DNA of 64,000 nt, taken from contig CAVPQB010000006.1 of the NCBI GenBank assembly GCA_963707505.1, forward strand, positions 544,001 through 608,000, given 5' to 3'. Shown one piece after another: positions 1 through 64,000 of this stretch. Every line of letters begins with the position of its first letter. Position 1 is the first letter of the stretch. Under the pieces are notes generated by a model that worked only from the letters and a program-made list of their open reading frames with translations, had not been told where the DNA came from and did not search any database. The position numbers and the translations under genes are program-made. The DNA is from an uncultured Gemmatimonadales bacterium. Its GTDB lineage: Bacteria; Gemmatimonadota; Gemmatimonadetes; Gemmatimonadales; Gemmatimonadaceae.

Positions 1-303
1 CGGACCTCGAGGTGCTCGCATGCCGTGTAATTCGTTCGGCTCGTAGGTAACGACGGTACCTGCGCTCACGGTCACGTCCCGTATCTCGCCGTCGATCGGT
101 CCGGAAATCACACCTGTGCCGCTGACCACGGAAAGAACGACAGTGGACGTGCTGGTGTGCATCGCCACGGTGTCATCAGGCTCCAGCCGGAAGACCACGA
201 GGCGCACATCCGGCGAGTCGTGCACGATCGCGGTGGCTGCTCGGCCAGCGGATCCGGATACTGCCTTGCGGGCAATCTCGAGACAGTCGTGTGCATGCAT
301 CAT
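1..303 (-). CDS. Cupin-domain protein (partial, runs off window start)
   Basis: Manual translation MMHAHDCLEIARK...VRLVVFRLEPDDTVAMHTS...VVSGTG...YEPNELHGMRA has cupin motif 1/2 pattern; start overlaps the stop of the upstream gene. Confidence 0.75.
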   Translation of the reverse strand, partial: MMHAHDCLEIARKAVSGSAGRAATAIVHDSPDVRLVVFRLEPDDTVAMHTSTSTVVLSVVSGTGVISGPIDGEIRDVTVSAGTVVTYEPNELHGMRAPRGP

Positions 304-530
304 GCGGCCGTTCCTGCGCTGGGGCGCCGGCCGGCAATGACCGCGTCCAGTGCGTTCAGCAACGCAGCTGGATCTGCGCCGTCTCGCAGCGCAGCGTCAT
401 GAATGGAAACCGCGCCGCCGCAACATGCGTCGATTCCAAACTCGTTGAACACGTTTGTGGTCGCTGGGTGTGACTGAATGACGTCGTTGACGACCGATGC
501 GAAAGTGATGACTTCGTCTTGCAATGACAT
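300..530 (-). CDS. DUF542/ScdA_N (Ric/YtfE N-terminal-like) stand-alone protein
   Basis: VNDVIQSHPATTNVFNEFGIDACCGG matches the ScdA_N 'F..GID.CCGG' motif; no hemerythrin domain. Confidence 0.8.
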   Translation of the reverse strand: MSLQDEVITFASVVNDVIQSHPATTNVFNEFGIDACCGGAVSIHDAALRDGADPAALLNALDAVIAGRRPSAGTAA

Positions 531-576
531 GAGTGATGTCCGGATGGATGAATGTACGCAATTGGTGAGCTGATTC

Positions 577-693
577 AAACTAGAGAACCAGGCATCCAGT
601 CGGTGTCAGTGTTTCCCTGAGATCGCGCAACCCGTTACCTGACACAAAATCCGGGCTTGCCCGACTGTTTGCAGAAACCCGCGCCCGTACGTT
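577..693. promoter_or_regulatory. Divergent promoter region with three 22-bp-phased 17-bp boxes and two -10 elements
   Basis: Boxes 605-621 GTCAGTGTTTCCCTGAG, 627-643 GCAACCCGTTACCTGAC, 649-665 ATCCGGGCTTGCCCGAC; TACGTT at 688-693 (+) and TAGTTT at 582-577 (-), each 22 nt from a CYGAC end. Confidence 0.7.
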
Positions 694-748
694 CATCTCA
701 TTGCAGTTACTCACCCGCGCTCCACACGAGCCATAAGCGAGGTAGTGT

Positions 749-2800
749 ATGAAATCGTCGGTCAAGCTATATGCGGCTATCGGGTACGTAGGCATCACCC
801 TGAGCGGCCTCGCGTATGCCTGCGCGCCGAGTGTCAAGACGAATGCGTCCGCAGGTCTGCTGGCCGGAGACGCTGCAACTCGAACCTACGTGCCGCCAGG
901 CTCGTACGACGAGTATTACGCCTTCCTGTCCGGTGGCTTCAGCGGCCAGGTGACGGTGTATGGGCTCCCATCCGGTCGTCTCTTCAAGGAAATACCGGTC
1001 TTTTCGCAGTTTCCACAGACGGGCTACGGATACAACGAGGACACCAAGGCGATGCTGACGACGACTTTCGGCCAGGTGCCGTGGGACGATTCGCATCACA
1101 CGGAGATGTCGCTCACTGACGGTGTACCGGATGGCCGCTGGCTCTTCATCAACGGCAATAACACGCCACGTATCGCTCGCATCGACCTCAAGAAGTTCGA
1201 GACCGAGGAGATACTCCAGATTCCAAACGCTGCGGGTGGCCACGCGTCACCGTTCGCGACGCCGGATACCAAATACGTGGTATCAGCGACGCGCTTCAGC
1301 GTTCCGATTCCGCAGACCGATGTTCCCATCGATAGCTACAAGAAGAACTTCAAGGGAACTATCACGTTCGTCAGGGCCGATCAGCCTGGCAAGATGGACG
1401 TTGCCTTCCAGATCATGATGCCCGGATACGACTACGATCTCGGTCACGCCGGCAAGGGACCATCCGACGGCTGGTTCTTCTTCACGACGTACAACTCCGA
1501 GGAAGCGAATACGAAGCTCGAGGTGAACGCGTCACAGGCCGACAAGGACTACATCGCCGCGATCAACTACAAGCAGGCAGAGAGAGTGCATCGCTGACGG
1601 AAAGGCGAAGAAGTTCGGTGGCAGCTACGTCCACAACTATCGTGAATCCGACCACCGGAAGGTCGCGACGAGCGAGACAAAGACACGGTGTGACCATGCT
1701 GTATCCAGCGGATTGCGATGGGCTCGTGTATTACCTGCCGACGCCGAAATCACCGCATGGCGTCGATATCGATCCGTCGGGCGAGTACATAGTGGCCGGT
1801 GGCAAGCTGGCTACGGTCATTCCCGTGCACTCGTACACGAAGATGATCAAGGCGATCGCCGACAAGCAATTCGAGAAGACGATTGACGGTATTCCAGTAC
1901 TCCGTTACCAGGCAGTAATCGCAGGCGAAGTACAGAAGCCGGGCCTAGGTCCGCTACACACCGAGTTCGACGGCAAGGGCAACGCGTACACGTCGATGTT
2001 CATCTCCTCGGAAATCGTGAAGTGGAAACTGGGGACGTGGCAGGTGCTGGATCGTATTCCGGTGTACTACTCCGTGGGGCACCTGATGATTCCGGGCGGC
2101 GACAGCAAGAAGCCGTGCGGGCAAGTATCTTGTCGCGCTCGACAAGATCACGAAGGATCGTTACCTGCCCACCGGCCCGGAGGGTTCTCGCTCCGCGCAG
2201 CTGATCGACATCAGCGGCGACAAGATGAAGATGTTGCTCGACTTCCCGACGATGGGCGAGCCGCATTACGCACAGGCAGTTCCTGCGAGCCTGCTGCAAC
2301 CCGACTCGCTCAAGTTCGAGAAATTGAGGACAACCACAACCCGGATGTCACGACCGCGGAGGCCGACGGCGGAATCACACGCAACGGCAAGCGTGTCGAT
2401 GTAAAGATGATTGCGATTCGCAGTCACTTCGCGCCGGACATTCTGGAGGGTATCGAGCTTGGCGACACCGTGTACTTCCACGTCACCAACATCGAGCAGG
2501 ACTGGAACATCGCGCACGGCTTCGCAGTGTTCGGTGCAAACACCTCCGGCGTGACGCTCCCGCCGGGCGAGACGAGGACGCTAAGATGGGTTCCGCAGGC
2601 AACCGGCATCTATCCGTTCTACTGCACGGATTTCTGCTCCGCGCTGCACCAGGAGATGCAGGGATACGTTCGAGTGTCGCCGGCGGAGATGCACGTGCCA
2701 CTGATCGGCGAACATCAGCCAAGGTCGCAGGCAGACCGCAGAATGGTCGCATGCCTGCCGAGCATGGCGAGCGTGCCGAACATGGGAGCACAGGTGAGAA
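749..2800 (+). CDS. nosZ: Sec-dependent (clade II) nitrous-oxide reductase; several frameshifts, 3' end approximate
   Basis: DEYYAFLSGGFSGQ, WDDSHH, PKSPHG, GPLHTEFD, GHL, EPHY CuZ motifs; CuA HGF...YCTDFCSALHQEM; lipobox-like LAYAC and no Tat motif; pieces lie in different frames. Confidence 0.95.
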
Positions 2801-3420
2801 TGATGTCACGCCTCACCTCGCGAGCGTCACGGCGATTGCGTCGCTCGCTCTTGATCGGGCTCTTCTGTCCTCCCGCTGTGGCGCGTACAGCTCGTCGCGC
2901 CACAGTACCCCGAGGGACTCGGCATGCGGATCGGCATCAGCGATGTCGCGGCGGGACCATGCCGACGGATCTCGACAACATCAACGGTCTGAATCACTAC
3001 ATCGGCATGAAGCACATCACGCCGTCCGCCATTCCCGAGCTGCGGCTACATGCCGTGGATTGTTGGCGCGTCTGATACTACTCGGGCTGCATCGCCGCCA
3101 GGTGGGCAGCAGAAAGTTGCTGCTCGACCTGGATCGGCGGATTCGCCGTCCTTGCAGTGTCGCTGGACTCGTCGATTTCTGGCGCTGGGAATACGACTAC
3201 GGCCACAACATCGATTTCGAGCACGCGATAATCAAGATCCCTGGAATGACTTATCAGCCTCCACTCATGGGTGTGAAGCAGTTACTCAACTTCACGGCGG
3301 TGTCCTGGCCGGATGCCGGTGCGTGGCTGGCATTGGCTGCGTTCGGCGTGGCGCGCTGGCGGTCATCATGGCGTTCAGGCAGCCGCATCCCGGCTGCTCG
3401 GGAACATGCGCGACTCGTAG
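2800..3420 (+). CDS. nosB: NosB-type membrane protein of clade II nos clusters (frameshifted, ends approximate)
   Basis: APQYPEGLGM, INGLNHYIGMK, YDYGHNID..AIIKIPGMTYQPPLMG.KQLLNF motifs across frames. Confidence 0.85.
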
Positions 3421-4697
3421 GTTGCTGCGCCACGGCGTGGCTGCGCTGCTGTTGAGCGTTGGTGTCGTCGCGACGCAGGCGCTGGCGTCGCCCGTGCGCC
3501 CGCCGCAGCAGGTCGTCAACGTGTCACCGACGGGACCGGTGCGTAGGATACGGCGGCGTTGACGCTCGTCGCGCGCGGTGGTACGATCATCGTGCATCCC
3601 GGGAGCTACGCGATAGCAACGATCGTGGTGTCGATGCCGGTACGCATCCTCGGAGAGCGGCGACGCCGTGCTCGATGGCGAGGGCAAGCGCCAGATCATG
3701 ACCGTCACCGGCGGATAGCGTGACGGTGCGCGGCATTGCATTTCGGAACGTCGGCGTCGCGTTCACGGAGGATCTCGCCGCGATCAAGGTTGTGCGGGCG
3801 CGCTATTGCTCGATAGCCGACAATCGGATCGACAACGGTTTCTTCGGCATCTACCTGCAGGAAGCCCAGTACTGCTTCGTGCATCGCAATGTCATACGCG
3901 GCGACACATTCGCGCGATGCGACATCCGGCAACGGTATTCATCTGTGGCACTCGCGCGACATAGTCATCCAGGGAAACCAGGTCTCAGGCCATCGCGACG
4001 GAATCTACTTCGAGTTCGTCCGCGCGAGGCTCACGTTCATGACAATATCAGCACCGGACAATCTGCGATACGGGCTGCACTTCATGTACTCCGACAGCTG
4101 CGATTATGAGGGCAATACATTCCGGCACAACGGCGCGGGTGTGGCAGTCATGTACACGCACCACGTACGGATGGTCGGCAATCGCTTCACGGATAACACG
4201 CGGCGCTGCCGCGTACGGATTGTTGCTCAAGGAGATCTCCGATAGCCGAGCTCCGGCGACAACATCTTCTCCGACAATACCGTCGGGACTGTACGCAGAC
4301 GGGGCCACGCGGCTGATCGCGCATCACAATCACCGTTCGTCAACAACGGTTGGGCGCTCAAGCTCCAGGCGAGCACCGAAGGACGCACAGTTCACGGCAA
4401 CGATTTCGCGGGCAACACGTTCGATGTCGCAACGAACAGTCGCTCGGCAGCTCGAGCACTTTTCGCGGTAACTACTGGTCCGCGTACGACGGCTACGATC
4501 TCAATCACGACGGCGTGGGCGATGTGCCGTACCGCCGGTGCGACTCACCTCCGTCGTCGTCGCGCAGACTGAGCCTGCGCTGATTCTGCTGCGCAGCAAC
4601 TTCCTCTGTCTGCTCGACGCGGCCGAGCGCGTGCTTTCCGGCGCTGACACCCGAAACGCTGGCCGACTCCGCGCCGGCAATGCGCTGGGTACAATGA
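3406..4697 (+). CDS. nosD: NosD maturation protein (frameshifted)
   Basis: Beta-helix repeats, SGNGIHLW, GHRDGIYFEF, LRYGLHFMYS, GNYWSAYDGYDLNHDGVGDVPY. Confidence 0.9.
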
Positions 4698-5434
4698 CCG
4701 AGCCACTGCTGCGTATCACGAACGTGTGCGAAGGCGATTCGGCTCACTGCCCGTGCTTCGCTCCGTAGATCTCGACGTCGCGACCGGTAGAGTCGTGGCA
4801 ATCGTCGGCCCGAACGGCGCCGGCAAGACGACGCTCATCAAGTCGCTGCTGGGTCTCACGCATCCGGATACGGACGACATAACACTTTGGGTAGCAGAGT
4901 GACGGGCGACGAACGCGTATCGTGCCCGCATCGGTTACATGCCGCAGATCGCGCGCTATCCCCGAGAATCTCACGGGCGCCGAGCTGCTCGCGATGCTCA
5001 AGGACCTGCGCGGACCGACAGCGCAGACTGGACACGGAGCTCATCGACTGTTTCGGGCTCGACGACGCTCTCGAGAAGCCCTTGCGCGTTCTATCCGGCG
5101 GCACTCGACAGAAGGTCAACGCGGTCATGGCCTTTCTGTTCTCGCCGGAGCTGCTCGTGCTGGACGAACCGACGGCTGGCCTCGATCCGCTCTCGAGCAG
5201 CGTGCTGAAGGACAAGATTCTGGCCGCGAGCGCGGCGCGGGCAGGACGTTCATGGTCACGTCACACATCATGAATGAGCTGGAAGAACTGGCGGACGACG
5301 TTGCGTTCATGGTCGATGGACGCATGGCGTTTTCGCGGAACGCTCGACGATCTCAAGCGCGTCACGTCGCAGACGACGACTGGAGCGCGCGGTGGCAGCG
5401 ATGATGATGCCGCGACTGTGCGGAGGCGGCATGA
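4694..5434 (+). CDS. nosF: NosF ABC ATPase (frameshifted)
   Basis: GPNGAGKTT Walker A, LSGGTRQK, LVLDEPTAGLDP; ATGA overlap with nosD. Confidence 0.88.
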
Positions 5435-6226
5435 ACACAATGATCAAGGTGCTCAAGTATCAGGCCAGAGATGCGATCCGCAGCCGGTGGTTGATCGCCT
5501 ATGCGCTCTTCTTCCTGCTGGTGACCGATGCGCTGCTACGCTTCACCGGCGATCCGGTAAAGGCTGCAGCTCAGCCTCGTGAGCGTCGTTCTCTTTCGTC
5601 GTACCATTCGTCTCGATCGTCTTCGGTACCGTATATCTCTACAACGCGCGCGAGTTCGTCGAGCTGATTCTCGCGCAACCAGTGAATCGGCGCCAGACGT
5701 ACTGCGGTCTCTATCTCGGCCTCACGCTTCCGCTCGATGCTCGCCTTCGTTCTTGGACTTTCCGTGCCATTCGTCCTTAACGGACACGACGCGTCGGCCT
5801 CGGCACGCTCGTCGCGCTCCTCGTTGCTGGAACAGTCCTGACGTGCGTCTTCACAGCAGTCGCAACGCTCGATCGCCGTGAAGTGCGAGGATCGGTTGCG
5901 CGGACTTGGAGCAGCGATCGGAGTGTGGCTGCTGGTGACCGTCGTGTACGACGGATTCGTATTGTTCGTGCTCGCGGCCTTCTATCGGAGCTATCCGCTG
6001 GAGCGTGCGACACTCGGGCTGATGATGGCCAATCCGATCGACATCGCTCGAGTGGCGCCTGCTGCTGCGATTCGACGGGGCCGCGATGATGGGTTACACA
6101 GGCGCCGTGTTCCTCGAGTTCTTCACCGGTTCCGCAGGGATGATCGTCGCCACGCTCGCGCTGGCGGCCTGGATCATCGCGCCGATCGCATTCGGCGTGC
6201 GTGTATTCCAGAGGAAGGACTTCTGA
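5431..6226 (+). CDS. nosY: NosY ABC permease (frameshifted)
   Basis: KVLKYQARDAIRSRW, YNAREFVEL.LAQPV, NPIDIAR, AAMMGYTGAVF, C-terminal FQRKDF*. Confidence 0.88.
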
Positions 6227-6287
6227 TCAGTAGTCAGAAGCGCAGCAAGACACCAACAACGCTAAAACAATCTTACCGGGTAGAATC

Positions 6288-6740
6288 GTGAATCATTCAG
6301 GTCTCAGGTCGAGCTTTATTGCACTCTCGCTATTGGCGATCGGTGCGTGCGGCGGTGGAGAAAAGAAGGGCGAGAGCGAGCTGGGGGCGCCAGTGTCGTC
6401 GTCGCAGTCGGCTCCGGGCGGCGAGGCGGCTGCACCGACTGGAAAAGTGGTAGTCGTCGAGCTCAACAGCGACGCGCAAGGCAACTACTTCAAGCCTGCG
6501 AAGTTCGAGGTGCATCGCGGTGACGTGATCCGGTTCACACTCAAGAGCGGCGTGCATAATGTGCACTTCCTGCCGGATTCCAATCCCGGCAAGACGAACC
6601 TTCCTCCGGCAAGTGATTTCCTTCAGCTGCCGGATCAAACTCTCGATATGCCCGTCAACCTCGCACCAGGAAAGTACTATTTTCAGTGTGATCCACATGC
6701 AGCGCTGGGGATGCAGGGACACGTGGAGGTAGAACGCTGA
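6288..6740 (+). CDS. Plastocyanin/azurin-family type-1 copper lipoprotein
   Basis: Lipobox LAIGAC; HNVHF...YFQCDPHAALGM provides His/Cys/His/Met ligands. Confidence 0.88.
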   Translation: MNHSGLRSSFIALSLLAIGACGGGEKKGESELGAPVSSSQSAPGGEAAAPTGKVVVVELNSDAQGNYFKPAKFEVHRGDVIRFTLKSGVHNVHFLPDSNPGKTNLPPASDFLQLPDQTLDMPVNLAPGKYYFQCDPHAALGMQGHVEVER

Positions 6741-6760
6741 AGGCAAGTGCCGCGAATGGT

Positions 6761-8635
6761 GTGCGAGGCAACAAGGTCACCTACTGGTACAATTCTCCGG
6801 CTGTAATCCCCGGCCTGGCGACGGCCTTTGTCCTCGGGGGTCTCGCGGCATGGACCCTCGGGTCACCCGTATGGGCTCGTTACATATGGATGGCTGGCCT
6901 GGTTTCGGGTGGTGCAATCATCGTAACAGGCACCATCCGCGGTGCTCTGCATGGCCGGTGGGCCTCGGACATCGTAGCGGCCATGGCGATCATCACATCG
7001 GTCGTCATGAACGAGCCGTTGGCCGGCCTGATCGTCGTGGTAATGCAAACCGGCGGCGAAGCGCTCGAGCGATACGCGGAGGGCCGAGCATCGCGGGCCG
7101 TTCAGCAGCTGGAGGCGGATCGTCCCAAATCAGCCCACGTTCTGCGCGGCGGCGAGGTGTCCGATATCAGAGCAGACGAGATCGTCGTCGGCGATAGCGT
7201 AATTGTGCGCGCCGGCGAACTGGTCCCGTGCGATGGAATCGTCGAAGAGGGTAGATCCGAGCTCGACACATCCAGGCTCACCGGTGAATCGCTGCCGCAG
7301 TCGATCGAGCCGGGCGTACCGGTCAGTAGTGGAAGCATCAATGGCGACCGGTTGTTTACGATGCGTGCCACTGCGATCGCCGAGGCCAGTCAGTACGAGC
7401 GCATCGTGCAGCTCGTGCGGGCGGCACTGGAAACCAAGGCGCCGTTTCAACGGATCGCGGATCGCTACGCCGTCTGGTTCACGCCAATCACGCTTGTGAT
7501 TGCGGTTGCCGCAACCGCAGCCACAGGAGATTATCAGAGATTTCTGGCGGTGCTTGTCGTCGCAACGCCGTGCCCACTGATACTCGCCCCGCCGATCGCG
7601 ATAATTGGCGGAATAAATCGCGCGGCTCGACGTCAGATAATCGTGCGTAACGGCGCGGCAATCGAGCGACTCGCGACCGCCAACGTTGCAGTGCTCGACA
7701 AGACCGGCACGCTGACGATCGGGAAACCGGTAGTTCATACAGTCATTCCACACCCACCATTCACGCGCGCCGACGTATTGCGTCTGGCCGGCGCCGTGGA
7801 GCAGGGCGCCGCCCATCTGCTCGCACGTACACTCACGGACGCCGCGAAGGCGGAGAATGAGTCGCTACCGGCCGTTCGGGATGTCGTTGAATCGCCCGGC
7901 CGCGGCGTCACCGGGAGAATAGGCGATGACACCGTGATGGTCGGCTCACACGGTTTTATCGCTGAGCAGCTGACACGGGACGCTGGTAACTCGATTCCCT
8001 TGGATTCGTCCGTCGGGCTCAAGGCCTATGTCGCGATCAATGGAAGATTCGCTGGCGTGGTGGCATACGACGAACAGCTGCGGGATCACGTACCAGTAAT
8101 TCTCTCCGATCTCGAGTCGCTCGGCATTCACCGAACACTCCTGCTGTCAGGCGATCACGGGGACAACGCCCGGGCGATCGCGCAGTCACTCGGTATTACC
8201 GAGGTTCGCGGGGACATGAAACCGGAAGATAAAGTTGCCGTAGTAAAGGAGTTGACTGAGGCCGGTGATCGCGTTCTAATGGTGGGTGACGGAACCAACG
8301 ATGCGCCGGCGTTGAGCGCCGCAACGGTCGGGATAGCTCTAGCTGGTCACGGCGGCGGTGTCACCGCAGAGGCAGCCGATCTCGTGATTCTGGTCGACGA
8401 GCTGAACCGGGTTCCTGAAGCAATTCGTATCAGTCGTCGTAGCATGAAGATCGCACGAGAAAGCGTCTGGGCCGGACTTGGGCTCAGCGGGATCGCGATG
8501 TTGTTCGCAGCCGCCGGCAAAATCGCGCCGGTACCAGGCGCGCTGCTTCAGGAAGTAATCGATATTGCCGTGATACTCAACGCACTACGCGCCAGCGCTG
8601 GCTCGCGCCGGTCCGCTCAGCGTCCCAGCAAGTAA
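6761..8635 (+). CDS. Heavy-metal P1B-type ATPase, P1B-5-like, no hemerythrin tail (start uncertain)
   Basis: LTGES, TPCP, DKTGTLT, GDGTNDAPAL, QEVID motifs. Confidence 0.9.
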   Translation: MRGNKVTYWYNSPAVIPGLATAFVLGGLAAWTLGSPVWARYIWMAGLVSGGAIIVTGTIRGALHGRWASDIVAAMAIITSVVMNEPLAGLIVVVMQTGGEALERYAEGRASRAVQQLEADRPKSAHVLRGGEVSDIRADEIVVGDSVIVRAGELVPCDGIVEEGRSELDTSRLTGESLPQSIEPGVPVSSGSINGDRLFTMRATAIAEASQYERIVQLVRAALETKAPFQRIADRYAVWFTPITLVIAVAATAATGDYQRFLAVLVVATPCPLILAPPIAIIGGINRAARRQIIVRNGAAIERLATANVAVLDKTGTLTIGKPVVHTVIPHPPFTRADVLRLAGAVEQGAAHLLARTLTDAAKAENESLPAVRDVVESPGRGVTGRIGDDTVMVGSHGFIAEQLTRDAGNSIPLDSSVGLKAYVAINGRFAGVVAYDEQLRDHVPVILSDLESLGIHRTLLLSGDHGDNARAIAQSLGITEVRGDMKPEDKVAVVKELTEAGDRVLMVGDGTNDAPALSAATVGIALAGHGGGVTAEAADLVILVDELNRVPEAIRISRRSMKIARESVWAGLGLSGIAMLFAAAGKIAPVPGALLQEVIDIAVILNALRASAGSRRSAQRPSK

Positions 8636-10044
8636 TCGACAACGTCGGCCGCGGTGTACGTGGTGCGCGCGCCGAGAAAATTCTGAATACTCAGCAGGTC
8701 ATCACCGCTCGTCAGTAGCGGCGGCTCATCGATTCCGCCACTTCGCACCTGCGCCTGCCCGATGTTCGCTGTCAGTCCGTTGCAGAGACATTCGCGGCCC
8801 TCTGTGTCCTCCAGCGCGCCGCCCTTCCTGACATATGCGTCCACCGGCTCGGCGGGACACCGATATCCGATGCGGCCATCCGCACCGCGATAGGCGGTGC
8901 GCAGGTAGCCGAGATCGCATTTGCGTTCGCGACGCGGTCCGTCAGCATTGTCACCCACCCATCGCACAACCTTGAACGGATATCCTGTCGGCGACGCACG
9001 GGGATCTGTCACTACATCCAGCTCTCCCAGTGCTGCATGGCGAAGGACTTCTTTCTTGAGCGCCTCCGCAATGCCGGATTCCTCGCAGTAAGCGAACAAC
9101 GTCCCGACCTGAACACCCGCCGCACCTGCAATAAGAGCGTCAACGAGTCCTTTCGGGGAGCCAGCGCCACCCGCGATCCAGAACGGAAGTCCGAGCTCGC
9201 CGATGCGTGCGATGTCGACGACGTCGCGCTCTCCATAGATCGGCTCGCCGCGCACGTTGAGCTGCTGTTCACCCCGCGGTGGCGCGTTGTGTCCACCGGC
9301 GGTCGGACCCTCCACGACGAAACCATCCACGCGGCCATTTGCTTTTCTGGCAAGTGTCGCTGCGAGCGACGTCGCTGCCACTATGGCGATGAATCCCGGC
9401 CGTTTCATCGGCATCGACTGATCGACACCATGAGCTGCGGGATCGAAACTGAGAATTTCGGACTCGCCTGCCGGTAATCCTTCGACGTCGAATTTCATCG
9501 ACGCCATACGGTGCTCGGAGAGCGCATCCAGCACGCCGGGGATCTCACGCGGGATCCCGGCGCCCATCAGTACGTAATCAACGCCCGCGAGCATTGCGCC
9601 GCATAGCGACGCCAGGTTTGGCAACTGTACCTTGGTGAGAAGATTGATGCCAACCAGTCCATCGTGGCCTTCCCTGGCCAGATACACTTCGACGAAATTC
9701 GCAAGCATCGTGATCTGCTGGCGCGCAACGCTGACGTGTTGCTTGTACATGGGAAGCATCTTGTACGGCTGAGCTGCTGCGCGACCATCCGGAAGGAAGT
9801 AGCGCTTGAGTGCATCCTCACCAACGTGGGCGATAGGAAAATGCTCGATTGCCCTCCGCACGTGCCCACCCGGATCGCCGTCCTGGAGTCGGCGCACGAG
9901 AACCGTATCGAGCGCAGTTCCTGAAACGACGCCAAGATGGCCCGCGCGCGCAACAGCGCGCGCCAGGGTCCAGTTTGAAACACCGACTCCCATTCCACCC
10001 TGAATGATGGTCGGAAGCATGATGTTGCGCGGTACAGTAGTCAT
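8617..10044 (-). CDS. Nitronate monooxygenase/FabK-family flavoprotein, long form with four C-terminal Cys
   Basis: IIQGGMG, EGPTAGGH, AGG, GVQVGTLF; C...C...CLC near C-terminus. Confidence 0.85.
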   Translation of the reverse strand: MTTVPRNIMLPTIIQGGMGVGVSNWTLARAVARAGHLGVVSGTALDTVLVRRLQDGDPGGHVRRAIEHFPIAHVGEDALKRYFLPDGRAAAQPYKMLPMYKQHVSVARQQITMLANFVEVYLAREGHDGLVGINLLTKVQLPNLASLCGAMLAGVDYVLMGAGIPREIPGVLDALSEHRMASMKFDVEGLPAGESEILSFDPAAHGVDQSMPMKRPGFIAIVAATSLAATLARKANGRVDGFVVEGPTAGGHNAPPRGEQQLNVRGEPIYGERDVVDIARIGELGLPFWIAGGAGSPKGLVDALIAGAAGVQVGTLFAYCEESGIAEALKKEVLRHAALGELDVVTDPRASPTGYPFKVVRWVGDNADGPRRERKCDLGYLRTAYRGADGRIGYRCPAEPVDAYVRKGGALEDTEGRECLCNGLTANIGQAQVRSGGIDEPPLLTSGDDLLSIQNFLGARTTYTAADVVDYLLGR

Positions 10045-10052
10045 GCGGTGGG

Positions 10053-10119
10053 AAGCTACGGCTGGCTACTGCTGCGTTCAGTCGGGGTAAGGTGGAAATA
10101 TCGTAAAGGAATCCCCGAC
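10053..10119 (-). promoter_or_regulatory. Promoter with phased boxes and -10 (TAGCTT)
   Basis: GTAAAGGAATCCCCGAC 10103-10119; GTCGGGG half-site at 10081, 22 bp away; TAGCTT at 10058-10053, 22 nt from CCCGAC. Confidence 0.7.
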
Positions 10120-10124
10120 CGTCG

Positions 10125-11921
10125 TCACTTGCGCGATGGATCTGGTGCCGCCGTAAATACGAAAGTCTTGATTATTGCGAATGCAAACAGCACGAGCAAC
10201 AGCGACTGAAGGGCGACAGTCTCGACCGTGGGGAACAATCCGAGCCACGAGATATCGGGTACATGCGGCAACGGTGTCATGGGCAGCACGTTGCCCTCCT
10301 GCAATTCCCGTATTCCCCGGCCCGCGAATACGAACGCCATGTAGTACAACAGCAGGCTGGTTGCCGCGAAGAACATCCGCATCGGAATCTTCACGCCGAA
10401 CCGGTAGAACAGAACGAATACAACAGCCAGCGCAACGGAGCCCGTGACAATTCCCAGCGTGAGTGGCAGCGCCGCGCCGTGCGCCTGACTGAACAGAGCC
10501 TGATAGAAGAGAGCCGTCTCCGCGCCTTCCCGGTATACGGCAAGGAACGCGATCAACATCAACGCTCCGCCACTACCGTGCTCCAGCGCTACCGACACCT
10601 TTTCTCTGATGAACTTCTGCCATTTGTGCGCTTCAACCTTGGAGATAAGCCAGTAGCTGACGGAGAAGAGCACCACGACTGCAACCAGCAGCGATACCGC
10701 TTCGACGATTTCACTGCTCGCTGGAATCGCGGCGAGCGCAGTCTTGAGGATCACCGCAGTTATTGCACTCGCGACGACACCTAGCACGACGCCGATCCAG
10801 ATGGAGCGCAACCTATCGCGGTTTCCCGTCTTGATGAGAAGCGCGACTACCGCACCAACAACGAGTATCGCTTCGAATCCTTCTCTGAGGATTATGATGA
10901 ACGATTGCCAGAACATCGTTACCGCACCTTCGTCCGTTCCATTTACGAGCGCCACCGCGCGCGGCAGAGCGTCTGTGATCGCGTCGCGAGCACGAGTAGC
11001 CGCACGTGTATCACCGCCGCGCACGGCGACTCTGAACTCACCGAAGGAGCGCTCCAGCAATGAAACCAGTGCGGGATCCTTGGCGCGCACGACAGTTTCG
11101 AGTGGCTCGAACGCAAGGTAGGCGTCGAATGCGCCGTCGCTTGCCGAGGTAACGTCTCCGCGCCTTGCCGATGCAAGCGAGCTGTCCAGCAATGCCGCTA
11201 TCGACGACGCGGTGCTGCTGGCGTTGGTTCCCGTGCCGACAGCCTGCGATGGGAGCGACATCGGCTGTCCGCGCAGCTGATAGACATAGTTCAGTACCTC
11301 CCATCGCTGCTGAGGGGTAAGCGATTCTCCGAACGCCGGCATGGCGGTGCCATTGATGCCGACGGACGCCACATCGTACGCAAGAGCCGGAGTCAGATTG
11401 GGAGTTGCAGTCATGCTTCCAATTGCCGGAACAGGGGTCGAGAGAGTCCGCGCCATCGGACCGTCGCCGAGCCCGCGTGCGCCGTGGCACGACGCACAGC
11501 TTTCCGTGAAGACCTTTCGGCCAGCCACGGAATCGAGCGGCATCGACGGTAGCTCCAGCTCGGCTGCATTGCCCAGTGCCGCAAGCATGCGCATCCGGTA
11601 TTGCTCCAGAGCGGCGGGCGGTCGTTTTTGCGCCACGGCACCGATCAGCTCCCCGAGTGCCGACCTGGCGGCGGGCGCGTCATGTCCCTCCAGTCGGCCC
11701 GCGACCTCACGGGCGTTCTCCAGGAATCCGGCGACCTCGGCGTACTCCTCCGCCGAGATCAGCTGGCCTCGCTTATCTACCGCCAGTCCGTACTCGGCGA
11801 CCGCGACCGATACGATGCTCGCCAACCTTCTGGCTGCCGTATCCTGGGATCTCATGGTTGCTGGCGTGAGCCATAGTGAGGCGAGGGTGCACAGACACCC
11901 TATCCGTCGCTTGCAGTTCAT
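10125..11921 (-). CDS. Cytochrome c / FTR1-family iron permease fusion
   Basis: Signal peptide, CASCH heme motif, REGFE and REGAE REXXE motifs in the C-terminal TM domain. Confidence 0.9.
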   Translation of the reverse strand: MNCKRRIGCLCTLASLWLTPATMRSQDTAARRLASIVSVAVAEYGLAVDKRGQLISAEEYAEVAGFLENAREVAGRLEGHDAPAARSALGELIGAVAQKRPPAALEQYRMRMLAALGNAAELELPSMPLDSVAGRKVFTESCASCHGARGLGDGPMARTLSTPVPAIGSMTATPNLTPALAYDVASVGINGTAMPAFGESLTPQQRWEVLNYVYQLRGQPMSLPSQAVGTGTNASSTASSIAALLDSSLASARRGDVTSASDGAFDAYLAFEPLETVVRAKDPALVSLLERSFGEFRVAVRGGDTRAATRARDAITDALPRAVALVNGTDEGAVTMFWQSFIIILREGFEAILVVGAVVALLIKTGNRDRLRSIWIGVVLGVVASAITAVILKTALAAIPASSEIVEAVSLLVAVVVLFSVSYWLISKVEAHKWQKFIREKVSVALEHGSGGALMLIAFLAVYREGAETALFYQALFSQAHGAALPLTLGIVTGSVALAVVFVLFYRFGVKIPMRMFFAATSLLLYYMAFVFAGRGIRELQEGNVLPMTPLPHVPDISWLGLFPTVETVALQSLLLVLFAFAIIKTFVFTAAPDPSRK

Positions 11922-11988
11922 ATCCGATAAAAACTATCGGATTACAACGGGCCCGCTACTGCGGGCTTTTCTGGCCGCGAAGCCCCGT

Positions 11989-12411
11989 TCAGCCAGGGGT
12001 AGCTCCGGTGCGTCGCCGGGCACCGTCTATAGTCCGCCAGATATTGTATACAAAACAGTATGCCGCGATGGCTGACAGGACGCCTCCCGTACCGAGCACG
12101 AACGGCGCCGCCGGCACTGCATTTGGTGCGAGGCAAAAGCCAACGACCATCAGTGCCAGCCCAGCATTGGCGAGCCACCATTGCAGCGCCGCAAGGCTGC
12201 GCATGTGCAACGGGTGCCCTGTGAAACGCGGAATTACGTGATACGCAACGCCGTAGATCATCATCGTCACAAAGCCCAGCAGATTCATGTGAACGTGCGC
12301 GGGCCGGTAGATGATGAGCTGCGGATGCACGGCCATGCCGACGCCGAGCGTTACACCGAGCGCGAGCCAGGTGATGCTTGCTTTGAGAAACGCCTTTACG
12401 AACCACTCCAT
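11989..12411 (-). CDS. 4-TM heme-copper-oxidase-homology membrane protein
   Basis: AHVHMNLLGF..MIYG..YH..PRF resembles the HxH helix of HCO subunit I; four hydrophobic helices. Confidence 0.7.
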   Translation of the reverse strand: MEWFVKAFLKASITWLALGVTLGVGMAVHPQLIIYRPAHVHMNLLGFVTMMIYGVAYHVIPRFTGHPLHMRSLAALQWWLANAGLALMVVGFCLAPNAVPAAPFVLGTGGVLSAIAAYCFVYNIWRTIDGARRRTGATPG

Positions 12412-12474
12412 GCTGTTCTTATCGATCCGGTGTTGCGTGATTGGGTGAGTAAATGCATCCGCTACTCATGACGC

Positions 12475-12541
12475 AACTTATGCGAACAGGCATTTGACGG
12501 GTGTCGGTGTTTCCCTGAAGTAAGTGCGGCGATCTCCTGAC
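12475..12541 (-). promoter_or_regulatory. Promoter with phased boxes and -10 (TAAGTT)
   Basis: GTCGGTGTTTCCCTGAA 12503-12519 (15/17 identical to 605-621), second box ending CCTGAC at 12541 (+22); TAAGTT at 12480-12475. Confidence 0.7.
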
Positions 12542-12686
12542 AGGGAATTCGACGGGGCTCCATGCACCACTCCCACGCGCTGCCTGCACGGCGCGCGTGG
12601 GAGTGGTGCACCATGATCTCTCCGCCACGGGCCGTGTAGCCGAGCCCGGTGGAATCAATCAGCATACGCGAGCGATCTTCGCGCCA

Positions 12687-12944
12687 TCACTTCCGGTCAA
12701 TCTGCACGCGCCAGATTTCCGGCCCCTGTGCCTTGTACGTCCACTCGAACGTGCCAGGATGTTCCGCGTCGAGCTGGTACCGCAGCGGACGCGGATCGTG
12801 GTCGTTGATCAGAATCATCGACTGACCTTTCTCGAGGCCGTCGAATGTACGAAAGATGGTGGGGTGCTTGTCCCGCGGTGGAATGACGCGAACGTCCAAC
12901 TCGACGGGACCGTTGCCGGACTGTGGTGCGTTTGACTCTGACAC
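12687..12944 (-). CDS. Single DUF2249-domain protein
   Basis: LDVRVIPPRDKHPTIF..FD.L..G..MILINDHDPRPL.YQL...GPEIWRVQI; GGAG RBS before GTG. Confidence 0.85.
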   Translation of the reverse strand: MSESNAPQSGNGPVELDVRVIPPRDKHPTIFRTFDGLEKGQSMILINDHDPRPLRYQLDAEHPGTFEWTYKAQGPEIWRVQIDRK

Positions 12945-13009
12945 GTCCTACTCCTGTGATTGAAATCATTCATGGTTCAAGGCGACGTATGGAATACCTG
13001 CTACGGTGA

Positions 13010-13873
13010 TTATTCCACGCGCCATATTCTGACATGCACTTCGTTTGGTTGCGGCTCGTCTATGGTAAAGTGAAAACCTCGCTCTCTGAGAATTGGTAGA
13101 AGGAACTGCGGAACACGCATGTTGAGCTGCACCAGCATGCTCTCCGCTGGTAGACTCTCCAACGCTTCCAGGGTGCGCACCAGCGGCTCCGGTGGCTCCA
13201 TGTCTCTCACATCCAGCCACACCTCGGTGCGCGCCGGCGCGTTCTCGGCGCCTGGTGCGGTGGGATGTGGAGTTGTTGCGGCGGCGGCTTGCGCAGGTGT
13301 CGTCGCTGTGGTCGGGAATTCAGCCGCCATCTCCTGACGAAAGAACCACACTGACCAATCGTCCTCCCCATGCTGTTCCGCCCTGTGCGCGAATCCACGC
13401 TTCTGCATCACCGCAAAGAGTGGAACCGGCTCGAACGGTGCGCGCAGATGCAGTACCTCACGCTCACCGAGTCCCCCGACCGCTCCCATGATCCTGGAGA
13501 ATGGCTCACCACCGTTGCTCAACTCCTCCCGCACATCCAGCTCGACAACCGACGCCGACGCCGGTATGGACCATTGCGTTGCAGCGGGTTCGTCTGTCCG
13601 ACCAATCGCATCGGCGCTTGCCGTGTCACCGGGTACAGTGTCGATGCCGATCGCGTGGTTGAGATCGCGCACGAGCGAATCCGGGGACATCCTGCAGAGC
13701 CGCGCTGCCTGCGCCACGGTCGTCACGCGCGCCATTACTCGGCGCATCGGCGAATGACGAAGCTTGGCCAGCTGCGGCGAGTGACTCGCTACCACGTCTA
13801 TCAGTCGCTCATCACGCTCGAACAGGCTCTGTAGCTTGTCGGACGCCTGAACCGGCGTTGCGCTCGTATTCAT
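13010..13873 (-). CDS. DUF1858-like plus two DUF2249 domains
   Basis: N-terminal P.LAKLRHSPMRRVMARVTTVAQAA; LDVREEL..GGEPFSRIM...APFEPVPL; LDVRDMEPPEPL. Confidence 0.8.
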   Translation of the reverse strand: MNTSATPVQASDKLQSLFERDERLIDVVASHSPQLAKLRHSPMRRVMARVTTVAQAARLCRMSPDSLVRDLNHAIGIDTVPGDTASADAIGRTDEPAATQWSIPASASVVELDVREELSNGGEPFSRIMGAVGGLGEREVLHLRAPFEPVPLFAVMQKRGFAHRAEQHGEDDWSVWFFRQEMAAEFPTTATTPAQAAAATTPHPTAPGAENAPARTEVWLDVRDMEPPEPLVRTLEALESLPAESMLVQLNMRVPQFLLPILRERGFHFTIDEPQPNEVHVRIWRVE

Positions 13874-15276
13874 CAGAATGCCTTCGCAGTTGTAGGTTGA
13901 CCAACTCCCGCCTCAACGTTCCGGAACGATGTGCCGAACGTCACGCGAGCGATCTGACTCACGAACAGTCCGGTACCGGCCACGAACAGGATTGCCGCGA
14001 GGCGGACCGTCAGTGCAATACCTGTTATAACACCTATTTCCATTCCCAGGACGGCAGTCGTGAACAGCACGAGGTCGATGTGTGCAACGAGTGGTGAATA
14101 CAGTTGCGCCACGGTGGGAACTCGCTTCTTCCCCATATCCTCACGGAACCGCGCCATCCATGTCAGGAACGGCACGATCTTGTAGAACTGTCCAATCACG
14201 TAAAGTGTCAGCCCGCCGAGCAGGCCCAGCAGCACGTAGGCCGTATCCAGTCGACGGTACTCGGCACCTGTCGCCAGCACAACCGGTGCGAGCGCGGCGC
14301 TCGCTGCGAGAAAGGTCAGTGCGGTCGCAGCGTGACGCAGCCCCGCATCGAGACGCGGGCGCTTGCGTGCTCTGAAAAAGAGCCACGCCTGTCTGAGGAA
14401 GCAGAATAACCCGCACTCAATCAACAGCAGTCCCATCCACGGGACGATGTTGGGTTTGATACTGTGGCCAGCCATGATACCAAGCGCAAGAACCACCACG
14501 CCCGACGCGAGCAAGGCGAGCGCGCGAAACGTCCAACTGGTGTCGGCGCCGTGTGCCAGAAGAAACATCGGCAGGAGGCGGTGTGAGATGCCGACGATCA
14601 TCACCAGGACCCAGCCGAGCAACGCGACGTGCAGGTGCGTCGCAAGTACGGTGACGCGCCAGTTGCCGAGGAATCCGGCGTGCAGATTCTGAGCGAGCAA
14701 CGCGCCGATCGCGAATGTCACAGTGAGAAACGAGAGTGCGATCACGATTGCACCCCATATCACGTCGCGATCGACCACCCTGCGCAGTGACAACGCGACA
14801 TTGACGATGAGACACGTGACACCGACCGCTATCAACGTGATTCCAAAGTTGCGAAGCATCACCGAGCTGAAGGCCACTCCGGATGCAAACAGTGCGACCC
14901 CCGGTGCGAACGCACAGAAGCTGACATGTCCGGCTCGCTCAGATCTGATCGATACGCCGAGTGCGACTGGCAGCAGCTGGTACATGGCGCCGAAGATCGT
15001 CATGCTGAGCCAGCCGAGCGTGAAGCAATGCGTTACGCCGGCAACGTGCGGTGAGAGATACAGACCAGCGGCGAGCTCCGGCGCGATCCAGATGAGTCCG
15101 ATCGATCCCGCGCACAGAAAGAACAGCGCGGCCGCAAAGTGTTCACCGGGAAGACGGAGCGACGGAGTTCCTTCCATTGCGAGCCCCGCCATCCCTATTC
15201 CGCGCGTCGGGGCCGATCGTGCGGACCACGCTGGCGGGTGCGCCGCAATGCTCGGCATCGGCGGTGCGGCACTCAC
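13873..15276 (-). CDS. About 12-TM HCO-homology/NnrS-like membrane protein
   Basis: Three-fold repeat THCFTLGW..GAMYQLLP / THLHVALLGW..GISHRLLPMF / LLGG..GQFYKIVPF. Confidence 0.7.
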   Translation of the reverse strand: MSAAPPMPSIAAHPPAWSARSAPTRGIGMAGLAMEGTPSLRLPGEHFAAALFFLCAGSIGLIWIAPELAAGLYLSPHVAGVTHCFTLGWLSMTIFGAMYQLLPVALGVSIRSERAGHVSFCAFAPGVALFASGVAFSSVMLRNFGITLIAVGVTCLIVNVALSLRRVVDRDVIWGAIVIALSFLTVTFAIGALLAQNLHAGFLGNWRVTVLATHLHVALLGWVLVMIVGISHRLLPMFLLAHGADTSWTFRALALLASGVVVLALGIMAGHSIKPNIVPWMGLLLIECGLFCFLRQAWLFFRARKRPRLDAGLRHAATALTFLAASAALAPVVLATGAEYRRLDTAYVLLGLLGGLTLYVIGQFYKIVPFLTWMARFREDMGKKRVPTVAQLYSPLVAHIDLVLFTTAVLGMEIGVITGIALTVRLAAILFVAGTGLFVSQIARVTFGTSFRNVEAGVGQPTTAKAF

Positions 15277-16385
15277 TTGGTGACCGCCTCACTGTCTGCG
15301 AGCTGCCAACCCAGTGCGTTGACCACCTTGTGCGCAATCGCGTCGAAGCTTCGGGCGAACTCGCTGTCGCTGCGTGTGAGGACAGTCGGAGTACCCGCGT
15401 CTCCCTCGCTCACCACCTCCGCGTCGAACGGCACTGCGCCAAGCAGCGGAACGCCGAGTGCGGCCGCGACAATGCCGCCGCCGCCACTGCCGAATGCGCC
15501 CGACATGTTCTCCACGACACCGAGTACAGGTACATCGAGCTGCGCGAACATGTCTCCCGCCTTTTGCGCTTCGACACCTGCGAGCCGCTGCGGTTGCGTG
15601 ACGACAATTGCACCGGATACTTCGACAGCCTGCACGAGGCTGAGTGGGATGTCGCCCGTGCCTGGTGGAAGATCGACAATGAGCACATCGAGTTGCGGCC
15701 ATTCCACTCCGCGCGCGAACTGCTTCACCGCTTTCGATACCATCGGGCCACGCCAGATCGCCGGAGATCCCTCGCCCAGGAAGAAGCCGAAGCTGATGAG
15801 TGTGAGGCCATGTACGTCGACTGGCACGATGTGCTTGTCCGGGGTCATGCGAACGTGCTTCGAGCCGTCTTCGATTCCGAGCAGGATGGGAACGCTCGGG
15901 CCGTAGATATCGGCGTCGAGGAGGCCGACAACGAATCCCGCGCGAACGAGTGCGAGAGCAAGGCTGACCGCGACCGTGCTCTTACCAACGCCGCCCTTTC
16001 CCGCACCGACGGCGATGATGTCACGGACGTTGCTCAACCTGACCCGGTCTGCCCACGGGTCCGGCACTCCGGGCCGTGCCTGTCCGGCGTTCGGAGAATG
16101 CGGAATCGGCTTGCTCGGCGGGTCGGGTTTTACGATCTCGACAGTGACGAGTGTTGCGCCCAGTGCGGAGAGGCGATCGCGCACCGCGACGCTGAGCCGC
16201 TCCGGAATGGACTCATCCGTGGTGCGGAGCGCCAGTTGAACCTTGACCTGGCTGCCGCACACGGATATGTGTTTCACCATCCCGAACGACACGACATCGC
16301 GCGTCAGCCCGGGGTAGTGAACATCCCCGAGTGCGCTGCGTACCCTATCAACGTCGAGCTCGATATCTGGCTCAGCTGTTGCCAT
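15273..16385 (-). CDS. mrp: Mrp/ApbC/NBP35-family P-loop ATPase with N-terminal DUF59, lacking the CxxC motif
   Basis: GKGGVGKST, DADIYGPS, WRGPM, DLPPGTGD; VENMSGAFG where the family normally has ENMS...CxxC...FG. Confidence 0.9.
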   Translation of the reverse strand: MATAEPDIELDVDRVRSALGDVHYPGLTRDVVSFGMVKHISVCGSQVKVQLALRTTDESIPERLSVAVRDRLSALGATLVTVEIVKPDPPSKPIPHSPNAGQARPGVPDPWADRVRLSNVRDIIAVGAGKGGVGKSTVAVSLALALVRAGFVVGLLDADIYGPSVPILLGIEDGSKHVRMTPDKHIVPVDVHGLTLISFGFFLGEGSPAIWRGPMVSKAVKQFARGVEWPQLDVLIVDLPPGTGDIPLSLVQAVEVSGAIVVTQPQRLAGVEAQKAGDMFAQLDVPVLGVVENMSGAFGSGGGGIVAAALGVPLLGAVPFDAEVVSEGDAGTPTVLTRSDSEFARSFDAIAHKVVNALGWQLADSEAVTK

Positions 16386-16391
16386 GCCAGC

Positions 16392-16434
16392 ACGCTAGCT
16401 TGACTCCATGTGGTGAGGTGTGACGGATGTCTCA
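16392..16434 (-). promoter_or_regulatory. Class II Crp/Fnr-type promoter of the mrp operon
   Basis: TGTGA-CGGATG-TCTCA 16419-16434; TAGCGT -10 at 16397-16392; box centre about -41.5; ATG 6 nt after the -10 (leaderless). Confidence 0.65.
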
Positions 16435-16446
16435 CGGAGAAGAGTG

Positions 16447-17682
16447 ATGCCAGAGCATGTAGTTACAGCTGGCGCGCGCGCCAGAATCCTGCACGAAACG
16501 CTGGCGACACAGTTTCCAGCGTCTCTATTTCGGTTCGACGAACGCATGGCCGACGGATACTACTCCGACCGCTATTTCGTTCTGACGGCAAAGACCATAT
16601 CGCACGCTGGCCTCGATCCGATTGTCACCATGCAACTGTTTGCAAAACGACAGGGGATCCTGGCCGGCATATACGAAGCACTCCGAATGTTGCAGACTCA
16701 GCTCGCGATCAATCCGCGTACTGGATCTCGTTACGATTTCGACGAGCTCACGATCGATACACTCGTCGATGGCGACGTGGTCCTCCCGTGGGAACCGGTC
16801 ATGCACATCACCGGCCCCTATCTCGCGTTCGCGCACCTCGAAACCGATTACCTCGGCGTCATCGCACGTCGCACGCTTATCGCAACCAACGTGCGACGTG
16901 TCATCGACGCCGCTAACGGGAAGCCGGTCATCTTCATGGGTGCTCGGCACGATGACTGGCGCGTGCAGACCGCGGACGGGTTCGCCGCAAAGGTCGGCGG
17001 GATCGCCAGCGTCTCTACGGATGCGAACGGCGCATGGTGGGGCGGCGGTGGTGTTGGCACGATGCCGCACTCCATGATCGCATCCTTTGGTGGCGACGTT
17101 GTACGCGCGACGCTTCAATTCGCGCGATACTGCCGCGAAGCGGCATTGAATATCGACGTTGTGAGTCTTACGGACTATCACAACGATGTGATCGGTGATT
17201 CACTGGCAGTTGCGCGTGCCATGCGCGATGAATTTGGCGACGCCGCGCTATGGGGTGTGCGGATCGATACGAGTGAGAAGCTTGTCGACAAATCGCTCGA
17301 GGCCCAGGCGATGCGTTTTCCGGAACGGCGCCTCAATGGAGTGTGCGCCGAACTGGTCGTGCTACTGCGATCGGCACTCGACGCCGAAGGGTTTCACTAC
17401 GTACGGATCGGCGTGTCCGGCGGATTCCACGTGCGGAAGATCGAGCGTTTCGAGGCAGAGCATGTTCCGGTGGACTTTTACGGAGTGGGGAGCTCGCTCC
17501 TGGGCCACAATAACGGCGATGCTGACGGGCTCACGAACAACTTCGACTTCACGGCCGATGTCGTTCGGTTGAACGGCAGCGCCGAGAGCAAGGTGGGTAG
17601 GGAAGAGCGCAGCAACGCGAGCTTCATACGGCTGGATCACGAGCTACTGAAGCGTCTCGAAATCAGGGCCGTCGCGCGATGA
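16447..17682 (+). CDS. Nicotinate phosphoribosyltransferase-like (type II PRTase)
   Basis: YYSDRYF, FAHLETDYLG, GARHD, GTMPH, GVRIDTS, VSGGF, YGVGSSL. Confidence 0.8.
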   Translation: MPEHVVTAGARARILHETLATQFPASLFRFDERMADGYYSDRYFVLTAKTISHAGLDPIVTMQLFAKRQGILAGIYEALRMLQTQLAINPRTGSRYDFDELTIDTLVDGDVVLPWEPVMHITGPYLAFAHLETDYLGVIARRTLIATNVRRVIDAANGKPVIFMGARHDDWRVQTADGFAAKVGGIASVSTDANGAWWGGGGVGTMPHSMIASFGGDVVRATLQFARYCREAALNIDVVSLTDYHNDVIGDSLAVARAMRDEFGDAALWGVRIDTSEKLVDKSLEAQAMRFPERRLNGVCAELVVLLRSALDAEGFHYVRIGVSGGFHVRKIERFEAEHVPVDFYGVGSSLLGHNNGDADGLTNNFDFTADVVRLNGSAESKVGREERSNASFIRLDHELLKRLEIRAVAR

Positions 17683-17754
17683 AGGTCGATTCAGCTTGCA
17701 TGTAGTCACCCCGCGCCGCAGATTGCGCGCGATGATATCCATCGAGGTTGGATA

Positions 17755-18351
17755 GTGGCAGTCTGTCTGTGGCTCACAGCGCACGGTTCCAGTTGCCTGG
17801 AGGCGGTCGCCGTCATCTTCGGAATCATCAGCGTTTACCTGAGCACGCGCGAGAATATCTGGAGCTGGCCGACTGCTCTCGTCAACGTGGCGCTCTTCTC
17901 CGCGCTCTTCCTGGAGTCCGGTCTGTACTCCGATACCGGATTGCAGGTAGTCTACTTCGTTCTGTCGTTGTACGGATGGTACGAATGGCTGTACGGCGGT
18001 GCTGGTCGTACCGCCATCACGGTAACGCGCACATCGAAGAGGACGTGGATCGTGCTGGGTGGGATCGGCGTCGTGGTATGGGCGTTGCTCGGAACGATCA
18101 CGTCGCGCCTTCCCGGAACCGCTCTGCCGTACGTAGATGCCGCGACAACGACCATAAGCCTGCTGGCTCAATGGATGATGACCCGCAAGCTCATCGAGAA
18201 CTGGCTGATCTGGATTGCCGTCGACGTGGTGTACGTCGGCATGTTCATCTATAAGGGCCTGTATCTCACCGCATTCAATTATGGGATATATCTCGTCCTG
18301 GCAGTGATGGGTTACATCGCATGGAAACGATCGCTCGCGGCGACGGCTTGA
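17755..18351 (+). CDS. pnuC: PnuC-family vitamin transporter (nicotinamide riboside type)
   Basis: ENIWSWP, LYSD..LQ, YGWYEW, DA.TT..S..AQWMM.RK.IENW..WI.VD. Confidence 0.9.
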   Translation: MAVCLWLTAHGSSCLEAVAVIFGIISVYLSTRENIWSWPTALVNVALFSALFLESGLYSDTGLQVVYFVLSLYGWYEWLYGGAGRTAITVTRTSKRTWIVLGGIGVVVWALLGTITSRLPGTALPYVDAATTTISLLAQWMMTRKLIENWLIWIAVDVVYVGMFIYKGLYLTAFNYGIYLVLAVMGYIAWKRSLAATA

Positions 18352-18860
18352 TCCGCGTGGTTCTGATCGGCTCAGAATCTACTGGCAAGACGGTGCTTGC
18401 CCGGGAGCTGGCCGATCACTACCGCGCTGAGCTGGTACCGGAGTTCGTGCGCGATTTCGCCGTGCGGAAAGTATCTCCGATCGACCTCGCTGATACTGAT
18501 GCAATCGCACGTGGACAGATGGCGCTCGAGGATGAACACGCGACGCGGGCGACGCGACTGCTGATACAGGATACAGATCTGCTGAGTACCGTCGTATACA
18601 GCGGGCACTATTACGGAACATGTCCGGCGTGGATTGCCGCCGCCGCACGCCAGCGCAGGCCGGACCTGTATCTTCTACTCGAGATCGACGTACCGTGGGT
18701 GCCGGATGATGTGCGGGATCGGGAAACACGTCGCGAAGAGATGCAGCAGCTCTTTAGAGACGCAGTCGCGAAATCCGATGTGAAATACGCAGTGATCGAG
18801 GGAACATGGGAGCAACGGTCGCTGCTCGCGCGCGCTGCGATCGACCGGTTGCTCGCGTAG
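18348..18860 (+). CDS. NadR C-terminal-like kinase/ATPase (AAA_28)
   Basis: GSESTGKT, VPEFVR, IARGQ, DTDL, DVPWVPD..R; TTG start overlapping the pnuC stop. Confidence 0.85.
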   Translation: MIRVVLIGSESTGKTVLARELADHYRAELVPEFVRDFAVRKVSPIDLADTDAIARGQMALEDEHATRATRLLIQDTDLLSTVVYSGHYYGTCPAWIAAAARQRRPDLYLLLEIDVPWVPDDVRDRETRREEMQQLFRDAVAKSDVKYAVIEGTWEQRSLLARAAIDRLLA

Positions 18861-18899
18861 CATTCGGTTACGAGTGCACCACGCGAGCAACCAGCATGG

Positions 18900-21010
18900 T
18901 CAGATCCCGACTTTCAGCGTGACGAACACATTGCGTGGCGGAAGCACGAAGTAGTACGACACGCCATCGCTCGCGTAGCCACTTCCGTATTTCTTGCTGT
19001 TCGTGAGGTTGTTACCGCGCACGAGCAGCTCCGCCTCACCGATTCGCCAGCCGATCGACGCATCCAGGTCAGCAGACTCTGGCAGGACATATCTGCGATC
19101 GCTCGTGTTCTCCAGGAACGATACGCTCTGGTATCGCCCCTGCACGGCGAGATCTATCGATGGCGTGAGCGCGAACTGCGCGCGCGCGAAGGTCAGAAAG
19201 CGCGGCGTGAGCAGCGGCTCGACGTTGTGGTACGTCACCGGCGCGTCGCCGGTCGAATCGGTGTATTCGCGGATCCGGTTCATGCTCGCGGTCGCGTTTG
19301 CCGGTGAGCATCCAGCGCGGGATTCCGCGATACGTGACGTCGGCCTCGATGCCGCGGCGGTAGCTCGACGCGACGTTCTTGCGCAGCGGGCTGCCGATGT
19401 AGCTGAGCGCGCCGATCGGCGCGATCTCGTTGCGGAAGTCCATCGAGTAGAGATTGGCCTGCACGTCGAGCGTCGCGCCGCGGTAGTTCGTGCCGATCTC
19501 GAGGTCGTGCACCGTCTCCGGTTTCACGCGACTCAGGCCGCCGACGAACGCGACGTTCGACGTGTCGAGATTGTCGAAGCCGGCGAACATGTCGTTGCGC
19601 GCCGGCTCGCGCGTGTTCTTGCCGTACGACGCGTATACCGACAGCGGGCGCGTGAGCTGATACGTGACACCCACTTTCGGATTCAGGAACGACCACGAGA
19701 TCGAGCTGCTCGGCGATGTCGGCGTGCACGTCCGGGCGTGTAGCGGAACTCGGCGTGCCGCGCCTGCAGGTCGCCGAACAGCGTTGCGCGCCCGCCGTGT
19801 AGCCGAGCTTGGCGAAACCGCTCACGTCCTGCTTGTGCCCTGTGTTGAAGTACAGCGGATTGTCGAGATCCGGATGCTGAACGCGGAGTGGTCGCGCGCG
19901 TAGCGTGTTCGCGTTCACGCCGACGTCGAGCCTGAAGCCCGTCGCGATGATAGCTCCAGTCGCTCGTCACGCCGTACCAGACGAAGTCGAGGTTGAAGTT
20001 TCGAGCGAGTCGAGCAGCACGTCGTAGTCGCCGCTCGCCGAGATGCGGTACGCGTCGTCGAGAACGACGACGATGGAGCCGAGCAGACGCGTGTACGACA
20101 GCGCCGCGAAGCGTTCGCCGAATCCGTCGCGCTCCTGCGGCGTGAGCGGATTGATGCGCCGATTGGTGTCGAGGTCCGGCTACTGGAACGGCGAGATACG
20201 CCATCGTGTCGCGCATCGTGCCGGTCGTCGCCGTGAACTTCACGATGTCGCGGTCGCCGAAATAGCCGCCGCTCAGAAAGCCGATGCGCCCTTCGACGCC
20301 GGAGTGATAGCGGTATCCGTCCGTCTGCAGACTCCGAGACGCGTCCGTAGAACGCGAGACGGTTCGGCAGCAGTCCGGTGTTGATACTCGCGCTCGCGCG
20401 CCGCGAGCCGAACGAGCCGCCCTCGAGCTGGAGTCTGCCGGCCGCGCGGCGCAGCGGCGAGCGGCATCGTCTCCATGTTGATCGAGCCGGCGTACGCCGC
20501 GGTGCCGTTGCTGCTCGTGCCGACGCCGCGCTGCACCTGCACGGACTGCAGGCTGTTCGCGAGATCCGGAAAGTCGGCGAAGTAGAGCACCTGATCTTCC
20601 GGATCGTTCAGCGGAATGCCGTCGAGCGTGAGGTTGATGCGCGACTGATCGATGCCGCGCAGCCGGATGTAGCTGTAGCCCCAGTAGTTGCCGGTTTCGG
20701 CGTACGACGTGAGCGACGGCGCCGCGCCCTGCAGCAGCGAGCGGCACGTCCTGCCCGAAGTAGCGCGGCTGCGATGTCGGCTGCGCGAAGCGTCTTCTGC
20801 GAGATCGGCGCGGCGCCGGAGCCGCGGACCGCCGAGATCATCACGCGCTCGAGCGTTGCGCGCGGCCGAATCGGCGCGCGGAAGTCGTGTCTCGGCTGCG
20901 TTCTGCGCTGCGAGCGATGCAGTGGCTGCGAGCGTGAGCAAGATGACGTCGCGCAGTGCGAACGCTCGGACGCGGCGCTGTAGCGCGCGGGGTATAGCAA
21001 CTCCACTCAT
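18900..21010 (-). CDS. TonB-dependent receptor, probably for thiamine (multiple frameshifts)
   Basis: Plug motifs YIRLRGIDQSRINLTLDGIPLNDPED, VQVQRGVGTS.NG; barrel VKPETVHDLEIG; downstream of a TPP riboswitch. Confidence 0.88.
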
Positions 21011-21015
21011 TTCAC

Positions 21016-21098
21016 TGACTCCCTACGCCGGTACGAACCGGATCAGGTTCTACGGGACTCTCTCAGCCTGCGCCCTTCGTGGGCAGGCACCCCGGTCA
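21016..21098 (-). ncRNA. TPP riboswitch
   Basis: Minus strand GGGGTGCC...GGCTGAGA..CCCGTAGAACCTGATCCGGTTCGTACCGGCGTAGGGAG, the canonical THI-box core. Confidence 0.95.
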
Positions 21099-21148
21099 AT
21101 GGATCAATTTACAAAGTGATGCGTGATGGCGCCACGTTCATGCGCGGA

Positions 21149-23038
21149 TCACTTGGGGGCTGTTTCGACTTCCTCGTCGAGGGGAGAGCAGAGCCACGCA
21201 TACAGTCCGACCGTGAAGATTGCGCCGCCCAGCAGCATGAGCCACAGCTGCTCGTGCCAGATGAGGCCGATGAATGCGATGGTAATTCCGGCAGCGGTAA
21301 TCAACGGCTTGACTGTTCCCGCTGGCACGTCGATCCCGAGCTCCGCCGCTGTCGATTCAGTCTCGCGCTGGTACAGCGCGGAGTCGTCGGCGATCGGGCG
21401 GCCATTATTGTCCCACAATGGATATCGTGACTCTATGGTCGGCACCACCGCGTAGTTATAGACCGGCGGCGGCGATAGTGTGGACCACTCGATCGTCGGT
21501 GCGTCCCATGGATTGTTGCCTGCGATCGCACCATGCCGGCGGCTTCGCAGAACGTTGATCACAAAAATCAGCGTCGCTACGGCGATGATGTACGCGCCGA
21601 TGGTCGATAGCTGGTTGTCCAGAGTGATACCCTGTGCGGCATCGTACGTATACACTCGTCTCGGCATTCCATTCAGACCGGCGAAGTGCATGGGGAAGAA
21701 GGCGAGGTTCGCGCCGATCAGCGTCAACCAGAAATGCCATTTGCCGAGTGATTCATCGAGCAGATGGCCGGTCACCTTGGGGAAGTAGTAGTAGAAGCCG
21801 GCAAACAATCCCATCATTGTTCCGCCAAACAGCACATAGTGAATGTGCGCGACGACGAAATACGTGTCCGTCTGCTGCAGGTCGGTAGGCGCTGATGCGT
21901 GCATGACACCGGAAATTCCACCGATGGTGAACATGCCGACCAGCCCCAGCGCGAAGAGACAGGCGGTAGCGAAACGGATCGAACCTCCCCACACGGTCGC
22001 AAGCCAGTTGAAAATCTTGATCCCTGTCGGGATCGCGATGAGCATCGACGTAACGCTGAAAGTAGCGTCGGCGACCGGCCCCATGCCCACGGCGAACATG
22101 TGGTGAGCCCAGACACCGAATGCGAGAAATCCAATCAGTATCAGCGAATACACCATTGCCGGATATCCAAACAACGGCTTGCGCGCGAAGGTTGGCAACA
22201 CTTCGGAAACCAGACCGAACGCCGGGAGAATCAGGATGTACACTTCCGGATGACCGAACAGCCAGAACAGGTGCTGCCACAACAACGGATCGCCACCGGC
22301 CGCAGGTTCGTAAAACTGCGTGCCGAAGAATCGGTCGAACAACAGAAATGTCAGCGCGATCGTCAGGACCGGGAACGAAACCAGGATCAGGAACTGAGTG
22401 ACGAATGCCGACCATGTGAATACCGGCATCCGCATCATGCGCATGCCAGGCGCGCGCAGGTTGATGATGGTCGTGATGAAGTTGAACGACGAGGCGAGCG
22501 TGGACAGTCCCAGGATCTGCAATCCGATCACATAGAAGTCCATGTTGAGACCGGGATTGTACAACCGCGTGCTCAACGGCGCATATCCGAACCATCCACC
22601 GTTCGGTGCCGCGTTCCACAGCCAGCTCGCGTTGATGAAGAGTCCACCGAGCAGATAGACCCAGTAGCTGAACGCGTTGAGTCGGGGGAAGGCGACGTCG
22701 CGCGCGCCGATCTGGAGAGGGACGAGGATGTTGAAGAAGGCCGCGCTCAACGGCATCAGAGCCATGAATATCATGGTCGTGCCGTGCATCGTGAATATCT
22801 GATTGTACAGCTCGGCGGACACCAGTCGGCCGTTTGGCCCAAAGAGCTGAGCGCGAATTACCAGCGCTTCGATCCCACCGAGCAGGAAGAATGTGAGCGA
22901 AGTGTAGAGGTAAAGCTGGCCAATTCGCTTGTGGTCGGTAGTGGAGATCCAGCTCCAGATACCACTTCTTCCTTTCCTTGCTTCCTGCGGCGCACCTTCC
23001 ACGGACGTCCGTGGAGGAGCGATCACCGTCGTTGCCAT
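21149..23038 (-). CDS. ctaD: Cytochrome c oxidase subunit I, A1 type, stand-alone
   Basis: TDHKRIG, TMHGT, FPRLN, FGHPEVY, WAHHMF, VAHIHY, GMPRR. Confidence 0.96.
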   Translation of the reverse strand: MATTVIAPPRTSVEGAPQEARKGRSGIWSWISTTDHKRIGQLYLYTSLTFFLLGGIEALVIRAQLFGPNGRLVSAELYNQIFTMHGTTMIFMALMPLSAAFFNILVPLQIGARDVAFPRLNAFSYWVYLLGGLFINASWLWNAAPNGGWFGYAPLSTRLYNPGLNMDFYVIGLQILGLSTLASSFNFITTIINLRAPGMRMMRMPVFTWSAFVTQFLILVSFPVLTIALTFLLFDRFFGTQFYEPAAGGDPLLWQHLFWLFGHPEVYILILPAFGLVSEVLPTFARKPLFGYPAMVYSLILIGFLAFGVWAHHMFAVGMGPVADATFSVTSMLIAIPTGIKIFNWLATVWGGSIRFATACLFALGLVGMFTIGGISGVMHASAPTDLQQTDTYFVVAHIHYVLFGGTMMGLFAGFYYYFPKVTGHLLDESLGKWHFWLTLIGANLAFFPMHFAGLNGMPRRVYTYDAAQGITLDNQLSTIGAYIIAVATLIFVINVLRSRRHGAIAGNNPWDAPTIEWSTLSPPPVYNYAVVPTIESRYPLWDNNGRPIADDSALYQRETESTAAELGIDVPAGTVKPLITAAGITIAFIGLIWHEQLWLMLLGGAIFTVGLYAWLCSPLDEEVETAPK

Positions 23039-23114
23039 GCGTCCATCCCGTGTGCGAAATGGGCAGAGCTCGAAGTGGCGATGCACGGACCATTTCGACA
23101 GTGCCTTCCGACCC

Positions 23115-23157
23115 AGTCTATGGCGATGAACGGTTGGCTGGAGTGACTTATGTCACG
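23115..23157 (-). promoter_or_regulatory. Class II Crp/Fnr-type promoter of ctaD
   Basis: AGTGA-CTTATG-TCACG 23142-23157; TAGACT -10 at 23120-23115; same 21-nt gap as the mrp promoter. Confidence 0.7.
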
Positions 23158-23169
23158 TTTGCAGAGCGT

Positions 23170-23892
23170 TTATCTCCCCTGAGCGCGTGCTCGCAGCTTG
23201 GCAACATCAGGAATCCGCATGCGCCCGCGCGGGAGTGATTCCACAAGGCCCGTGCGCTTGAGCTGTCGCATCGCCCGTGAAACGGATTCTCTGGCGCTGC
23301 CTATCTCCATCGATAGCTCTTCCTGTGTACGGTCGAGCTTGATCTCGATGCCGAACTGGGTGTTGGTTCCCGATCTTTCCGCGTATCCCACGAGCAGCAT
23401 TGCCAGCCGCGCAGCGACATCGTGGAACGCGAGAGTCTCCGTCACGTGAACGAGATGGCGGAGGCGCTTGCCGAGTGCACGAATTATGGCGTGGGCGATG
23501 TCCGGATGCTCGCGGTACATCGTCTCGAAGTCATCGCGCGCGAGAAACATCAGGCGTGACGGTTCCACTGTGATTGCGGACGCCGGATACGAGCCGCCGT
23601 CAAACAGCGGCAACTCGGCGACCGGGCGCCCGGGACCTTCGATGTGCAATACCTGCTCCTTGCCGTCAGGACTCGTACGATAGATGCGAACTCGTCCGGA
23701 CTGGATCACGTAGAGGCCACGGCACGCGTCGCCAGCGGCAAACAACACCCGTCCGGCGCCGAAGTCGCGCGCAACACACCGGGCCGCGAGCTGGTGAATC
23801 GCCGTGTCTTCCAGCTCCGAGAAGATCGCCATCTGCCTGAGCAGTTCGGCAATCCCGGCTGACGAATCTTCAGTCGATCTTTCCCGTATCAT
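23170..23892 (-). CDS. Crp/Fnr-family regulator (Dnr/HcpR-like, no FNR N-terminal Cys cluster)
   Basis: cNMP-type fold LYVIQSGRVRIYR.SPDGKEQ, ELPLFDG; HTH TQEELSMEIGSARESVSR. Confidence 0.93.
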   Translation of the reverse strand: MIRERSTEDSSAGIAELLRQMAIFSELEDTAIHQLAARCVARDFGAGRVLFAAGDACRGLYVIQSGRVRIYRTSPDGKEQVLHIEGPGRPVAELPLFDGGSYPASAITVEPSRLMFLARDDFETMYREHPDIAHAIIRALGKRLRHLVHVTETLAFHDVAARLAMLLVGYAERSGTNTQFGIEIKLDRTQEELSMEIGSARESVSRAMRQLKRTGLVESLPRGRMRIPDVAKLRARAQGR

Positions 23893-24668
23893 GGAGAGCC
23901 GATCCGGAGCGGCGACCACGAGGGGGGATCGCTGGCCGGAAAGCTGTCGACAGTACTGTCGCGGAATATCTCACGGTTGTCGCGCGCGCGACGTTGCTCG
24001 ATCGCGCTGTCGAACAGCGCACGCGTGGAGTCCACGCAGCTCTCGCCGACACATGTGAGCGGCGGTACGGAGACGATCCTGCGATTCCGGATCTTCGCCA
24101 TCGCGATCGGCGTACGCATACGCGTGCCGTCAGCCAGCATCATGGTCGGCGTTCCACGGACGTGATATTGCTCACGACCGATCCTGCCTTCCTCCTCGAT
24201 GGCGGCACGCGCGGCCGGACTCGCGAAGTCGCGCTCGAATCGTGCGAAGTCAAGGTCGGTTGAGCGTGCGATCTCCAGCAACACGCTGCGATCTCCGATG
24301 TTGCGGCTCTCGCCAAAGAACGCGCGTCGCACTGCGAGATCGAGCTCCATGGCGATATTCATTCCTTGCTGCCGTGCCGCCCATACTGCTTCGAATGCCG
24401 GAAGCGTGGTAGTTGGCCAGTCGGCCGCGGTGTACGGGACGAACGATGCGTCTGGCTCCTGAATCGCTGCGAGCCACCATTCCTGCTCCAGTACATCACG
24501 TGGCGGCGCCTCTCCATTGAGAAGCTCCAGCGGGAAGAAACGCGTGTATGCCAGCACGCGGCCGGCGTATTCGGGCTGAACACGATGCACGCGGACAGCC
24601 ATCACGTAGCACCAGGGACAATAATATTCGGCCCATTCCCACAATTCCGCGATCGATCGATCACTCAT
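23889..24668 (-). CDS. DsbA/FrnE-family thioredoxin-fold protein
   Basis: EYYCPWCY, VRGTPT; C-terminal DSFPASDPPSW tail; ATGA-coupled to the crp gene. Confidence 0.82.
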   Translation of the reverse strand: MSDRSIAELWEWAEYYCPWCYVMAVRVHRVQPEYAGRVLAYTRFFPLELLNGEAPPRDVLEQEWWLAAIQEPDASFVPYTAADWPTTTLPAFEAVWAARQQGMNIAMELDLAVRRAFFGESRNIGDRSVLLEIARSTDLDFARFERDFASPAARAAIEEEGRIGREQYHVRGTPTMMLADGTRMRTPIAMAKIRNRRIVSVPPLTCVGESCVDSTRALFDSAIEQRRARDNREIFRDSTVDSFPASDPPSWSPLRIGSP

Positions 24669-24732
24669 TGTTAGCGACCTCCCGTCACTGCGCGAGCAAG
24701 AATGTACTCGCTCGCCTCCGCATCTGCGTGAC

Positions 24733-24748
24733 TGTGACAATCGTCACG
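24733..24748. promoter_or_regulatory. Crp-type box between divergent dsbA-crp and DUF59 genes
   Basis: TGTGA-CAATCG-TCACG. Confidence 0.6.
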
Positions 24749-24786
24749 TTCACAGACTTGGCTGAGTACGATTATTCAATCTATCG

Positions 24787-25098
24787 ATGGAAACACACGA
24801 CACAAATGCGGCGGACATCTGGAACGCGCTACGTACCGTCATCGACCCTGAAATTGGCCTCGATATCGTTACGCTGGGTCTCGTATATGATGTCACCTTC
24901 GGTTCCGATTCTGCGGTACCTGGCGAGAGCGTCCGTGTCACGCATACACTCACAACGCCCGGATGTCCGATGGAGCGTGTGATAACGTCCGGCATTCGCG
25001 CGGCTGTGGGTCGTGTCCCCGGCGTCGTGACAGTGGAAACGAACCTTGTGTGGGATCCCATGTGGCACTCCGGGATGATCGCACCGGGCGCATGGTGA
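24787..25098 (+). CDS. DUF59/SufT-like metal-sulfur cluster assembly factor
   Basis: [20 protein letters not shown]...TLTTPGCPM...LVWDP.W. Confidence 0.92.
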
Positions 25099-25104
25099 TC
25101 CTTA

Positions 25105-25335
25105 TTACTTAGTCTCGCGTGGGTCGCAGCACTTCACGCATTCGAGCGTCTTGCCAAGAAAGGTCGCGCGACCCGATTCAGTCGTCACCCAGGTTCTGAC
25201 CTGCCACGGCGGGTCGTGCCGTACGTGTTGCGTGTGTCCGCACTCGAGATCGGCGACCCAGTGGTTCTCTTCATCCTGATGGAATCCGATTATCCGTCTT
25301 GGAATCGCCGACCCAGCGCATGCATCCCGCTGCAT
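25105..25335 (-). CDS. DUF3565-family small Cys/His protein
   Basis: IIGFHQDEENHWVADLECGHTQHVRHDPPWQ.R.WV...G..LEC.KC. Confidence 0.85.
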   Translation of the reverse strand: MQRDACAGSAIPRRIIGFHQDEENHWVADLECGHTQHVRHDPPWQVRTWVTTESGRATFLGKTLECVKCCDPRETK

Positions 25336-25366
25336 TACAAACTCCTTCGATGTCCGTCGATGTCGC

Positions 25367-26386
25367 CTAGTGCGACATTGTGGTGAACTGCTTTGGTGTT
25401 CCAACCTGCACCATCCCGACCGCGCCCTTCTCGGCGTCGGCGAATGAGTGGGTCACGAAGGGATACAGGCCTTCGCCACTCGCGTCCTTGTTGAATACCG
25501 CCTCGAACACGACTCCGCCACCAGCTGGCACCGGATAGGTCTGAACACCTTCCAGAGCATGACTCGGATTTCCGTCAGGATAGACACGATCGAATATCGC
25601 GCCGACGAGATGGAAGTCACTGTCGAAGTTCGGTCCGGCGTTCACTACATAGAAACGTACTCTGTCGCCAACCGCAACCTTGAGCGGGTGTTCCTTGTAC
25701 TGGCCCGCGCGACCGTTGAAGACAACGTAACTGGCCTGCTTTGCGCGCTCGGCGTCCCAGTCAGCCTGTACCACGCTGCTGTCGGCAGTCGGCTTGGTGT
25801 AGAACTCGCTCTGCACGATGACGAATTCCTTGTCGGCCTTTGTGCCCCAGCCATCGCGCGGATCCACGATGATCGGGAGATACATCCCCTGCATGATGTG
25901 CATGGTGACCGGCGGAGTTCCGCAGTGGACCATGAACGCGCCTGCATCGCGTGCGATGAACTCGAATGCTACCGAATCCCTGGGAAGTATCATCCGATAC
26001 GCGACGTTCGCCGCGATCTGCGCGGCGTGAAAGTCGATCGAGTGCGGCATGTTGGATTCGTTGACGACGTTCACACGAACCCGATCACCCTGCCGCACGT
26101 GTATTACCGGACCAGGCACTGTGCCGCCGAATGTCCATCCATCGTACTTCACGCCGTCCGCGATCTCTATCACGGCATTCTTGATCGGGATGCGGTATTC
26201 CTTGATGCCAGCGTCGGACGCGTCGGTCAGACGCGCGTCGTACACTGGTGTCGTGGCAGTTACGACCTTGTCGAAATCAATATGTTGCACCTTGTTCGCG
26301 CGGATCGCGTTGTCGGTGAACCCCAGTACACCAGCTGTGAGGACACCTGTTACGGCCAGCGCTGCAAGAATCTGTGTACGTGTCAT
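25367..26386 (-). CDS. nirK: Copper-containing nitrite reductase
   Basis: WTFGGTVPGP, PHSIDFHAA, VHCG..PVTMHIMQGM, NAGPN..SDFHLVG.IFD, YPFVTH; T1 and T2 Cu ligands present. Confidence 0.9.
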   Translation of the reverse strand: MTRTQILAALAVTGVLTAGVLGFTDNAIRANKVQHIDFDKVVTATTPVYDARLTDASDAGIKEYRIPIKNAVIEIADGVKYDGWTFGGTVPGPVIHVRQGDRVRVNVVNESNMPHSIDFHAAQIAANVAYRMILPRDSVAFEFIARDAGAFMVHCGTPPVTMHIMQGMYLPIIVDPRDGWGTKADKEFVIVQSEFYTKPTADSSVVQADWDAERAKQASYVVFNGRAGQYKEHPLKVAVGDRVRFYVVNAGPNFDSDFHLVGAIFDRVYPDGNPSHALEGVQTYPVPAGGGVVFEAVFNKDASGEGLYPFVTHSFADAEKGAVGMVQVGTPKQFTTMSH

Positions 26387-26452
26387 GATCTTCTCCGGAT
26401 GATGCGAGATGTTTTGTTTCTCGCGTGCGGTTGTTCCGCATGTTGCATCGGG

Positions 26453-26624
26453 AAGCTAGGAGGAATATGGCATCCGATCTGTCGGGCGAAGCTGGAAATT
26501 CGCTGCGGGAATCGCCCCCCTACGGGTAAAGGAAAACCCTACCCGGAGTGGCTCGTGTAAGGGATTCCCGTACATATTTCGTTGTGGCTCCCCGACTTTG
26601 GAGAGCCTTCGTCAGGGGTAGCTT
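26453..26624. promoter_or_regulatory. Divergent nirK / two-component promoter region with 17-bp boxes
   Basis: GTAAAGGAAAACCCTAC 26526-26542, GTAAGGGATTCCCGTAC 26557-26573; CCCGAC ends at 26481 (-) and 26596 (+), each 22 nt from TAGCTT (26458-26453; 26619-26624). Confidence 0.72.
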
Positions 26625-26630
26625 TGATTC

Positions 26631-27908
26631 ATGAGTGCGGCCGCCAAGCAGACTGTGTCTCAGCCAGATCAGGGAGAGCACCCGGAGGGAGAGATCCGTC
26701 CGGCGCCACACGGCGCGCTGCTGACGAGGCTGGAGCGCGCCGACCAGTCAATGCGAGGATTCCAGGATCGCGACACGGCCTTCGAAGCCGGCCTGACGGC
26801 GCGTCAGGCGGGCCTGCAGGGGGTCCGCAGCGTTCCTCGCTGGATCGAGCGCTTGCTGCGCATTCCATTGCCAGTCAAGCTGGTCGGCGCAAACGTCCTT
26901 CTGCTCATCGTCGCCGCAGTTACCGCGCTCGTGGTACGTCATCGCGAGCTGAGCACCGGTCCGGTCCTCACGGTCGTGATCGTCGCATATCTCGTCGCAC
27001 TGCTGCTGAACACGGGCCTGGTGATGCTCGCGGTTCGACCGCTTCGGGTCCTCGAGAAGACCGTCGACACGATATGGCAGGGCGATCTCGACGCACGGGT
27101 CCCAACTTCACTGCTCGCCGACAGGCACGTCACGCGTGTTGCGCGCATGTTCAACATTCTGCTCGACGGCCTCGTGGCTGATCGCGCGCGCACGCGCCGC
27201 CTCGCTGCGGAGATCATCGACGCCGGCGACAGGGAGCGCGCCGCAATATCACGCGAGCTGCACGATTCCGCCGCTCAGTCTCTCGCAGCGCTGGCGATGC
27301 AGCTCGGCGTGGCGATTCGAAGCATCGACGACGCACCGCCCGCCATGCTTCGCGAGCGGATCGAAGGCGCCCGGACGCTTGCAAACGGCACCCTGGAAGA
27401 AATACGGATGCTGGCGCATACGATGCACCCGCGCGTGCTCGACGATCTGGGCCTCATCGCAGCGCTCAAGCGCCTCGCGCGCGAGACGACGGATCATTCC
27501 GCCCGCTACGCAACAGCTGCGAAGGACGGCGCCATCGTCGTCGAAGTACTGGCGATGGAAGGCAGCGACGAGGCGCTATCGGCACCTGTCAAGTCGGTGT
27601 TGTACCGTGTTGCGCAGGAAGCGGTGCAGAACGCGCGCCGGCACGCGGCGCCCAGACACATCGAGATCCGTCTCGAGGCCGACGCGAAGTCCGTGACTCT
27701 GGAGATCGCAGACGACGGCCGCGGCTTCGATCTCGCCGCTAAACAGCGCGAACAGACGGGCATTGGACTGTTCACGATGCGGGAGCGCGTCGCCCTCGTC
27801 GACGGTGAGTTGCGTGTCACCACAAGACCGGGCGGCGGCACGTCCGTAGTTGCGTCCATGCCCCTGCACGATTCATCTTCAGCACATCCACGCGGAGCAA
27901 GTACATGA
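26631..27908 (+). CDS. Sensor histidine kinase (2 TM, HAMP, HisKA_3, HATPase)
   Basis: ERAAISRELHDSAAQ, LDDLGL, YRVAQEAVQNARRHA, DDGRGF, GLFTMRER. Confidence 0.95.
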   Translation: MSAAAKQTVSQPDQGEHPEGEIRPAPHGALLTRLERADQSMRGFQDRDTAFEAGLTARQAGLQGVRSVPRWIERLLRIPLPVKLVGANVLLLIVAAVTALVVRHRELSTGPVLTVVIVAYLVALLLNTGLVMLAVRPLRVLEKTVDTIWQGDLDARVPTSLLADRHVTRVARMFNILLDGLVADRARTRRLAAEIIDAGDRERAAISRELHDSAAQSLAALAMQLGVAIRSIDDAPPAMLRERIEGARTLANGTLEEIRMLAHTMHPRVLDDLGLIAALKRLARETTDHSARYATAAKDGAIVVEVLAMEGSDEALSAPVKSVLYRVAQEAVQNARRHAAPRHIEIRLEADAKSVTLEIADDGRGFDLAAKQREQTGIGLFTMRERVALVDGELRVTTRPGGGTSVVASMPLHDSSSAHPRGAST

Positions 27909-28564
27909 GCGCAGCCACCATTCGCGTAATTCTCGCCGACGATCACGCCGTCGTCCGTGCAGGACTCAGGGCGGTGCTCGGCGCTGCACCTGACATCGAT
28001 GTGATTGGCGAAGCCTCCAACGGAGCCGAAGCCGTGCAGCTCGCCGGTACTCTCGATCCTGACGTCGTGGTCATGGATCTGACGATGGATGGCATGGACG
28101 GTACCGCCGCAACGCGCGAGATCGTCGCGAAGCACCTGCGCGCGCGCGTGCTCGTGCTTACGATGCACGCCGAGGAAGACTATCTCATTCCCGTGCTCGA
28201 AGCGGGCGCGGCCGGCTATCTGATGAAGAATGCCGCCGATCGTGAACTGGTCGATGCCGTCCGCACCGTTGCACGCGGCGACATGTTCATACGCCCGAGC
28301 GCCGCCAAGATTCTCGCGCAGGGTATAACTAAGAAGGATCCACTGAACGCCGACCGCACTCGCTTCGAGCGCCTGACAGATCGCGAGCAGAACGTCCTGC
28401 GCCTGACGGCGCAGGGATATTCTGCACCGGAGATAGGTGAGCGGTTATTCATCAGTCCCAAGACAGTCGATACATACAAGCAACGCATAGGCGACAAGCT
28501 TGGGCTCACTCACCGCGCCGAATACATCGCGTTCGCGCTGAAATTGGGATTGTTGACGGAGTAG
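27905..28564 (+). CDS. NarL/NreC-type response regulator (REC plus LuxR HTH)
   Basis: ADDHAVVRAG, VMDLTM, LTDREQNVLRL.AQGYS..EI...L.ISPKTVDTYK. Confidence 0.95.
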   Translation: MSAATIRVILADDHAVVRAGLRAVLGAAPDIDVIGEASNGAEAVQLAGTLDPDVVVMDLTMDGMDGTAATREIVAKHLRARVLVLTMHAEEDYLIPVLEAGAAGYLMKNAADRELVDAVRTVARGDMFIRPSAAKILAQGITKKDPLNADRTRFERLTDREQNVLRLTAQGYSAPEIGERLFISPKTVDTYKQRIGDKLGLTHRAEYIAFALKLGLLTE

Positions 28565-28594
28565 CGACCGCACTCTCTCGCTCTGTCTCTCCCT

Positions 28595-31500
28595 CTACCG
28601 CTTCGCATCCAGCTGCGCCAACAGTGTTGCGACCGCGGCATCCAGCTGTGAGTCCTTACCAGAATAACTCTCGCCCATCGGACGCGTAACTTCCACGTCG
28701 ACCGGACGTGGATGCATCTCCATGTCCATTCCGTCGAGACTCGTAATTCGCGTCGATGGAAGTCGCTCAGTCGTGCCATCGATCAGCGTCGCCGCGGAGG
28801 TGAAGATGATCCAACCGCCAGTCGGCTCGCCAACCACCTTCCCGAGCTTGAGCGTGCGATAGCCCTGCGTAAAATCCTCGCCGTCACTCAGCGTGTGCTG
28901 ATTCGTCACGAGTATCGTCGGACGCTCAAGCGAGCGCTGGCCAAGCTGCGTGCGCGCCGACACCACGGGCCGGTCCCGACTCTCCATGTTAAGATACGGT
29001 TGCCGGGATAGTACATCCATCGCGTAGACATTGACGAACCCGCCATTGTTGTTCCGCACGTCTATCACGACTCCGTCGCGTTTCATGTTCTCCGCGTCGA
29101 GGTCGACGTACAACTGGTCCAGCGCGTTCTGCGACATGTCGTACATGTGTACGTAGCCAAGCCGGCCGTGACTCGCCTTCTCGACGTACGCTCGTCGTTG
29201 TTCCACCCACGCACGATACAGCAATCCCTTCTCCGTAGTCGTGTTCACCGGGAGCACCGCAACGTCGCGCGGGGCTCCGGACGCCGTAGCTGAAACGCCG
29301 AGCACTGTTCTCCGGCCTATCGTATAGGCGAGCAGCTGCTGAAGACTGGAGTGAGCGGAGAGCGGTGTGCCGTCCACGCTGCGCAGGTATTCGCCGACCT
29401 TTACGCCGGAAACCTCCGCCGGCGAAAGTGGAACCACCTGCGTGATGTGGAACACGCCATTTCGCTCGTACTCATCGCGATCGAAGTCGAGCCCAACTCG
29501 CCCTGCGTATGGAAGATGCGGAGCCTGTGCGCCGATTCCGGAATGGGACGAGTTCAGCTCGCCGACCATGAGCGACAGAATCCTGCGCATCTGCTCCGGT
29601 GTCTCCGCTCCCTCGATTCGCTGCGCGTATTCCGTACGCATCGCGTCCCAGTTTACACCGTTCATTTTGGGATTGAAGAAATTGTCGCGGAGATAACTCC
29701 ATGCTTCTGCGAAAACTTCCCGTTTCTCCTGCGAGAAGTCGACGTCCATCTCCGCCGACACTGCGAGTGGATGCGCCACGCGTGATTCGACCGTGATGGC
29801 GTTCATACGGCCGGATTCCAGGTAGAACACTTCCTTGCCGTCAGGTGACCATTGCGCGTCCGACTTGCGGCCCGGGCTCGACGTCAGTTGGCGAGCCACC
29901 GCGGGAGTCTTCGCGAGATCGTCCAGCGAATACGTGTACAGGTTTGTCTGACCCGCTGAGCCCGCCGTGAGCAACGCGGTTTTTCCATCGGGGCTCATCG
30001 ATACGTCGAAGACATCCACTTCCACTGGCAGTAGCGACAGACGATCGCGAATCTTCTCGAAGACGATATTCGTTGGCCTGAGCGGCGCCTTCGCACCATT
30101 GCGTCGCACGGGTTGCGAATCCGAGCTGGTGACACCGATCCTGCTCGTGTCGCTCGAATCCCGTGGCGTCGCTGGTTGCTGGCGCCGAGGCAGCGGCTGT
30201 ATTTGCGGAGTCGGAACGCGTGGGGATTCCTCGCGAAAGAGATCGTGGAACTGATCTTCGCGAAAGTGCGGCGTACGGGGAATGAGATCGATGCGCGCAA
30301 GCTGGCGCATCTCCGTTCTCTGTCCTGTCGAGAGCAGGATGTACGTGCCATCCCTGCTCCATGCGATCGCGTTGCTCGACGTATTCGCCAGAAAACTCAC
30401 TGGTTTGCTATCCCCGCCGGCAACACTCACGACCTGCACGTTGGAGAAATTTCTGGGACCTGCGTCCGGCGTGTATGCGATCCAGCGGCTGTCTGGCGAG
30501 AACGCCATATCGGATCTGCCCAGGAACGGCGGCCGATTCAACTCAGCGGTTGCGACCAGCCGATCGGTCATGCTCGGCATGTCGAGTACTCGCAGCTCGC
30601 GTGCATCACGCGTGTACGCGATGTGCGCGCCATCCGGTGACCATTCCGGGGATACGTCGCTTGAACCACCGTGCGTGAGCTGAGTTTCCCTGTTCGTGGT
30701 GAAGTCGTAACTGAAAAGATGTCTTGGACCGTCGCGATCGCTGGTGTACACGAGTCGCCTGCTGTCGGGAGCCCACTCCAGTTGATCTTCCGCAGCTGGC
30801 GTGTTGGTCACTCGAATCGCATCGCCTCCGTCCTTCGATGATGCGGCGAACATCTCGCCGTGCACGATGAACGCTACCTTTCTGCCATCCGGCGATAGCG
30901 CGAATCTCTGAATGCCGTTCGTAAATGTGCGATGCTCGGTGCCTGCAGCAGCAGGAGAACCGCGCAGCGTGATCGAAACCGCAGCGGCCTTGTGTGTGCC
31001 GACGTCGTAACGCCATATCCCAAAATTGCGCTCGAACACGATCGACTTTCCGTTGGCCGATATCGCGGGCCAGATCACGCGGCCGTCGGTGAACGTCGTC
31101 AGTTGCCGTGCAGTCGCATTCGCGGATGCGGATTGCTCCCACAGATTCGCGGTACCGCTCCGGTCCGACACGAAATAGATGGTCGCGCCGTCAGCACTCC
31201 ACATCGGCCAGCCACTCTTCGCGCCCATCGGAACGATGGGTGTGTAGGTCGGTGTCCCATGTACATCGCGAACGAGATCGATCTCGCTTTCATCCAGGTG
31301 GCTGTGACCCTTCCGCCACCACTGCCCACGAGAAACACCGCGCGCTGTGATCGCGAGTGCGCTGCCGTCAGGCGACGGCGCACCCCAGAATTCCGCTGCG
31401 TAGCGATCGCCTGCCACCGCCATCGGCGTGCCACCGTCGGAGTGCACGCGAAACTCGTCGCTCATTCCGGATATGTCGCTGCGGCCGGACGAGAAATACA

Positions 31501-31915
31501 GCCACGCGCCATCGTGCGACCACGCATCCAGCTGTTCTGCCTGATCATCGTATGTGATACGCTGCAGCTGCCCAGTCGCCAGCGTCAGCACGTATATGTC
31601 GCCGTTTCCCGTGCGCGTGGATACGAACGCGATGCGCGTACCATCCGGCGAATACAGCGGGCGCGATTCGTCCGCATCGTTCGACACCAGCAACCTCGCG
31701 TCGCCACCCTGCGCCGGCACCGTCCATATGTCGCCGGCCGAGACGAACGCAATCTCACTCCCATCCGGCGACAGACTCGGCTCCGCAAACGACGGGAGCG
31801 CAGTTGGAATGGGCGCAACGGGAGCGGTGGAACTGCGTTGCATCGGCATCTGTCCGCTCGGTAACGCAGCGATGGCGGCTGATGCGACGAGGATGACACG
31901 CGAGGGAAACAGCAT
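28595..31915 (-). CDS. Tricorn-like S41 peptidase (PD40 propellers, C1, PDZ, S41)
   Basis: SPDG repeats, GELNSSH, GYVHMYDM, IDVRNNNGG, TLSDGE, VGEPTGG. Confidence 0.93.
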   Translation of the reverse strand: MLFPSRVILVASAAIAALPSGQMPMQRSSTAPVAPIPTALPSFAEPSLSPDGSEIAFVSAGDIWTVPAQGGDARLLVSNDADESRPLYSPDGTRIAFVSTRTGNGDIYVLTLATGQLQRITYDDQAEQLDAWSHDGAWLYFSSGRSDISGMSDEFRVHSDGGTPMAVAGDRYAAEFWGAPSPDGSALAITARGVSRGQWWRKGHSHLDESEIDLVRDVHGTPTYTPIVPMGAKSGWPMWSADGATIYFVSDRSGTANLWEQSASANATARQLTTFTDGRVIWPAISANGKSIVFERNFGIWRYDVGTHKAAAVSITLRGSPAAAGTEHRTFTNGIQRFALSPDGRKVAFIVHGEMFAASSKDGGDAIRVTNTPAAEDQLEWAPDSRRLVYTSDRDGPRHLFSYDFTTNRETQLTHGGSSDVSPEWSPDGAHIAYTRDARELRVLDMPSMTDRLVATAELNRPPFLGRSDMAFSPDSRWIAYTPDAGPRNFSNVQVVSVAGGDSKPVSFLANTSSNAIAWSRDGTYILLSTGQRTEMRQLARIDLIPRTPHFREDQFHDLFREESPRVPTPQIQPLPRRQQPATPRDSSDTSRIGVTSSDSQPVRRNGAKAPLRPTNIVFEKIRDRLSLLPVEVDVFDVSMSPDGKTALLTAGSAGQTNLYTYSLDDLAKTPAVARQLTSSPGRKSDAQWSPDGKEVFYLESGRMNAITVESRVAHPLAVSAEMDVDFSQEKREVFAEAWSYLRDNFFNPKMNGVNWDAMRTEYAQRIEGAETPEQMRRILSLMVGELNSSHSGIGAQAPHLPYAGRVGLDFDRDEYERNGVFHITQVVPLSPAEVSGVKVGEYLRSVDGTPLSAHSSLQQLLAYTIGRRTVLGVSATASGAPRDVAVLPVNTTTEKGLLYRAWVEQRRAYVEKASHGRLGYVHMYDMSQNALDQLYVDLDAENMKRDGVVIDVRNNNGGFVNVYAMDVLSRQPYLNMESRDRPVVSARTQLGQRSLERPTILVTNQHTLSDGEDFTQGYRTLKLGKVVGEPTGGWIIFTSAATLIDGTTERLPSTRITSLDGMDMEMHPRPVDVEVTRPMGESYSGKDSQLDAAVATLLAQLDAKR

Positions 31916-31998
31916 GGCGGGTTTGATTACCGAGTAAAAAAACGAAATGCCATCCGATCACCGAACGGGATCTTGGTACCGACTCCGTTGAACGGTAT

Positions 31999-32052
31999 CC
32001 GTGGCTGGATAGTCTTATGTACGCTATAGTACATAAGACTATCCAGCCACGG
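31999..32052. repeat. Perfect 24-bp inverted repeat with 6-nt loop
   Basis: CCGTGGCTGGATAGTCTTATGTAC-GCTATA-GTACATAAGACTATCCAGCCACGG. Confidence 0.95.
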
Positions 32053-32184
32053 TAAATAGAATGCACAAGCGAGCGCCTGGGGCAGGATAATTTGACGAAT
32101 TCTGAGCGAGCTTGTGAGGTGATAGCGGTGCGTGCTGGTTGAGCAGGGTCCATGTCTGGCACACTACTTACAGCTTACCCGGGC

Positions 32185-32874
32185 GTGAACAGCCGACTTC
32201 GACATGCAACGGTGACCATTGTTGCGTTGCTTTCCTTCACCGCTTGCCACGGCCACTCGCCCGACTCCGGTGGTGACGTCGCGCTCGCGCGTGACCTCGC
32301 CGAGGCTCAGCTGGCCGGCTCGTCTGCGAGCGCGGGCGGCCGCGTCGCGTCGGACTCGGGAGATGGCGCCAGCAACTCGGACGCAGGCGATCCGCCAGCC
32401 GTTGCAGCTCCCCGTACAGGCGCGGTTACAGCGTCGGTTGCGGCCCGTGGTGCCGTCGGAAACGCCGTGACACATGCTGCATCGTCGCGCAAAGCTCCAG
32501 ATCGCGCACGCAAACCAGCGAAACGACCACCAGCCGATCCTTGCGCATCATCCGAGTCGCAGGATCAGAACAGCTGCCTCTCGCTAAGCGCTCATCGCTC
32601 CACTGCGCGACTCGACTCGATCTATCGGCTGATTGTGAAAGCAGTGCGCAAGCAGCAGCGTGTTCCTGCTGGTGCGGCAGATCCCCCGTATGCCGCCACG
32701 CTCGGTCAGGCAGAGAAGACGTGGATGGCGTGGCGCGACTCGGAATGTGAGCGAGTCACCCGCGGCAAGGGCGGTGATCAGTGGGCCGTGCCGCGCGCCA
32801 GGTGTCTTGCGACTCTGACTGATGAGCGCGCGGCCGAGTTGGCTCAGATACTGGGGAAGGCACGGAAGCACTGA
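32185..32874 (+). CDS. Lipoprotein with C-terminal LprI/DUF1311-like domain (start uncertain)
   Basis: Lipobox FTAC; C..SQDQNSC...LDSIY...AEKTWMAWRDSEC...RCL..LT.ERA.EL. Confidence 0.78.
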   Translation: MNSRLRHATVTIVALLSFTACHGHSPDSGGDVALARDLAEAQLAGSSASAGGRVASDSGDGASNSDAGDPPAVAAPRTGAVTASVAARGAVGNAVTHAASSRKAPDRARKPAKRPPADPCASSESQDQNSCLSLSAHRSTARLDSIYRLIVKAVRKQQRVPAGAADPPYAATLGQAEKTWMAWRDSECERVTRGKGGDQWAVPRARCLATLTDERAAELAQILGKARKH

Positions 32875-32889
32875 TGCAACGTGCTCACC

Positions 32890-33475
32890 CTACTTTGTCC
32901 CGTCCTTGACAGCTTGCGCCACGGCTGCGGCCAGCTGATTTCCGATACCAGCGTTGACGGTGCACGGTGCCGGGTCACCGGACGTGCCGCCGGCTTTTGC
33001 TGACGCACTCGCAACGCTCGCGACTGCGCTACCCTTGTCCGTTCCGCGCAGTGCGGTCGTCACCTGTATCGTCACGTCGTATCGCGAGGCGTTCGGAATC
33101 CCGGCAATATCGCCGCACTCGATCAGTGACGTGAGCGGCTTGCCACCGAAGTCGCTGTGCGAGCGATCACGCTCTCCAGCGATGACGTGCGTCGTGGAAT
33201 CGTACTTAGTGATTCGCAAACCCAGCTTGCTGTACGCGATTGGTAGATATTGCCATGTACTTGTGGCTGGTGCCTCGATATCATGCCACGCAAGCGGGGT
33301 CGGAGAGTTCGGAATGAAATCGACGCTCGTTCCGCCCATCTGAACCTGTTTGACGTCGGTCGTCTGCCCAAGGTTGCTCGATGTGCCAGCGCCGCCACTT
33401 GCGCAGGCTACACAGGCTAGCACAGGCTACACACGCTGCCAGGGTGAGCGCACCCATTGTCGCAGACGATTTCAT
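32890..33475 (-). CDS. Hypothetical lipoprotein, frameshifted in a signal-peptide tandem repeat
   Basis: GGAGG RBS plus MKSSATMGALTLAACVAC; body continues in another frame after a TGTGTAGCC repeat carrying a 1-nt insertion. Confidence 0.6.
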
Positions 33476-33655
33476 GCTTACCTCCGATAGGCGATTTTCT
33501 CGAGGGCGGCTGCACGCGCGGCCGCTCATCCCAGAGAAGCTATAGCGCACAGGCTAGCGGCGACAGTTGTTCCTGGCGGATACCTTTACAGGCGGGTACC
33601 AGACGGTGCCCCTGAGAATTGCCAACATCCGCCATGGACAAACCGTAAGCTTGCT

Positions 33656-34597
33656 ATGTTGACCCCATATGCTCTTCTGCAGGCCGCCGAGACTCATATA
33701 ACGGCCTCGGATCTCGCCACTGAATACGCCGGCTTTCTGGCGTACTTCGGCATATTCGGAGCCCTCGGCTTCCGATGGCTCGTGCTGCATCGAACCAAGG
33801 CACGCCAGCCGGAGATCGGCGCAACCGGGGGTCCCGTTGCGCTGTCGCTGCAGTCGGCGGAGATCGGCGCGGCGCGCATCGGGATGATCGGTGCGTTTTT
33901 CATGTTGCTCAATCTGTTGATGGCCCTTTCGGCCCGAGCCTCCGACAAGGGAATATCCTTCGGGAGCGCAATTGCGGCCGGCGGCGGACGGACGGTCGCT
34001 GCCTTCCTGTTCTTTGTTGTATTTCTCCTGTCGTTCGCAGCTGCGATCAAGCGTGTGCGTGCAGCGTGGATCATTGCAGCGCTAGCCGGCATCATATACG
34101 CGTTGCAGAACATCAGGTCGGGCAAGTGGACGTCACTCGTCAATCCGCTGCACGAAGTGGCGGCATCGCTGTGGATCGGCACACTGTTCGTGGTAGTGGT
34201 TGCGGGACTCCCCGCGATTCTTCGCAGCACGCTCTCGTCCGAGCGGCGCGGCGCGCTGGTCGCGGATCTCATCGGCGACTTCTCGCCAGTCGCGATCGGT
34301 GCCTCGTTGCTGCTTGTGATCACAGGTGTCACCACAGCGTGGCGCCATCTCAAATTCGTAGCCGCGTTGTGGACCACACCGTACGGCTACGCGCTCGACG
34401 TCAAGCTCGTGCTGGTTGCAACGGTCGTCGCGCTCGGTGCGTGGAACTGGCGACGCATGCGTCCGCGTCTCGGTGCGGAAGACGCCGCGCATGAGATACG
34501 ACGCAGCGCAAAGGCGGAATTGTTCTTTGCGTCGCTCGTGCTGGTCGTGACGGGCATACTCGTAAGTCTGCCGGCACCACGTCTTCCGCACCCGTAG
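33656..34597 (+). CDS. copD: CopD-family copper resistance membrane protein
   Basis: LHEVAASLWIG.L, FS..A, ITG, LWTTPYG..L.VK...GAWN. Confidence 0.85.
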   Translation: MLTPYALLQAAETHITASDLATEYAGFLAYFGIFGALGFRWLVLHRTKARQPEIGATGGPVALSLQSAEIGAARIGMIGAFFMLLNLLMALSARASDKGISFGSAIAAGGGRTVAAFLFFVVFLLSFAAAIKRVRAAWIIAALAGIIYALQNIRSGKWTSLVNPLHEVAASLWIGTLFVVVVAGLPAILRSTLSSERRGALVADLIGDFSPVAIGASLLLVITGVTTAWRHLKFVAALWTTPYGYALDVKLVLVATVVALGAWNWRRMRPRLGAEDAAHEIRRSAKAELFFASLVLVVTGILVSLPAPRLPHP

Positions 34598-34614
34598 CTA
34601 CAGTTCGGCATAAC

Positions 34615-35958
34615 TCACGACGAAATCGTTTCGCTCGGCGCTGCAGGCTTTTGGCTCAGCGGTGACGTGAGTATACCGCGCCTCTCGTAGATCGGGTGCA
34701 TCACCGCGCGCAGCTTGGGGAGGCGCGACGCGAACCATATTCCGGCCGCGACCGAGGCTGCGCCGCCGAACAGGATCGTGTACTCAGATCCGATCCGCGC
34801 GGCGACCGCTCCGGCCAGGAGACTGCCGATCGGCGCCGTGCCCAGGAATGCCATGACGTAGAACGCCATGACGCGCCCGCGTAGACGCTCCTCGACGATC
34901 GTCTGGATGATGGTGTTGATCGATGCCATCTGCACCATGAACCCTGCTCCCACGATCGGCAGTATCGCGAGCGACAGCCACAGTTGACGCGATAGCGCGA
35001 ACCCGATGAGTCCGAGTCCGAACGTGACGGTTGCCATGGCGCTCACGTCCTCGAGTCCTATTACCGACAGTCTCGATGCGAGATACAGCGCGCCGATGAG
35101 CGCGCCAACACCGGACGCGGTCATGAGGAAGCCCAGCGTGTGCGCGCCGCCATGCAGGGTTTGCGTTGCGATTGCTGGCATGAGCACGGTGTACGGCATG
35201 CTCATCGTGCTCACGATCGCGAGCAGTATCAGCGCGGTGCGGATTGGCAGCGAGCCCCTGATGTATTGCAGTCCTGTACGAAACTCCTCCGTCACGCGCG
35301 TGGTTATCGGCTCACGCTCCGCGCGCGTGACGTGCATCGCCAGCAGTGAAGCGATCACCGCGATGTAGGAGATCGCATCGAGCATGAAGCACCAGCCCTC
35401 GCCAGCCAGCGCGATGATCATTCCACCGATCGACGGCCCCACGATGCGACTTGCGTTCACCATCGTCGAATTGAGCGCGATCGCGTTCGATAGATAGTTT
35501 CTGTCTTCCACCATCTCGACGACGAACGCCTGGCGCGCGGGAGTGTCGAACGCGTTGATGCTTCCCTGTACCAGCTGAAGAATCAGGATCTCGGTGACCG
35601 TGATCACTCCGGCGAATGCAAGCACAGCGAGCGCGAGTGATTGCAGCATCGACAGAACCTGCGTCACTACCAGCACCGTATGACGGTTCCATCTGTCGAT
35701 CAGCACACCGCTGAACGGCGTGAGAATCAGCGTCGGTATCTGACTGCAGAAGCCAACGACGCCGAGCAGGAATGCGGAGCCGGTGAGACGATATACCAGC
35801 CAGCTCGTCGCGATTCGTGTTATCCATGTTCCGACGAGCGACACGCTCTGGCCGCCGAAGAACAGGCGGTAATTGCGGCTGCTGAGTGCGCGGCCGATGC
35901 TGGGTCGGCGGGAAGTCGGTGTTGGTGCGGGGATGGGTGCGGGGATGGGTGCGGTCAT
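34615..35958 (-). CDS. MFS transporter
   Basis: NYRLFFGGQ.VSL.GTW, G.LIDRWNR, FDTPARQAF, LRGRVM; 12 TM. Confidence 0.92.
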   Translation of the reverse strand: MTAPIPAPIPAPTPTSRRPSIGRALSSRNYRLFFGGQSVSLVGTWITRIATSWLVYRLTGSAFLLGVVGFCSQIPTLILTPFSGVLIDRWNRHTVLVVTQVLSMLQSLALAVLAFAGVITVTEILILQLVQGSINAFDTPARQAFVVEMVEDRNYLSNAIALNSTMVNASRIVGPSIGGMIIALAGEGWCFMLDAISYIAVIASLLAMHVTRAEREPITTRVTEEFRTGLQYIRGSLPIRTALILLAIVSTMSMPYTVLMPAIATQTLHGGAHTLGFLMTASGVGALIGALYLASRLSVIGLEDVSAMATVTFGLGLIGFALSRQLWLSLAILPIVGAGFMVQMASINTIIQTIVEERLRGRVMAFYVMAFLGTAPIGSLLAGAVAARIGSEYTILFGGAASVAAGIWFASRLPKLRAVMHPIYERRGILTSPLSQKPAAPSETISS

Positions 35959-36035
35959 CTTTTCATGCCGCAGGTCGGTAATTCAAGGAGCACGCCGCGC
36001 CGGCTTTCCGCAGCCTGTGTCAGATGTGACCCGAA

Positions 36036-36392
36036 TCAGTGTTCGTCGGCGCCGGCAGGTACGTTGGCTGCCATGTCGGCCGGCTGGATCCATTCATTGG
36101 CCCAGTTGCCGATCGCGACGATCGCCGTTTCGAGTGCGCGGCCCTTATCCGTCAGCTCGTATTCGATGCGCACCGGCGTTGTGGGGAACACGTTCCGTTT
36201 CACCACACCCTCCGTTTCGAGTTCCCGTAATCGTTCGGCGAGCATGCGATCGCTGATGTCGGGGACGTTCTCCCGGATTTCGTGATATCTGGCCTTGCCG
36301 GCGAGCATCGCGCTGATGATCGCGCCCGTCCAGCGGCGACCAATCAGCTCGACCGCCTTGTGATACCTGGGGCAAACCGATTCCTGGCTCAT
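36036..36392 (-). CDS. HxlR-family winged-helix regulator
   Basis: CP...AVELIGRRW, ISDRML.ERLRELE..G.V.R..FP..P.RIEYELTDKG. Confidence 0.93.
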   Translation of the reverse strand: MSQESVCPRYHKAVELIGRRWTGAIISAMLAGKARYHEIRENVPDISDRMLAERLRELETEGVVKRNVFPTTPVRIEYELTDKGRALETAIVAIGNWANEWIQPADMAANVPAGADEH

Positions 36393-36420
36393 ATACTGTA
36401 TGTAAGGATGGATACGGGCA

Positions 36421-36461
36421 TTGACAATAGTTACTTATCTAAATATAGTGACTTATCTAGA
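36421..36461 (+). promoter_or_regulatory. Sigma70 promoter of yceI overlapped by a repeated operator-like sequence
   Basis: TTGACA 36421-36426, 17 nt, TATAGT 36444-36449; repeats TAGTTACTTATCTA / TAGTGACTTATCTA 18 bp apart. Confidence 0.75.
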
Positions 36462-36517
36462 GTTACCTACCTGACTCTATGACCGGACTGTTCTAACCCC
36501 CTTGTCGGAGACTTTTG

Positions 36518-37093
36518 ATGTTTGCAACTACAAAAGATGACGCCGGATCTACTGCGGCCAAGCTGGCCGGTACGTGGAAGATCGATCCTGCGCATTCGGG
36601 AGTCGAGTTCGTCGTCACTCACCTCATGATATCGAAGGTCCGGGGTCGGTTTTCGGACATTTCCGGGTCTGTCGTGACCGACGGCACGCCGGAGGGATCG
36701 CGGATCGAGGCGGAGATCGGCACGGCCAGCATCACGACCAATGATGCGGGGCGAGACACGCATCTTCGGTCGGGGGACTTCTTTGATGTGGAGAAATTTC
36801 CGAAGATCCGGTTCGTAAGCACCGCCGTGAAGCCGACCGGGGACAACGAGTTCGTGGTAACGGGGGATCTGACGATCCGCGGCGTTACGCGCCAGGTCGA
36901 GATGAAGGTTACCAGCGAGGGGTCCACGAAGGACCCGTGGGGTAACGACAGGGCCGGATTCAGCGGGTCGCTCAAGATAGACAGGCGCGACTTTGGCCTC
37001 ATCTGGAATCAGGCGCTGGAGGCTGGCGGGGTCATGGTATCGAACGACGTGAGGCTGACGATAGACGTCGAGCTCACGCATGCGCCGCAATAG
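36518..37093 (+). CDS. YceI-family protein
   Basis: WKIDPAHS.V.F.V.H.MISKVRGRF, RD.HLRS.DFFD, GDLTIRG.T, DPWG. Confidence 0.95.
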   Translation: MFATTKDDAGSTAAKLAGTWKIDPAHSGVEFVVTHLMISKVRGRFSDISGSVVTDGTPEGSRIEAEIGTASITTNDAGRDTHLRSGDFFDVEKFPKIRFVSTAVKPTGDNEFVVTGDLTIRGVTRQVEMKVTSEGSTKDPWGNDRAGFSGSLKIDRRDFGLIWNQALEAGGVMVSNDVRLTIDVELTHAPQ

Positions 37094-37175
37094 AGTCGCT
37101 ATGTAGCACGGATTTTGCCCCCTTTCTGGTTCGCGAGGCCAATACGGCAGACAGCGAACCAGAGAGGTGGTAATC

Positions 37176-37799
37176 ATGGTACGTGGGACCAGAAGCAGCG
37201 CATTTGCGGTCGCGCTCTGCGCGGTGACGATGCTCGGAGCCTGCAAGAAGGGGAATGAGGCGACCGATACGACCATGGCCGGCGCCGGCACCACAGACAC
37301 GTCGATGGCTGCCGGCACGGGATCGAGCACGTCGATGAAAGCGCCAGCCGCGACCATGACGGACGCGCAGATCTTCGCGATGTTGGCGGCAGCCAACCGG
37401 GGCGAGATCGACGCCGGCAAGATGGCGTCGACCAAGGCGACCAATGCATCGGTCAGGTCGTTCGCGCGCGATATGGTGACGGCGCATACCAAGATGCTGA
37501 ACGATGGCAACGCGCTGGCCAAGAAACTCAACATCACGCCTGACACGACGGCGGCCGATTCCATCAACGCGATGAATCAGTCCACTGCGGCGACGCTGTC
37601 GTCAACGGCGAAGGGTGCGGCGTTCGATTCGGCGTACGTGAACGCGCAGGTAGCGGGGCACGAGTACGTGCTCGACATGATCAAGCGCGCGGAAGGGCAG
37701 GCGCAGAACGCGGACCTCAAATCAGCTCTGACGTCGGCGGAGCCCCAGGTTCAGCAGCACCTGGACCGAATCAAGGACATTCAGAGCAAGCTGAAATAG
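37176..37799 (+). CDS. DUF4142-domain lipoprotein
   Basis: Lipobox LGAC; N.GEI.AG..A..KA.N..V..FA..MV..H, FD.AY...QV.GH. Confidence 0.88.
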   Translation: MVRGTRSSAFAVALCAVTMLGACKKGNEATDTTMAGAGTTDTSMAAGTGSSTSMKAPAATMTDAQIFAMLAAANRGEIDAGKMASTKATNASVRSFARDMVTAHTKMLNDGNALAKKLNITPDTTAADSINAMNQSTAATLSSTAKGAAFDSAYVNAQVAGHEYVLDMIKRAEGQAQNADLKSALTSAEPQVQQHLDRIKDIQSKLK

Positions 37800-37839
37800 C
37801 ACCTCGCGGGCGCGACATCGATCGCGTATTTCTGGACGG

Positions 37840-37871
37840 AGTGGAGCGTCGCTCGAGAGCGACGCTCCACT
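37840..37871. terminator. Stem-loop after the DUF4142 gene
   Basis: AGTGGAGCGTCGCTC-GA-GAGCGACGCTCCACT; no U-tract. Confidence 0.5.
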
Positions 37872-37998
37872 ATCTGGTCGCCGCGATGCGGGCGACGCAG
37901 ACGACGGAGTTGCAGTATCTGATCCAGCGAACGGCGCCGGTGTTTCTGAACGACATGGACCGCGCACAGGTGCTCAGGGGAAAACTCTGAGAGTTTAG

Positions 37999-39002
37999 GG
38001 GGTCAGGTCTTGCCCCGTGCGCCGCACCCAGTCGTTGCAGGTTTTCGCTACACGTGGCGTGGATATCACCGCGCACGCAATGGGCCATCGGCGACATCGT
38101 GATGGTCATGTCCAGACCATTGCGTCTTCAATTTCCCGGCGCTCTCTATCACATCACATCGCGTGGAGACGGCCGGGAGCCGATATACCTCGACGACAGC
38201 GATCGAACCGAGTTCCTCGCGATCCTGTCGCGCGTCAGCGAGCGGTACGGTTGGTCATGCCACAGTTACTGTCTCATGACCAACCACTATCACCTACTGA
38301 TGGAAACGCACGCGGCCACTCTTGCGCGCGGCATGCGGGACCTGAACGGTGTGTATACGCAGCGCTTCAACCGTGCACATGGGCGCGTCGGCCACGTGTA
38401 CCAGGGGCGCTACTCAGCCGTCCTCGTGCAGAAGGAGCGGCATCTTCTCGAGGTACTGCGATACATCGTGTTGAATCCGGTGCGTGCGCAGATGGTGTCC
38501 GATGCCGCGGACTGGCCCTGGAGCAGCTATCGCGCGGCGCTTGGCCTGGTATCGTCGCCGCCATGGCTACTGACGGATCGACTTGCTGCGATCTTCGGCA
38601 ACGGTGCAGAGGGAAGGCGCCAGTTCACACGTTTTGTGGAGGATGGTGTGGGCGGCCCATCCTGCTGGCGGAATCTCAAAGGTCAGATCTATCTCGGAGA
38701 TCCGGGCTTCGTCTCGGAAGCGCAGGGGCGTATCGCTGCCGACGCACCCGGCATGAGCGAAGTACCTGAGGTGCAGCGACGTCGTCGCCATGCGCCGAGC
38801 GAGCGATGGGAAGAGCATTACCCCGTGTACCGCAACCGGGCAGACCGGGACCGGGCGATCGTTGATGCGTTCACGGATGTGTCGATGAGTGGCGGCAACA
38901 CCATGCGCGCAATTGCGGAACACTTTGGTATCCATTACTCGCGCGTGAGCCGGATCATAAGCAACGCAGAGCGAGCGCGCGCACGGGGCAAGACCTGACC
39001 CC
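37999..39002 (+). mobile_element. Y1/RAYT-like transposase element bounded by perfect 24-bp inverted repeats
   Basis: GGGGTCAGGTCTTGCCCCGTGCGC at 37999-38022 and its reverse complement at 38979-39002. Confidence 0.88.
38108..38998 (+). CDS. HUH Y1 tyrosine transposase (REP-associated type) with C-terminal HTH
   Basis: MSRPLR..FPGALYHITSRG, YCLM.NHYHLL, GHVYQGRY, YIVLNPVRA, WPWSSY, IAEHFGIHYSRVSR. Confidence 0.92.
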   Translation: MSRPLRLQFPGALYHITSRGDGREPIYLDDSDRTEFLAILSRVSERYGWSCHSYCLMTNHYHLLMETHAATLARGMRDLNGVYTQRFNRAHGRVGHVYQGRYSAVLVQKERHLLEVLRYIVLNPVRAQMVSDAADWPWSSYRAALGLVSSPPWLLTDRLAAIFGNGAEGRRQFTRFVEDGVGGPSCWRNLKGQIYLGDPGFVSEAQGRIAADAPGMSEVPEVQRRRRHAPSERWEEHYPVYRNRADRDRAIVDAFTDVSMSGGNTMRAIAEHFGIHYSRVSRIISNAERARARGKT

Positions 39003-39037
39003 GCTACTCTATGCACCCCGCCAGGGACTCCATATGA

Positions 39038-41962
39038 TCATCGTCGTTCGCCCTTCCCGTCAGCTTCAACCGCTCCCGCTGCTCCCGCCCTCCTCGGATC
39101 GGCACCCGCGGTTACAGTCCTGTCACTGAACGTGATCGCAGCGGCGTAGCCCATCCGGAGCTCGCCCGGTAGCGAGATGAAGCGGAGATGGTGACCGAAT
39201 CGTTCTAGACCACGATCGACACTCGGCGCAAATCCATCCTCCAGCTCCACCACGAAGTCGCTGCGATTGCCAACGCGCTCGCGCGAAAGAAGGAAACGGG
39301 GAAGCTCGATGGCGCGTTGAACGTCAAGCTTCTGATCCAGCACTCCCTCGACGATGCTGTATACAGCGGACGTGATCCACGAGTTGCCTGCGGCGCCAGC
39401 CGCAAGCACCGGACGAAGCTTAGCGCCGGATCCCTTGAAGACGATCGTAGGCGCAAGCGTGCTGCCGTTGCGAGCATACGGTGCGCGACCTCCGAACGCG
39501 GCGCTGTCGCTGCCGTACGACGTGACCTTGTCGTTGTAGAGGAAGCCGAGTCCCGGTGACACGTAGAAGTTCCCGCCCCAGGTGCCGAGCGTCTGCGTCA
39601 CAGCAACGACATTGCCATCTGCATCACCGACCGTGAATGCGGTGGTGCCTGTGCGGTGACAGTCTCGCTCGCCATCTTCGGCGTCCGTGCCGCCACATTC
39701 CGCTGCAACCGTGCTACCCACATCCGCTCCACTTTGCTTACCGCCACTGTCGCTCGCTGCACTGCCTGAACTATCACTCGCAGCCGCACCAGTGCGTGCC
39801 TTTGCGCACTTCGGCGTGTCACCGCTCAGCTCGTTGCTCGTGAGCGCGCGCTGCGCATCGAAGCAATTCCATCGTGCACGCGCACTGTCCTTGCTCGTGA
39901 ACGCGCTGATGTTGACCGGCCAGAGGCCGGGATCTGCGATGCGGTTGCGCGCCGATGGAACGAGCTTCCACGCTTCGATCATCGCGTGCACGGTGGCCGC
40001 ATCTTCAGTATATGACGGGAGCCGCGGCAAACGCTCGAGCATGTTGAGTTGCGCAACGAGTGTCGCGCCGCCCGAAACTGGAGGCGCGCTCGAGTAAACA
40101 GTAAAGCCGCGGTAACTCCCCGCAACCGGCTCGCGCTCGGCTGCATAATAGCGCATGAGATCACTCATGCGCATCGCATTTCCGTGTCCGCGCAGATCGG
40201 CAACCATCCGCTGGCCGACGGCCCCGCGGTACACTGCATTGGCGCCGCTGTCGGCAATCTGCTTGAGTGACCATGCGAGATCGGGATTGCGGAGCGTATC
40301 GCCGGCGTGGAGTGGCTCGCCATTACGGAAGAAAAGCTTGCGGCTTCCCTCGTACTTGAGGAAGTGCTCTCGCTCCGTCGCGAGCGTGGTGGCAAGACCA
40401 TCGCTCACGACGTATCCGTTCGTAGCGGCACGAATCGCGGGCGCGACGAGATCGGCCCAGGTCACCTTGTGACTTCCGTATTCCTTCCACGCCTTGTGCA
40501 TCCCCGCGATCGTGCCCGGTACATTCGGGAGCACCGGGCCATCATCGGGATATCCGCCATCGGAGAGTATCGCGTGCTCGTTGGTGAGGACGTCCTGCGG
40601 CAGCCGCGTCATGAACTCGATGACGACCGGGCGCGGCATCGAGTCGAGCCGGATGAGCATCTCGCCGTATCCGCCGATCCCGCTCGCATCGGGCTCTACG
40701 ACGCCGAGTGCAAACGACACCGCTACGGCGGCGTCGACAACATTTCCACCCTTTCGCAGGATCTCGAGACCAGCCTCCGTGGCAACCGGATTGGCGCTCG
40801 AGACAGCAGCGTGTCCGGTGGCTGGTTCGCGCAGCGGCGGACGGCGCAACAACATCTCGTGCACGACCTTCGCGAGATCATCGTCGGACTTCGCCGCGAG
40901 CGCGTGCGGACGAAAAGTATCGCGGAGTGTCTCCCACTGCGCGTGACGCGATGCCGCATCCGGAGTCGAGTAATACAATCGTGCCGTGCGCTGCCACGCC
41001 GCATCGAATTGGGCAGCATTGCGATCGCGACGATCCACCGCGATCGTCAGCTTGGCGGAGTTTCCACTGTCGGGCGCGGGCGGTGCAGACACGTACCACA
41101 GCGCACCCGCGTCCTTCGGCACCGAGCCAGCCGCGCGATCACCCAGACGGTCGGGATCGCCGTTGTAGCCAGGCGGTGGTGGTGGGAGCTCGACGAGGGC
41201 GAGAGTGCTTCCGTTGGGCGACCACGATGGCGCAGCGCGTCGCGCGCTGACGAGATTCACGTAATCATTTTCCGGCGTGGTGACCCAGACACCGGCCGGC
41301 CCGCTCCTCGTGCCGAATGCGAGTCTGCGTCCGTCCGGTGACCATGCTGGATGCTCGACGTCGCGGTTGCTCACGACAGTGTAGGTGGAATCGCCATGCA
41401 GCAGGGAAATGCGAAGTGTTCGGCCTTTCTCCGTGATCGCCACGAACGCGAGCTGCTTGCCGTCCGGCGCGAACGCTGGCCAGCCCTCGGCGCCTGTCTT
41501 CGACTTGGTGAGGCGTCGCTCGTGTCCATCTGGCGAGCGAAGGTAGATTCGCGCTGTGGGGCCACTGCCGCGGACAAAGGCCAGCGTGCCGTCCGCCGCG
41601 AGTGCGGGGCTGCTCTCCCAGGTGTCGGAATCGGTCACGCGCTGCGGAGCACTCGCTGCCCCGTTTCCTGCGGCGCCGAGCCGCACCCTGTAGAGTCGGG
41701 AGCCGCCATCACGATTGGATGCGAATATCAGGGAGTTGCCGTCCGCGCTCCACGCGGGATCGCGATCCCATGCCGCTCCCGAAGTGATCTGGATCCAGCT
41801 CGTGGTGTCACGCGGAGAGCGCTGCACCCAGATGTCACCGTCGATAGCCAGTGCGAGCCGGCCGTCCGGCCCATACGCCGCGTCCTGTACGCCGCTGGTC
41901 GGCGAGCCGGTACTGACCACGGTCTGGAGGACGAGCAACATGGCTGCGAGCGGAAACATCAC
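39038..41962 (-). CDS. Secreted PD40-propeller / tricorn-C1-like / gamma-glutamyltransferase fusion
   Basis: N-terminal P.WSPDG repeats; GLEILRKGGNVVDAAVA..LGVVEP..SGIGG, TT.F...D..GN, GADPRR. Confidence 0.88.
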   Translation of the reverse strand: MMFPLAAMLLVLQTVVSTGSPTSGVQDAAYGPDGRLALAIDGDIWVQRSPRDTTSWIQITSGAAWDRDPAWSADGNSLIFASNRDGGSRLYRVRLGAAGNGAASAPQRVTDSDTWESSPALAADGTLAFVRGSGPTARIYLRSPDGHERRLTKSKTGAEGWPAFAPDGKQLAFVAITEKGRTLRISLLHGDSTYTVVSNRDVEHPAWSPDGRRLAFGTRSGPAGVWVTTPENDYVNLVSARRAAPSWSPNGSTLALVELPPPPPGYNGDPDRLGDRAAGSVPKDAGALWYVSAPPAPDSGNSAKLTIAVDRRDRNAAQFDAAWQRTARLYYSTPDAASRHAQWETLRDTFRPHALAAKSDDDLAKVVHEMLLRRPPLREPATGHAAVSSANPVATEAGLEILRKGGNVVDAAVAVSFALGVVEPDASGIGGYGEMLIRLDSMPRPVVIEFMTRLPQDVLTNEHAILSDGGYPDDGPVLPNVPGTIAGMHKAWKEYGSHKVTWADLVAPAIRAATNGYVVSDGLATTLATEREHFLKYEGSRKLFFRNGEPLHAGDTLRNPDLAWSLKQIADSGANAVYRGAVGQRMVADLRGHGNAMRMSDLMRYYAAEREPVAGSYRGFTVYSSAPPVSGGATLVAQLNMLERLPRLPSYTEDAATVHAMIEAWKLVPSARNRIADPGLWPVNISAFTSKDSARARWNCFDAQRALTSNELSGDTPKCAKARTGAAASDSSGSAASDSGGKQSGADVGSTVAAECGGTDAEDGERDCHRTGTTAFTVGDADGNVVAVTQTLGTWGGNFYVSPGLGFLYNDKVTSYGSDSAAFGGRAPYARNGSTLAPTIVFKGSGAKLRPVLAAGAAGNSWITSAVYSIVEGVLDQKLDVQRAIELPRFLLSRERVGNRSDFVVELEDGFAPSVDRGLERFGHHLRFISLPGELRMGYAAAITFSDRTVTAGADPRRAGAAGAVEADGKGERR

Positions 41963-41981
41963 TGGGTGATCTCCTTGAGTG

Positions 41982-42086
41982 TTCGGGGGTCAGGTCTTGC
42001 GCCGTGCGCGGTCAAACGCGCGCGCGGTTTAGCGAAACACTGCAATGGCCGGGAGCGGCGCACGGCGCAAGACCTGACCCCCCGAA
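41982..42086. repeat. Miniature non-autonomous copy of the transposase-element ends (about 105 bp)
   Basis: GGGGGTCAGGTCTTGCGCCGTGCGC ... GCGCACGGCGCAAGACCTGACCCCC. Confidence 0.88.
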
Positions 42087-42089
42087 TGC

Positions 42090-42479
42090 TTATGGTATAT
42101 ACGCGATGCAGTCGATCTCTACTCGCAGTCCGTCGCCCGGCAGGGCCGCCGCCTGTACAGTTGTGCGAGCGGGGCGGTGATCGCCGAACACGCGACCATA
42201 CACAGCGTTCATCCGGCTGAATTCATTCATGTCGATGAGAAACACGCCGCAGCGCAGCACATGCTGCAAGCTTGATCCCGCCGCCTCGAGTATGGTCTGC
42301 AGGTTCCTGAGGCACTGCTCCGTCTGACTCTCGACATCTGCGCCCGCCATGTGATTCGTTGCCGGATCGAGCGCGCCCTGTCCCGAGACGAACACCAGTC
42401 GCTCGAATCCCATCGCGGGGGAGTAGGGGCCAAGCGGCTTGGGTGAGCCGCTGGGTGTGATGGGAAAGTGGTCAGTCAC
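42090..42479 (-). CDS. RidA/YjgF/UK114-family protein
   Basis: P.P.GPYS.A, FVSGQ, QT.Q.L.NL, MN.VY...F....PART.V, VEIDCIA. Confidence 0.93.
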   Translation of the reverse strand: MTDHFPITPSGSPKPLGPYSPAMGFERLVFVSGQGALDPATNHMAGADVESQTEQCLRNLQTILEAAGSSLQHVLRCGVFLIDMNEFSRMNAVYGRVFGDHRPARTTVQAAALPGDGLRVEIDCIAYIP

Positions 42480-42746
42480 GATGCGTGGGTTGTGAGTGAA
42501 GTTGGTACTTGAGCCTACTGCGTTGGCTTGCGCGCCGGTAGTCGTAATGTTGCTGATGTGAATTACGCGTTCACTGATGCAGATGCAGTACGATCCCCGC
42601 CACGCCGGGCGGTTGCGGAAACGGCTACGGGTCCGGAAGCTCGCGGCCGCGCAGGGCCGCGGAAAGTTCTTCTTGCGGTTGCGCGGAACCCCCGTATCTT
42701 CTGCTCACAGTAAGGACGTTCGCACCTGCGCAATCTGTCGCTCTCC

Positions 42747-44234
42747 ATGCACAACGAGGCATCGTTGGGTCCTTCTGCTGGGCGTCTCGCGAACTTCTGC
42801 TCCGTTGCTCAGAGTCTGATCGCGGCATCGCTTGCGATGCCCATAGTACCAGTGGCCGCGCTGCATGCGCAAGCCGTGGTGGTTCAACAGGTTGGCTCTC
42901 TACCGACGCCAGACACGCTGAAGAACCCGCCGGTGTTGCGCAACATCTCCTCCAAGGCGCACACGGTCGAGGTAAACATCGTTGCAGCGCCCGCCCGAAT
43001 CTCTGTCCTGCCGGGCCGTCTGACCGATGTGTATGCGTATAATGGATCCATTCCTGGTCCAACGCTGGAAGCGCGCGAAGGCGACCGAGTCATCATCCAC
43101 TTTCGCAACGATCTTCCGGAAGCGACGACCGTACACTGGCACGGTGTGCATCTGCCTGCGAACATGGATGGCAGTCCGTTCGATCCCGTGCCGCCGGGTG
43201 GACACTACGATTACATCTTCAACATCCCGCGGGGGACCGCCGGAACGTACTGGTATCACCCACATCCCGATGGGCGAAGTGAGTACCAGGCTGCAATGGG
43301 ATTGTTCGGCGCATTCATAGTGCGCGCAGCTGATGATCCAATAGCTACGCTTCCGGAAAAGTTGCTCATACTGTCGGATAACCGCTTCCGACCCGACGGA
43401 TCGATCGAGTTCGCCGATTCGAACTCCACCCAGGCAGACGTTGACATGGAGAACGGGCGCGAAGGAAACGTGCTGTTCGTCAACGGCCAGATCCGGCCTT
43501 CCATTGTGATCCGAAACGGTGAGGTGCAACGATGGCGCGTGGTCAATGCATCGGCTGCGCGCGTGTACCAGCTCGCCATCCCTGGTCAGGTGCTGCTTCA
43601 CGTCGGGAGTGATGACGGTCTGTTCGAACATGCGGTGGAGAGGAAGGAGATCGTGGTTGCAAACTCCGAGCGAGTGGAGCTGCTCGTTCGTGGAACGGGG
43701 AAACCCGGGAGCAACGCGGAGCTCATGGATCTGCCCTATGATCGCTACATGCCGCAGACCAGGCCGACGGACTGGAATACGTCGCGTGTCGTGCTCGACC
43801 TGCACTACAGCGATGGCGTTGTGCCGGTTCGTGTCACACTGCCTAAAACGTTTCGAATCGTTCCAGCACTCGATACGGCCACAGCTACCGTTACGCGTAC
43901 TGTTGTGCTGAGCCAGGGGATGATCAACGGACACACGATGGACATGTCACGCGTTGACATGCAGGCATCGGTTGGCGCTACTGAGATATGGGATGTAGAG
44001 AACGTCGTTGGTATGGATCATCCATTTCACCTTCACGGATTTCAGTTTCAGGTGATCGACCGGAACGGTGTGCCGGAGCCGTTCCGCAGCTGGAAGGACG
44101 TCGTCAACATCCCCAAACACGAAGCCGTGCGATTCATTGTCCGCTACGCCGACTTTCCTGGGAAGTGGATGTTTCACTGTCACATCCTCGCGCACGAGGA
44201 TCACGGCATGATGGCGGTTCTGCAAGTGCGATAA
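42747..44234 (+). CDS. Three-domain multicopper oxidase (start uncertain)
   Basis: HWHG, YWYHPH, HPFHLHG, FHCHILAHEDHGMM. Confidence 0.93.
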   Translation: MHNEASLGPSAGRLANFCSVAQSLIAASLAMPIVPVAALHAQAVVVQQVGSLPTPDTLKNPPVLRNISSKAHTVEVNIVAAPARISVLPGRLTDVYAYNGSIPGPTLEAREGDRVIIHFRNDLPEATTVHWHGVHLPANMDGSPFDPVPPGGHYDYIFNIPRGTAGTYWYHPHPDGRSEYQAAMGLFGAFIVRAADDPIATLPEKLLILSDNRFRPDGSIEFADSNSTQADVDMENGREGNVLFVNGQIRPSIVIRNGEVQRWRVVNASAARVYQLAIPGQVLLHVGSDDGLFEHAVERKEIVVANSERVELLVRGTGKPGSNAELMDLPYDRYMPQTRPTDWNTSRVVLDLHYSDGVVPVRVTLPKTFRIVPALDTATATVTRTVVLSQGMINGHTMDMSRVDMQASVGATEIWDVENVVGMDHPFHLHGFQFQVIDRNGVPEPFRSWKDVVNIPKHEAVRFIVRYADFPGKWMFHCHILAHEDHGMMAVLQVR

Positions 44235-44253
44235 CCCCTACAAGGAGGTCAAA

Positions 44254-44946
44254 GTGACGCGAACCTTCCTTACGCGACTGCTTGCTTTCAGTTCATTAAT
44301 ATCTGCCGTCGCAATAGTGGGATGGGTGCACCAGAGCCCGGACGGAGTCGGTCGCGTCGCCTTGAAGTCGAGCCACCTCACGCCCTCTCCCGACGACGAG
44401 ATTCAACTGGGAAGATCTCTCGTATTGAATCACGACTGCTCGGGGTGTCACGGCGGTGTCAGCCCGGCTTCAAAGGAGTGGCTCGCCGGCATGACGCGTC
44501 CCGACCAGGAATTTCTGATCGGGCCCTGCGCGCTCAAGCTGGACGCGAAGCCGTGCTGGCGCACGCGTCCGCGCAATCTCACACCGGACAACGCAACAGG
44601 CCTCGGGCGGTTCACCGAACGGCAGATATTCAACGCCTTGCGTTATGGCCTTCGTCCTGAAGACACGCCTGACATCGACATCACATCGGGTACTCCAGGC
44701 GTCGGCAACTTTCCTCAGCATCCGCACTATCTCGCTCCACCGATGCCATGGCCAGGGTGGCGCTACATGTCCGACAGGGAGCTGCAGGCGATCGCCGCAT
44801 ATCTCAAGCGCGCAGTCAAGCCGGTCAGCAACAAGGTTCCGGAGAGCGAAGGACCGCCCGACTTCTGGGCGAGCGTTTACACCGTCGATCTGATCGGTCC
44901 CTATCCGCCGCCGCCATTCCCCGCTGCCAACGAACGAGTTCCGTGA
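44254..44946 (+). CDS. Monoheme c-type cytochrome
   Basis: DCSGCH, RNLTPD..TG.G, L.PPMPW, LQAIAAYLK. Confidence 0.82.
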   Translation: MTRTFLTRLLAFSSLISAVAIVGWVHQSPDGVGRVALKSSHLTPSPDDEIQLGRSLVLNHDCSGCHGGVSPASKEWLAGMTRPDQEFLIGPCALKLDAKPCWRTRPRNLTPDNATGLGRFTERQIFNALRYGLRPEDTPDIDITSGTPGVGNFPQHPHYLAPPMPWPGWRYMSDRELQAIAAYLKRAVKPVSNKVPESEGPPDFWASVYTVDLIGPYPPPPFPAANERVP

Positions 44947-45007
44947 TCGAGAGGGAAACACTGGGCGGCATCCGCGGCTCCAGCCGCAGATGCCGCCCAG
45001 TGTTTCG

Positions 45008-45547
45008 TTATTGCGCTGGTTGGCTCGACGGCGGGACGAGTCCGAGCATGCGCATGTAGGTAACCATGTTTCCGTAATGCTCGTTGTCGTGCGTCGCGTT
45101 TATCAGGAGCACACCGCCCTGCGTGAAATGTTGTCCGAACATTTCCACGGCTCCGCCAAGATTCGAGGACGGCACCGCATACGCGCGCGCGCAGTACGTA
45201 TTTGACTCATCCAGTGCTTTCACAAGCTCTGCCTTGGACATGGTCCGCTTCTCGAAGTCATCTTCGGCTGGCACCTTTTCACCGAGCGCCGCGGCGCAGA
45301 ACATCATCTGAGAGCCTGCGACGTGCGCGACGAGCTGACCGAAGCTTCGAACGGTCGCGACCGGCTTGTACGCGTAGGAGGCCTCCGGTACCGCGGACGC
45401 CGAGCGAGCGAGGTACTTGCTGACGGTGGCCCACTGGTCACGCACTTCAGAATCCGGGGAGCGTGGCGACGAGCCAGGGGCAGGGGCCTGAGCGAGCAGG
45501 GGAGGCGCAACAAGGAACGCCAACACGATCGCAGGGCGAATGAACAT
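45008..45547 (-). CDS. Secreted DinB-family protein
   Basis: Signal peptide; YKP...VRSFGQLVAH; HDNEHYGNMVTYMRM.G.VPPSS. Confidence 0.88.
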   Translation of the reverse strand: MFIRPAIVLAFLVAPPLLAQAPAPGSSPRSPDSEVRDQWATVSKYLARSASAVPEASYAYKPVATVRSFGQLVAHVAGSQMMFCAAALGEKVPAEDDFEKRTMSKAELVKALDESNTYCARAYAVPSSNLGGAVEMFGQHFTQGGVLLINATHDNEHYGNMVTYMRMLGLVPPSSQPAQ

Positions 45548-45661
45548 GGCGAAGCTCCTAAGCGAGAGGGGGTCGACGATACTCGAATGTCGCGCCCGTT
45601 GGGATTGGGCGCAAGGAGCAAGATGGCATGTCCCGCTCCCTGTGTCTCTCACTGAATAATC

Positions 45662-45696
45662 TCGTGCGACGGGACCAGATTGGTCCCGTCGCACGA
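45662..45696. terminator. Stem-loop after the PepSY gene
   Basis: TCGTGCGACGGGACCA-GAT-TGGTCCCGTCGCACGA. Confidence 0.55.
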
Positions 45697-45709
45697 CGCG
45701 CAATCCTCC

Positions 45710-46063
45710 CTACGGCTTCTTCTTCTCGCTCTTCGCCTCATTCTGCTCGGCCTTCGGCGTCTCGTGGCCAACTTCCACTATCGCGCCGGTCCTGGCGTTG
45801 ACGTTCACTTCGTCGATGCCAGTCTTGCCCGCCGTCTTCATGTCGAACGAGTAGATCAGGCGTCCCTTTTCCTGTTCCAACTCCTGCGACTGAATCGACG
45901 CTTTCGGCAGGCGCTTCATCGCGATGGCGCGCGCAGAGTCGAGCGAGATCTTGGCCTGCTTCGCCAGTGCGGGTGGTACGTCGGTCTTCGGTGCCGTCCC
46001 CTGCGCGAATAGTGGGGCGGCAATCAGAGTAGCGGCGGCTGCCGCGATTGGTGCAAACTTCAT
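45710..46063 (-). CDS. PepSY-domain secreted protein
   Basis: AKISLDSARAIA...ELEQEKGRLIYSFD...EV.VNARTG.I. Confidence 0.88.
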   Translation of the reverse strand: MKFAPIAAAAATLIAAPLFAQGTAPKTDVPPALAKQAKISLDSARAIAMKRLPKASIQSQELEQEKGRLIYSFDMKTAGKTGIDEVNVNARTGAIVEVGHETPKAEQNEAKSEKKKP

Positions 46064-46196
46064 GGTCATCTCCATATGATGGTTGAGCGCGGCGCGCGCT
46101 TCACGCCGATCGATTAACGATATGGATGCAACCTGTCGGGGTAGTTACAGCAGGAGCCCGATCGTCGAATGCTCGACCGGGCTCCCACTGGGATTC

Positions 46197-47225
46197 CTAC
46201 CGGCTCATCTCGATCAGTACGAACGATCCCGGCAATACGGGCGGACGCCGGCGCGGTGCGCCAGCTGCCTGTGCCGGTGCAGGACCGAACTCTGCGGACA
46301 CTGTGTACAGCTTGTGAGTCTTGGGATCGACCGTCATCGTGCGCGCCGCTGGCATCGTCTTGATAGTCTGCAATACGGCAAACGTGCCAGGCTTCGTCTC
46401 ATGCGCCACTGTGATCGTGCCATCACCGTTGGAGCTGAAAGCGAGACCGGTACCCGGATCGAACTTGTTTGCATCCACGCCAGATCCGATCGGAACTGTA
46501 CCAACGACTGCGCCGCGCTTGATGTCGGAGATCGCCATCACCTTGCTATGGCATCCGCTGAACAACCGCAAATGCGTGCGATCGATCGCCAATCCACTCG
46601 GTGACTCGCACGGCGCCAGCGGCCAGCGACGTACCACCTTCATGGTGCGCGTGTCGATCTCGACAACCTGACTCTTGTCCTCGATGTTGGCGTACACCTT
46701 GCCGTTGCCGGCACTGACGCCGAACTCCGGCTTGCCGCCCAGTGGAATGTTGGCGATGAGCTTGCCACTCACCGGGTCGATCACCGACGACGAGCCAGCA
46801 TCACCATTCATCGTGAAGATCCTGTTCGATGCATCATCGTACAGAATTGCATCATCGTCCACGGCAGCAACCGTCTTGCCGAGCACGCGAAGCGTCTTGA
46901 GATCGAACATGTACACGGTGCTGTCTTCGCCTGACGTTACGAATCCATGTCCTGCACGGTATGCGAAGGCGACACCGTGCGCACGGTTGAGTCCCTTGAT
47001 CTCGCCGATGAGCTTTCCGTTGGACGGATCTACCACCATTACGCGATTTTCGCGTGCGATGAAGATGCGGTTCCCGACAGTGTCGAAGGCGAGGTAGTCC
47101 CAGCTTCCATCGCCACCGAGCTTGAAGTGGTTGGTGATATGGTACTGGCCGTTCTGCGCGGCAAGCGCGAGCGGAGCCGCAAGCGTCGCGACCAAGGCGA
47201 GCTTACCCATGGTACGTAATTTCAT
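46197..47225 (-). CDS. YncE/YVTN-like beta-propeller secreted protein
   Basis: LGGDGSWDYL, HGVAF, GGKPEF, WPLAPCE.PSGLAID, RLFSGC. Confidence 0.85.
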   Translation of the reverse strand: MKLRTMGKLALVATLAAPLALAAQNGQYHITNHFKLGGDGSWDYLAFDTVGNRIFIARENRVMVVDPSNGKLIGEIKGLNRAHGVAFAYRAGHGFVTSGEDSTVYMFDLKTLRVLGKTVAAVDDDAILYDDASNRIFTMNGDAGSSSVIDPVSGKLIANIPLGGKPEFGVSAGNGKVYANIEDKSQVVEIDTRTMKVVRRWPLAPCESPSGLAIDRTHLRLFSGCHSKVMAISDIKRGAVVGTVPIGSGVDANKFDPGTGLAFSSNGDGTITVAHETKPGTFAVLQTIKTMPAARTMTVDPKTHKLYTVSAEFGPAPAQAAGAPRRRPPVLPGSFVLIEMSR

Positions 47226-47339
47226 TTACGATTCTCGAATAGGCGCGGCAGCGTGGCTGCCATCAGGTGGAAGCCATGCTCCCGCATGTGGGCTGCATTT
47301 GGGGTGAAATCTTACAGTACCAACCTGTCAGCGGGCTTA

Positions 47340-47375
47340 CGTGAGCCTCATCGTGAGCCTCATCGTGAGCCTCAT
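47340..47375. repeat. 3 x 12-bp tandem repeat at the dcp stop codon
   Basis: CGTGAGCCTCAT x3. Confidence 0.9.
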
Positions 47376-49510
47376 TTCACAGATGGCTTCTCGCTCAACC
47401 CTCTCTGCTGCAATAACGGCTCGATCCGCGGATCTCTTCCTCGGAATGCGCGATACATCGCGCCGACATCTTCGGTGTTTCCTCGCGACAGTATCATGTC
47501 GCGAAATTTCTGCCCGTTCGCGCGCGTCATACCGCCGTGCTCCGTGAACCATGCGTACGCGTCATCATCCAGCACCTCGCTCCACAGGTACGCGTAGTAT
47601 CCCGCCGCGTAGCCGTTGTCCCATATGTGCGAGAAGTACGTCGAGCGGTAGCGCGGCGGAACCTCCGGCATGTCGACCTTGAAGCGCTCGAGCGATGCTG
47701 TCTCGAACGAGTCGACGTTCTGCAGTGGTGCGTCCGGTGGAAGCGTATGCCACGCGAGATCGAGCAGCGATGCAGCGAGATATTCCGTGGTGGCAAAGCC
47801 CTGATTGAAGGTGCTTGCGCGCCGGATCTTCTGTACCAGCGCTTGCGGCATCGGCGCGCCGGTCTGGTAATGTTTGGCGTAGTTCGCGAACACTGTCGGC
47901 TCGAGCGCCCAGTGCTCGTTGAACTGAGATGGAAACTCGACGAAGTCGCGCGGCACGCTGGTTCCTGCAAGCGTTGGGTATTCAACGTTCGAGAACATCC
48001 CGTGCAGTGCGTGGCCGAACTCGTGGAACATCGTCGTCACTTCGCCGAAGGTAAGCAGCGCTGGCTGGCCCGGCGCGGGCTTGGTGAAGTTCTCCACGTT
48101 GTACACGACGGGCTTGGCGCCGAGCAGCCCTGACTGGCCCACGAAGCTGGATGTCCATGCGCCACCAGCCTTGTTGTCACGCTTGAAGGGATCGTAATAG
48201 AAGAGCGCCAGCGGCTTGCCGTTGGCATCCCGCACCTCGAACACGCGCACGTCGGACTGATATACCGGTATATCCTTTCGCTCGGTGAACGTAATTCCGT
48301 ACAGCTTGTTCGCCGCGAAGAACACTCCATCCTTCAATACACGGTTCAACTCGAAGTATGGCTTGAGCTGCGTTTCGTCCAGATCGTATGATTTCTTGCG
48401 TACCTGCTCGGAGTAATACTGCCAGTCCCACGGCGCGAGCTTGAATCCGCCATTCTCCTGATCGATCAGCTTCTGCATGTCCCGAGCCTCGCCGCGCGCC
48501 TTGGCCGTTGCCGCGGGTACGAGATCCGTCAACAGCTTGAGAGCTGCGGCAGGAGTCTTCGCCATCTGATTGTCGAGCACGTACGCAGCGTAGTCGGGAT
48601 AGCCAAGCAACCTGGCACGCTCCGCGCGGATCTGTGCGATGCGCGCGATGGTTGTGCGCGTGTCGTTGGAGTCACTGTGCTCGGCGCGCAGTATCGATGC
48701 GTTGAATAGTTGTTCGCGCACGCCCCGGTTGGTGAGCGATGCCTGCGCCGGCTGCTGCGTGGTGTTCTGCAACGGCAGAACCCACTTCCCGCGCAGTCCG
48801 CGTTCACTCGCCGCCTGTGCTGCCGCGGCGAGATCGGCCGGACTCAGGCCAGCCAGTTTGACGGTGTCATCGAGCACCAGAGCGCCAGCCTTGGTCGCTG
48901 CGAGCAGTTTGCTCGAGAACTCGTTGCGCAGCTTCGATTCTTCCTGATTGAGAGCGCGGAGCCTGACCTTGTCCGCTTCCGGCAGATTTGCGCCGGCGCG
49001 CACGAATCTTATGTAATACCGTTCAACGAGATACTGCTGCTCGGCGTTCAGCCCACCGCTCTTGCGATGATCGTAAATCGCTTTGACGCGCGCGAAGAGC
49101 TTGGGGTTCAGGTTGATCGCGTCGCTATGTGCGGCGAGCTTGGGTGCTTCCTCACGTCGCACGCGCTGCAGCGTCGGATTCGTGTTCGATTGAGTGAGAC
49201 CGCCGAACACTCGCTGTACGCGACTCAGCAACTGGCCCGATCGCTCCAGCGCAACAATGGTGTTGTCGAATGTCGGCGCCGCGCTCTGGTCGGCAATCTT
49301 CGTGACGTCGGCGAGACTCTGCCGCATTCCTTCCTCGATCGCCGGCTGAAAATCAGAATCCTTTATCCTGTCGAACGGCGGCGCCTCGAATGGAAGCGTG
49401 CTCGCCGTGAGAAGTGGATTCTGTGCCGTTGCCGCAGTCTGGGCGGCCAGAGGTGAAACGGATATCACCGTGAGGCCAACGGTGATCACCAGCGAACGGA
49501 AGCCCGACAT
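47372..49510 (-). CDS. dcp: M3 peptidyl-dipeptidase Dcp-like
   Basis: NPLL..S.LP..APPFD, K.GGAW, FHEFGHALH, RDFVEFPSQ, GYAAGYY.YLW. Confidence 0.93.
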   Translation of the reverse strand: MSGFRSLVITVGLTVISVSPLAAQTAATAQNPLLTASTLPFEAPPFDRIKDSDFQPAIEEGMRQSLADVTKIADQSAAPTFDNTIVALERSGQLLSRVQRVFGGLTQSNTNPTLQRVRREEAPKLAAHSDAINLNPKLFARVKAIYDHRKSGGLNAEQQYLVERYYIRFVRAGANLPEADKVRLRALNQEESKLRNEFSSKLLAATKAGALVLDDTVKLAGLSPADLAAAAQAASERGLRGKWVLPLQNTTQQPAQASLTNRGVREQLFNASILRAEHSDSNDTRTTIARIAQIRAERARLLGYPDYAAYVLDNQMAKTPAAALKLLTDLVPAATAKARGEARDMQKLIDQENGGFKLAPWDWQYYSEQVRKKSYDLDETQLKPYFELNRVLKDGVFFAANKLYGITFTERKDIPVYQSDVRVFEVRDANGKPLALFYYDPFKRDNKAGGAWTSSFVGQSGLLGAKPVVYNVENFTKPAPGQPALLTFGEVTTMFHEFGHALHGMFSNVEYPTLAGTSVPRDFVEFPSQFNEHWALEPTVFANYAKHYQTGAPMPQALVQKIRRASTFNQGFATTEYLAASLLDLAWHTLPPDAPLQNVDSFETASLERFKVDMPEVPPRYRSTYFSHIWDNGYAAGYYAYLWSEVLDDDAYAWFTEHGGMTRANGQKFRDMILSRGNTEDVGAMYRAFRGRDPRIEPLLQQRGLSEKPSVK

Positions 49511-49640
49511 CGTGCTCTCTCCTTGGATTTACGCTACAAGGCGCCTCCAAGCATACGGCGCGGAGAGAAATATCGGGAGATGCGTGCGGGGCGCCGTTCG
49601 GGTGCGGGACGACGAGACTATACGTCCCGCGCCATCCCCC

Positions 49641-50102
49641 TTACGGTTGGATCGGGAACGGTGCGTCGCGGAAGACTTCGGCTTCTGTCTTGTATCCACC
49701 GCGTGGCGCCTGTTGCACCGGTGTTGGGCGACGCGTCGCCTCTCCGGTTGCAGGCGTTGGTGTCACCGCAGTTGGTGCGGCCGCTACTGCTTGCGGTGGC
49801 GTCACAGGCTGCGGCGCAGCTGCGACCGGCTGGACAACTGCAGGCGGCGGCGCTCTGTGCTCGGCAACCTGTTTCTGGGCTGGCGCTGGTGCGCGTGGCG
49901 CATCGGGGGCCCGCTCGACCGCCGAAACCACATCGCGGCTTCCGGACGTGGGCGCGAGCGTCAGCGAGGACGACGTCGACGACGCTGCGTCGAGATCGCG
50001 ACTCAGATCGGAAGACGGCTTGGCCGGTGCGTTGCACGCCGCGAGCCCAGTGACAGCGACCAGCGTCAATCCGGATAGCCATGTCGAGCGTCGTGTCTTC
50101 AC
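49641..50102 (-). CDS. Pro/Ala-rich hypothetical lipoprotein
   Basis: GAGGA RBS, GTG start, lipobox LAAC, low-complexity body, C-terminal APFPIQP. Confidence 0.65.
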   Translation of the reverse strand: MKTRRSTWLSGLTLVAVTGLAACNAPAKPSSDLSRDLDAASSTSSSLTLAPTSGSRDVVSAVERAPDAPRAPAPAQKQVAEHRAPPPAVVQPVAAAPQPVTPPQAVAAAPTAVTPTPATGEATRRPTPVQQAPRGGYKTEAEVFRDAPFPIQP

Positions 50103-50300
50103 CGCATCCTCCACAGGATCATCAGTTAAACCTATTCTATAGTACTCCACACCGGTTTCTCCGAGCCATTAAATACATCGAAATCCCAAGTCGAACGGGC
50201 GTTCGGAAAATTTACCCGCCAGACTTGAGCGAATCACCCGTATGTGCCCGTTTCGTGCAAGGGCAGGGTGATTTGGCAGTGTATCAGGGGGCATCGAAGG

Positions 50301-50792
50301 GTGGACACGTTTCTTGGGAGAGCACTTACTGACGCCGCGACAGGCCTGCCGAATATCCCCTATTTCCGGATAATTCAGAACTGGGAGGAGCGGCGGGCCA
50401 AGCGCAGAAACACCCTGGTGAGGGTGATACGGGTCGCCGCCGAGGGAGGCGCCGAGAGCATGCGGCGCGCCCTGTTGTGGCGACTCTGCCAGGAGCTCCG
50501 GACTTCGGACCTGATCGCGTCGGAGGGCAGAGACACCTTCCACATTCTGCTAACCACACCCGATGCCGAGAATGCTGCTGCGATCGCTGAGCGAGTTCAG
50601 CGCCTCGGCGCCACGCTGGGGGAGTGCGACAGCGCCGAATGCTCGCCGCTCGTGCTGCGGACGGCGATCGAGCCGCCGGCGGGATATGTCGCCGACAAGG
50701 GACCGTGCGACCCCTGTGAGGAGCACGAGCTGATCAAGCCGCCACCGGCCGCGACGCGTGGTGAGGAGCCCGATCCTGACAATCCGGCCTGA
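50301..50792 (+). CDS. Degenerate GGDEF-like protein
   Basis: LTD.ATGLPN..YF, LRTSDL.ASEGRDTF.ILL (GGDEF replaced by GRDTF). Confidence 0.6.
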   Translation: MDTFLGRALTDAATGLPNIPYFRIIQNWEERRAKRRNTLVRVIRVAAEGGAESMRRALLWRLCQELRTSDLIASEGRDTFHILLTTPDAENAAAIAERVQRLGATLGECDSAECSPLVLRTAIEPPAGYVADKGPCDPCEEHELIKPPPAATRGEEPDPDNPA

Positions 50793-50933
50793 TCCCACCG
50801 CGCGCGCAACGTAATAACGCTGGCCCAGCCCCGGGCCGCAGAGCATTTTCAATGCTCACCCATGACCTGGAAGTTTCGTTTGACTGACGAACTCGGATCG
50901 CGCGCATGCACGGCCATTCGGCGTGCGCGTCCC

Positions 50934-52582
50934 ATGCACGCTATCGCTGGAGATTGTTTCGTTTCGCTGGTCGCACTCTGTCTGTGCACCGGGACGAGCG
51001 CGCTCGCACAATCCACAAGATCTGCACCGGGCAAATCGTCGACAAATCTACGCCCGCCAAATCTGCGCCCGCCAAATCTGCGTCGATAAGGAGTGCTGAG
51101 ACGTTCGTGTTGAAGAGCGGCAACGACACAATCGCTGTCGAGACGATGCAACAGGACGGCAACGACATCACCGCGGCGATGGATGCGCGCGGCAGCAGTC
51201 GTTACACGCTGGATGTGAAAGTCGATTCGCAGAGTCTCGTGTCGCGTCTCGAGATCAAGGCGTACGGTGAAGCGGGCACGACACCCACGGCGCACGCAAT
51301 AGTCGCGATCGTCGATGACAGTGTATTCGCGCAGGTCGGCACGGGAATACAACGCGCCGCCACCAAGGTCGGCGCAATTCCATGGGTCAATCCGTCGTTT
51401 GCGTTGCTGCAGGTGCTCGTGCAGCGCGCACGCCGACTCGGAGCGGGGCCTGTCACGATCCCTCTCTTTCTCATCGAGGGTGGCAGCACGGTATCGGCGA
51501 CTGTCACGCGGCTCGGCGCGGATTCCACGATCGTCGACGTGGGTGGCGCGGAGCTCCGGTTGCACACGTCACCGAACGGAGAGGTGTTGGGCGGCGCGGT
51601 TCCCGCACAGCATTCGGAGATCGTACGCCACACGATTCCGTACTCCGCGAGCGGTGTCGCGCTCGCCAAACCTGATTACTCCGCGCCGGCGAACGCGCCG
51701 TACACGAGTGAAGACGTGAGAGTGAATACTCCCGGATCGTTCGTACTGGCTGGAACCCTCACGATGCCCAAGCGGCGCAACGCGCGCGTTCCCGCGGTGG
51801 TCATGATAACCGGCTCAGGACTCGAGGATCGCGACGAAACGGTCCCCGGTGTGAATGGTTATCGCCCGTTTCGCCAGATCGCCGACACGCTCAGCGCGCG
51901 CGGTATTGCGGTCCTGCGCATGGACGACCGGAGCTTCGGCGCATCTGGCGGCGATGCTGCTTCGGCCACCACGGCTGATTTTGCGAATGACATCCGCGCT
52001 GCGCTTGCATATCTCAAGTCGCGTCCCGACATAGATGACAGGCACCTCTTCCTGATCGGACACAGCGAGGGTGGCGAGATCGCGCCGATGATCGCTGCAA
52101 CCGATCCGTCGCTCGCGGGAATCGTGACACTTGCTGGTCCGGCGTCGACCGGCCGTGAGATCAGCCACGCGCAGCTCGAGTACGCTGTCACGCGTGACAC
52201 TGCGCTCAGCGCCGCGCGACGCGACTCCATACTGAAGGGCCAGGACGCGATCCTGGATTCGGCGGCGGCGCATCAACCGTGGGTGAAGTACTATCTGTCG
52301 TACGATCCGATCGCCACGGCGAAGAACGTGCGCGTTCCTGCGCTGGTGCTTCAGGGTGGCAACGATCGACAGATCAGCCCGGATCAGGCGGAGAAGCTCG
52401 CGGCAGCGCTCCGGGCCGGTGGCGACAAGGATGTAACAGTGCACGTCTTTCCAGAGCTCGACCATCTATTTCTGGTGGACCCGACCGGCGACCCGAGCGG
52501 TTATCCGCGGTTACCGTCCAAGCTTATCGGCGCTGACGTTTTGGGGACGATCGCCGATTGGGTGAGCGAGCACGCGAAGTAG
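50934..52582 (+). CDS. Secreted alpha/beta hydrolase; 5' end frameshifted in a 15-bp repeat
   Basis: LAGTLT.P, ITGSG..DRDE, GHSEGG, GGNDRQI, LDHLF; signal peptide lies in a different frame. Confidence 0.85.
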
Positions 52583-52696
52583 AGCGACCACCTTCGACTC
52601 CGGACCGCGTCCCCGTGACGCGGAATGTCAGATGGGGTTGATCTGCGGCGAGTGCAGCGGCTGCAAGACCAACCCCATCCTCCATCCCAAGTTCAA

Positions 52697-53116
52697 CTAC
52701 GGACCGTAGCCCGGAGGCGGCGCCGGGTTGTTCGTCGTGGACGATGCGGCGACGACGATGGTGCCAGTCATCTGCGGATGGATCGTACAGTGGAATGCGA
52801 AGGTTCCTGCTGTGGCGAATGTCCGTGATACCGAAGTGTCCGCATTGACACCGGGTATGTCGCCGGGCGGATTGGTTCCGGTATCGAACTTCACCGCATG
52901 TCCCACCGCTCCGAAGGCGAAGGTAACCGTGCCGCCGGGCGCGATGGTGACGGCGTTGGGCGAGAAGGCCAGTTGTGGTGTCGCGGCTACCGTTGCGGAT
53001 TGCGGAGACGGCGCCGGCGGTCCCATGGTTCCACCTCCGCCCGAGCCTGACGATCCGCACGCGACAAGCCCCGCGGAGAGCACTACGGTAGCCACTGTCA
53101 GGTGTCCAAGGTGCAT
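52697..53116 (-). CDS. Cupredoxin (plastocyanin-like) lipoprotein
   Basis: Lipobox LVAC; GH.V.F...FHCTIHPQMTG. Confidence 0.85.
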   Translation of the reverse strand: MHLGHLTVATVVLSAGLVACGSSGSGGGGTMGPPAPSPQSATVAATPQLAFSPNAVTIAPGGTVTFAFGAVGHAVKFDTGTNPPGDIPGVNADTSVSRTFATAGTFAFHCTIHPQMTGTIVVAASSTTNNPAPPPGYGP

Positions 53117-53367
53117 TTCAGGTACCTCGATTGTAAAGATGAAGTGTTACCTGATGGATATCTGACTGGCGTACATGTACGTAACAACCACATTGCGAGA
53201 GAGCGCACGTGTAGCACGGTGAATCGCATGTGGTTGTCGGTCAACGATCCACGATGCGCGATGCGGTTGCTGTGTGGATTTCGTTGTAATTTGCGATGAT
53301 GATCGCGATGCGAGTTGACTGATGTCACGAGCATTTGCCGTGTCAGATGCACGCGAAATTTGCGACT

Positions 53368-53444
53368 CGCCGTTTGCAGGCTCAAACACGCCGTCCGAAT
53401 GCGGATATACGCCGTTCACCGTATCGCGATTCAGATGCTATTAT
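53368..53444 (+). promoter_or_regulatory. 21-bp-period direct repeats (LytTR-type) with a -10 candidate
   Basis: CGCCGT at 53368, 53389 and 53410; TATTAT at 53439-53444. Confidence 0.55.
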
Positions 53445-53450
53445 TCCATG

Positions 53451-54692
53451 ATGTCAAGTGGCACCCGAGCGATGGGGAGAACCATTACGCCGGCCTCCGG
53501 CGCCGTGTCTGATACTGGGATGCGGGGCGTCCGCTGGTGGACGATCATTGCGATCTGGTCGCTGCCCGCCTTCGTCGCATCGTACTCTTCATACGTCGCC
53601 GCGGGCGCCCAGGGGCACCCGATAGCGTTCTGGCGAGCGCTCGCGATGCAGTGCCCTGGATGGTACGTGTGGGTGCCGCTCACGCCAGTCGTGTTTGCAC
53701 TCGCGCGAAGATTCCCGGTCGAGCGGCGTCCGGATCTTCGCACGGTCGGCGTGCACCTGGCATTTCTGATTCTCGCGCTCGTCATATACACCACGATATA
53801 CGTCTGGTCCAACATCGAGTTCAGACCGTCGCCGCTCGCGCTCACACCCGCGTTGGTCAAGTCGGTGCTCATCGGCTCGATCGTCATGACGCTGGTTCTG
53901 TACGCCGCGACGCATGCGACGTGTCTCGCTCTGGATTATGCGACGCGAGATCGCGAGCGCGAGCGCCGGACATTCGAGTTGGAAGCGCAGCTTGCACGCG
54001 CGGAACTGCATACACTTCGCGCACAGCTGCATCCGCACGTTCTGTTCAACGCGCTTCACACAATCGCGTTGCTCGCGCGTCGCGATTCCAACGAAGCGAT
54101 TCGCGTTACCGTGCTGCTCGGCAACGTGCTACGAAGCGTGCTGGACAGCGGTGGCACCGATGAGCGGCCGCTGCGCGAGGAGATATCGCTGATCGAGCAA
54201 TATCTGGCGATCGAGCTGGTGCGCTTCGCTGACAGGCTTCAGGTGGTGTGGGAAGTCGAGGACGAGACGCAGGACGCGATGGTTCCCACCCTGCTGTTGC
54301 AGCCTCTGGTGGAAAACGCGCTCCGCCACGGCATCGCGCGCAGTGTGAATGGTGGCACCGTGGTCGTCTCCGCAAAACGGTCGGAGCAGAGCGTGTGCGT
54401 CACGGTCTGGAATGACGGACCGTCGCTACCCGGTGGCAGAATCGGGCGCCGCGGTGTGGGCTTGCAGAACACGGAAGAGCGGCTGCACAGGCTCTACGGT
54501 GATGCTGGACGGCTTACGATCGCCAATGATCCGCGCGGAGGCGTGAGCGTCCGCGTCTGCGCGCCGTGGCGTACCGCCGACGTCGCGGCACCTGGCGATG
54601 AGGCGGAGCTAGTGGTCGGTCCCTACACCAGGTACAGCGTGACTCGCGAGACGAACCCGGATCTCGTCGTAGCGTCGACGCCCAACAGGTAG
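53451..54692 (+). CDS. LytS-family sensor kinase (start uncertain)
   Basis: LRAQLHPH.LFNALH, L.EEI....YL.IE..RF.DRL, LQPLVENA.RHG, G.GL.N..ERL..LYG. Confidence 0.9.
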   Translation: MSSGTRAMGRTITPASGAVSDTGMRGVRWWTIIAIWSLPAFVASYSSYVAAGAQGHPIAFWRALAMQCPGWYVWVPLTPVVFALARRFPVERRPDLRTVGVHLAFLILALVIYTTIYVWSNIEFRPSPLALTPALVKSVLIGSIVMTLVLYAATHATCLALDYATRDRERERRTFELEAQLARAELHTLRAQLHPHVLFNALHTIALLARRDSNEAIRVTVLLGNVLRSVLDSGGTDERPLREEISLIEQYLAIELVRFADRLQVVWEVEDETQDAMVPTLLLQPLVENALRHGIARSVNGGTVVVSAKRSEQSVCVTVWNDGPSLPGGRIGRRGVGLQNTEERLHRLYGDAGRLTIANDPRGGVSVRVCAPWRTADVAAPGDEAELVVGPYTRYSVTRETNPDLVVASTPNR

Positions 54693-55472
54693 CCGCGTTC
54701 CGTCACGCAGTACCATCGCGGCTGATCCGTCACGTTCGCGTCTCAGCTCCGCGATCTGATCGACGTTCACCAGAATCGATCGGTGCGCGCGCGCGAAGTT
54801 GTTCGGATCGAGATCCTGTTCGATCGCGCCGAGTGTGCCGCGCAGGAGATGCGCCTTTCCCTGTGAATGGACGACGATGTAGTCGTTGTCGGCGCCGATC
54901 CATTCGACGGTATTCACGGGCACGATGATCGTACGCACTCCATGCGGAATCAGGATCCGCTGCACGTACGCCCTTGACGTGGCTGCTGGCGCAGGCGCCG
55001 CGAAATCATTTCGCGCCAGCGACAACACCGCCTGGCTCAGTCGCTCCGCACGTATGCGCGCATGCAACCGTCGCACCCGATCCATGCAGCGAGCGATTCT
55101 CGCATCGGTGAACGGCTTGACGAGGTAATCCGACGCAGCGAGGTTGAACGCTTCGATCGCGTAGCTGGAATAAGCGGTGACGAAGACGAAGATCGGCAGC
55201 TCGTCGGGCGTCGCTTCTTCCTGTAAGGTACGGACGACGTCGATTCCGTTGACGTCCGGCATCTCGACATCCAGAAAAACGACGTCCGGCCGGTGCGCGC
55301 GGATCATTTTGATCGCCTCTCTGCCGTTTCTGGCGCCCGGAAGAACTTCGATCCCATCCAGTGCGGCCAGAATGTGGCCGAGTCCGTCGCGCGCGATGGC
55401 TTCATCGTCCGCTACCAGCGCGGTGAGTGTCGCCGTGGGCGCCGTGACCGAATTCGACTCGTCGGACATCAT
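54609..55472 (-). CDS. LytTR-family response regulator
   Basis: ADDE..AR, FLDVEMP, FVTAYS.YA..AF, DYLVKPF, F.RAHRS..VN. Confidence 0.92.
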   Translation of the reverse strand: MMSDESNSVTAPTATLTALVADDEAIARDGLGHILAALDGIEVLPGARNGREAIKMIRAHRPDVVFLDVEMPDVNGIDVVRTLQEEATPDELPIFVFVTAYSSYAIEAFNLAASDYLVKPFTDARIARCMDRVRRLHARIRAERLSQAVLSLARNDFAAPAPAATSRAYVQRILIPHGVRTIIVPVNTVEWIGADNDYIVVHSQGKAHLLRGTLGAIEQDLDPNNFARAHRSILVNVDQIAELRRERDGSAAMVLRDGTRLPVGRRRYDEIRVRLASHAVPGVGTDH

Positions 55473-55560
55473 GCCATGGAGAATACCATCCGGCGGCGTA
55501 AAGGGCGAACCCGCACGCCGAATGGTTGGTATCACGGGATGAGCGGCCGGCAGCGCGGGT

Positions 55561-56265
55561 TTAGCTGATCTGATGACCCGCGAACCGATAGCCACGTTTG
55601 CGGACTGTCATCAGATAGCGCGGCTCGGACGGCACCGGCTCCAGCTTGCGCCTCAGCTCAGCAATATGAATGTCGACTGTACGTGTGACTATTTCCGAGT
55701 GGTAGCCCCAGACCACCTTGAGCAGCGTTGCGCGCGAGGCGATGGCGCCGTGCATCCGCATGAGCGCGATCAGCAGGTCGAATTCCTTGGTTGTGAGCGC
55801 AACGGGTACGCCGTTCTTCTTGACGGCGCAGGCCGGAACATCGATCTCGACGTCGCCGAAGGCGAGTACGGTCGCAGCGTCATCGTCGCTCGGCGTTGAT
55901 TCCTGCACCAGCGTCTTGAGTCGCGCCAAAAATTCCGTAGGAGCGAACGGCTCGACAGTGCACCTGTTCCCCATCGATGCTCCCAGGGCGGAAGAGCCGG
56001 TCCCGGACGCCCAGGGAGCGAGTATCAGAATCGGTGTGTCGCGGCTCGCCGAGCGCGGGGTACTGATCATCGAAAGCGGCGGTGCACTGGGAGTGCACGA
56101 GGCAATGACGATCGCACCGGGCCGATTCACTAACGTGCTGCTCGCAATTCTGAGGTCGTCGGCTTTCTGAACGTCGTAGCCAGCGGCCGCCATCAGTCTG
56201 TCGATACCTAGCGCCACACCGTATTCCGCGCCGATCATGGTGATGCAGTGTGCGGGGTTTGTCAT
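55561..56265 (-). CDS. OmpR-type winged-helix regulator with degenerate receiver domain
   Basis: Intact LTTKEFDLL..L, VWG, TRTVDIHI..LRRKLE, TVRKRGY; receiver lacks the acidic pocket and conserved KP. Confidence 0.8.
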   Translation of the reverse strand: MTNPAHCITMIGAEYGVALGIDRLMAAAGYDVQKADDLRIASSTLVNRPGAIVIASCTPSAPPLSMISTPRSASRDTPILILAPWASGTGSSALGASMGNRCTVEPFAPTEFLARLKTLVQESTPSDDDAATVLAFGDVEIDVPACAVKKNGVPVALTTKEFDLLIALMRMHGAIASRATLLKVVWGYHSEIVTRTVDIHIAELRRKLEPVPSEPRYLMTVRKRGYRFAGHQIS

Positions 56266-56569
56266 ACGTCAGCTCCGTTCAGTGGTGACGAAATACACGC
56301 AACGCTAACGTAATCCGTACAATGATGCCCTGATGCTGCCGTTGCGGCGAGGTGCACCAGCCGTGCGGCGAACGGTCCCATTCGCCGCATTCATGCACCT
56401 GTCGCAGCTATTGCCGCACCATGGTCTCCTGTCTACAGCCATTCACGAGTAGAAAGGCAGTCCGTCCCGGACAGGACCCGCTTGTCCCAGGGGTATGGAC
56501 AATCGACGTCGTAATCGACTAGTCATACGTCGAGCTTACGCATTTCGTCTTCAACCATAGCTTCATGCA

Positions 56570-57664
56570 ATGAGCGTCTTCTGGCGGCGGGCAGCGATCG
56601 TCGTGGTGGTAGCCACTGCGGTCGGCCTCTTGCTGTTCGGTTATCACTACCTCGACTTCGTGACTCGAGGAGTGTCCGCGCCGATATACGATCCTCTCAT
56701 AAGCGAGATGACCGGCGCCTGGGGTGCGGCTGTCCTGCTGATGGGTCCCGCGCTTCCCATTGTGCGCAGGATTCAGAAGCGTCGCGGAGCCATGGCGATA
56801 CCGTCGCACCTGGCCGTCCTCATTGTCTTTTCGCTGCTGCACACGTCGTGGAACGCAGCCACGCGCCAACTTCTATACACGATCTTCGGGCTCGGTCACT
56901 ACGATTACGGAATCATGCCGACGCGCTATTTCATGGAATTCCCCATGGATGTGATCGCGTACGCATTGTTCGTGTCGCTCGTGACGCTGGTCGATCACTA
57001 TGGCGCGTCTCGCGATCGCGATGTCCAGGTTGCGCGACTGGAAGGAGAGCTGAACAGCCTGCGTCTCGCGACGCTGGAGTCTCAGCTGCAACCGCATTTT
57101 CTTTTCAATGCGCTCAACACCGTATCGTCGGTGATGTACGAGGATCTCGCGGCGGCGGATAGCATGCTCGCCTCTCTCGCCGATCTGCTGCGTCGTACAC
57201 TGCGCCCAACGTCGGGGCCGGAAGTCTCTCTGCACGAGGAGCTGGAGACGTTGGATCTCTATCTCGAGATAATGCGTGCGAGATTCGCGGACAGACTCAC
57301 TGTCGACGTCGATATCTCCGATGACGTACGCTGTGCGGCAGTGCCGCCGCTGTTGTTGCAACCGCTTGTCGAAAATGCGCTCAAGCACGGCAATCCGGGC
57401 CCTTCCATTCCGGCACGCGTTACGTTGCGAGCCCGACAATCAGGCGACGATCTTCTGCTCGAGGTACAGGACAACGGTCCCGGAATCGCCGGATCTCCCG
57501 AAGCCGCGATCGGGAAGGGGATAGGACTCGGCAATACCAAGCGTCGCCTGGACCATCTTTACGGTGACGATCATCATCTCACGTTGCGCAACATGCCATC
57601 AGGCGGCCTCAGCGTCACGGTTCAGATCCCGTTTCACCGTGTTGCGCCGGAAGCAGACTCATGA
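56570..57664 (+). CDS. LytS-family sensor kinase
   Basis: ESQLQPHFLFNALN, LQPLVENALKHG, DNGPG, GIGLGNT..RL..LYG. Confidence 0.92.
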   Translation: MSVFWRRAAIVVVVATAVGLLLFGYHYLDFVTRGVSAPIYDPLISEMTGAWGAAVLLMGPALPIVRRIQKRRGAMAIPSHLAVLIVFSLLHTSWNAATRQLLYTIFGLGHYDYGIMPTRYFMEFPMDVIAYALFVSLVTLVDHYGASRDRDVQVARLEGELNSLRLATLESQLQPHFLFNALNTVSSVMYEDLAAADSMLASLADLLRRTLRPTSGPEVSLHEELETLDLYLEIMRARFADRLTVDVDISDDVRCAAVPPLLLQPLVENALKHGNPGPSIPARVTLRARQSGDDLLLEVQDNGPGIAGSPEAAIGKGIGLGNTKRRLDHLYGDDHHLTLRNMPSGGLSVTVQIPFHRVAPEADS

Positions 57665-58437
57665 CTGACGCGACCGGCCTCAAGGTGTTGATCGTGGACG
57701 ACGAGCGTCCCGCTCGACAGAAGCTGCGGAGATTGCTGAGCGGCGATACGGAGATCATTGCGATATATGAAGCGGCTGACGGCGTCGCGGCGATCGAGAC
57801 GATTCGTGCCGAAGCACCCGATATCGTATTCCTGGACGTCCAGATGCCGGGCGTGGATGGATTCGGTGTTGTCGATGCACTGCCGCCCGATGCGTTGCCA
57901 CATCTGGTATTCGTCACCGCTTTCGACATGTACGCGGTGCGTGCGTTCGACATGCACGCCGTGGATTATCTGCTCAAGCCGTATGACGCCGAACGGTTTG
58001 CGCGAGCGTGGGCGCGTGCGAAGGAGAATGTCGCGAGCAGGCGAGTGGGCGAGGAGCGCGACCGTTTGCGCCGGCTGCTCGATGACACCGAGAGTACGCG
58101 TCCGCAGCGTGCAGAACGCATACTCGTCGAGTCGGGCGAGCGCGTATTGTTGATCGCGGTGGACAGGATCGATCGCATCGAGTCGGTGCGAAATTACGTC
58201 CGGCTAAAGGTCGGACCGGACGTCTACCGCGTTCGCGGCACGCTCACGCGATTCGAACGGCGGCTCGATCCTGTGAAATTCGTGCGCATCAGCCGCTCCG
58301 AGATCGTGAATCTCGATCGCATCGCGGAGCTCCGGCCCTGGTCGCATGGCGATTACGTCGTCGTGATGCGCGACGGCTCGCAGACGCGCCTGAGTCGCCG
58401 CTATAGAGACGGGCTGGATCGGTTCGGGCTGTCCTGA
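57661..58437 (+). CDS. LytTR-family response regulator
   Basis: VDDERPAR, FLDVQMP, DYLLKP, FVRISRS.IVN, LSRRY. Confidence 0.93.
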   Translation: MTDATGLKVLIVDDERPARQKLRRLLSGDTEIIAIYEAADGVAAIETIRAEAPDIVFLDVQMPGVDGFGVVDALPPDALPHLVFVTAFDMYAVRAFDMHAVDYLLKPYDAERFARAWARAKENVASRRVGEERDRLRRLLDDTESTRPQRAERILVESGERVLLIAVDRIDRIESVRNYVRLKVGPDVYRVRGTLTRFERRLDPVKFVRISRSEIVNLDRIAELRPWSHGDYVVVMRDGSQTRLSRRYRDGLDRFGLS

Positions 58438-58612
58438 CCGACCTCCGGGCGGCGCTCTACGAGGACCGCCGTGGGCCGCCCAACCTGGCGCTTAACCATC
58501 TGTATCAGCCGCTCGCCGCGCGATAGCCGTCATCGGCGGGCGTTATGTCAGATACCGCGGTGCAGAGGCCATATTTATAGCTTGTGGTGTATCTTCGCAC
58601 CGTGGGCCTATC

Positions 58613-59149
58613 ATGATATCGCAACTTCCTTTTCCTACTCCTGCACGCAGGATATTTCACGGCATCCTTCACGCCGCCCTGGCCGCGACCCTGCTCGTTG
58701 TCGCCCGGCCGGTCGTGGCGCAGTCGGGAGAGGGAATCGCGATCGGGACGATGGCTCCGGCCGTAACTGTCGCTGACATATCGGGCAGGACCGTCCGTGT
58801 GACGCCGACCATCGGCCGGCCCATGTTGATCGAGTTCTGGGCAACATGGTGTGAATTCTGCGAGCGTCTCGAGCCGACGATGAAGGCGACGTACAGCAAG
58901 TACGGCGACAAGGTTCAGTTTGCAGCGATCGCCGTGAACGTGAATCAGTCACCCAGGCGTGTCGCAAAGCACGTGAAGGATCGGTCGCTCAAGTATCCCG
59001 TGTACTACGACGACAGCGGCAAGGCAACCGATGCATACGATGTCGCAGCTACTTCGTTCGTCGTGATCATCGACAGGAAGGGAAAGGTCGCATACACGGG
59101 CGTTGGCGACAAGCAGGACCTGGACGCGGCCATTCGCGGCGTTCTGTAG
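58613..59149 (+). CDS. TlpA-family thiol-disulfide oxidoreductase
   Basis: FWATWCEFC, IIDRKGKV; signal peptide. Confidence 0.9.
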   Translation: MISQLPFPTPARRIFHGILHAALAATLLVVARPVVAQSGEGIAIGTMAPAVTVADISGRTVRVTPTIGRPMLIEFWATWCEFCERLEPTMKATYSKYGDKVQFAAIAVNVNQSPRRVAKHVKDRSLKYPVYYDDSGKATDAYDVAATSFVVIIDRKGKVAYTGVGDKQDLDAAIRGVL

Positions 59150-59214
59150 TCAATTCGGCAATCAGTTCTTCAATTCATCCCGTAGTTCGTCCGTAACTCT
59201 CCAGCAGCGAGTCG

Positions 59215-59802
59215 ATGACAATGTTCAGGATCATGAGGTTCCCAGCAATCGCGATGTTGATCGCGGCACCCCTCTGTTTGCAGGCTCAGGGATCGATGGG
59301 CGGAATGGCAATGCCGGATGCACACGCCTCGTCTGCGCCAGAAGTTGGCATGATGGCGCCGGACTTCACGGCGCAGGGTGCGGACCAGTCCGGTGCGCAT
59401 CCGGTCTCTCTGAGCTCGCTGCGCGGCCACGTGGTAGTGCTTGCGTTCTATCCGGCCGATCGCTCGAGTGGCTGCACGCACGAGCTCAACAAGTTCCGCG
59501 ACGAGTACTCCCAGATCTTTGGATCGGATGTGACCGTGCTTCCGATCTCCCTCGACAGTCTCCAGTCGCACGTGAGCTGGGCGAAGGACTCGAAATTCCC
59601 GTTCACACTCGTTGCCGACGATGGCGGCAAGATCGCGAGCACCTACGGCTCGTTGATGACCGGCCGCCCGTACGCCAGCAGAACCGTGTTCGTCATCGGC
59701 AAGGACGGAAAGATCGTGAGCCGAAACTTGAAGTTCGGCGCTCTCGACCAGCACGCGTACGATGACCTGACCGCCGCCATCACAAAGGCGAAGGCGGAAT
59801 AG
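59215..59802 (+). CDS. Secreted peroxiredoxin (BCP/AhpE-like, 1-Cys)
   Basis: APDFT, VVLAFYPADRSSGCTHE (PxxxSxxC), RTVFVIGKDG. Confidence 0.88.
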   Translation: MTMFRIMRFPAIAMLIAAPLCLQAQGSMGGMAMPDAHASSAPEVGMMAPDFTAQGADQSGAHPVSLSSLRGHVVVLAFYPADRSSGCTHELNKFRDEYSQIFGSDVTVLPISLDSLQSHVSWAKDSKFPFTLVADDGGKIASTYGSLMTGRPYASRTVFVIGKDGKIVSRNLKFGALDQHAYDDLTAAITKAKAE

Positions 59803-59834
59803 CGCCACGGCAGAGATTCAGTAGCTAGCACGTA

Positions 59835-60536
59835 GTGGATCTGTCGCAGATCGGAATGCGGCTGTCGCAGAGTCCTGCGACAGCCATTCCGATTCTGTTC
59901 TTCACCGGCGTCCTCACCAGCCTGACGCCGTGCATCTATCCAATGATTCCGATCACTGCGGCGATCGTCGGCGGTCAGTCGGTTGGCCGCAGTACTCGCC
60001 GCGGCGTCGCCTTGACGTTGATGTACGTCTTCGGCCTCTCGCTGGTTTACGCGCTGCTCGGATTGCTCGCCGGCCTCACGCAAACACTGTTCGGAACGGT
60101 GAGCGCGAGCCCGTGGGCAGCGCTCATTACCGGGAATCTGCTGCTTCTGTTCGGTCTCTGGATGCTCGACGCGATTCCGATCCGAATCCCATCTGCACTA
60201 CTCGGTGGCGGGCGCACCGAATCTGTCACATCGCTCGGCGGCGCATTCATAATGGGATGCGCATCGGGACTCGTCGCCGCACCATGTTCGGCGCCCGTGC
60301 TCGCGGCGGTCCTCACATGGGTCGCAGTAACGAAGAGCGCGGTACTCGGCTTCATCTATTTGTTCGTATTCTCGATCGGAATGTGCGCGCTGCTGGTGGT
60401 AGTCGGAATATTCGGCGCGACGTTCGCGCGACTGCCCAGGTCGGGGATGTGGATGGTCTGGGTCAAGCGAGTGCTTGCACTCGTGATGCTTGGCGCAGCG
60501 GAGTACTACTTCGTCCACGCCGGGCTGACGATGTAG
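59835..60536 (+). CDS. ccdA: CcdA/DsbD-beta transmembrane electron transporter
   Basis: SLTPCIYPMIP and VAAPCSAPVL Cys pair; LPRSG.WM. Confidence 0.88.
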   Translation: MDLSQIGMRLSQSPATAIPILFFTGVLTSLTPCIYPMIPITAAIVGGQSVGRSTRRGVALTLMYVFGLSLVYALLGLLAGLTQTLFGTVSASPWAALITGNLLLLFGLWMLDAIPIRIPSALLGGGRTESVTSLGGAFIMGCASGLVAAPCSAPVLAAVLTWVAVTKSAVLGFIYLFVFSIGMCALLVVVGIFGATFARLPRSGMWMVWVKRVLALVMLGAAEYYFVHAGLTM

Positions 60537-60558
60537 GCGTGTTGCGGAGGCGGCTTGC

Positions 60559-60596
60559 GGGTCAGGTCTTGCCCCGCAACGGGCAAGACCTGACCC
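60559..60596. repeat. Minimal hairpin copy of the transposase-element ends
   Basis: GGGTCAGGTCTTGCCC-CGCAAC-GGGCAAGACCTGACCC between convergent genes. Confidence 0.88.
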
Positions 60597-60606
60597 CAAT
60601 CACTCG

Positions 60607-61068
60607 TCAGCTCGCGATCGCGCTCGGATCCATCCAGAATGCTTCCCAGTGGTATCCGTCGAGATCGTAGAAGCTCCATCCATACATGAAGCCATGATCC
60701 TGCGGCTCCGCCGCGTGTGTTCCGCCAGCGGCGATGGCCTTTGCCACAACGTCGTCCACTGCGGTGCGGCTTTCCATCGCGACGGTGAACAATGCCGATG
60801 TTTCCTTGCGTGGGTCACCAGCCGGCCGTTTGCTGAAACTTGCGAATTTATCGTGGTTCAGCAGCATGAAGTACGCGTCTGTTCCGACCAGCATGCAGGT
60901 TGCCGTCGAATCGGTGAACTGCGGATTGAAGGCGAAGCCGAGCGACTCGAAAAATCGAATCGAGCGCTGCAGATCGCTCACGGGAATGTTGACGAATAAC
61001 TTGCGTGGCCTGGCCACTTCGGCGCGTGCGTTCGTGATGACTGGCGCGCTGGTTGTTGTTTCAGGCAT
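60607..61068 (-). CDS. VOC/glyoxalase-family protein
   Basis: FVNIPV.DL.RS..FF..LGF.FNPQFTD, QDHGFMY..SF.DLDG.HWE. Confidence 0.92.
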   Translation of the reverse strand: MPETTTSAPVITNARAEVARPRKLFVNIPVSDLQRSIRFFESLGFAFNPQFTDSTATCMLVGTDAYFMLLNHDKFASFSKRPAGDPRKETSALFTVAMESRTAVDDVVAKAIAAGGTHAAEPQDHGFMYGWSFYDLDGYHWEAFWMDPSAIAS

Positions 61069-61097
61069 GGTCGTCCCGGGGTTCGTTGTGAGTTTGT

Positions 61098-61526
61098 TCA
61101 GCGATTTCTGGCGAGTACTGCGCGCACCCGTGCATCGCGCAGGTAGAGCGCAGCCCACATGATGATGGCGAGGTATACTGGCGTGAGTGTGGCTGAAAAC
61201 AACGGCTGGTGCAGCCGGAAGTTCGTCTCGACGGCACCACCCAGGTAGCCGGTCCAGATCAGTGCGCCGAATGGTGCCGTGCGCGGAATTACATAGAGCA
61301 CGAGCGCCACGATGCAGATGACGCCGAGCGCGAAGACCTGGTCGGCGCGGAGGCCGAGCTGCGTCATGCCAGTCATGACGAAGGCCGGTTGGATCACCTT
61401 CACTACCGCGTCGAACGCGAGATAGAGAATGGCGAATGTGAACAGGATGCGCCCGGTCCAGCGCGTCCATGTGGAGGTGGCAACGGAAATCGACATGGGA
61501 GCGGACCTCAGAATGGCTGCGGACAT
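61098..61526 (-). CDS. DoxX-family membrane protein
   Basis: LY.IPRT...GAL..TGYLGGAV, W..L.LRD.R. Confidence 0.88.
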   Translation of the reverse strand: MSAAILRSAPMSISVATSTWTRWTGRILFTFAILYLAFDAVVKVIQPAFVMTGMTQLGLRADQVFALGVICIVALVLYVIPRTAPFGALIWTGYLGGAVETNFRLHQPLFSATLTPVYLAIIMWAALYLRDARVRAVLARNR

Positions 61527-61555
61527 GGTGCCCTCGGTGTGTGTAGGTTCACAGC

Positions 61556-61586
61556 CATAGACTCCAGCATGTCCTGAAACTCATCG
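61556..61586 (-). promoter_or_regulatory. SigG-type ECF promoter upstream of doxX-VOC
   Basis: CGATGA (61586-61581)-N18-GTCTATG. Confidence 0.7.
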
Positions 61587-61623
61587 GTCCCATCAAAAAT
61601 TCTTTTCGGGACCGAACCGCCTG

Positions 61624-62583
61624 TTACATGACCAGTTGCATCGGTAGGCCGAATCGCGGGAACAGCGTCTCGACGTCGAGGTACGATGTCATACTTGTGA
61701 TCCTACTATCGTCGAGCTCCAGCAGGATCAGCGCCCACGGCACCGCGCCGCCATCGCGGTACTGCGCGAAGGCCGGTGTACCGCCACATGCCTCCACGGG
61801 CACCAGTCTGGAGCCCTTGCACCCGATCCCGAAGCTGAGCAGCCAGCGGGCGATCGACTCATGGCCCTGAAGCCATAGATCATATGGAGGCATCGAGAGT
61901 GTTGCCTCCTCGTGCAGCAGTTGGGTCAGCGCGGAAACATCATAGGCCTCGAAAGCAGCCACGTAGCGCGATACGAGCTGAGTCTGTTCGCTCGACAGCG
62001 CCCGTGGCACGACCGCCGGGTTTCGCGTGTCGAGAGTGGCGCGCGCACGCTGCAGCGCACTGTTCACCGCAGCTACGCTCATATCCAGACTCTCGGCCAC
62101 TTCAGCCGCGGACCAGCTGAGAACCTGGGTGAGGAGCAGTACCGCACGTTGTCGCGGAGGCAGATATTGCAGCGCGGCAACGAATGCGAGACGGATGCTG
62201 TCGCGCAGAATCGCGTGCTCCTCTGGCGAACAGTCCTCCGGGGCCGGCAGCGCTTCGGCATCCGGGATCGGCTCGACCCAGTATTCACGCGAGCGCTGGT
62301 TCAGTATCAGGTCCTCGCTCACGACCCCTGCCTCTTCGGACAGGTCGAGTGGCCGGGCGCGCTGGCGATTCGTCGCCGAAAGTGTATCGAGGCATACGTT
62401 CGTGGCGATGCGGTAGAGCCACGTCTTGAGCGATGACTGCTCCTGAAAGCGTTCGATCCCTTTCCAGGCGCGAAGCATCGCCTCCTGCACTGCGTCTTCA
62501 GCGTCGACAACGGAGCCGAGCATGCGATAGCAGTGGCCCGTGAGGGCGGGACGGTACTGTTCGATAAGTGCTGCAGAGGCCAT
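61624..62583 (-). CDS. ECF sigma factor, SigG-like, with SnoaL-like C-terminal domain
   Basis: [58 protein letters not shown]. Confidence 0.92.
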
Positions 62584-62709
62584 GGTTATTACGCTAGCAT
62601 CGTGGTTCGGCGCACACCATCCCTGCGTGTCACAAACCAGTCAGGAGTTTGTAGCTGCGCTGTCCAGAGGCTCGTCACCCCCCGAAAGCACGATCCCTGT
62701 TATCGGTCT

Positions 62710-63582
62710 CTAAAACGCCGCCGGCAACAGGCGTCCCGGCGGATCGAACGCCTTGTGGCCTCGTGTGTCATACGGGACGTCCCACGGTGCGCCCCCATTC
62801 GGCCAGTCCAGCGCCTTCCCGTGTGAATCGCGTCTCGTATGCGACAGAACAAACGCCGCTACATCATACGATTGCTGATCGCTCAATAAGCCAGCGGAAT
62901 CGAATGGCATATTGTGTCTGATGAATGATGCGGCACGCTCGACTCGCGCCAGCGACGCACCGATCGAGTACGACAGTGGTCCCCAGAGCGGAGTCGCGGG
63001 TGGGATTCCCTGTCCATCGGCGCCGTGGCAACGTGCACAATGCCCAGCAAATATCGATGCGCCACGTGAAGTGTCGCCGGAAAGCTGTGACATCCTCGGC
63101 AACCCTTCCCCGTTCACGTGCGTCCCCACCGCCACGCCGCGCGACACAAGCGCAAGATATGTGACGATGTCGTTCATATCTCTGCTGCCAAGCGGAATGT
63201 CTCTTCCCGCCATGCTGCGCCGCATGCAGTTGTTGACACGGTCCTGGATCGTGATCACGCGGCCGTCGCGCGTCGTGTAGTTGGGATAACGTGCATAGGC
63301 ACCGGTCAACGGAATCGCGTTCGCTCGCCGGCCGTCGTCGATGTGGCAACTGAAGCAGCGGAGTGAATTGCCGACATAGCTCGGCAGGCTGTCGCGTGTT
63401 GCCGCAAGAATCGCGAAACCACGGCGTGCGGACGCGCCTTCCGGGCCGGACGGATACGTCGCAGAATCGTACAGAGTTACCGCAGATTTGGATGCTACAG
63501 TAGCAGCGCTGCCCGTGCGTGTGCTGTCGCGCATGTTTGTAGAATCGTTCGCACGGGTGCCGCACGCAAGCACGCAACGCAA
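62710..63582 (-). CDS. Diheme c cytochrome, TsdA (thiosulfate dehydrogenase)-like; start uncertain
   Basis: YVGN.L.CFSCH, RVNNCMRRSM, CARCHG.DGQG, PLWG..SY.IGA, FI..NMP. Confidence 0.8.
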   Translation of the reverse strand: MRCVLACGTRANDSTNMRDSTRTGSAATVASKSAVTLYDSATYPSGPEGASARRGFAILAATRDSLPSYVGNSLRCFSCHIDDGRRANAIPLTGAYARYPNYTTRDGRVITIQDRVNNCMRRSMAGRDIPLGSRDMNDIVTYLALVSRGVAVGTHVNGEGLPRMSQLSGDTSRGASIFAGHCARCHGADGQGIPPATPLWGPLSYSIGASLARVERAASFIRHNMPFDSAGLLSDQQSYDVAAFVLSHTRRDSHGKALDWPNGGAPWDVPYDTRGHKAFDPPGRLLPAAF

Positions 63583-63734
63583 TTCACGATTGCGCAGAGC
63601 GTTATGTCAAGCGCCGATCCTCTACCAACGTCTGCCATAAACCTCCGTGGAGCGCTACAACGTCCCAATCGATGGGAAAGTAACGCTCCGCAGAGTTCCT
63701 GCGCGACCGCCCGGTGGCCCTAGCTACGCGGGGA

Positions 63735-64000
63735 TCAATGTTCCGCCGGCAGCGCGAACGCCATCACGTAGTCACCCGCCCCGAATTCCTTGCCGCCGCC
63801 GGCCGTTATGACGACGTACTGCCTGCCATCCCGTCCACTCACGTAGGTCATTGGCGTCATGCGCGCACCTGCCGGAAGTTGGGCGTGCCAGAGTTCCGTA
63901 CCGTTCGCCGCGTCATACGCGCGCACCATGCGGTCCAGCGTGCCAGCCTGGAATATCACCCCGCCGGCGGTGACAATCGGCCCGCCGAGCGAGAGACTCC
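63735..64000 (-). CDS. PQQ-dependent dehydrogenase, C-terminal part (partial)
   Basis: GGPIVTAGGVIF, RAYD..NG.ELW...LPAG...TPMTY...GRQYVVI.AGG. Confidence 0.9.
   Translation of the reverse strand, partial: SLSLGGPIVTAGGVIFQAGTLDRMVRAYDAANGTELWHAQLPAGARMTPMTYVSGRDGRQYVVITAGGGKEFGAGDYVMAFALPAEH

Follow-up and report, generated by a model that had tools for sequence, protein, structure and literature searches.

A putative autoregulated NarL/FixJ-family circuit at the promoters of clade II nosZ, nirK and a DosR-like low-oxygen gene set in Gemmatimonadaceae

Genes and promoter elements at the locus

The window, by which we mean the whole stretch of 64,000 nucleotides that was analysed, begins with two divergent transcription units. 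On the forward strand lies a nosZ gene (749..2682) of probable clade II (Sec-type, TIGR04246) affiliation, which is frameshifted in the assembly, so that it matched TIGR04246 only in pieces of 387 and 383 bits against a cut-off of 625, and whose 3' end is approximate; same-genus orthologues scored 698 to 912 bits, and the gene is intact in relatives. On the reverse strand, a DUF542/ScdA_N gene (300..530, probable ATG at 530) is followed by a cupin gene (1-303) in a run that includes xfp and ackA. Also on the reverse strand are a near-leaderless nitronate-monooxygenase-like (NMO) gene (8617..10044), a unit at 10125..12411 which is composed of a COX1-like short membrane protein (11989-12411) and a cytochrome c-FTR1 fusion (10125-11921), a nirK-like copper nitrite reductase (25367..26386) and, downstream of nirK, a CRP/FNR-family regulator (23170..23919). 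The nirK-like gene scored 195 bits on TIGR02376 (cut-off 296), and members of its cluster are named NO-forming nitrite reductase. A membrane HisKA_3 kinase (26631..27908, forward strand, with two predicted TM helices, HAMP and H211) overlaps a NarL/FixJ-family response regulator with REC and GerE HTH domains (27905..28564, forward strand), which is the proposed binder of the elements described below.

An earlier note had reported six promoters in which a CYGAC half-site ends exactly 22 nt before a TAnnTT hexamer, and all six pairs were recovered on the positions and strands claimed. They are 665/TACGTT 688 on the forward strand for nosZ, 605/TAGTTT 582 on the reverse strand for DUF542-cupin, 10081/TAGCTT 10058 (reverse) for the NMO-like gene, 12503/TAAGTT 12480 (reverse) for the COX1-like/FTR1 unit, 26481/TAGCTT 26458 (reverse) for nirK, and 26596/TAGCTT 26619 (forward) for the sensor kinase. 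The 22- to 23-bp phasing of the larger boxes to which these half-sites belong was likewise present at all four places named (605/627/649, 10081/10103, 12503/12525 and 26557/26580), and nirK has an additional series at 26481/26503/26526. Between nosZ and DUF542, box 1 (605..621) is proximal for DUF542 and third for nosZ, box 2 (627..643) is the middle box common to both promoters, and box 3 (649..665) is proximal for nosZ with a predicted centre near -43; the -10 hexamers are at 577..582 (reverse) and 688..693 (forward). The NMO promoter (10053..10119, reverse) has its -10 at 10058-10053 and boxes at 10081-10097 and 10103-10119, and the COX1-like/FTR1 promoter (12475..12541, reverse) has its -10 at 12480-12475 and boxes at 12503-12519 and 12525-12541. 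The nirK promoter (26453..26542, reverse) carries three boxes (26481-26497, 26503-26519 and 26526-26542) upstream of a -10 at 26458-26453, and the kinase-regulator promoter (26557..26624, forward) carries two (26557-26573 and 26580-26596) upstream of a -10 at 26619-26624. Two CRP-type boxes, at 16419..16434 upstream of an Mrp-membrane protein-DUF2249 group and at 24733..24748 upstream of DSBA-CRP, are distinct from the CYGAC boxes.

Transcription starts are predicted 6 to 8 nt after the hexamers, near 700, 570, 10046, 12468, 26446 and 26631. The ATG of the NMO-like gene is 8 nt past its hexamer, and that of the kinase is 6 nt past the hexamer in 11 of 11 curated orthologues, so that the kinase-regulator promoter is predicted to be leaderless and, with its own boxes, autoregulated. 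TANNNT is the leaderless -10 signature of this genome (61 starts at 6 nt versus about 11 at other distances), and CYGAC was found at 22 nt in only 1 of 125 leaderless TANNNT promoters.

Statistics and fine structure of the motif

The pattern CYGAC-N22-TANNTT has exactly six matches in the window, none besides the six promoters above, in comparison to a mean of 0.40 and a maximum of 3 in dinucleotide shuffles of the window (0 of 100 reached six), and all other gaps of 15 to 30 nt together gave three matches. As a control, the raw genome-wide count for the 22-nt gap was 17 in comparison to 4 to 21 for gaps of 10 to 40 nt and is thus not enriched; nine of these 17 matches fall within C6:524.5-570.6 kb, which indicates that the 22-nt spacing is a feature of the island rather than of promoters in general. 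The description of the boxes as imperfect 17-bp palindromes holds in that the boxes are present, but the palindrome alone is not enriched (three matches in the window with at most one mismatch versus 1.83 expected, not significant), and the promoter-proximal box is usually a half palindrome with the left arm (A/T/C)TC(A/C)G instead of GTMAGG. The distal box is often the better palindrome of the two. The layout is one of 17-bp boxes phased by 22 to 23 bp, with the last box abutting the -35 position.

Extent of the promoter set

A profile trained without this genome placed its ten best matches in the 3.66 Mb all inside one 46-kb island, which is 1.3% of the genome, with a shuffled-sequence maximum of 19.7 bits. 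The NMO promoter was the best match genome-wide (40.9 bits), and this held-out profile recovered three promoter classes absent from training, namely NMO, Usp and orf6397. The profile match at C4:661899 was rejected since it lies inside an ORF. Eleven promoters of this kind lie in the island, which reaches 20 kb beyond the upstream end of the window, so that the six promoters originally listed are all real but form part of a larger set, the other five being just upstream of the window. The set does not amount to a dedicated denitrification circuit, since genes for Usp and YceI, for a multicopper oxidase, for phosphoketolase/acetate kinase and for other functions belong to it as well. In other genera, loci around the regulator commonly carry these genes but seldom nosZ (2 of 68).

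A structure-free covariance model (47 genomes, 110 candidates per genome scored) ranked the 11 island promoters at the top in this genome but missed known nosZ sites. At E<0.02 it gave matches in seven regulator-positive relatives and in one further genome (G010), and none in regulator-negative genomes outside the family. A loose IUPAC pattern applied to eight genomes was noisy, with 6 to 25 matches each, mostly away from known island promoters.

Conservation in related genomes

Conservation in orthologous promoters, the check proposed earlier, was found in all ten nosZ promoters examined from the same genus, and the site precedes the kinase-regulator operon in 12 of the 13 same-genus loci for which upstream sequence is available. 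Across 42 loci, which are mostly same-genus, include two from this genome and overlap in part, a gap of 22 nt was counted 60 times, as against counts of 0 to 8. Among 68 loci of other genera that were anchored on the regulator, nAnnnT stood exactly at 22 nt in 27 of 41 box-only matches versus 0 to 5 at other distances. The exact 22-nt hexamer holds for this genus and for most regulator-linked promoters, but among the 19 high-scoring nosZ promoters from other genera of the family it is present in only nine.

Boxes above 15 bits were present upstream of nosZ in 21 of 37 regulator-positive genomes (19 of 32 in the family and 2 of 5 outside it) and in 0 of 26 regulator-negative genomes, with thresholds chosen after the scores were seen and a test region of up to 3.5 kb, so that genomes in which another gene precedes nosZ were not put at a disadvantage. 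The regulator is present in 32 of 32 family genomes, and its presence largely tracks family membership, so that this co-occurrence is not independent of kinship. The remaining 13 of the 32 family nosZ regions score at most 15 bits (eight at most 10) although the regulator is present, and one genome (G227) has a CRP-type box upstream of nosZ instead. The unpublished genomes G007 and G017 entered some of the tallies only, and no claim depends on them.

The response regulator and its candidate sensors

The regulator matched PF00072 (receiver) and PF00196 (GerE/LuxR HTH) above cut-off, and its PDB matches included VraR, NarL and DevR (DevR, E 5.8e-32). Its best NCBIfam match was UvrY/GacA with 161.3 bits, below the 280-bit cut-off, and it scored 154.5 of 250 bits on the NarL model and 63 of 255 bits on that for FixJ. 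The recognition helix is identical in 70 of 70 orthologues, which we discounted as evidence since the helix peptide had been used as search word.

The earlier labels "NreC-type" and "NarL-type" are not supported in that form. The adjacent kinase contains no cysteines and hence no NreB-type Fe-S cluster; it has two hydrophobic helices joined by a short loop without a periplasmic NarX-type domain, it scored 77.5 of 578 bits on the NarX model and far below the NarX/NarQ cut-offs in general, and no NarL 7-2-7 site with at most one mismatch was found in the 56-kb island region scanned. For its sensory part the ESM Atlas returned only generic HAMP proteins.

A second kinase, about 45 kb upstream, is of the HisKA type and carries a predicted haem-PAS domain, which matches FixL and DosP structures (best E 2e-15). 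This kinase occurs in 52 of 80 regulator loci, and H85, M102 and R105 are invariant in 52 of 52 orthologues; H85 and R105, 20 residues apart, we take to be the proximal His and distal Arg of FixL/DosP-type haem-PAS domains. At E<=1e-25 no such kinase was found in four of the 32 genomes of the family or in the three motif-bearing ones outside it, and two regulator-negative f6 genomes gave a match. No GAF family was reported by Pfam for either kinase. The regulator likely receives its input from a haem-PAS kinase of the FixL/DosP kind, not from a sensor resembling NreB. We lean slightly towards oxygen as the signal, entering through the upstream haem-PAS kinase, with the adjacent membrane kinase as a second input or a phosphatase.

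Proposed mechanism and alternative explanations

With a probability of roughly 0.7, the phased boxes of the 11 island promoters are binding sites of the phosphorylated regulator 27905-28564, through which it would switch on nosZ, nirK and its own operon together with a DosR-like set of low-oxygen genes; the best reading is likely a Gemmatimonadaceae-wide, autoregulated NarL/FixJ-family activator of such a regulon. The suggestion that the adjacent two-component system activates nosZ, nirK and itself thus survives in the form of a shared regulator, likely this one, which would act from beside the -35 position and autoregulate. Regulator dimers would load first on the better distal boxes, whose centres fall near -65 and -87 if the hexamer occupies -12 to -7, and then fill the weak proximal box near -43, from where they would recruit RNA polymerase to promoters without a consensus -35 and with a -10 hexamer of the housekeeping type, in the manner of BvgA at PfhaB and of NarL at yeaR. 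The CRP/FNR gene, which has a candidate box of its own, would probably form a second tier.

The alternative that survives best, although we regard it as unlikely, keeps the same regulator but replaces oxygen with membrane redox, NO/nitrite or copper, sensed by the adjacent membrane kinase, with the haem-PAS kinase being incidental. The adjacent kinase is co-transcribed with the regulator and is a HisKA_3 kinase, a class that normally partners NarL-family regulators; it keeps H211 in all 64 aligned orthologues together with an invariant polar motif in TM1, and copper proteins and DUF542/ScdA_N are among the targets. No ligand domain is recognisable in this kinase, however, its paralogue in one genome (G023) is without the histidine, and it is the haem-PAS kinase that adjoins the regulator in most genera.

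Somewhat less probable again is that the boxes belong to another transcription factor, one inherited along with Gemmatimonadaceae, and that the regulator operon is merely a target. The confounding by family membership would allow this, as would G010 (86% complete, 360 contigs), in which one well-formed site was seen and the regulator and kinases were not found, and G211 and G087, in which regulators 53 to 55% identical are present and no motif was found at nosZ or near the regulator. Against it, the 22-nt layout is seen in three of the five non-family genomes that have the regulator (G286, G128 and, at 11.6 bits, G279), but not in the regulator-negative G139 from the same family as G279, and the size and phasing of the boxes suit a LuxR-type HTH dimer.

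It is improbable that CYGAC(A/T) and TAnnTT represent -35 and -10 sequences recognised by an alternative sigma factor, or those of a long-spacer sigma70 promoter that needs a MerR-type twisting activator, even though CTGACA is one base off TTGACA and the spacing is rigid. A spacer of 21 to 22 nt is beyond the sigma70 and ECF ranges, its sequence has almost no information content, unlike MerR operators, and the hexamer is housekeeping-type, while the same half-site recurs 22 to 23 bp upstream in both orientations.

Binding of the boxes by the CRP/FNR-family protein 23170-23919 is largely refuted and very improbable. Its gene is inside the island, and regulators of the DNR type govern proteobacterial nirK and nosZ (PMC1274295), but an orthologue at E<=1e-30 is absent in 18 of 21 motif-positive genomes. 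Sites of the types TTGAT-N4-ATCAA and TGTGA-N6-TCACA, which a CRP/FNR regulon would have near -41.5, were sought at the 11 promoters; there was no FNR or CooA box at up to two mismatches and one weak CRP match, and separate CRP-type boxes stand at 16419 and 24733, as well as upstream of nosZ in the regulator-negative G169, G253 and G130, where the CRP gene is adjacent.

Chance, or local duplication of one functionless promoter, is refuted as the sole explanation: some promoters are alike (DUF542 and COX1-like agree at 24 of 39 box positions, and the geometry of the orf6397/HlyIII pair repeats that of nosZ/DUF542), but the spacers of the six promoters match at only 1 to 9 of 18 positions, and boxes and spacing are kept across many genera.

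Comparison with known systems

The NarL/FixJ-family activator proposed here shares features with several systems. DosRST combines two kinases, haem sensing, autoregulation and a Usp-rich regulon, with GAF-haem kinases and a GGGAC-N4-GTCCC box. The mycobacterial system (DevRS) is thus similar in its NarL-family regulator, two kinases and Usp genes, while here the haem domain is PAS rather than GAF, the regulon includes nosZ and nirK, and the DosR core is absent from the promoters. Binding sites of BvgA at fhaB are described at -88.5, -66.5 and -44.5 (PMC9708447), close to the positions of about -87, -65 and -43 predicted here, and dimers of a NarL-family regulator bind there, as they would here, to imperfect palindromes spaced by 22 bp, the best upstream and the last beside -35; BvgA differs in its 14-bp sites (17-bp boxes here), hybrid periplasmic BvgS and virulence rather than respiratory and stress targets. 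In Escherichia coli, NarL is reported to activate yeaR and ogt from -43.5, immediately ahead of a weak -35 (PMC10853779). The proposed circuit would likewise place a LuxR-type HTH activator beside -35 and has nitrogen-oxide respiration genes among its targets, but the kinase here is without the periplasmic nitrate domain. Staphylococcal NreC is described as binding GC-rich palindromes and activating nitrate/nitrite genes under anoxia (PMC8139620, PMC5694512); family and palindromes are alike, but NreB is an Fe-S kinase and the adjacent kinase is membrane-bound, and no NreA was seen in the annotated loci. The half-site also resembles the reported UvrY box TGTAAG-N6-CTTACA (PMC4682653), in line with the best NCBIfam match, although the spacer here is one base longer and UvrY binds far upstream of small-RNA genes. 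The rhizobial FixLJ-FixK2 cascade, in which FixK2 is reported to activate nosRZDYFLX (PMC5582078), also joins a haem-PAS kinase, a LuxR-type regulator and a downstream CRP/FNR protein, but there the CRP/FNR tier drives clade I nosZ, whereas here the boxes are directly at the clade II nosZ promoter.

Significance

Gemmatimonadetes nosZ transcripts are reported to be abundant in agricultural soils and correlated with the rate at which N2O is reduced; G. aurantiaca is described as starting N2O reduction once oxygen is depleted, but only after a period of partial oxia (PMC9530729). Our literature search found neither a published description of this control circuit nor a named regulator for the onset of N2O reduction in Gemmatimonadetes. 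A broader proposal, to which we give slightly less than even odds, is a family-wide oxygen master switch in which a NarL-family regulator, fed by the haem-PAS kinase and an intramembrane kinase/pseudokinase, drives clade II nosZ directly without FNR/DNR, nosZ being wired by lineage to this regulator, to a CRP/FNR protein, or to the regulator together with an NsrR-like repressor. With a protein, a site, predicted starts and a candidate sensor now named, the control of clade II nosZ becomes directly testable in Gemmatimonadaceae, and a first regulon outline is given for a phylum with few cultured members. The circuit would be a candidate low-oxygen control switch for a major group of soil N2O consumers; if the proposal is true, the box would predict from the genome alone when a soil Gemmatimonad turns on N2O reduction.

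Promoter motif and genome-wide scan

The earlier note had claimed that six promoters of the nos/nir island share a CYGAC half-site separated by 22 nt from a TANNTT hexamer, and all six pairs were found where it had placed them; they were also the only matches to CYGAC-N22-TANNTT in the window (0.40 in shuffled sequences). Across the assembly (G000; 3.66 Mb, 83%-complete, the window being C6:544001-608000), the 22-nt gap was not commoner than other gaps (17 matches versus 4-21), but 9 of the 17 matches fell inside C6:524.5-570.6 kb. The palindrome by itself showed no enrichment in the window. The part of this island upstream of the window (C6:524.5-544 kb; loci L001 and L002) carries five of a total of 11 motif promoters. 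These five precede YceI, Usp, an unnamed ORF, and two runs of genes, one of multicopper oxidase, haem-PAS kinase, and SulP and the other of HlyIII and PLP decarboxylase. Its gene content comprises multicopper oxidase, haem-PAS kinase, a pyridoxamine-oxidase-like protein, SulP, PLP decarboxylase, an HlyIII-family protein, YceI, two Usp, phosphoketolase, and acetate kinase.

The genome-wide scan that the earlier note had proposed was run with a profile of 38 sites, from which G000 and its close twin G015 were left out. The results showed that the top ten ranks over 3.66 Mb were all island promoters, with 28.9 to 40.9 bits in comparison to at most 19.7 bits in shuffled genomes, and three of the promoter classes found were absent from the training set. 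The kinase promoter, with one extra nucleotide in its linker, scored lower for that reason (20.3 bits). Outside the island, a site of 21 bits lies 62 nt before a plastocyanin-like cupredoxin gene (L124:5431-5865; C4, about 30.4-30.9 kb), which is a candidate distant regulon member.

The motif anatomy was derived from 54 intergenic sites from G000 and same-genus loci, picked by the pattern, so that the choice imposed CYGAC and the hexamer and not the upstream parts. Relative to the hexamer's first base, CYGAC occupies -27 to -23 and is preceded by a conserved TC (-38/-37); an A-rich linker of 5-6 nt and a distal palindrome (about GTMRGG-N5-CCYKAC, -61 to -45) complete the arrangement, with further half-sites at -83. 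If the hexamer spans -12 to -7, box centres are predicted at about -43, -65, and -87. Three boxes are common to the divergent nosZ and DUF542 promoters.

TANNNT peaks 6 nt before ATG in G000 (61 versus about 11) and, judged from this sequence pattern, is the housekeeping-type -10 element. It stands 5-7 nt before ATG at 125 of 2090 crude ORF starts, and leaderless-type starts thus appear common; CYGAC at 22 nt was seen in only 1 of these 125 promoters. At all 11 curated kinase sites, 6 nt separate the hexamer from the ATG.

Conservation and co-occurrence with the regulator

Conservation in orthologous promoters, a check named in the same note, was borne out: among 11 same-genus nosZ genomes fetched, all 10 with upstream DNA carried the pattern in both directions, and 12 of 13 same-genus kinase promoters with upstream DNA carried it as well. 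In other genera, 25 of 68 regulator loci had a match above 19 bits, and when the boxes only were scored, nAnnnT lay at exactly 22 nt in 27 of 41 matches. The neighbours in these 68 loci were the kinase (59), PAS kinase (52), Usp (33), pyridoxamine-oxidase-like (28), multicopper oxidase (14), YceI (14), nirK-like (4), and nosZ (2) genes. Nearly all of the best 80 regulator loci bear the name Gemmatimonadaceae or Gemmatimonadota, and so do the close cluster members of the nirK and NMO proteins.

nosZ was found in 116 of 301 phylum genomes (completeness >=90%). Upstream DNA was taken from 60 of them, namely every Gemmatimonadaceae genome not of this genus (31) and 29 more spread over genera, and genomes G031, G035, and G022 were added. 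All 32 family genomes have the regulator, a NarL/FixJ family member encoded at 27905-28564 (+); of the 31 others, 5 have it at E<=1e-60 (G181, at 46% identity, being counted negative). Boxes above 15 bits preceded nosZ in 19 of the 32 family genomes, in 2 of the 5 regulator-positive genomes outside the family, and in none of the 26 regulator-negative genomes; G279 had 11.6 bits with TATCAT at 22 nt. No weight was given to a p-value for this co-occurrence, since kin are not independent. Against the regulator as binder stand 13 family genomes below 15 bits at nosZ, G211 and G087 with the regulator and no sites, and G010 with a site and no detectable regulator. The signature is most likely that of the NarL-family regulator.

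Other candidate binders

A CRP/FNR protein was rejected as the box binder, because its gene was not found in 18 of 21 motif-positive genomes and it has a different candidate box. This box (TGTGAC-N4-GTCACR-like; window 16419-16434 and 24733-24748, also loci L157, L159, L163, and L142) likely marks a separate regulon belonging to that protein. In G169, G253, G130, and G227 the nosZ model starts 218-248 nt downstream of such a box, and nosZ in these genomes thus seems to be under CRP/FNR control. An Rrf2 protein was ruled out since G000 has no orthologue of the gene, which adjoins nosZ divergently in 18 of 32 family genomes (L125-L155, G022 among them; NsrR/RirA-like, at least 3 Cys). Some of these genomes have an NsrR-like palindrome over the -35/-10 region of nosZ, with 1 mismatch in G047 and 4-7 in most to the consensus in PMC1274295, and NO-responsive repression in addition to the activator is possible.

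Two gene-level observations concern the window. Frameshifts affect nosZ and downstream nos genes (about 1500-6100); a base is missing from soil contigs at 1685 (in 4 of 4 runs) and another at 2118 (in 3 of 4), and nosZ is intact in same-genus genomes, which suggests assembly errors, although real decay may be the alternative. After the CRP gene lies a cytochrome c oxidase subunit I gene (21149-23086, above the TIGR02891 cut-off), and no gene for subunit II was identified next to it; at the corresponding spot several same-genus loci do not have the subunit I gene.

Kinases and possible signal

The adjacent kinase (26631-27908, +) has two hydrophobic helices, a HAMP region, and H211, with no cysteine and no periplasmic domain in its sequence; in G023 (L038:13200-14600) a membrane kinase paralogue has Arg replacing the phospho-accepting His. 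A second kinase gene lies 45 kb upstream and follows a motif promoter. The PAS domain of its product matches FixL and DosP, and across 52 of 52 orthologues the predicted haem residues do not vary. This haem-PAS kinase occurs in 28 of 32 family genomes, mostly beside the regulator, and was found in none of the 25 genomes from family f2. Oxygen would then be the input, sensed through the haem-PAS kinase in a likely FixL-like manner; this is our preferred but weaker inference, and it fits G. aurantiaca, in which N2O reduction is reported to start after O2 depletion (PMC9530729).

Discussion

Judged by the features tested, the regulator, although of the NarL/FixJ family, does not belong to NreBC (PMC8139620, PMC5694512), NarXL, DosRST, or UvrY (PMC4682653), and neither the NreC-type nor the NarL-type label of the earlier note was upheld. 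PMC11344836 was a further source for the comparison. The gene content of the regulon resembles that of the DosR regulon. The promoter geometry is like that of BvgA (PMC9708447) and NarL (PMC10853779). In the open full-text literature, no paper was found on Gemmatimonas with nosZ, a promoter, and a response regulator, or on clade II nos with a kinase and regulator, and no title in further literature listings dealt with such a circuit; within that scope the signature is previously undescribed, in line with the novelty first proposed for the circuit. In general, the regulon signature is real and conserved, and the idea of a shared NarL-family regulon stood as to its most likely regulator and not as to its extent: on a reading drawn throughout from comparative evidence, the regulon would be broader than denitrification.
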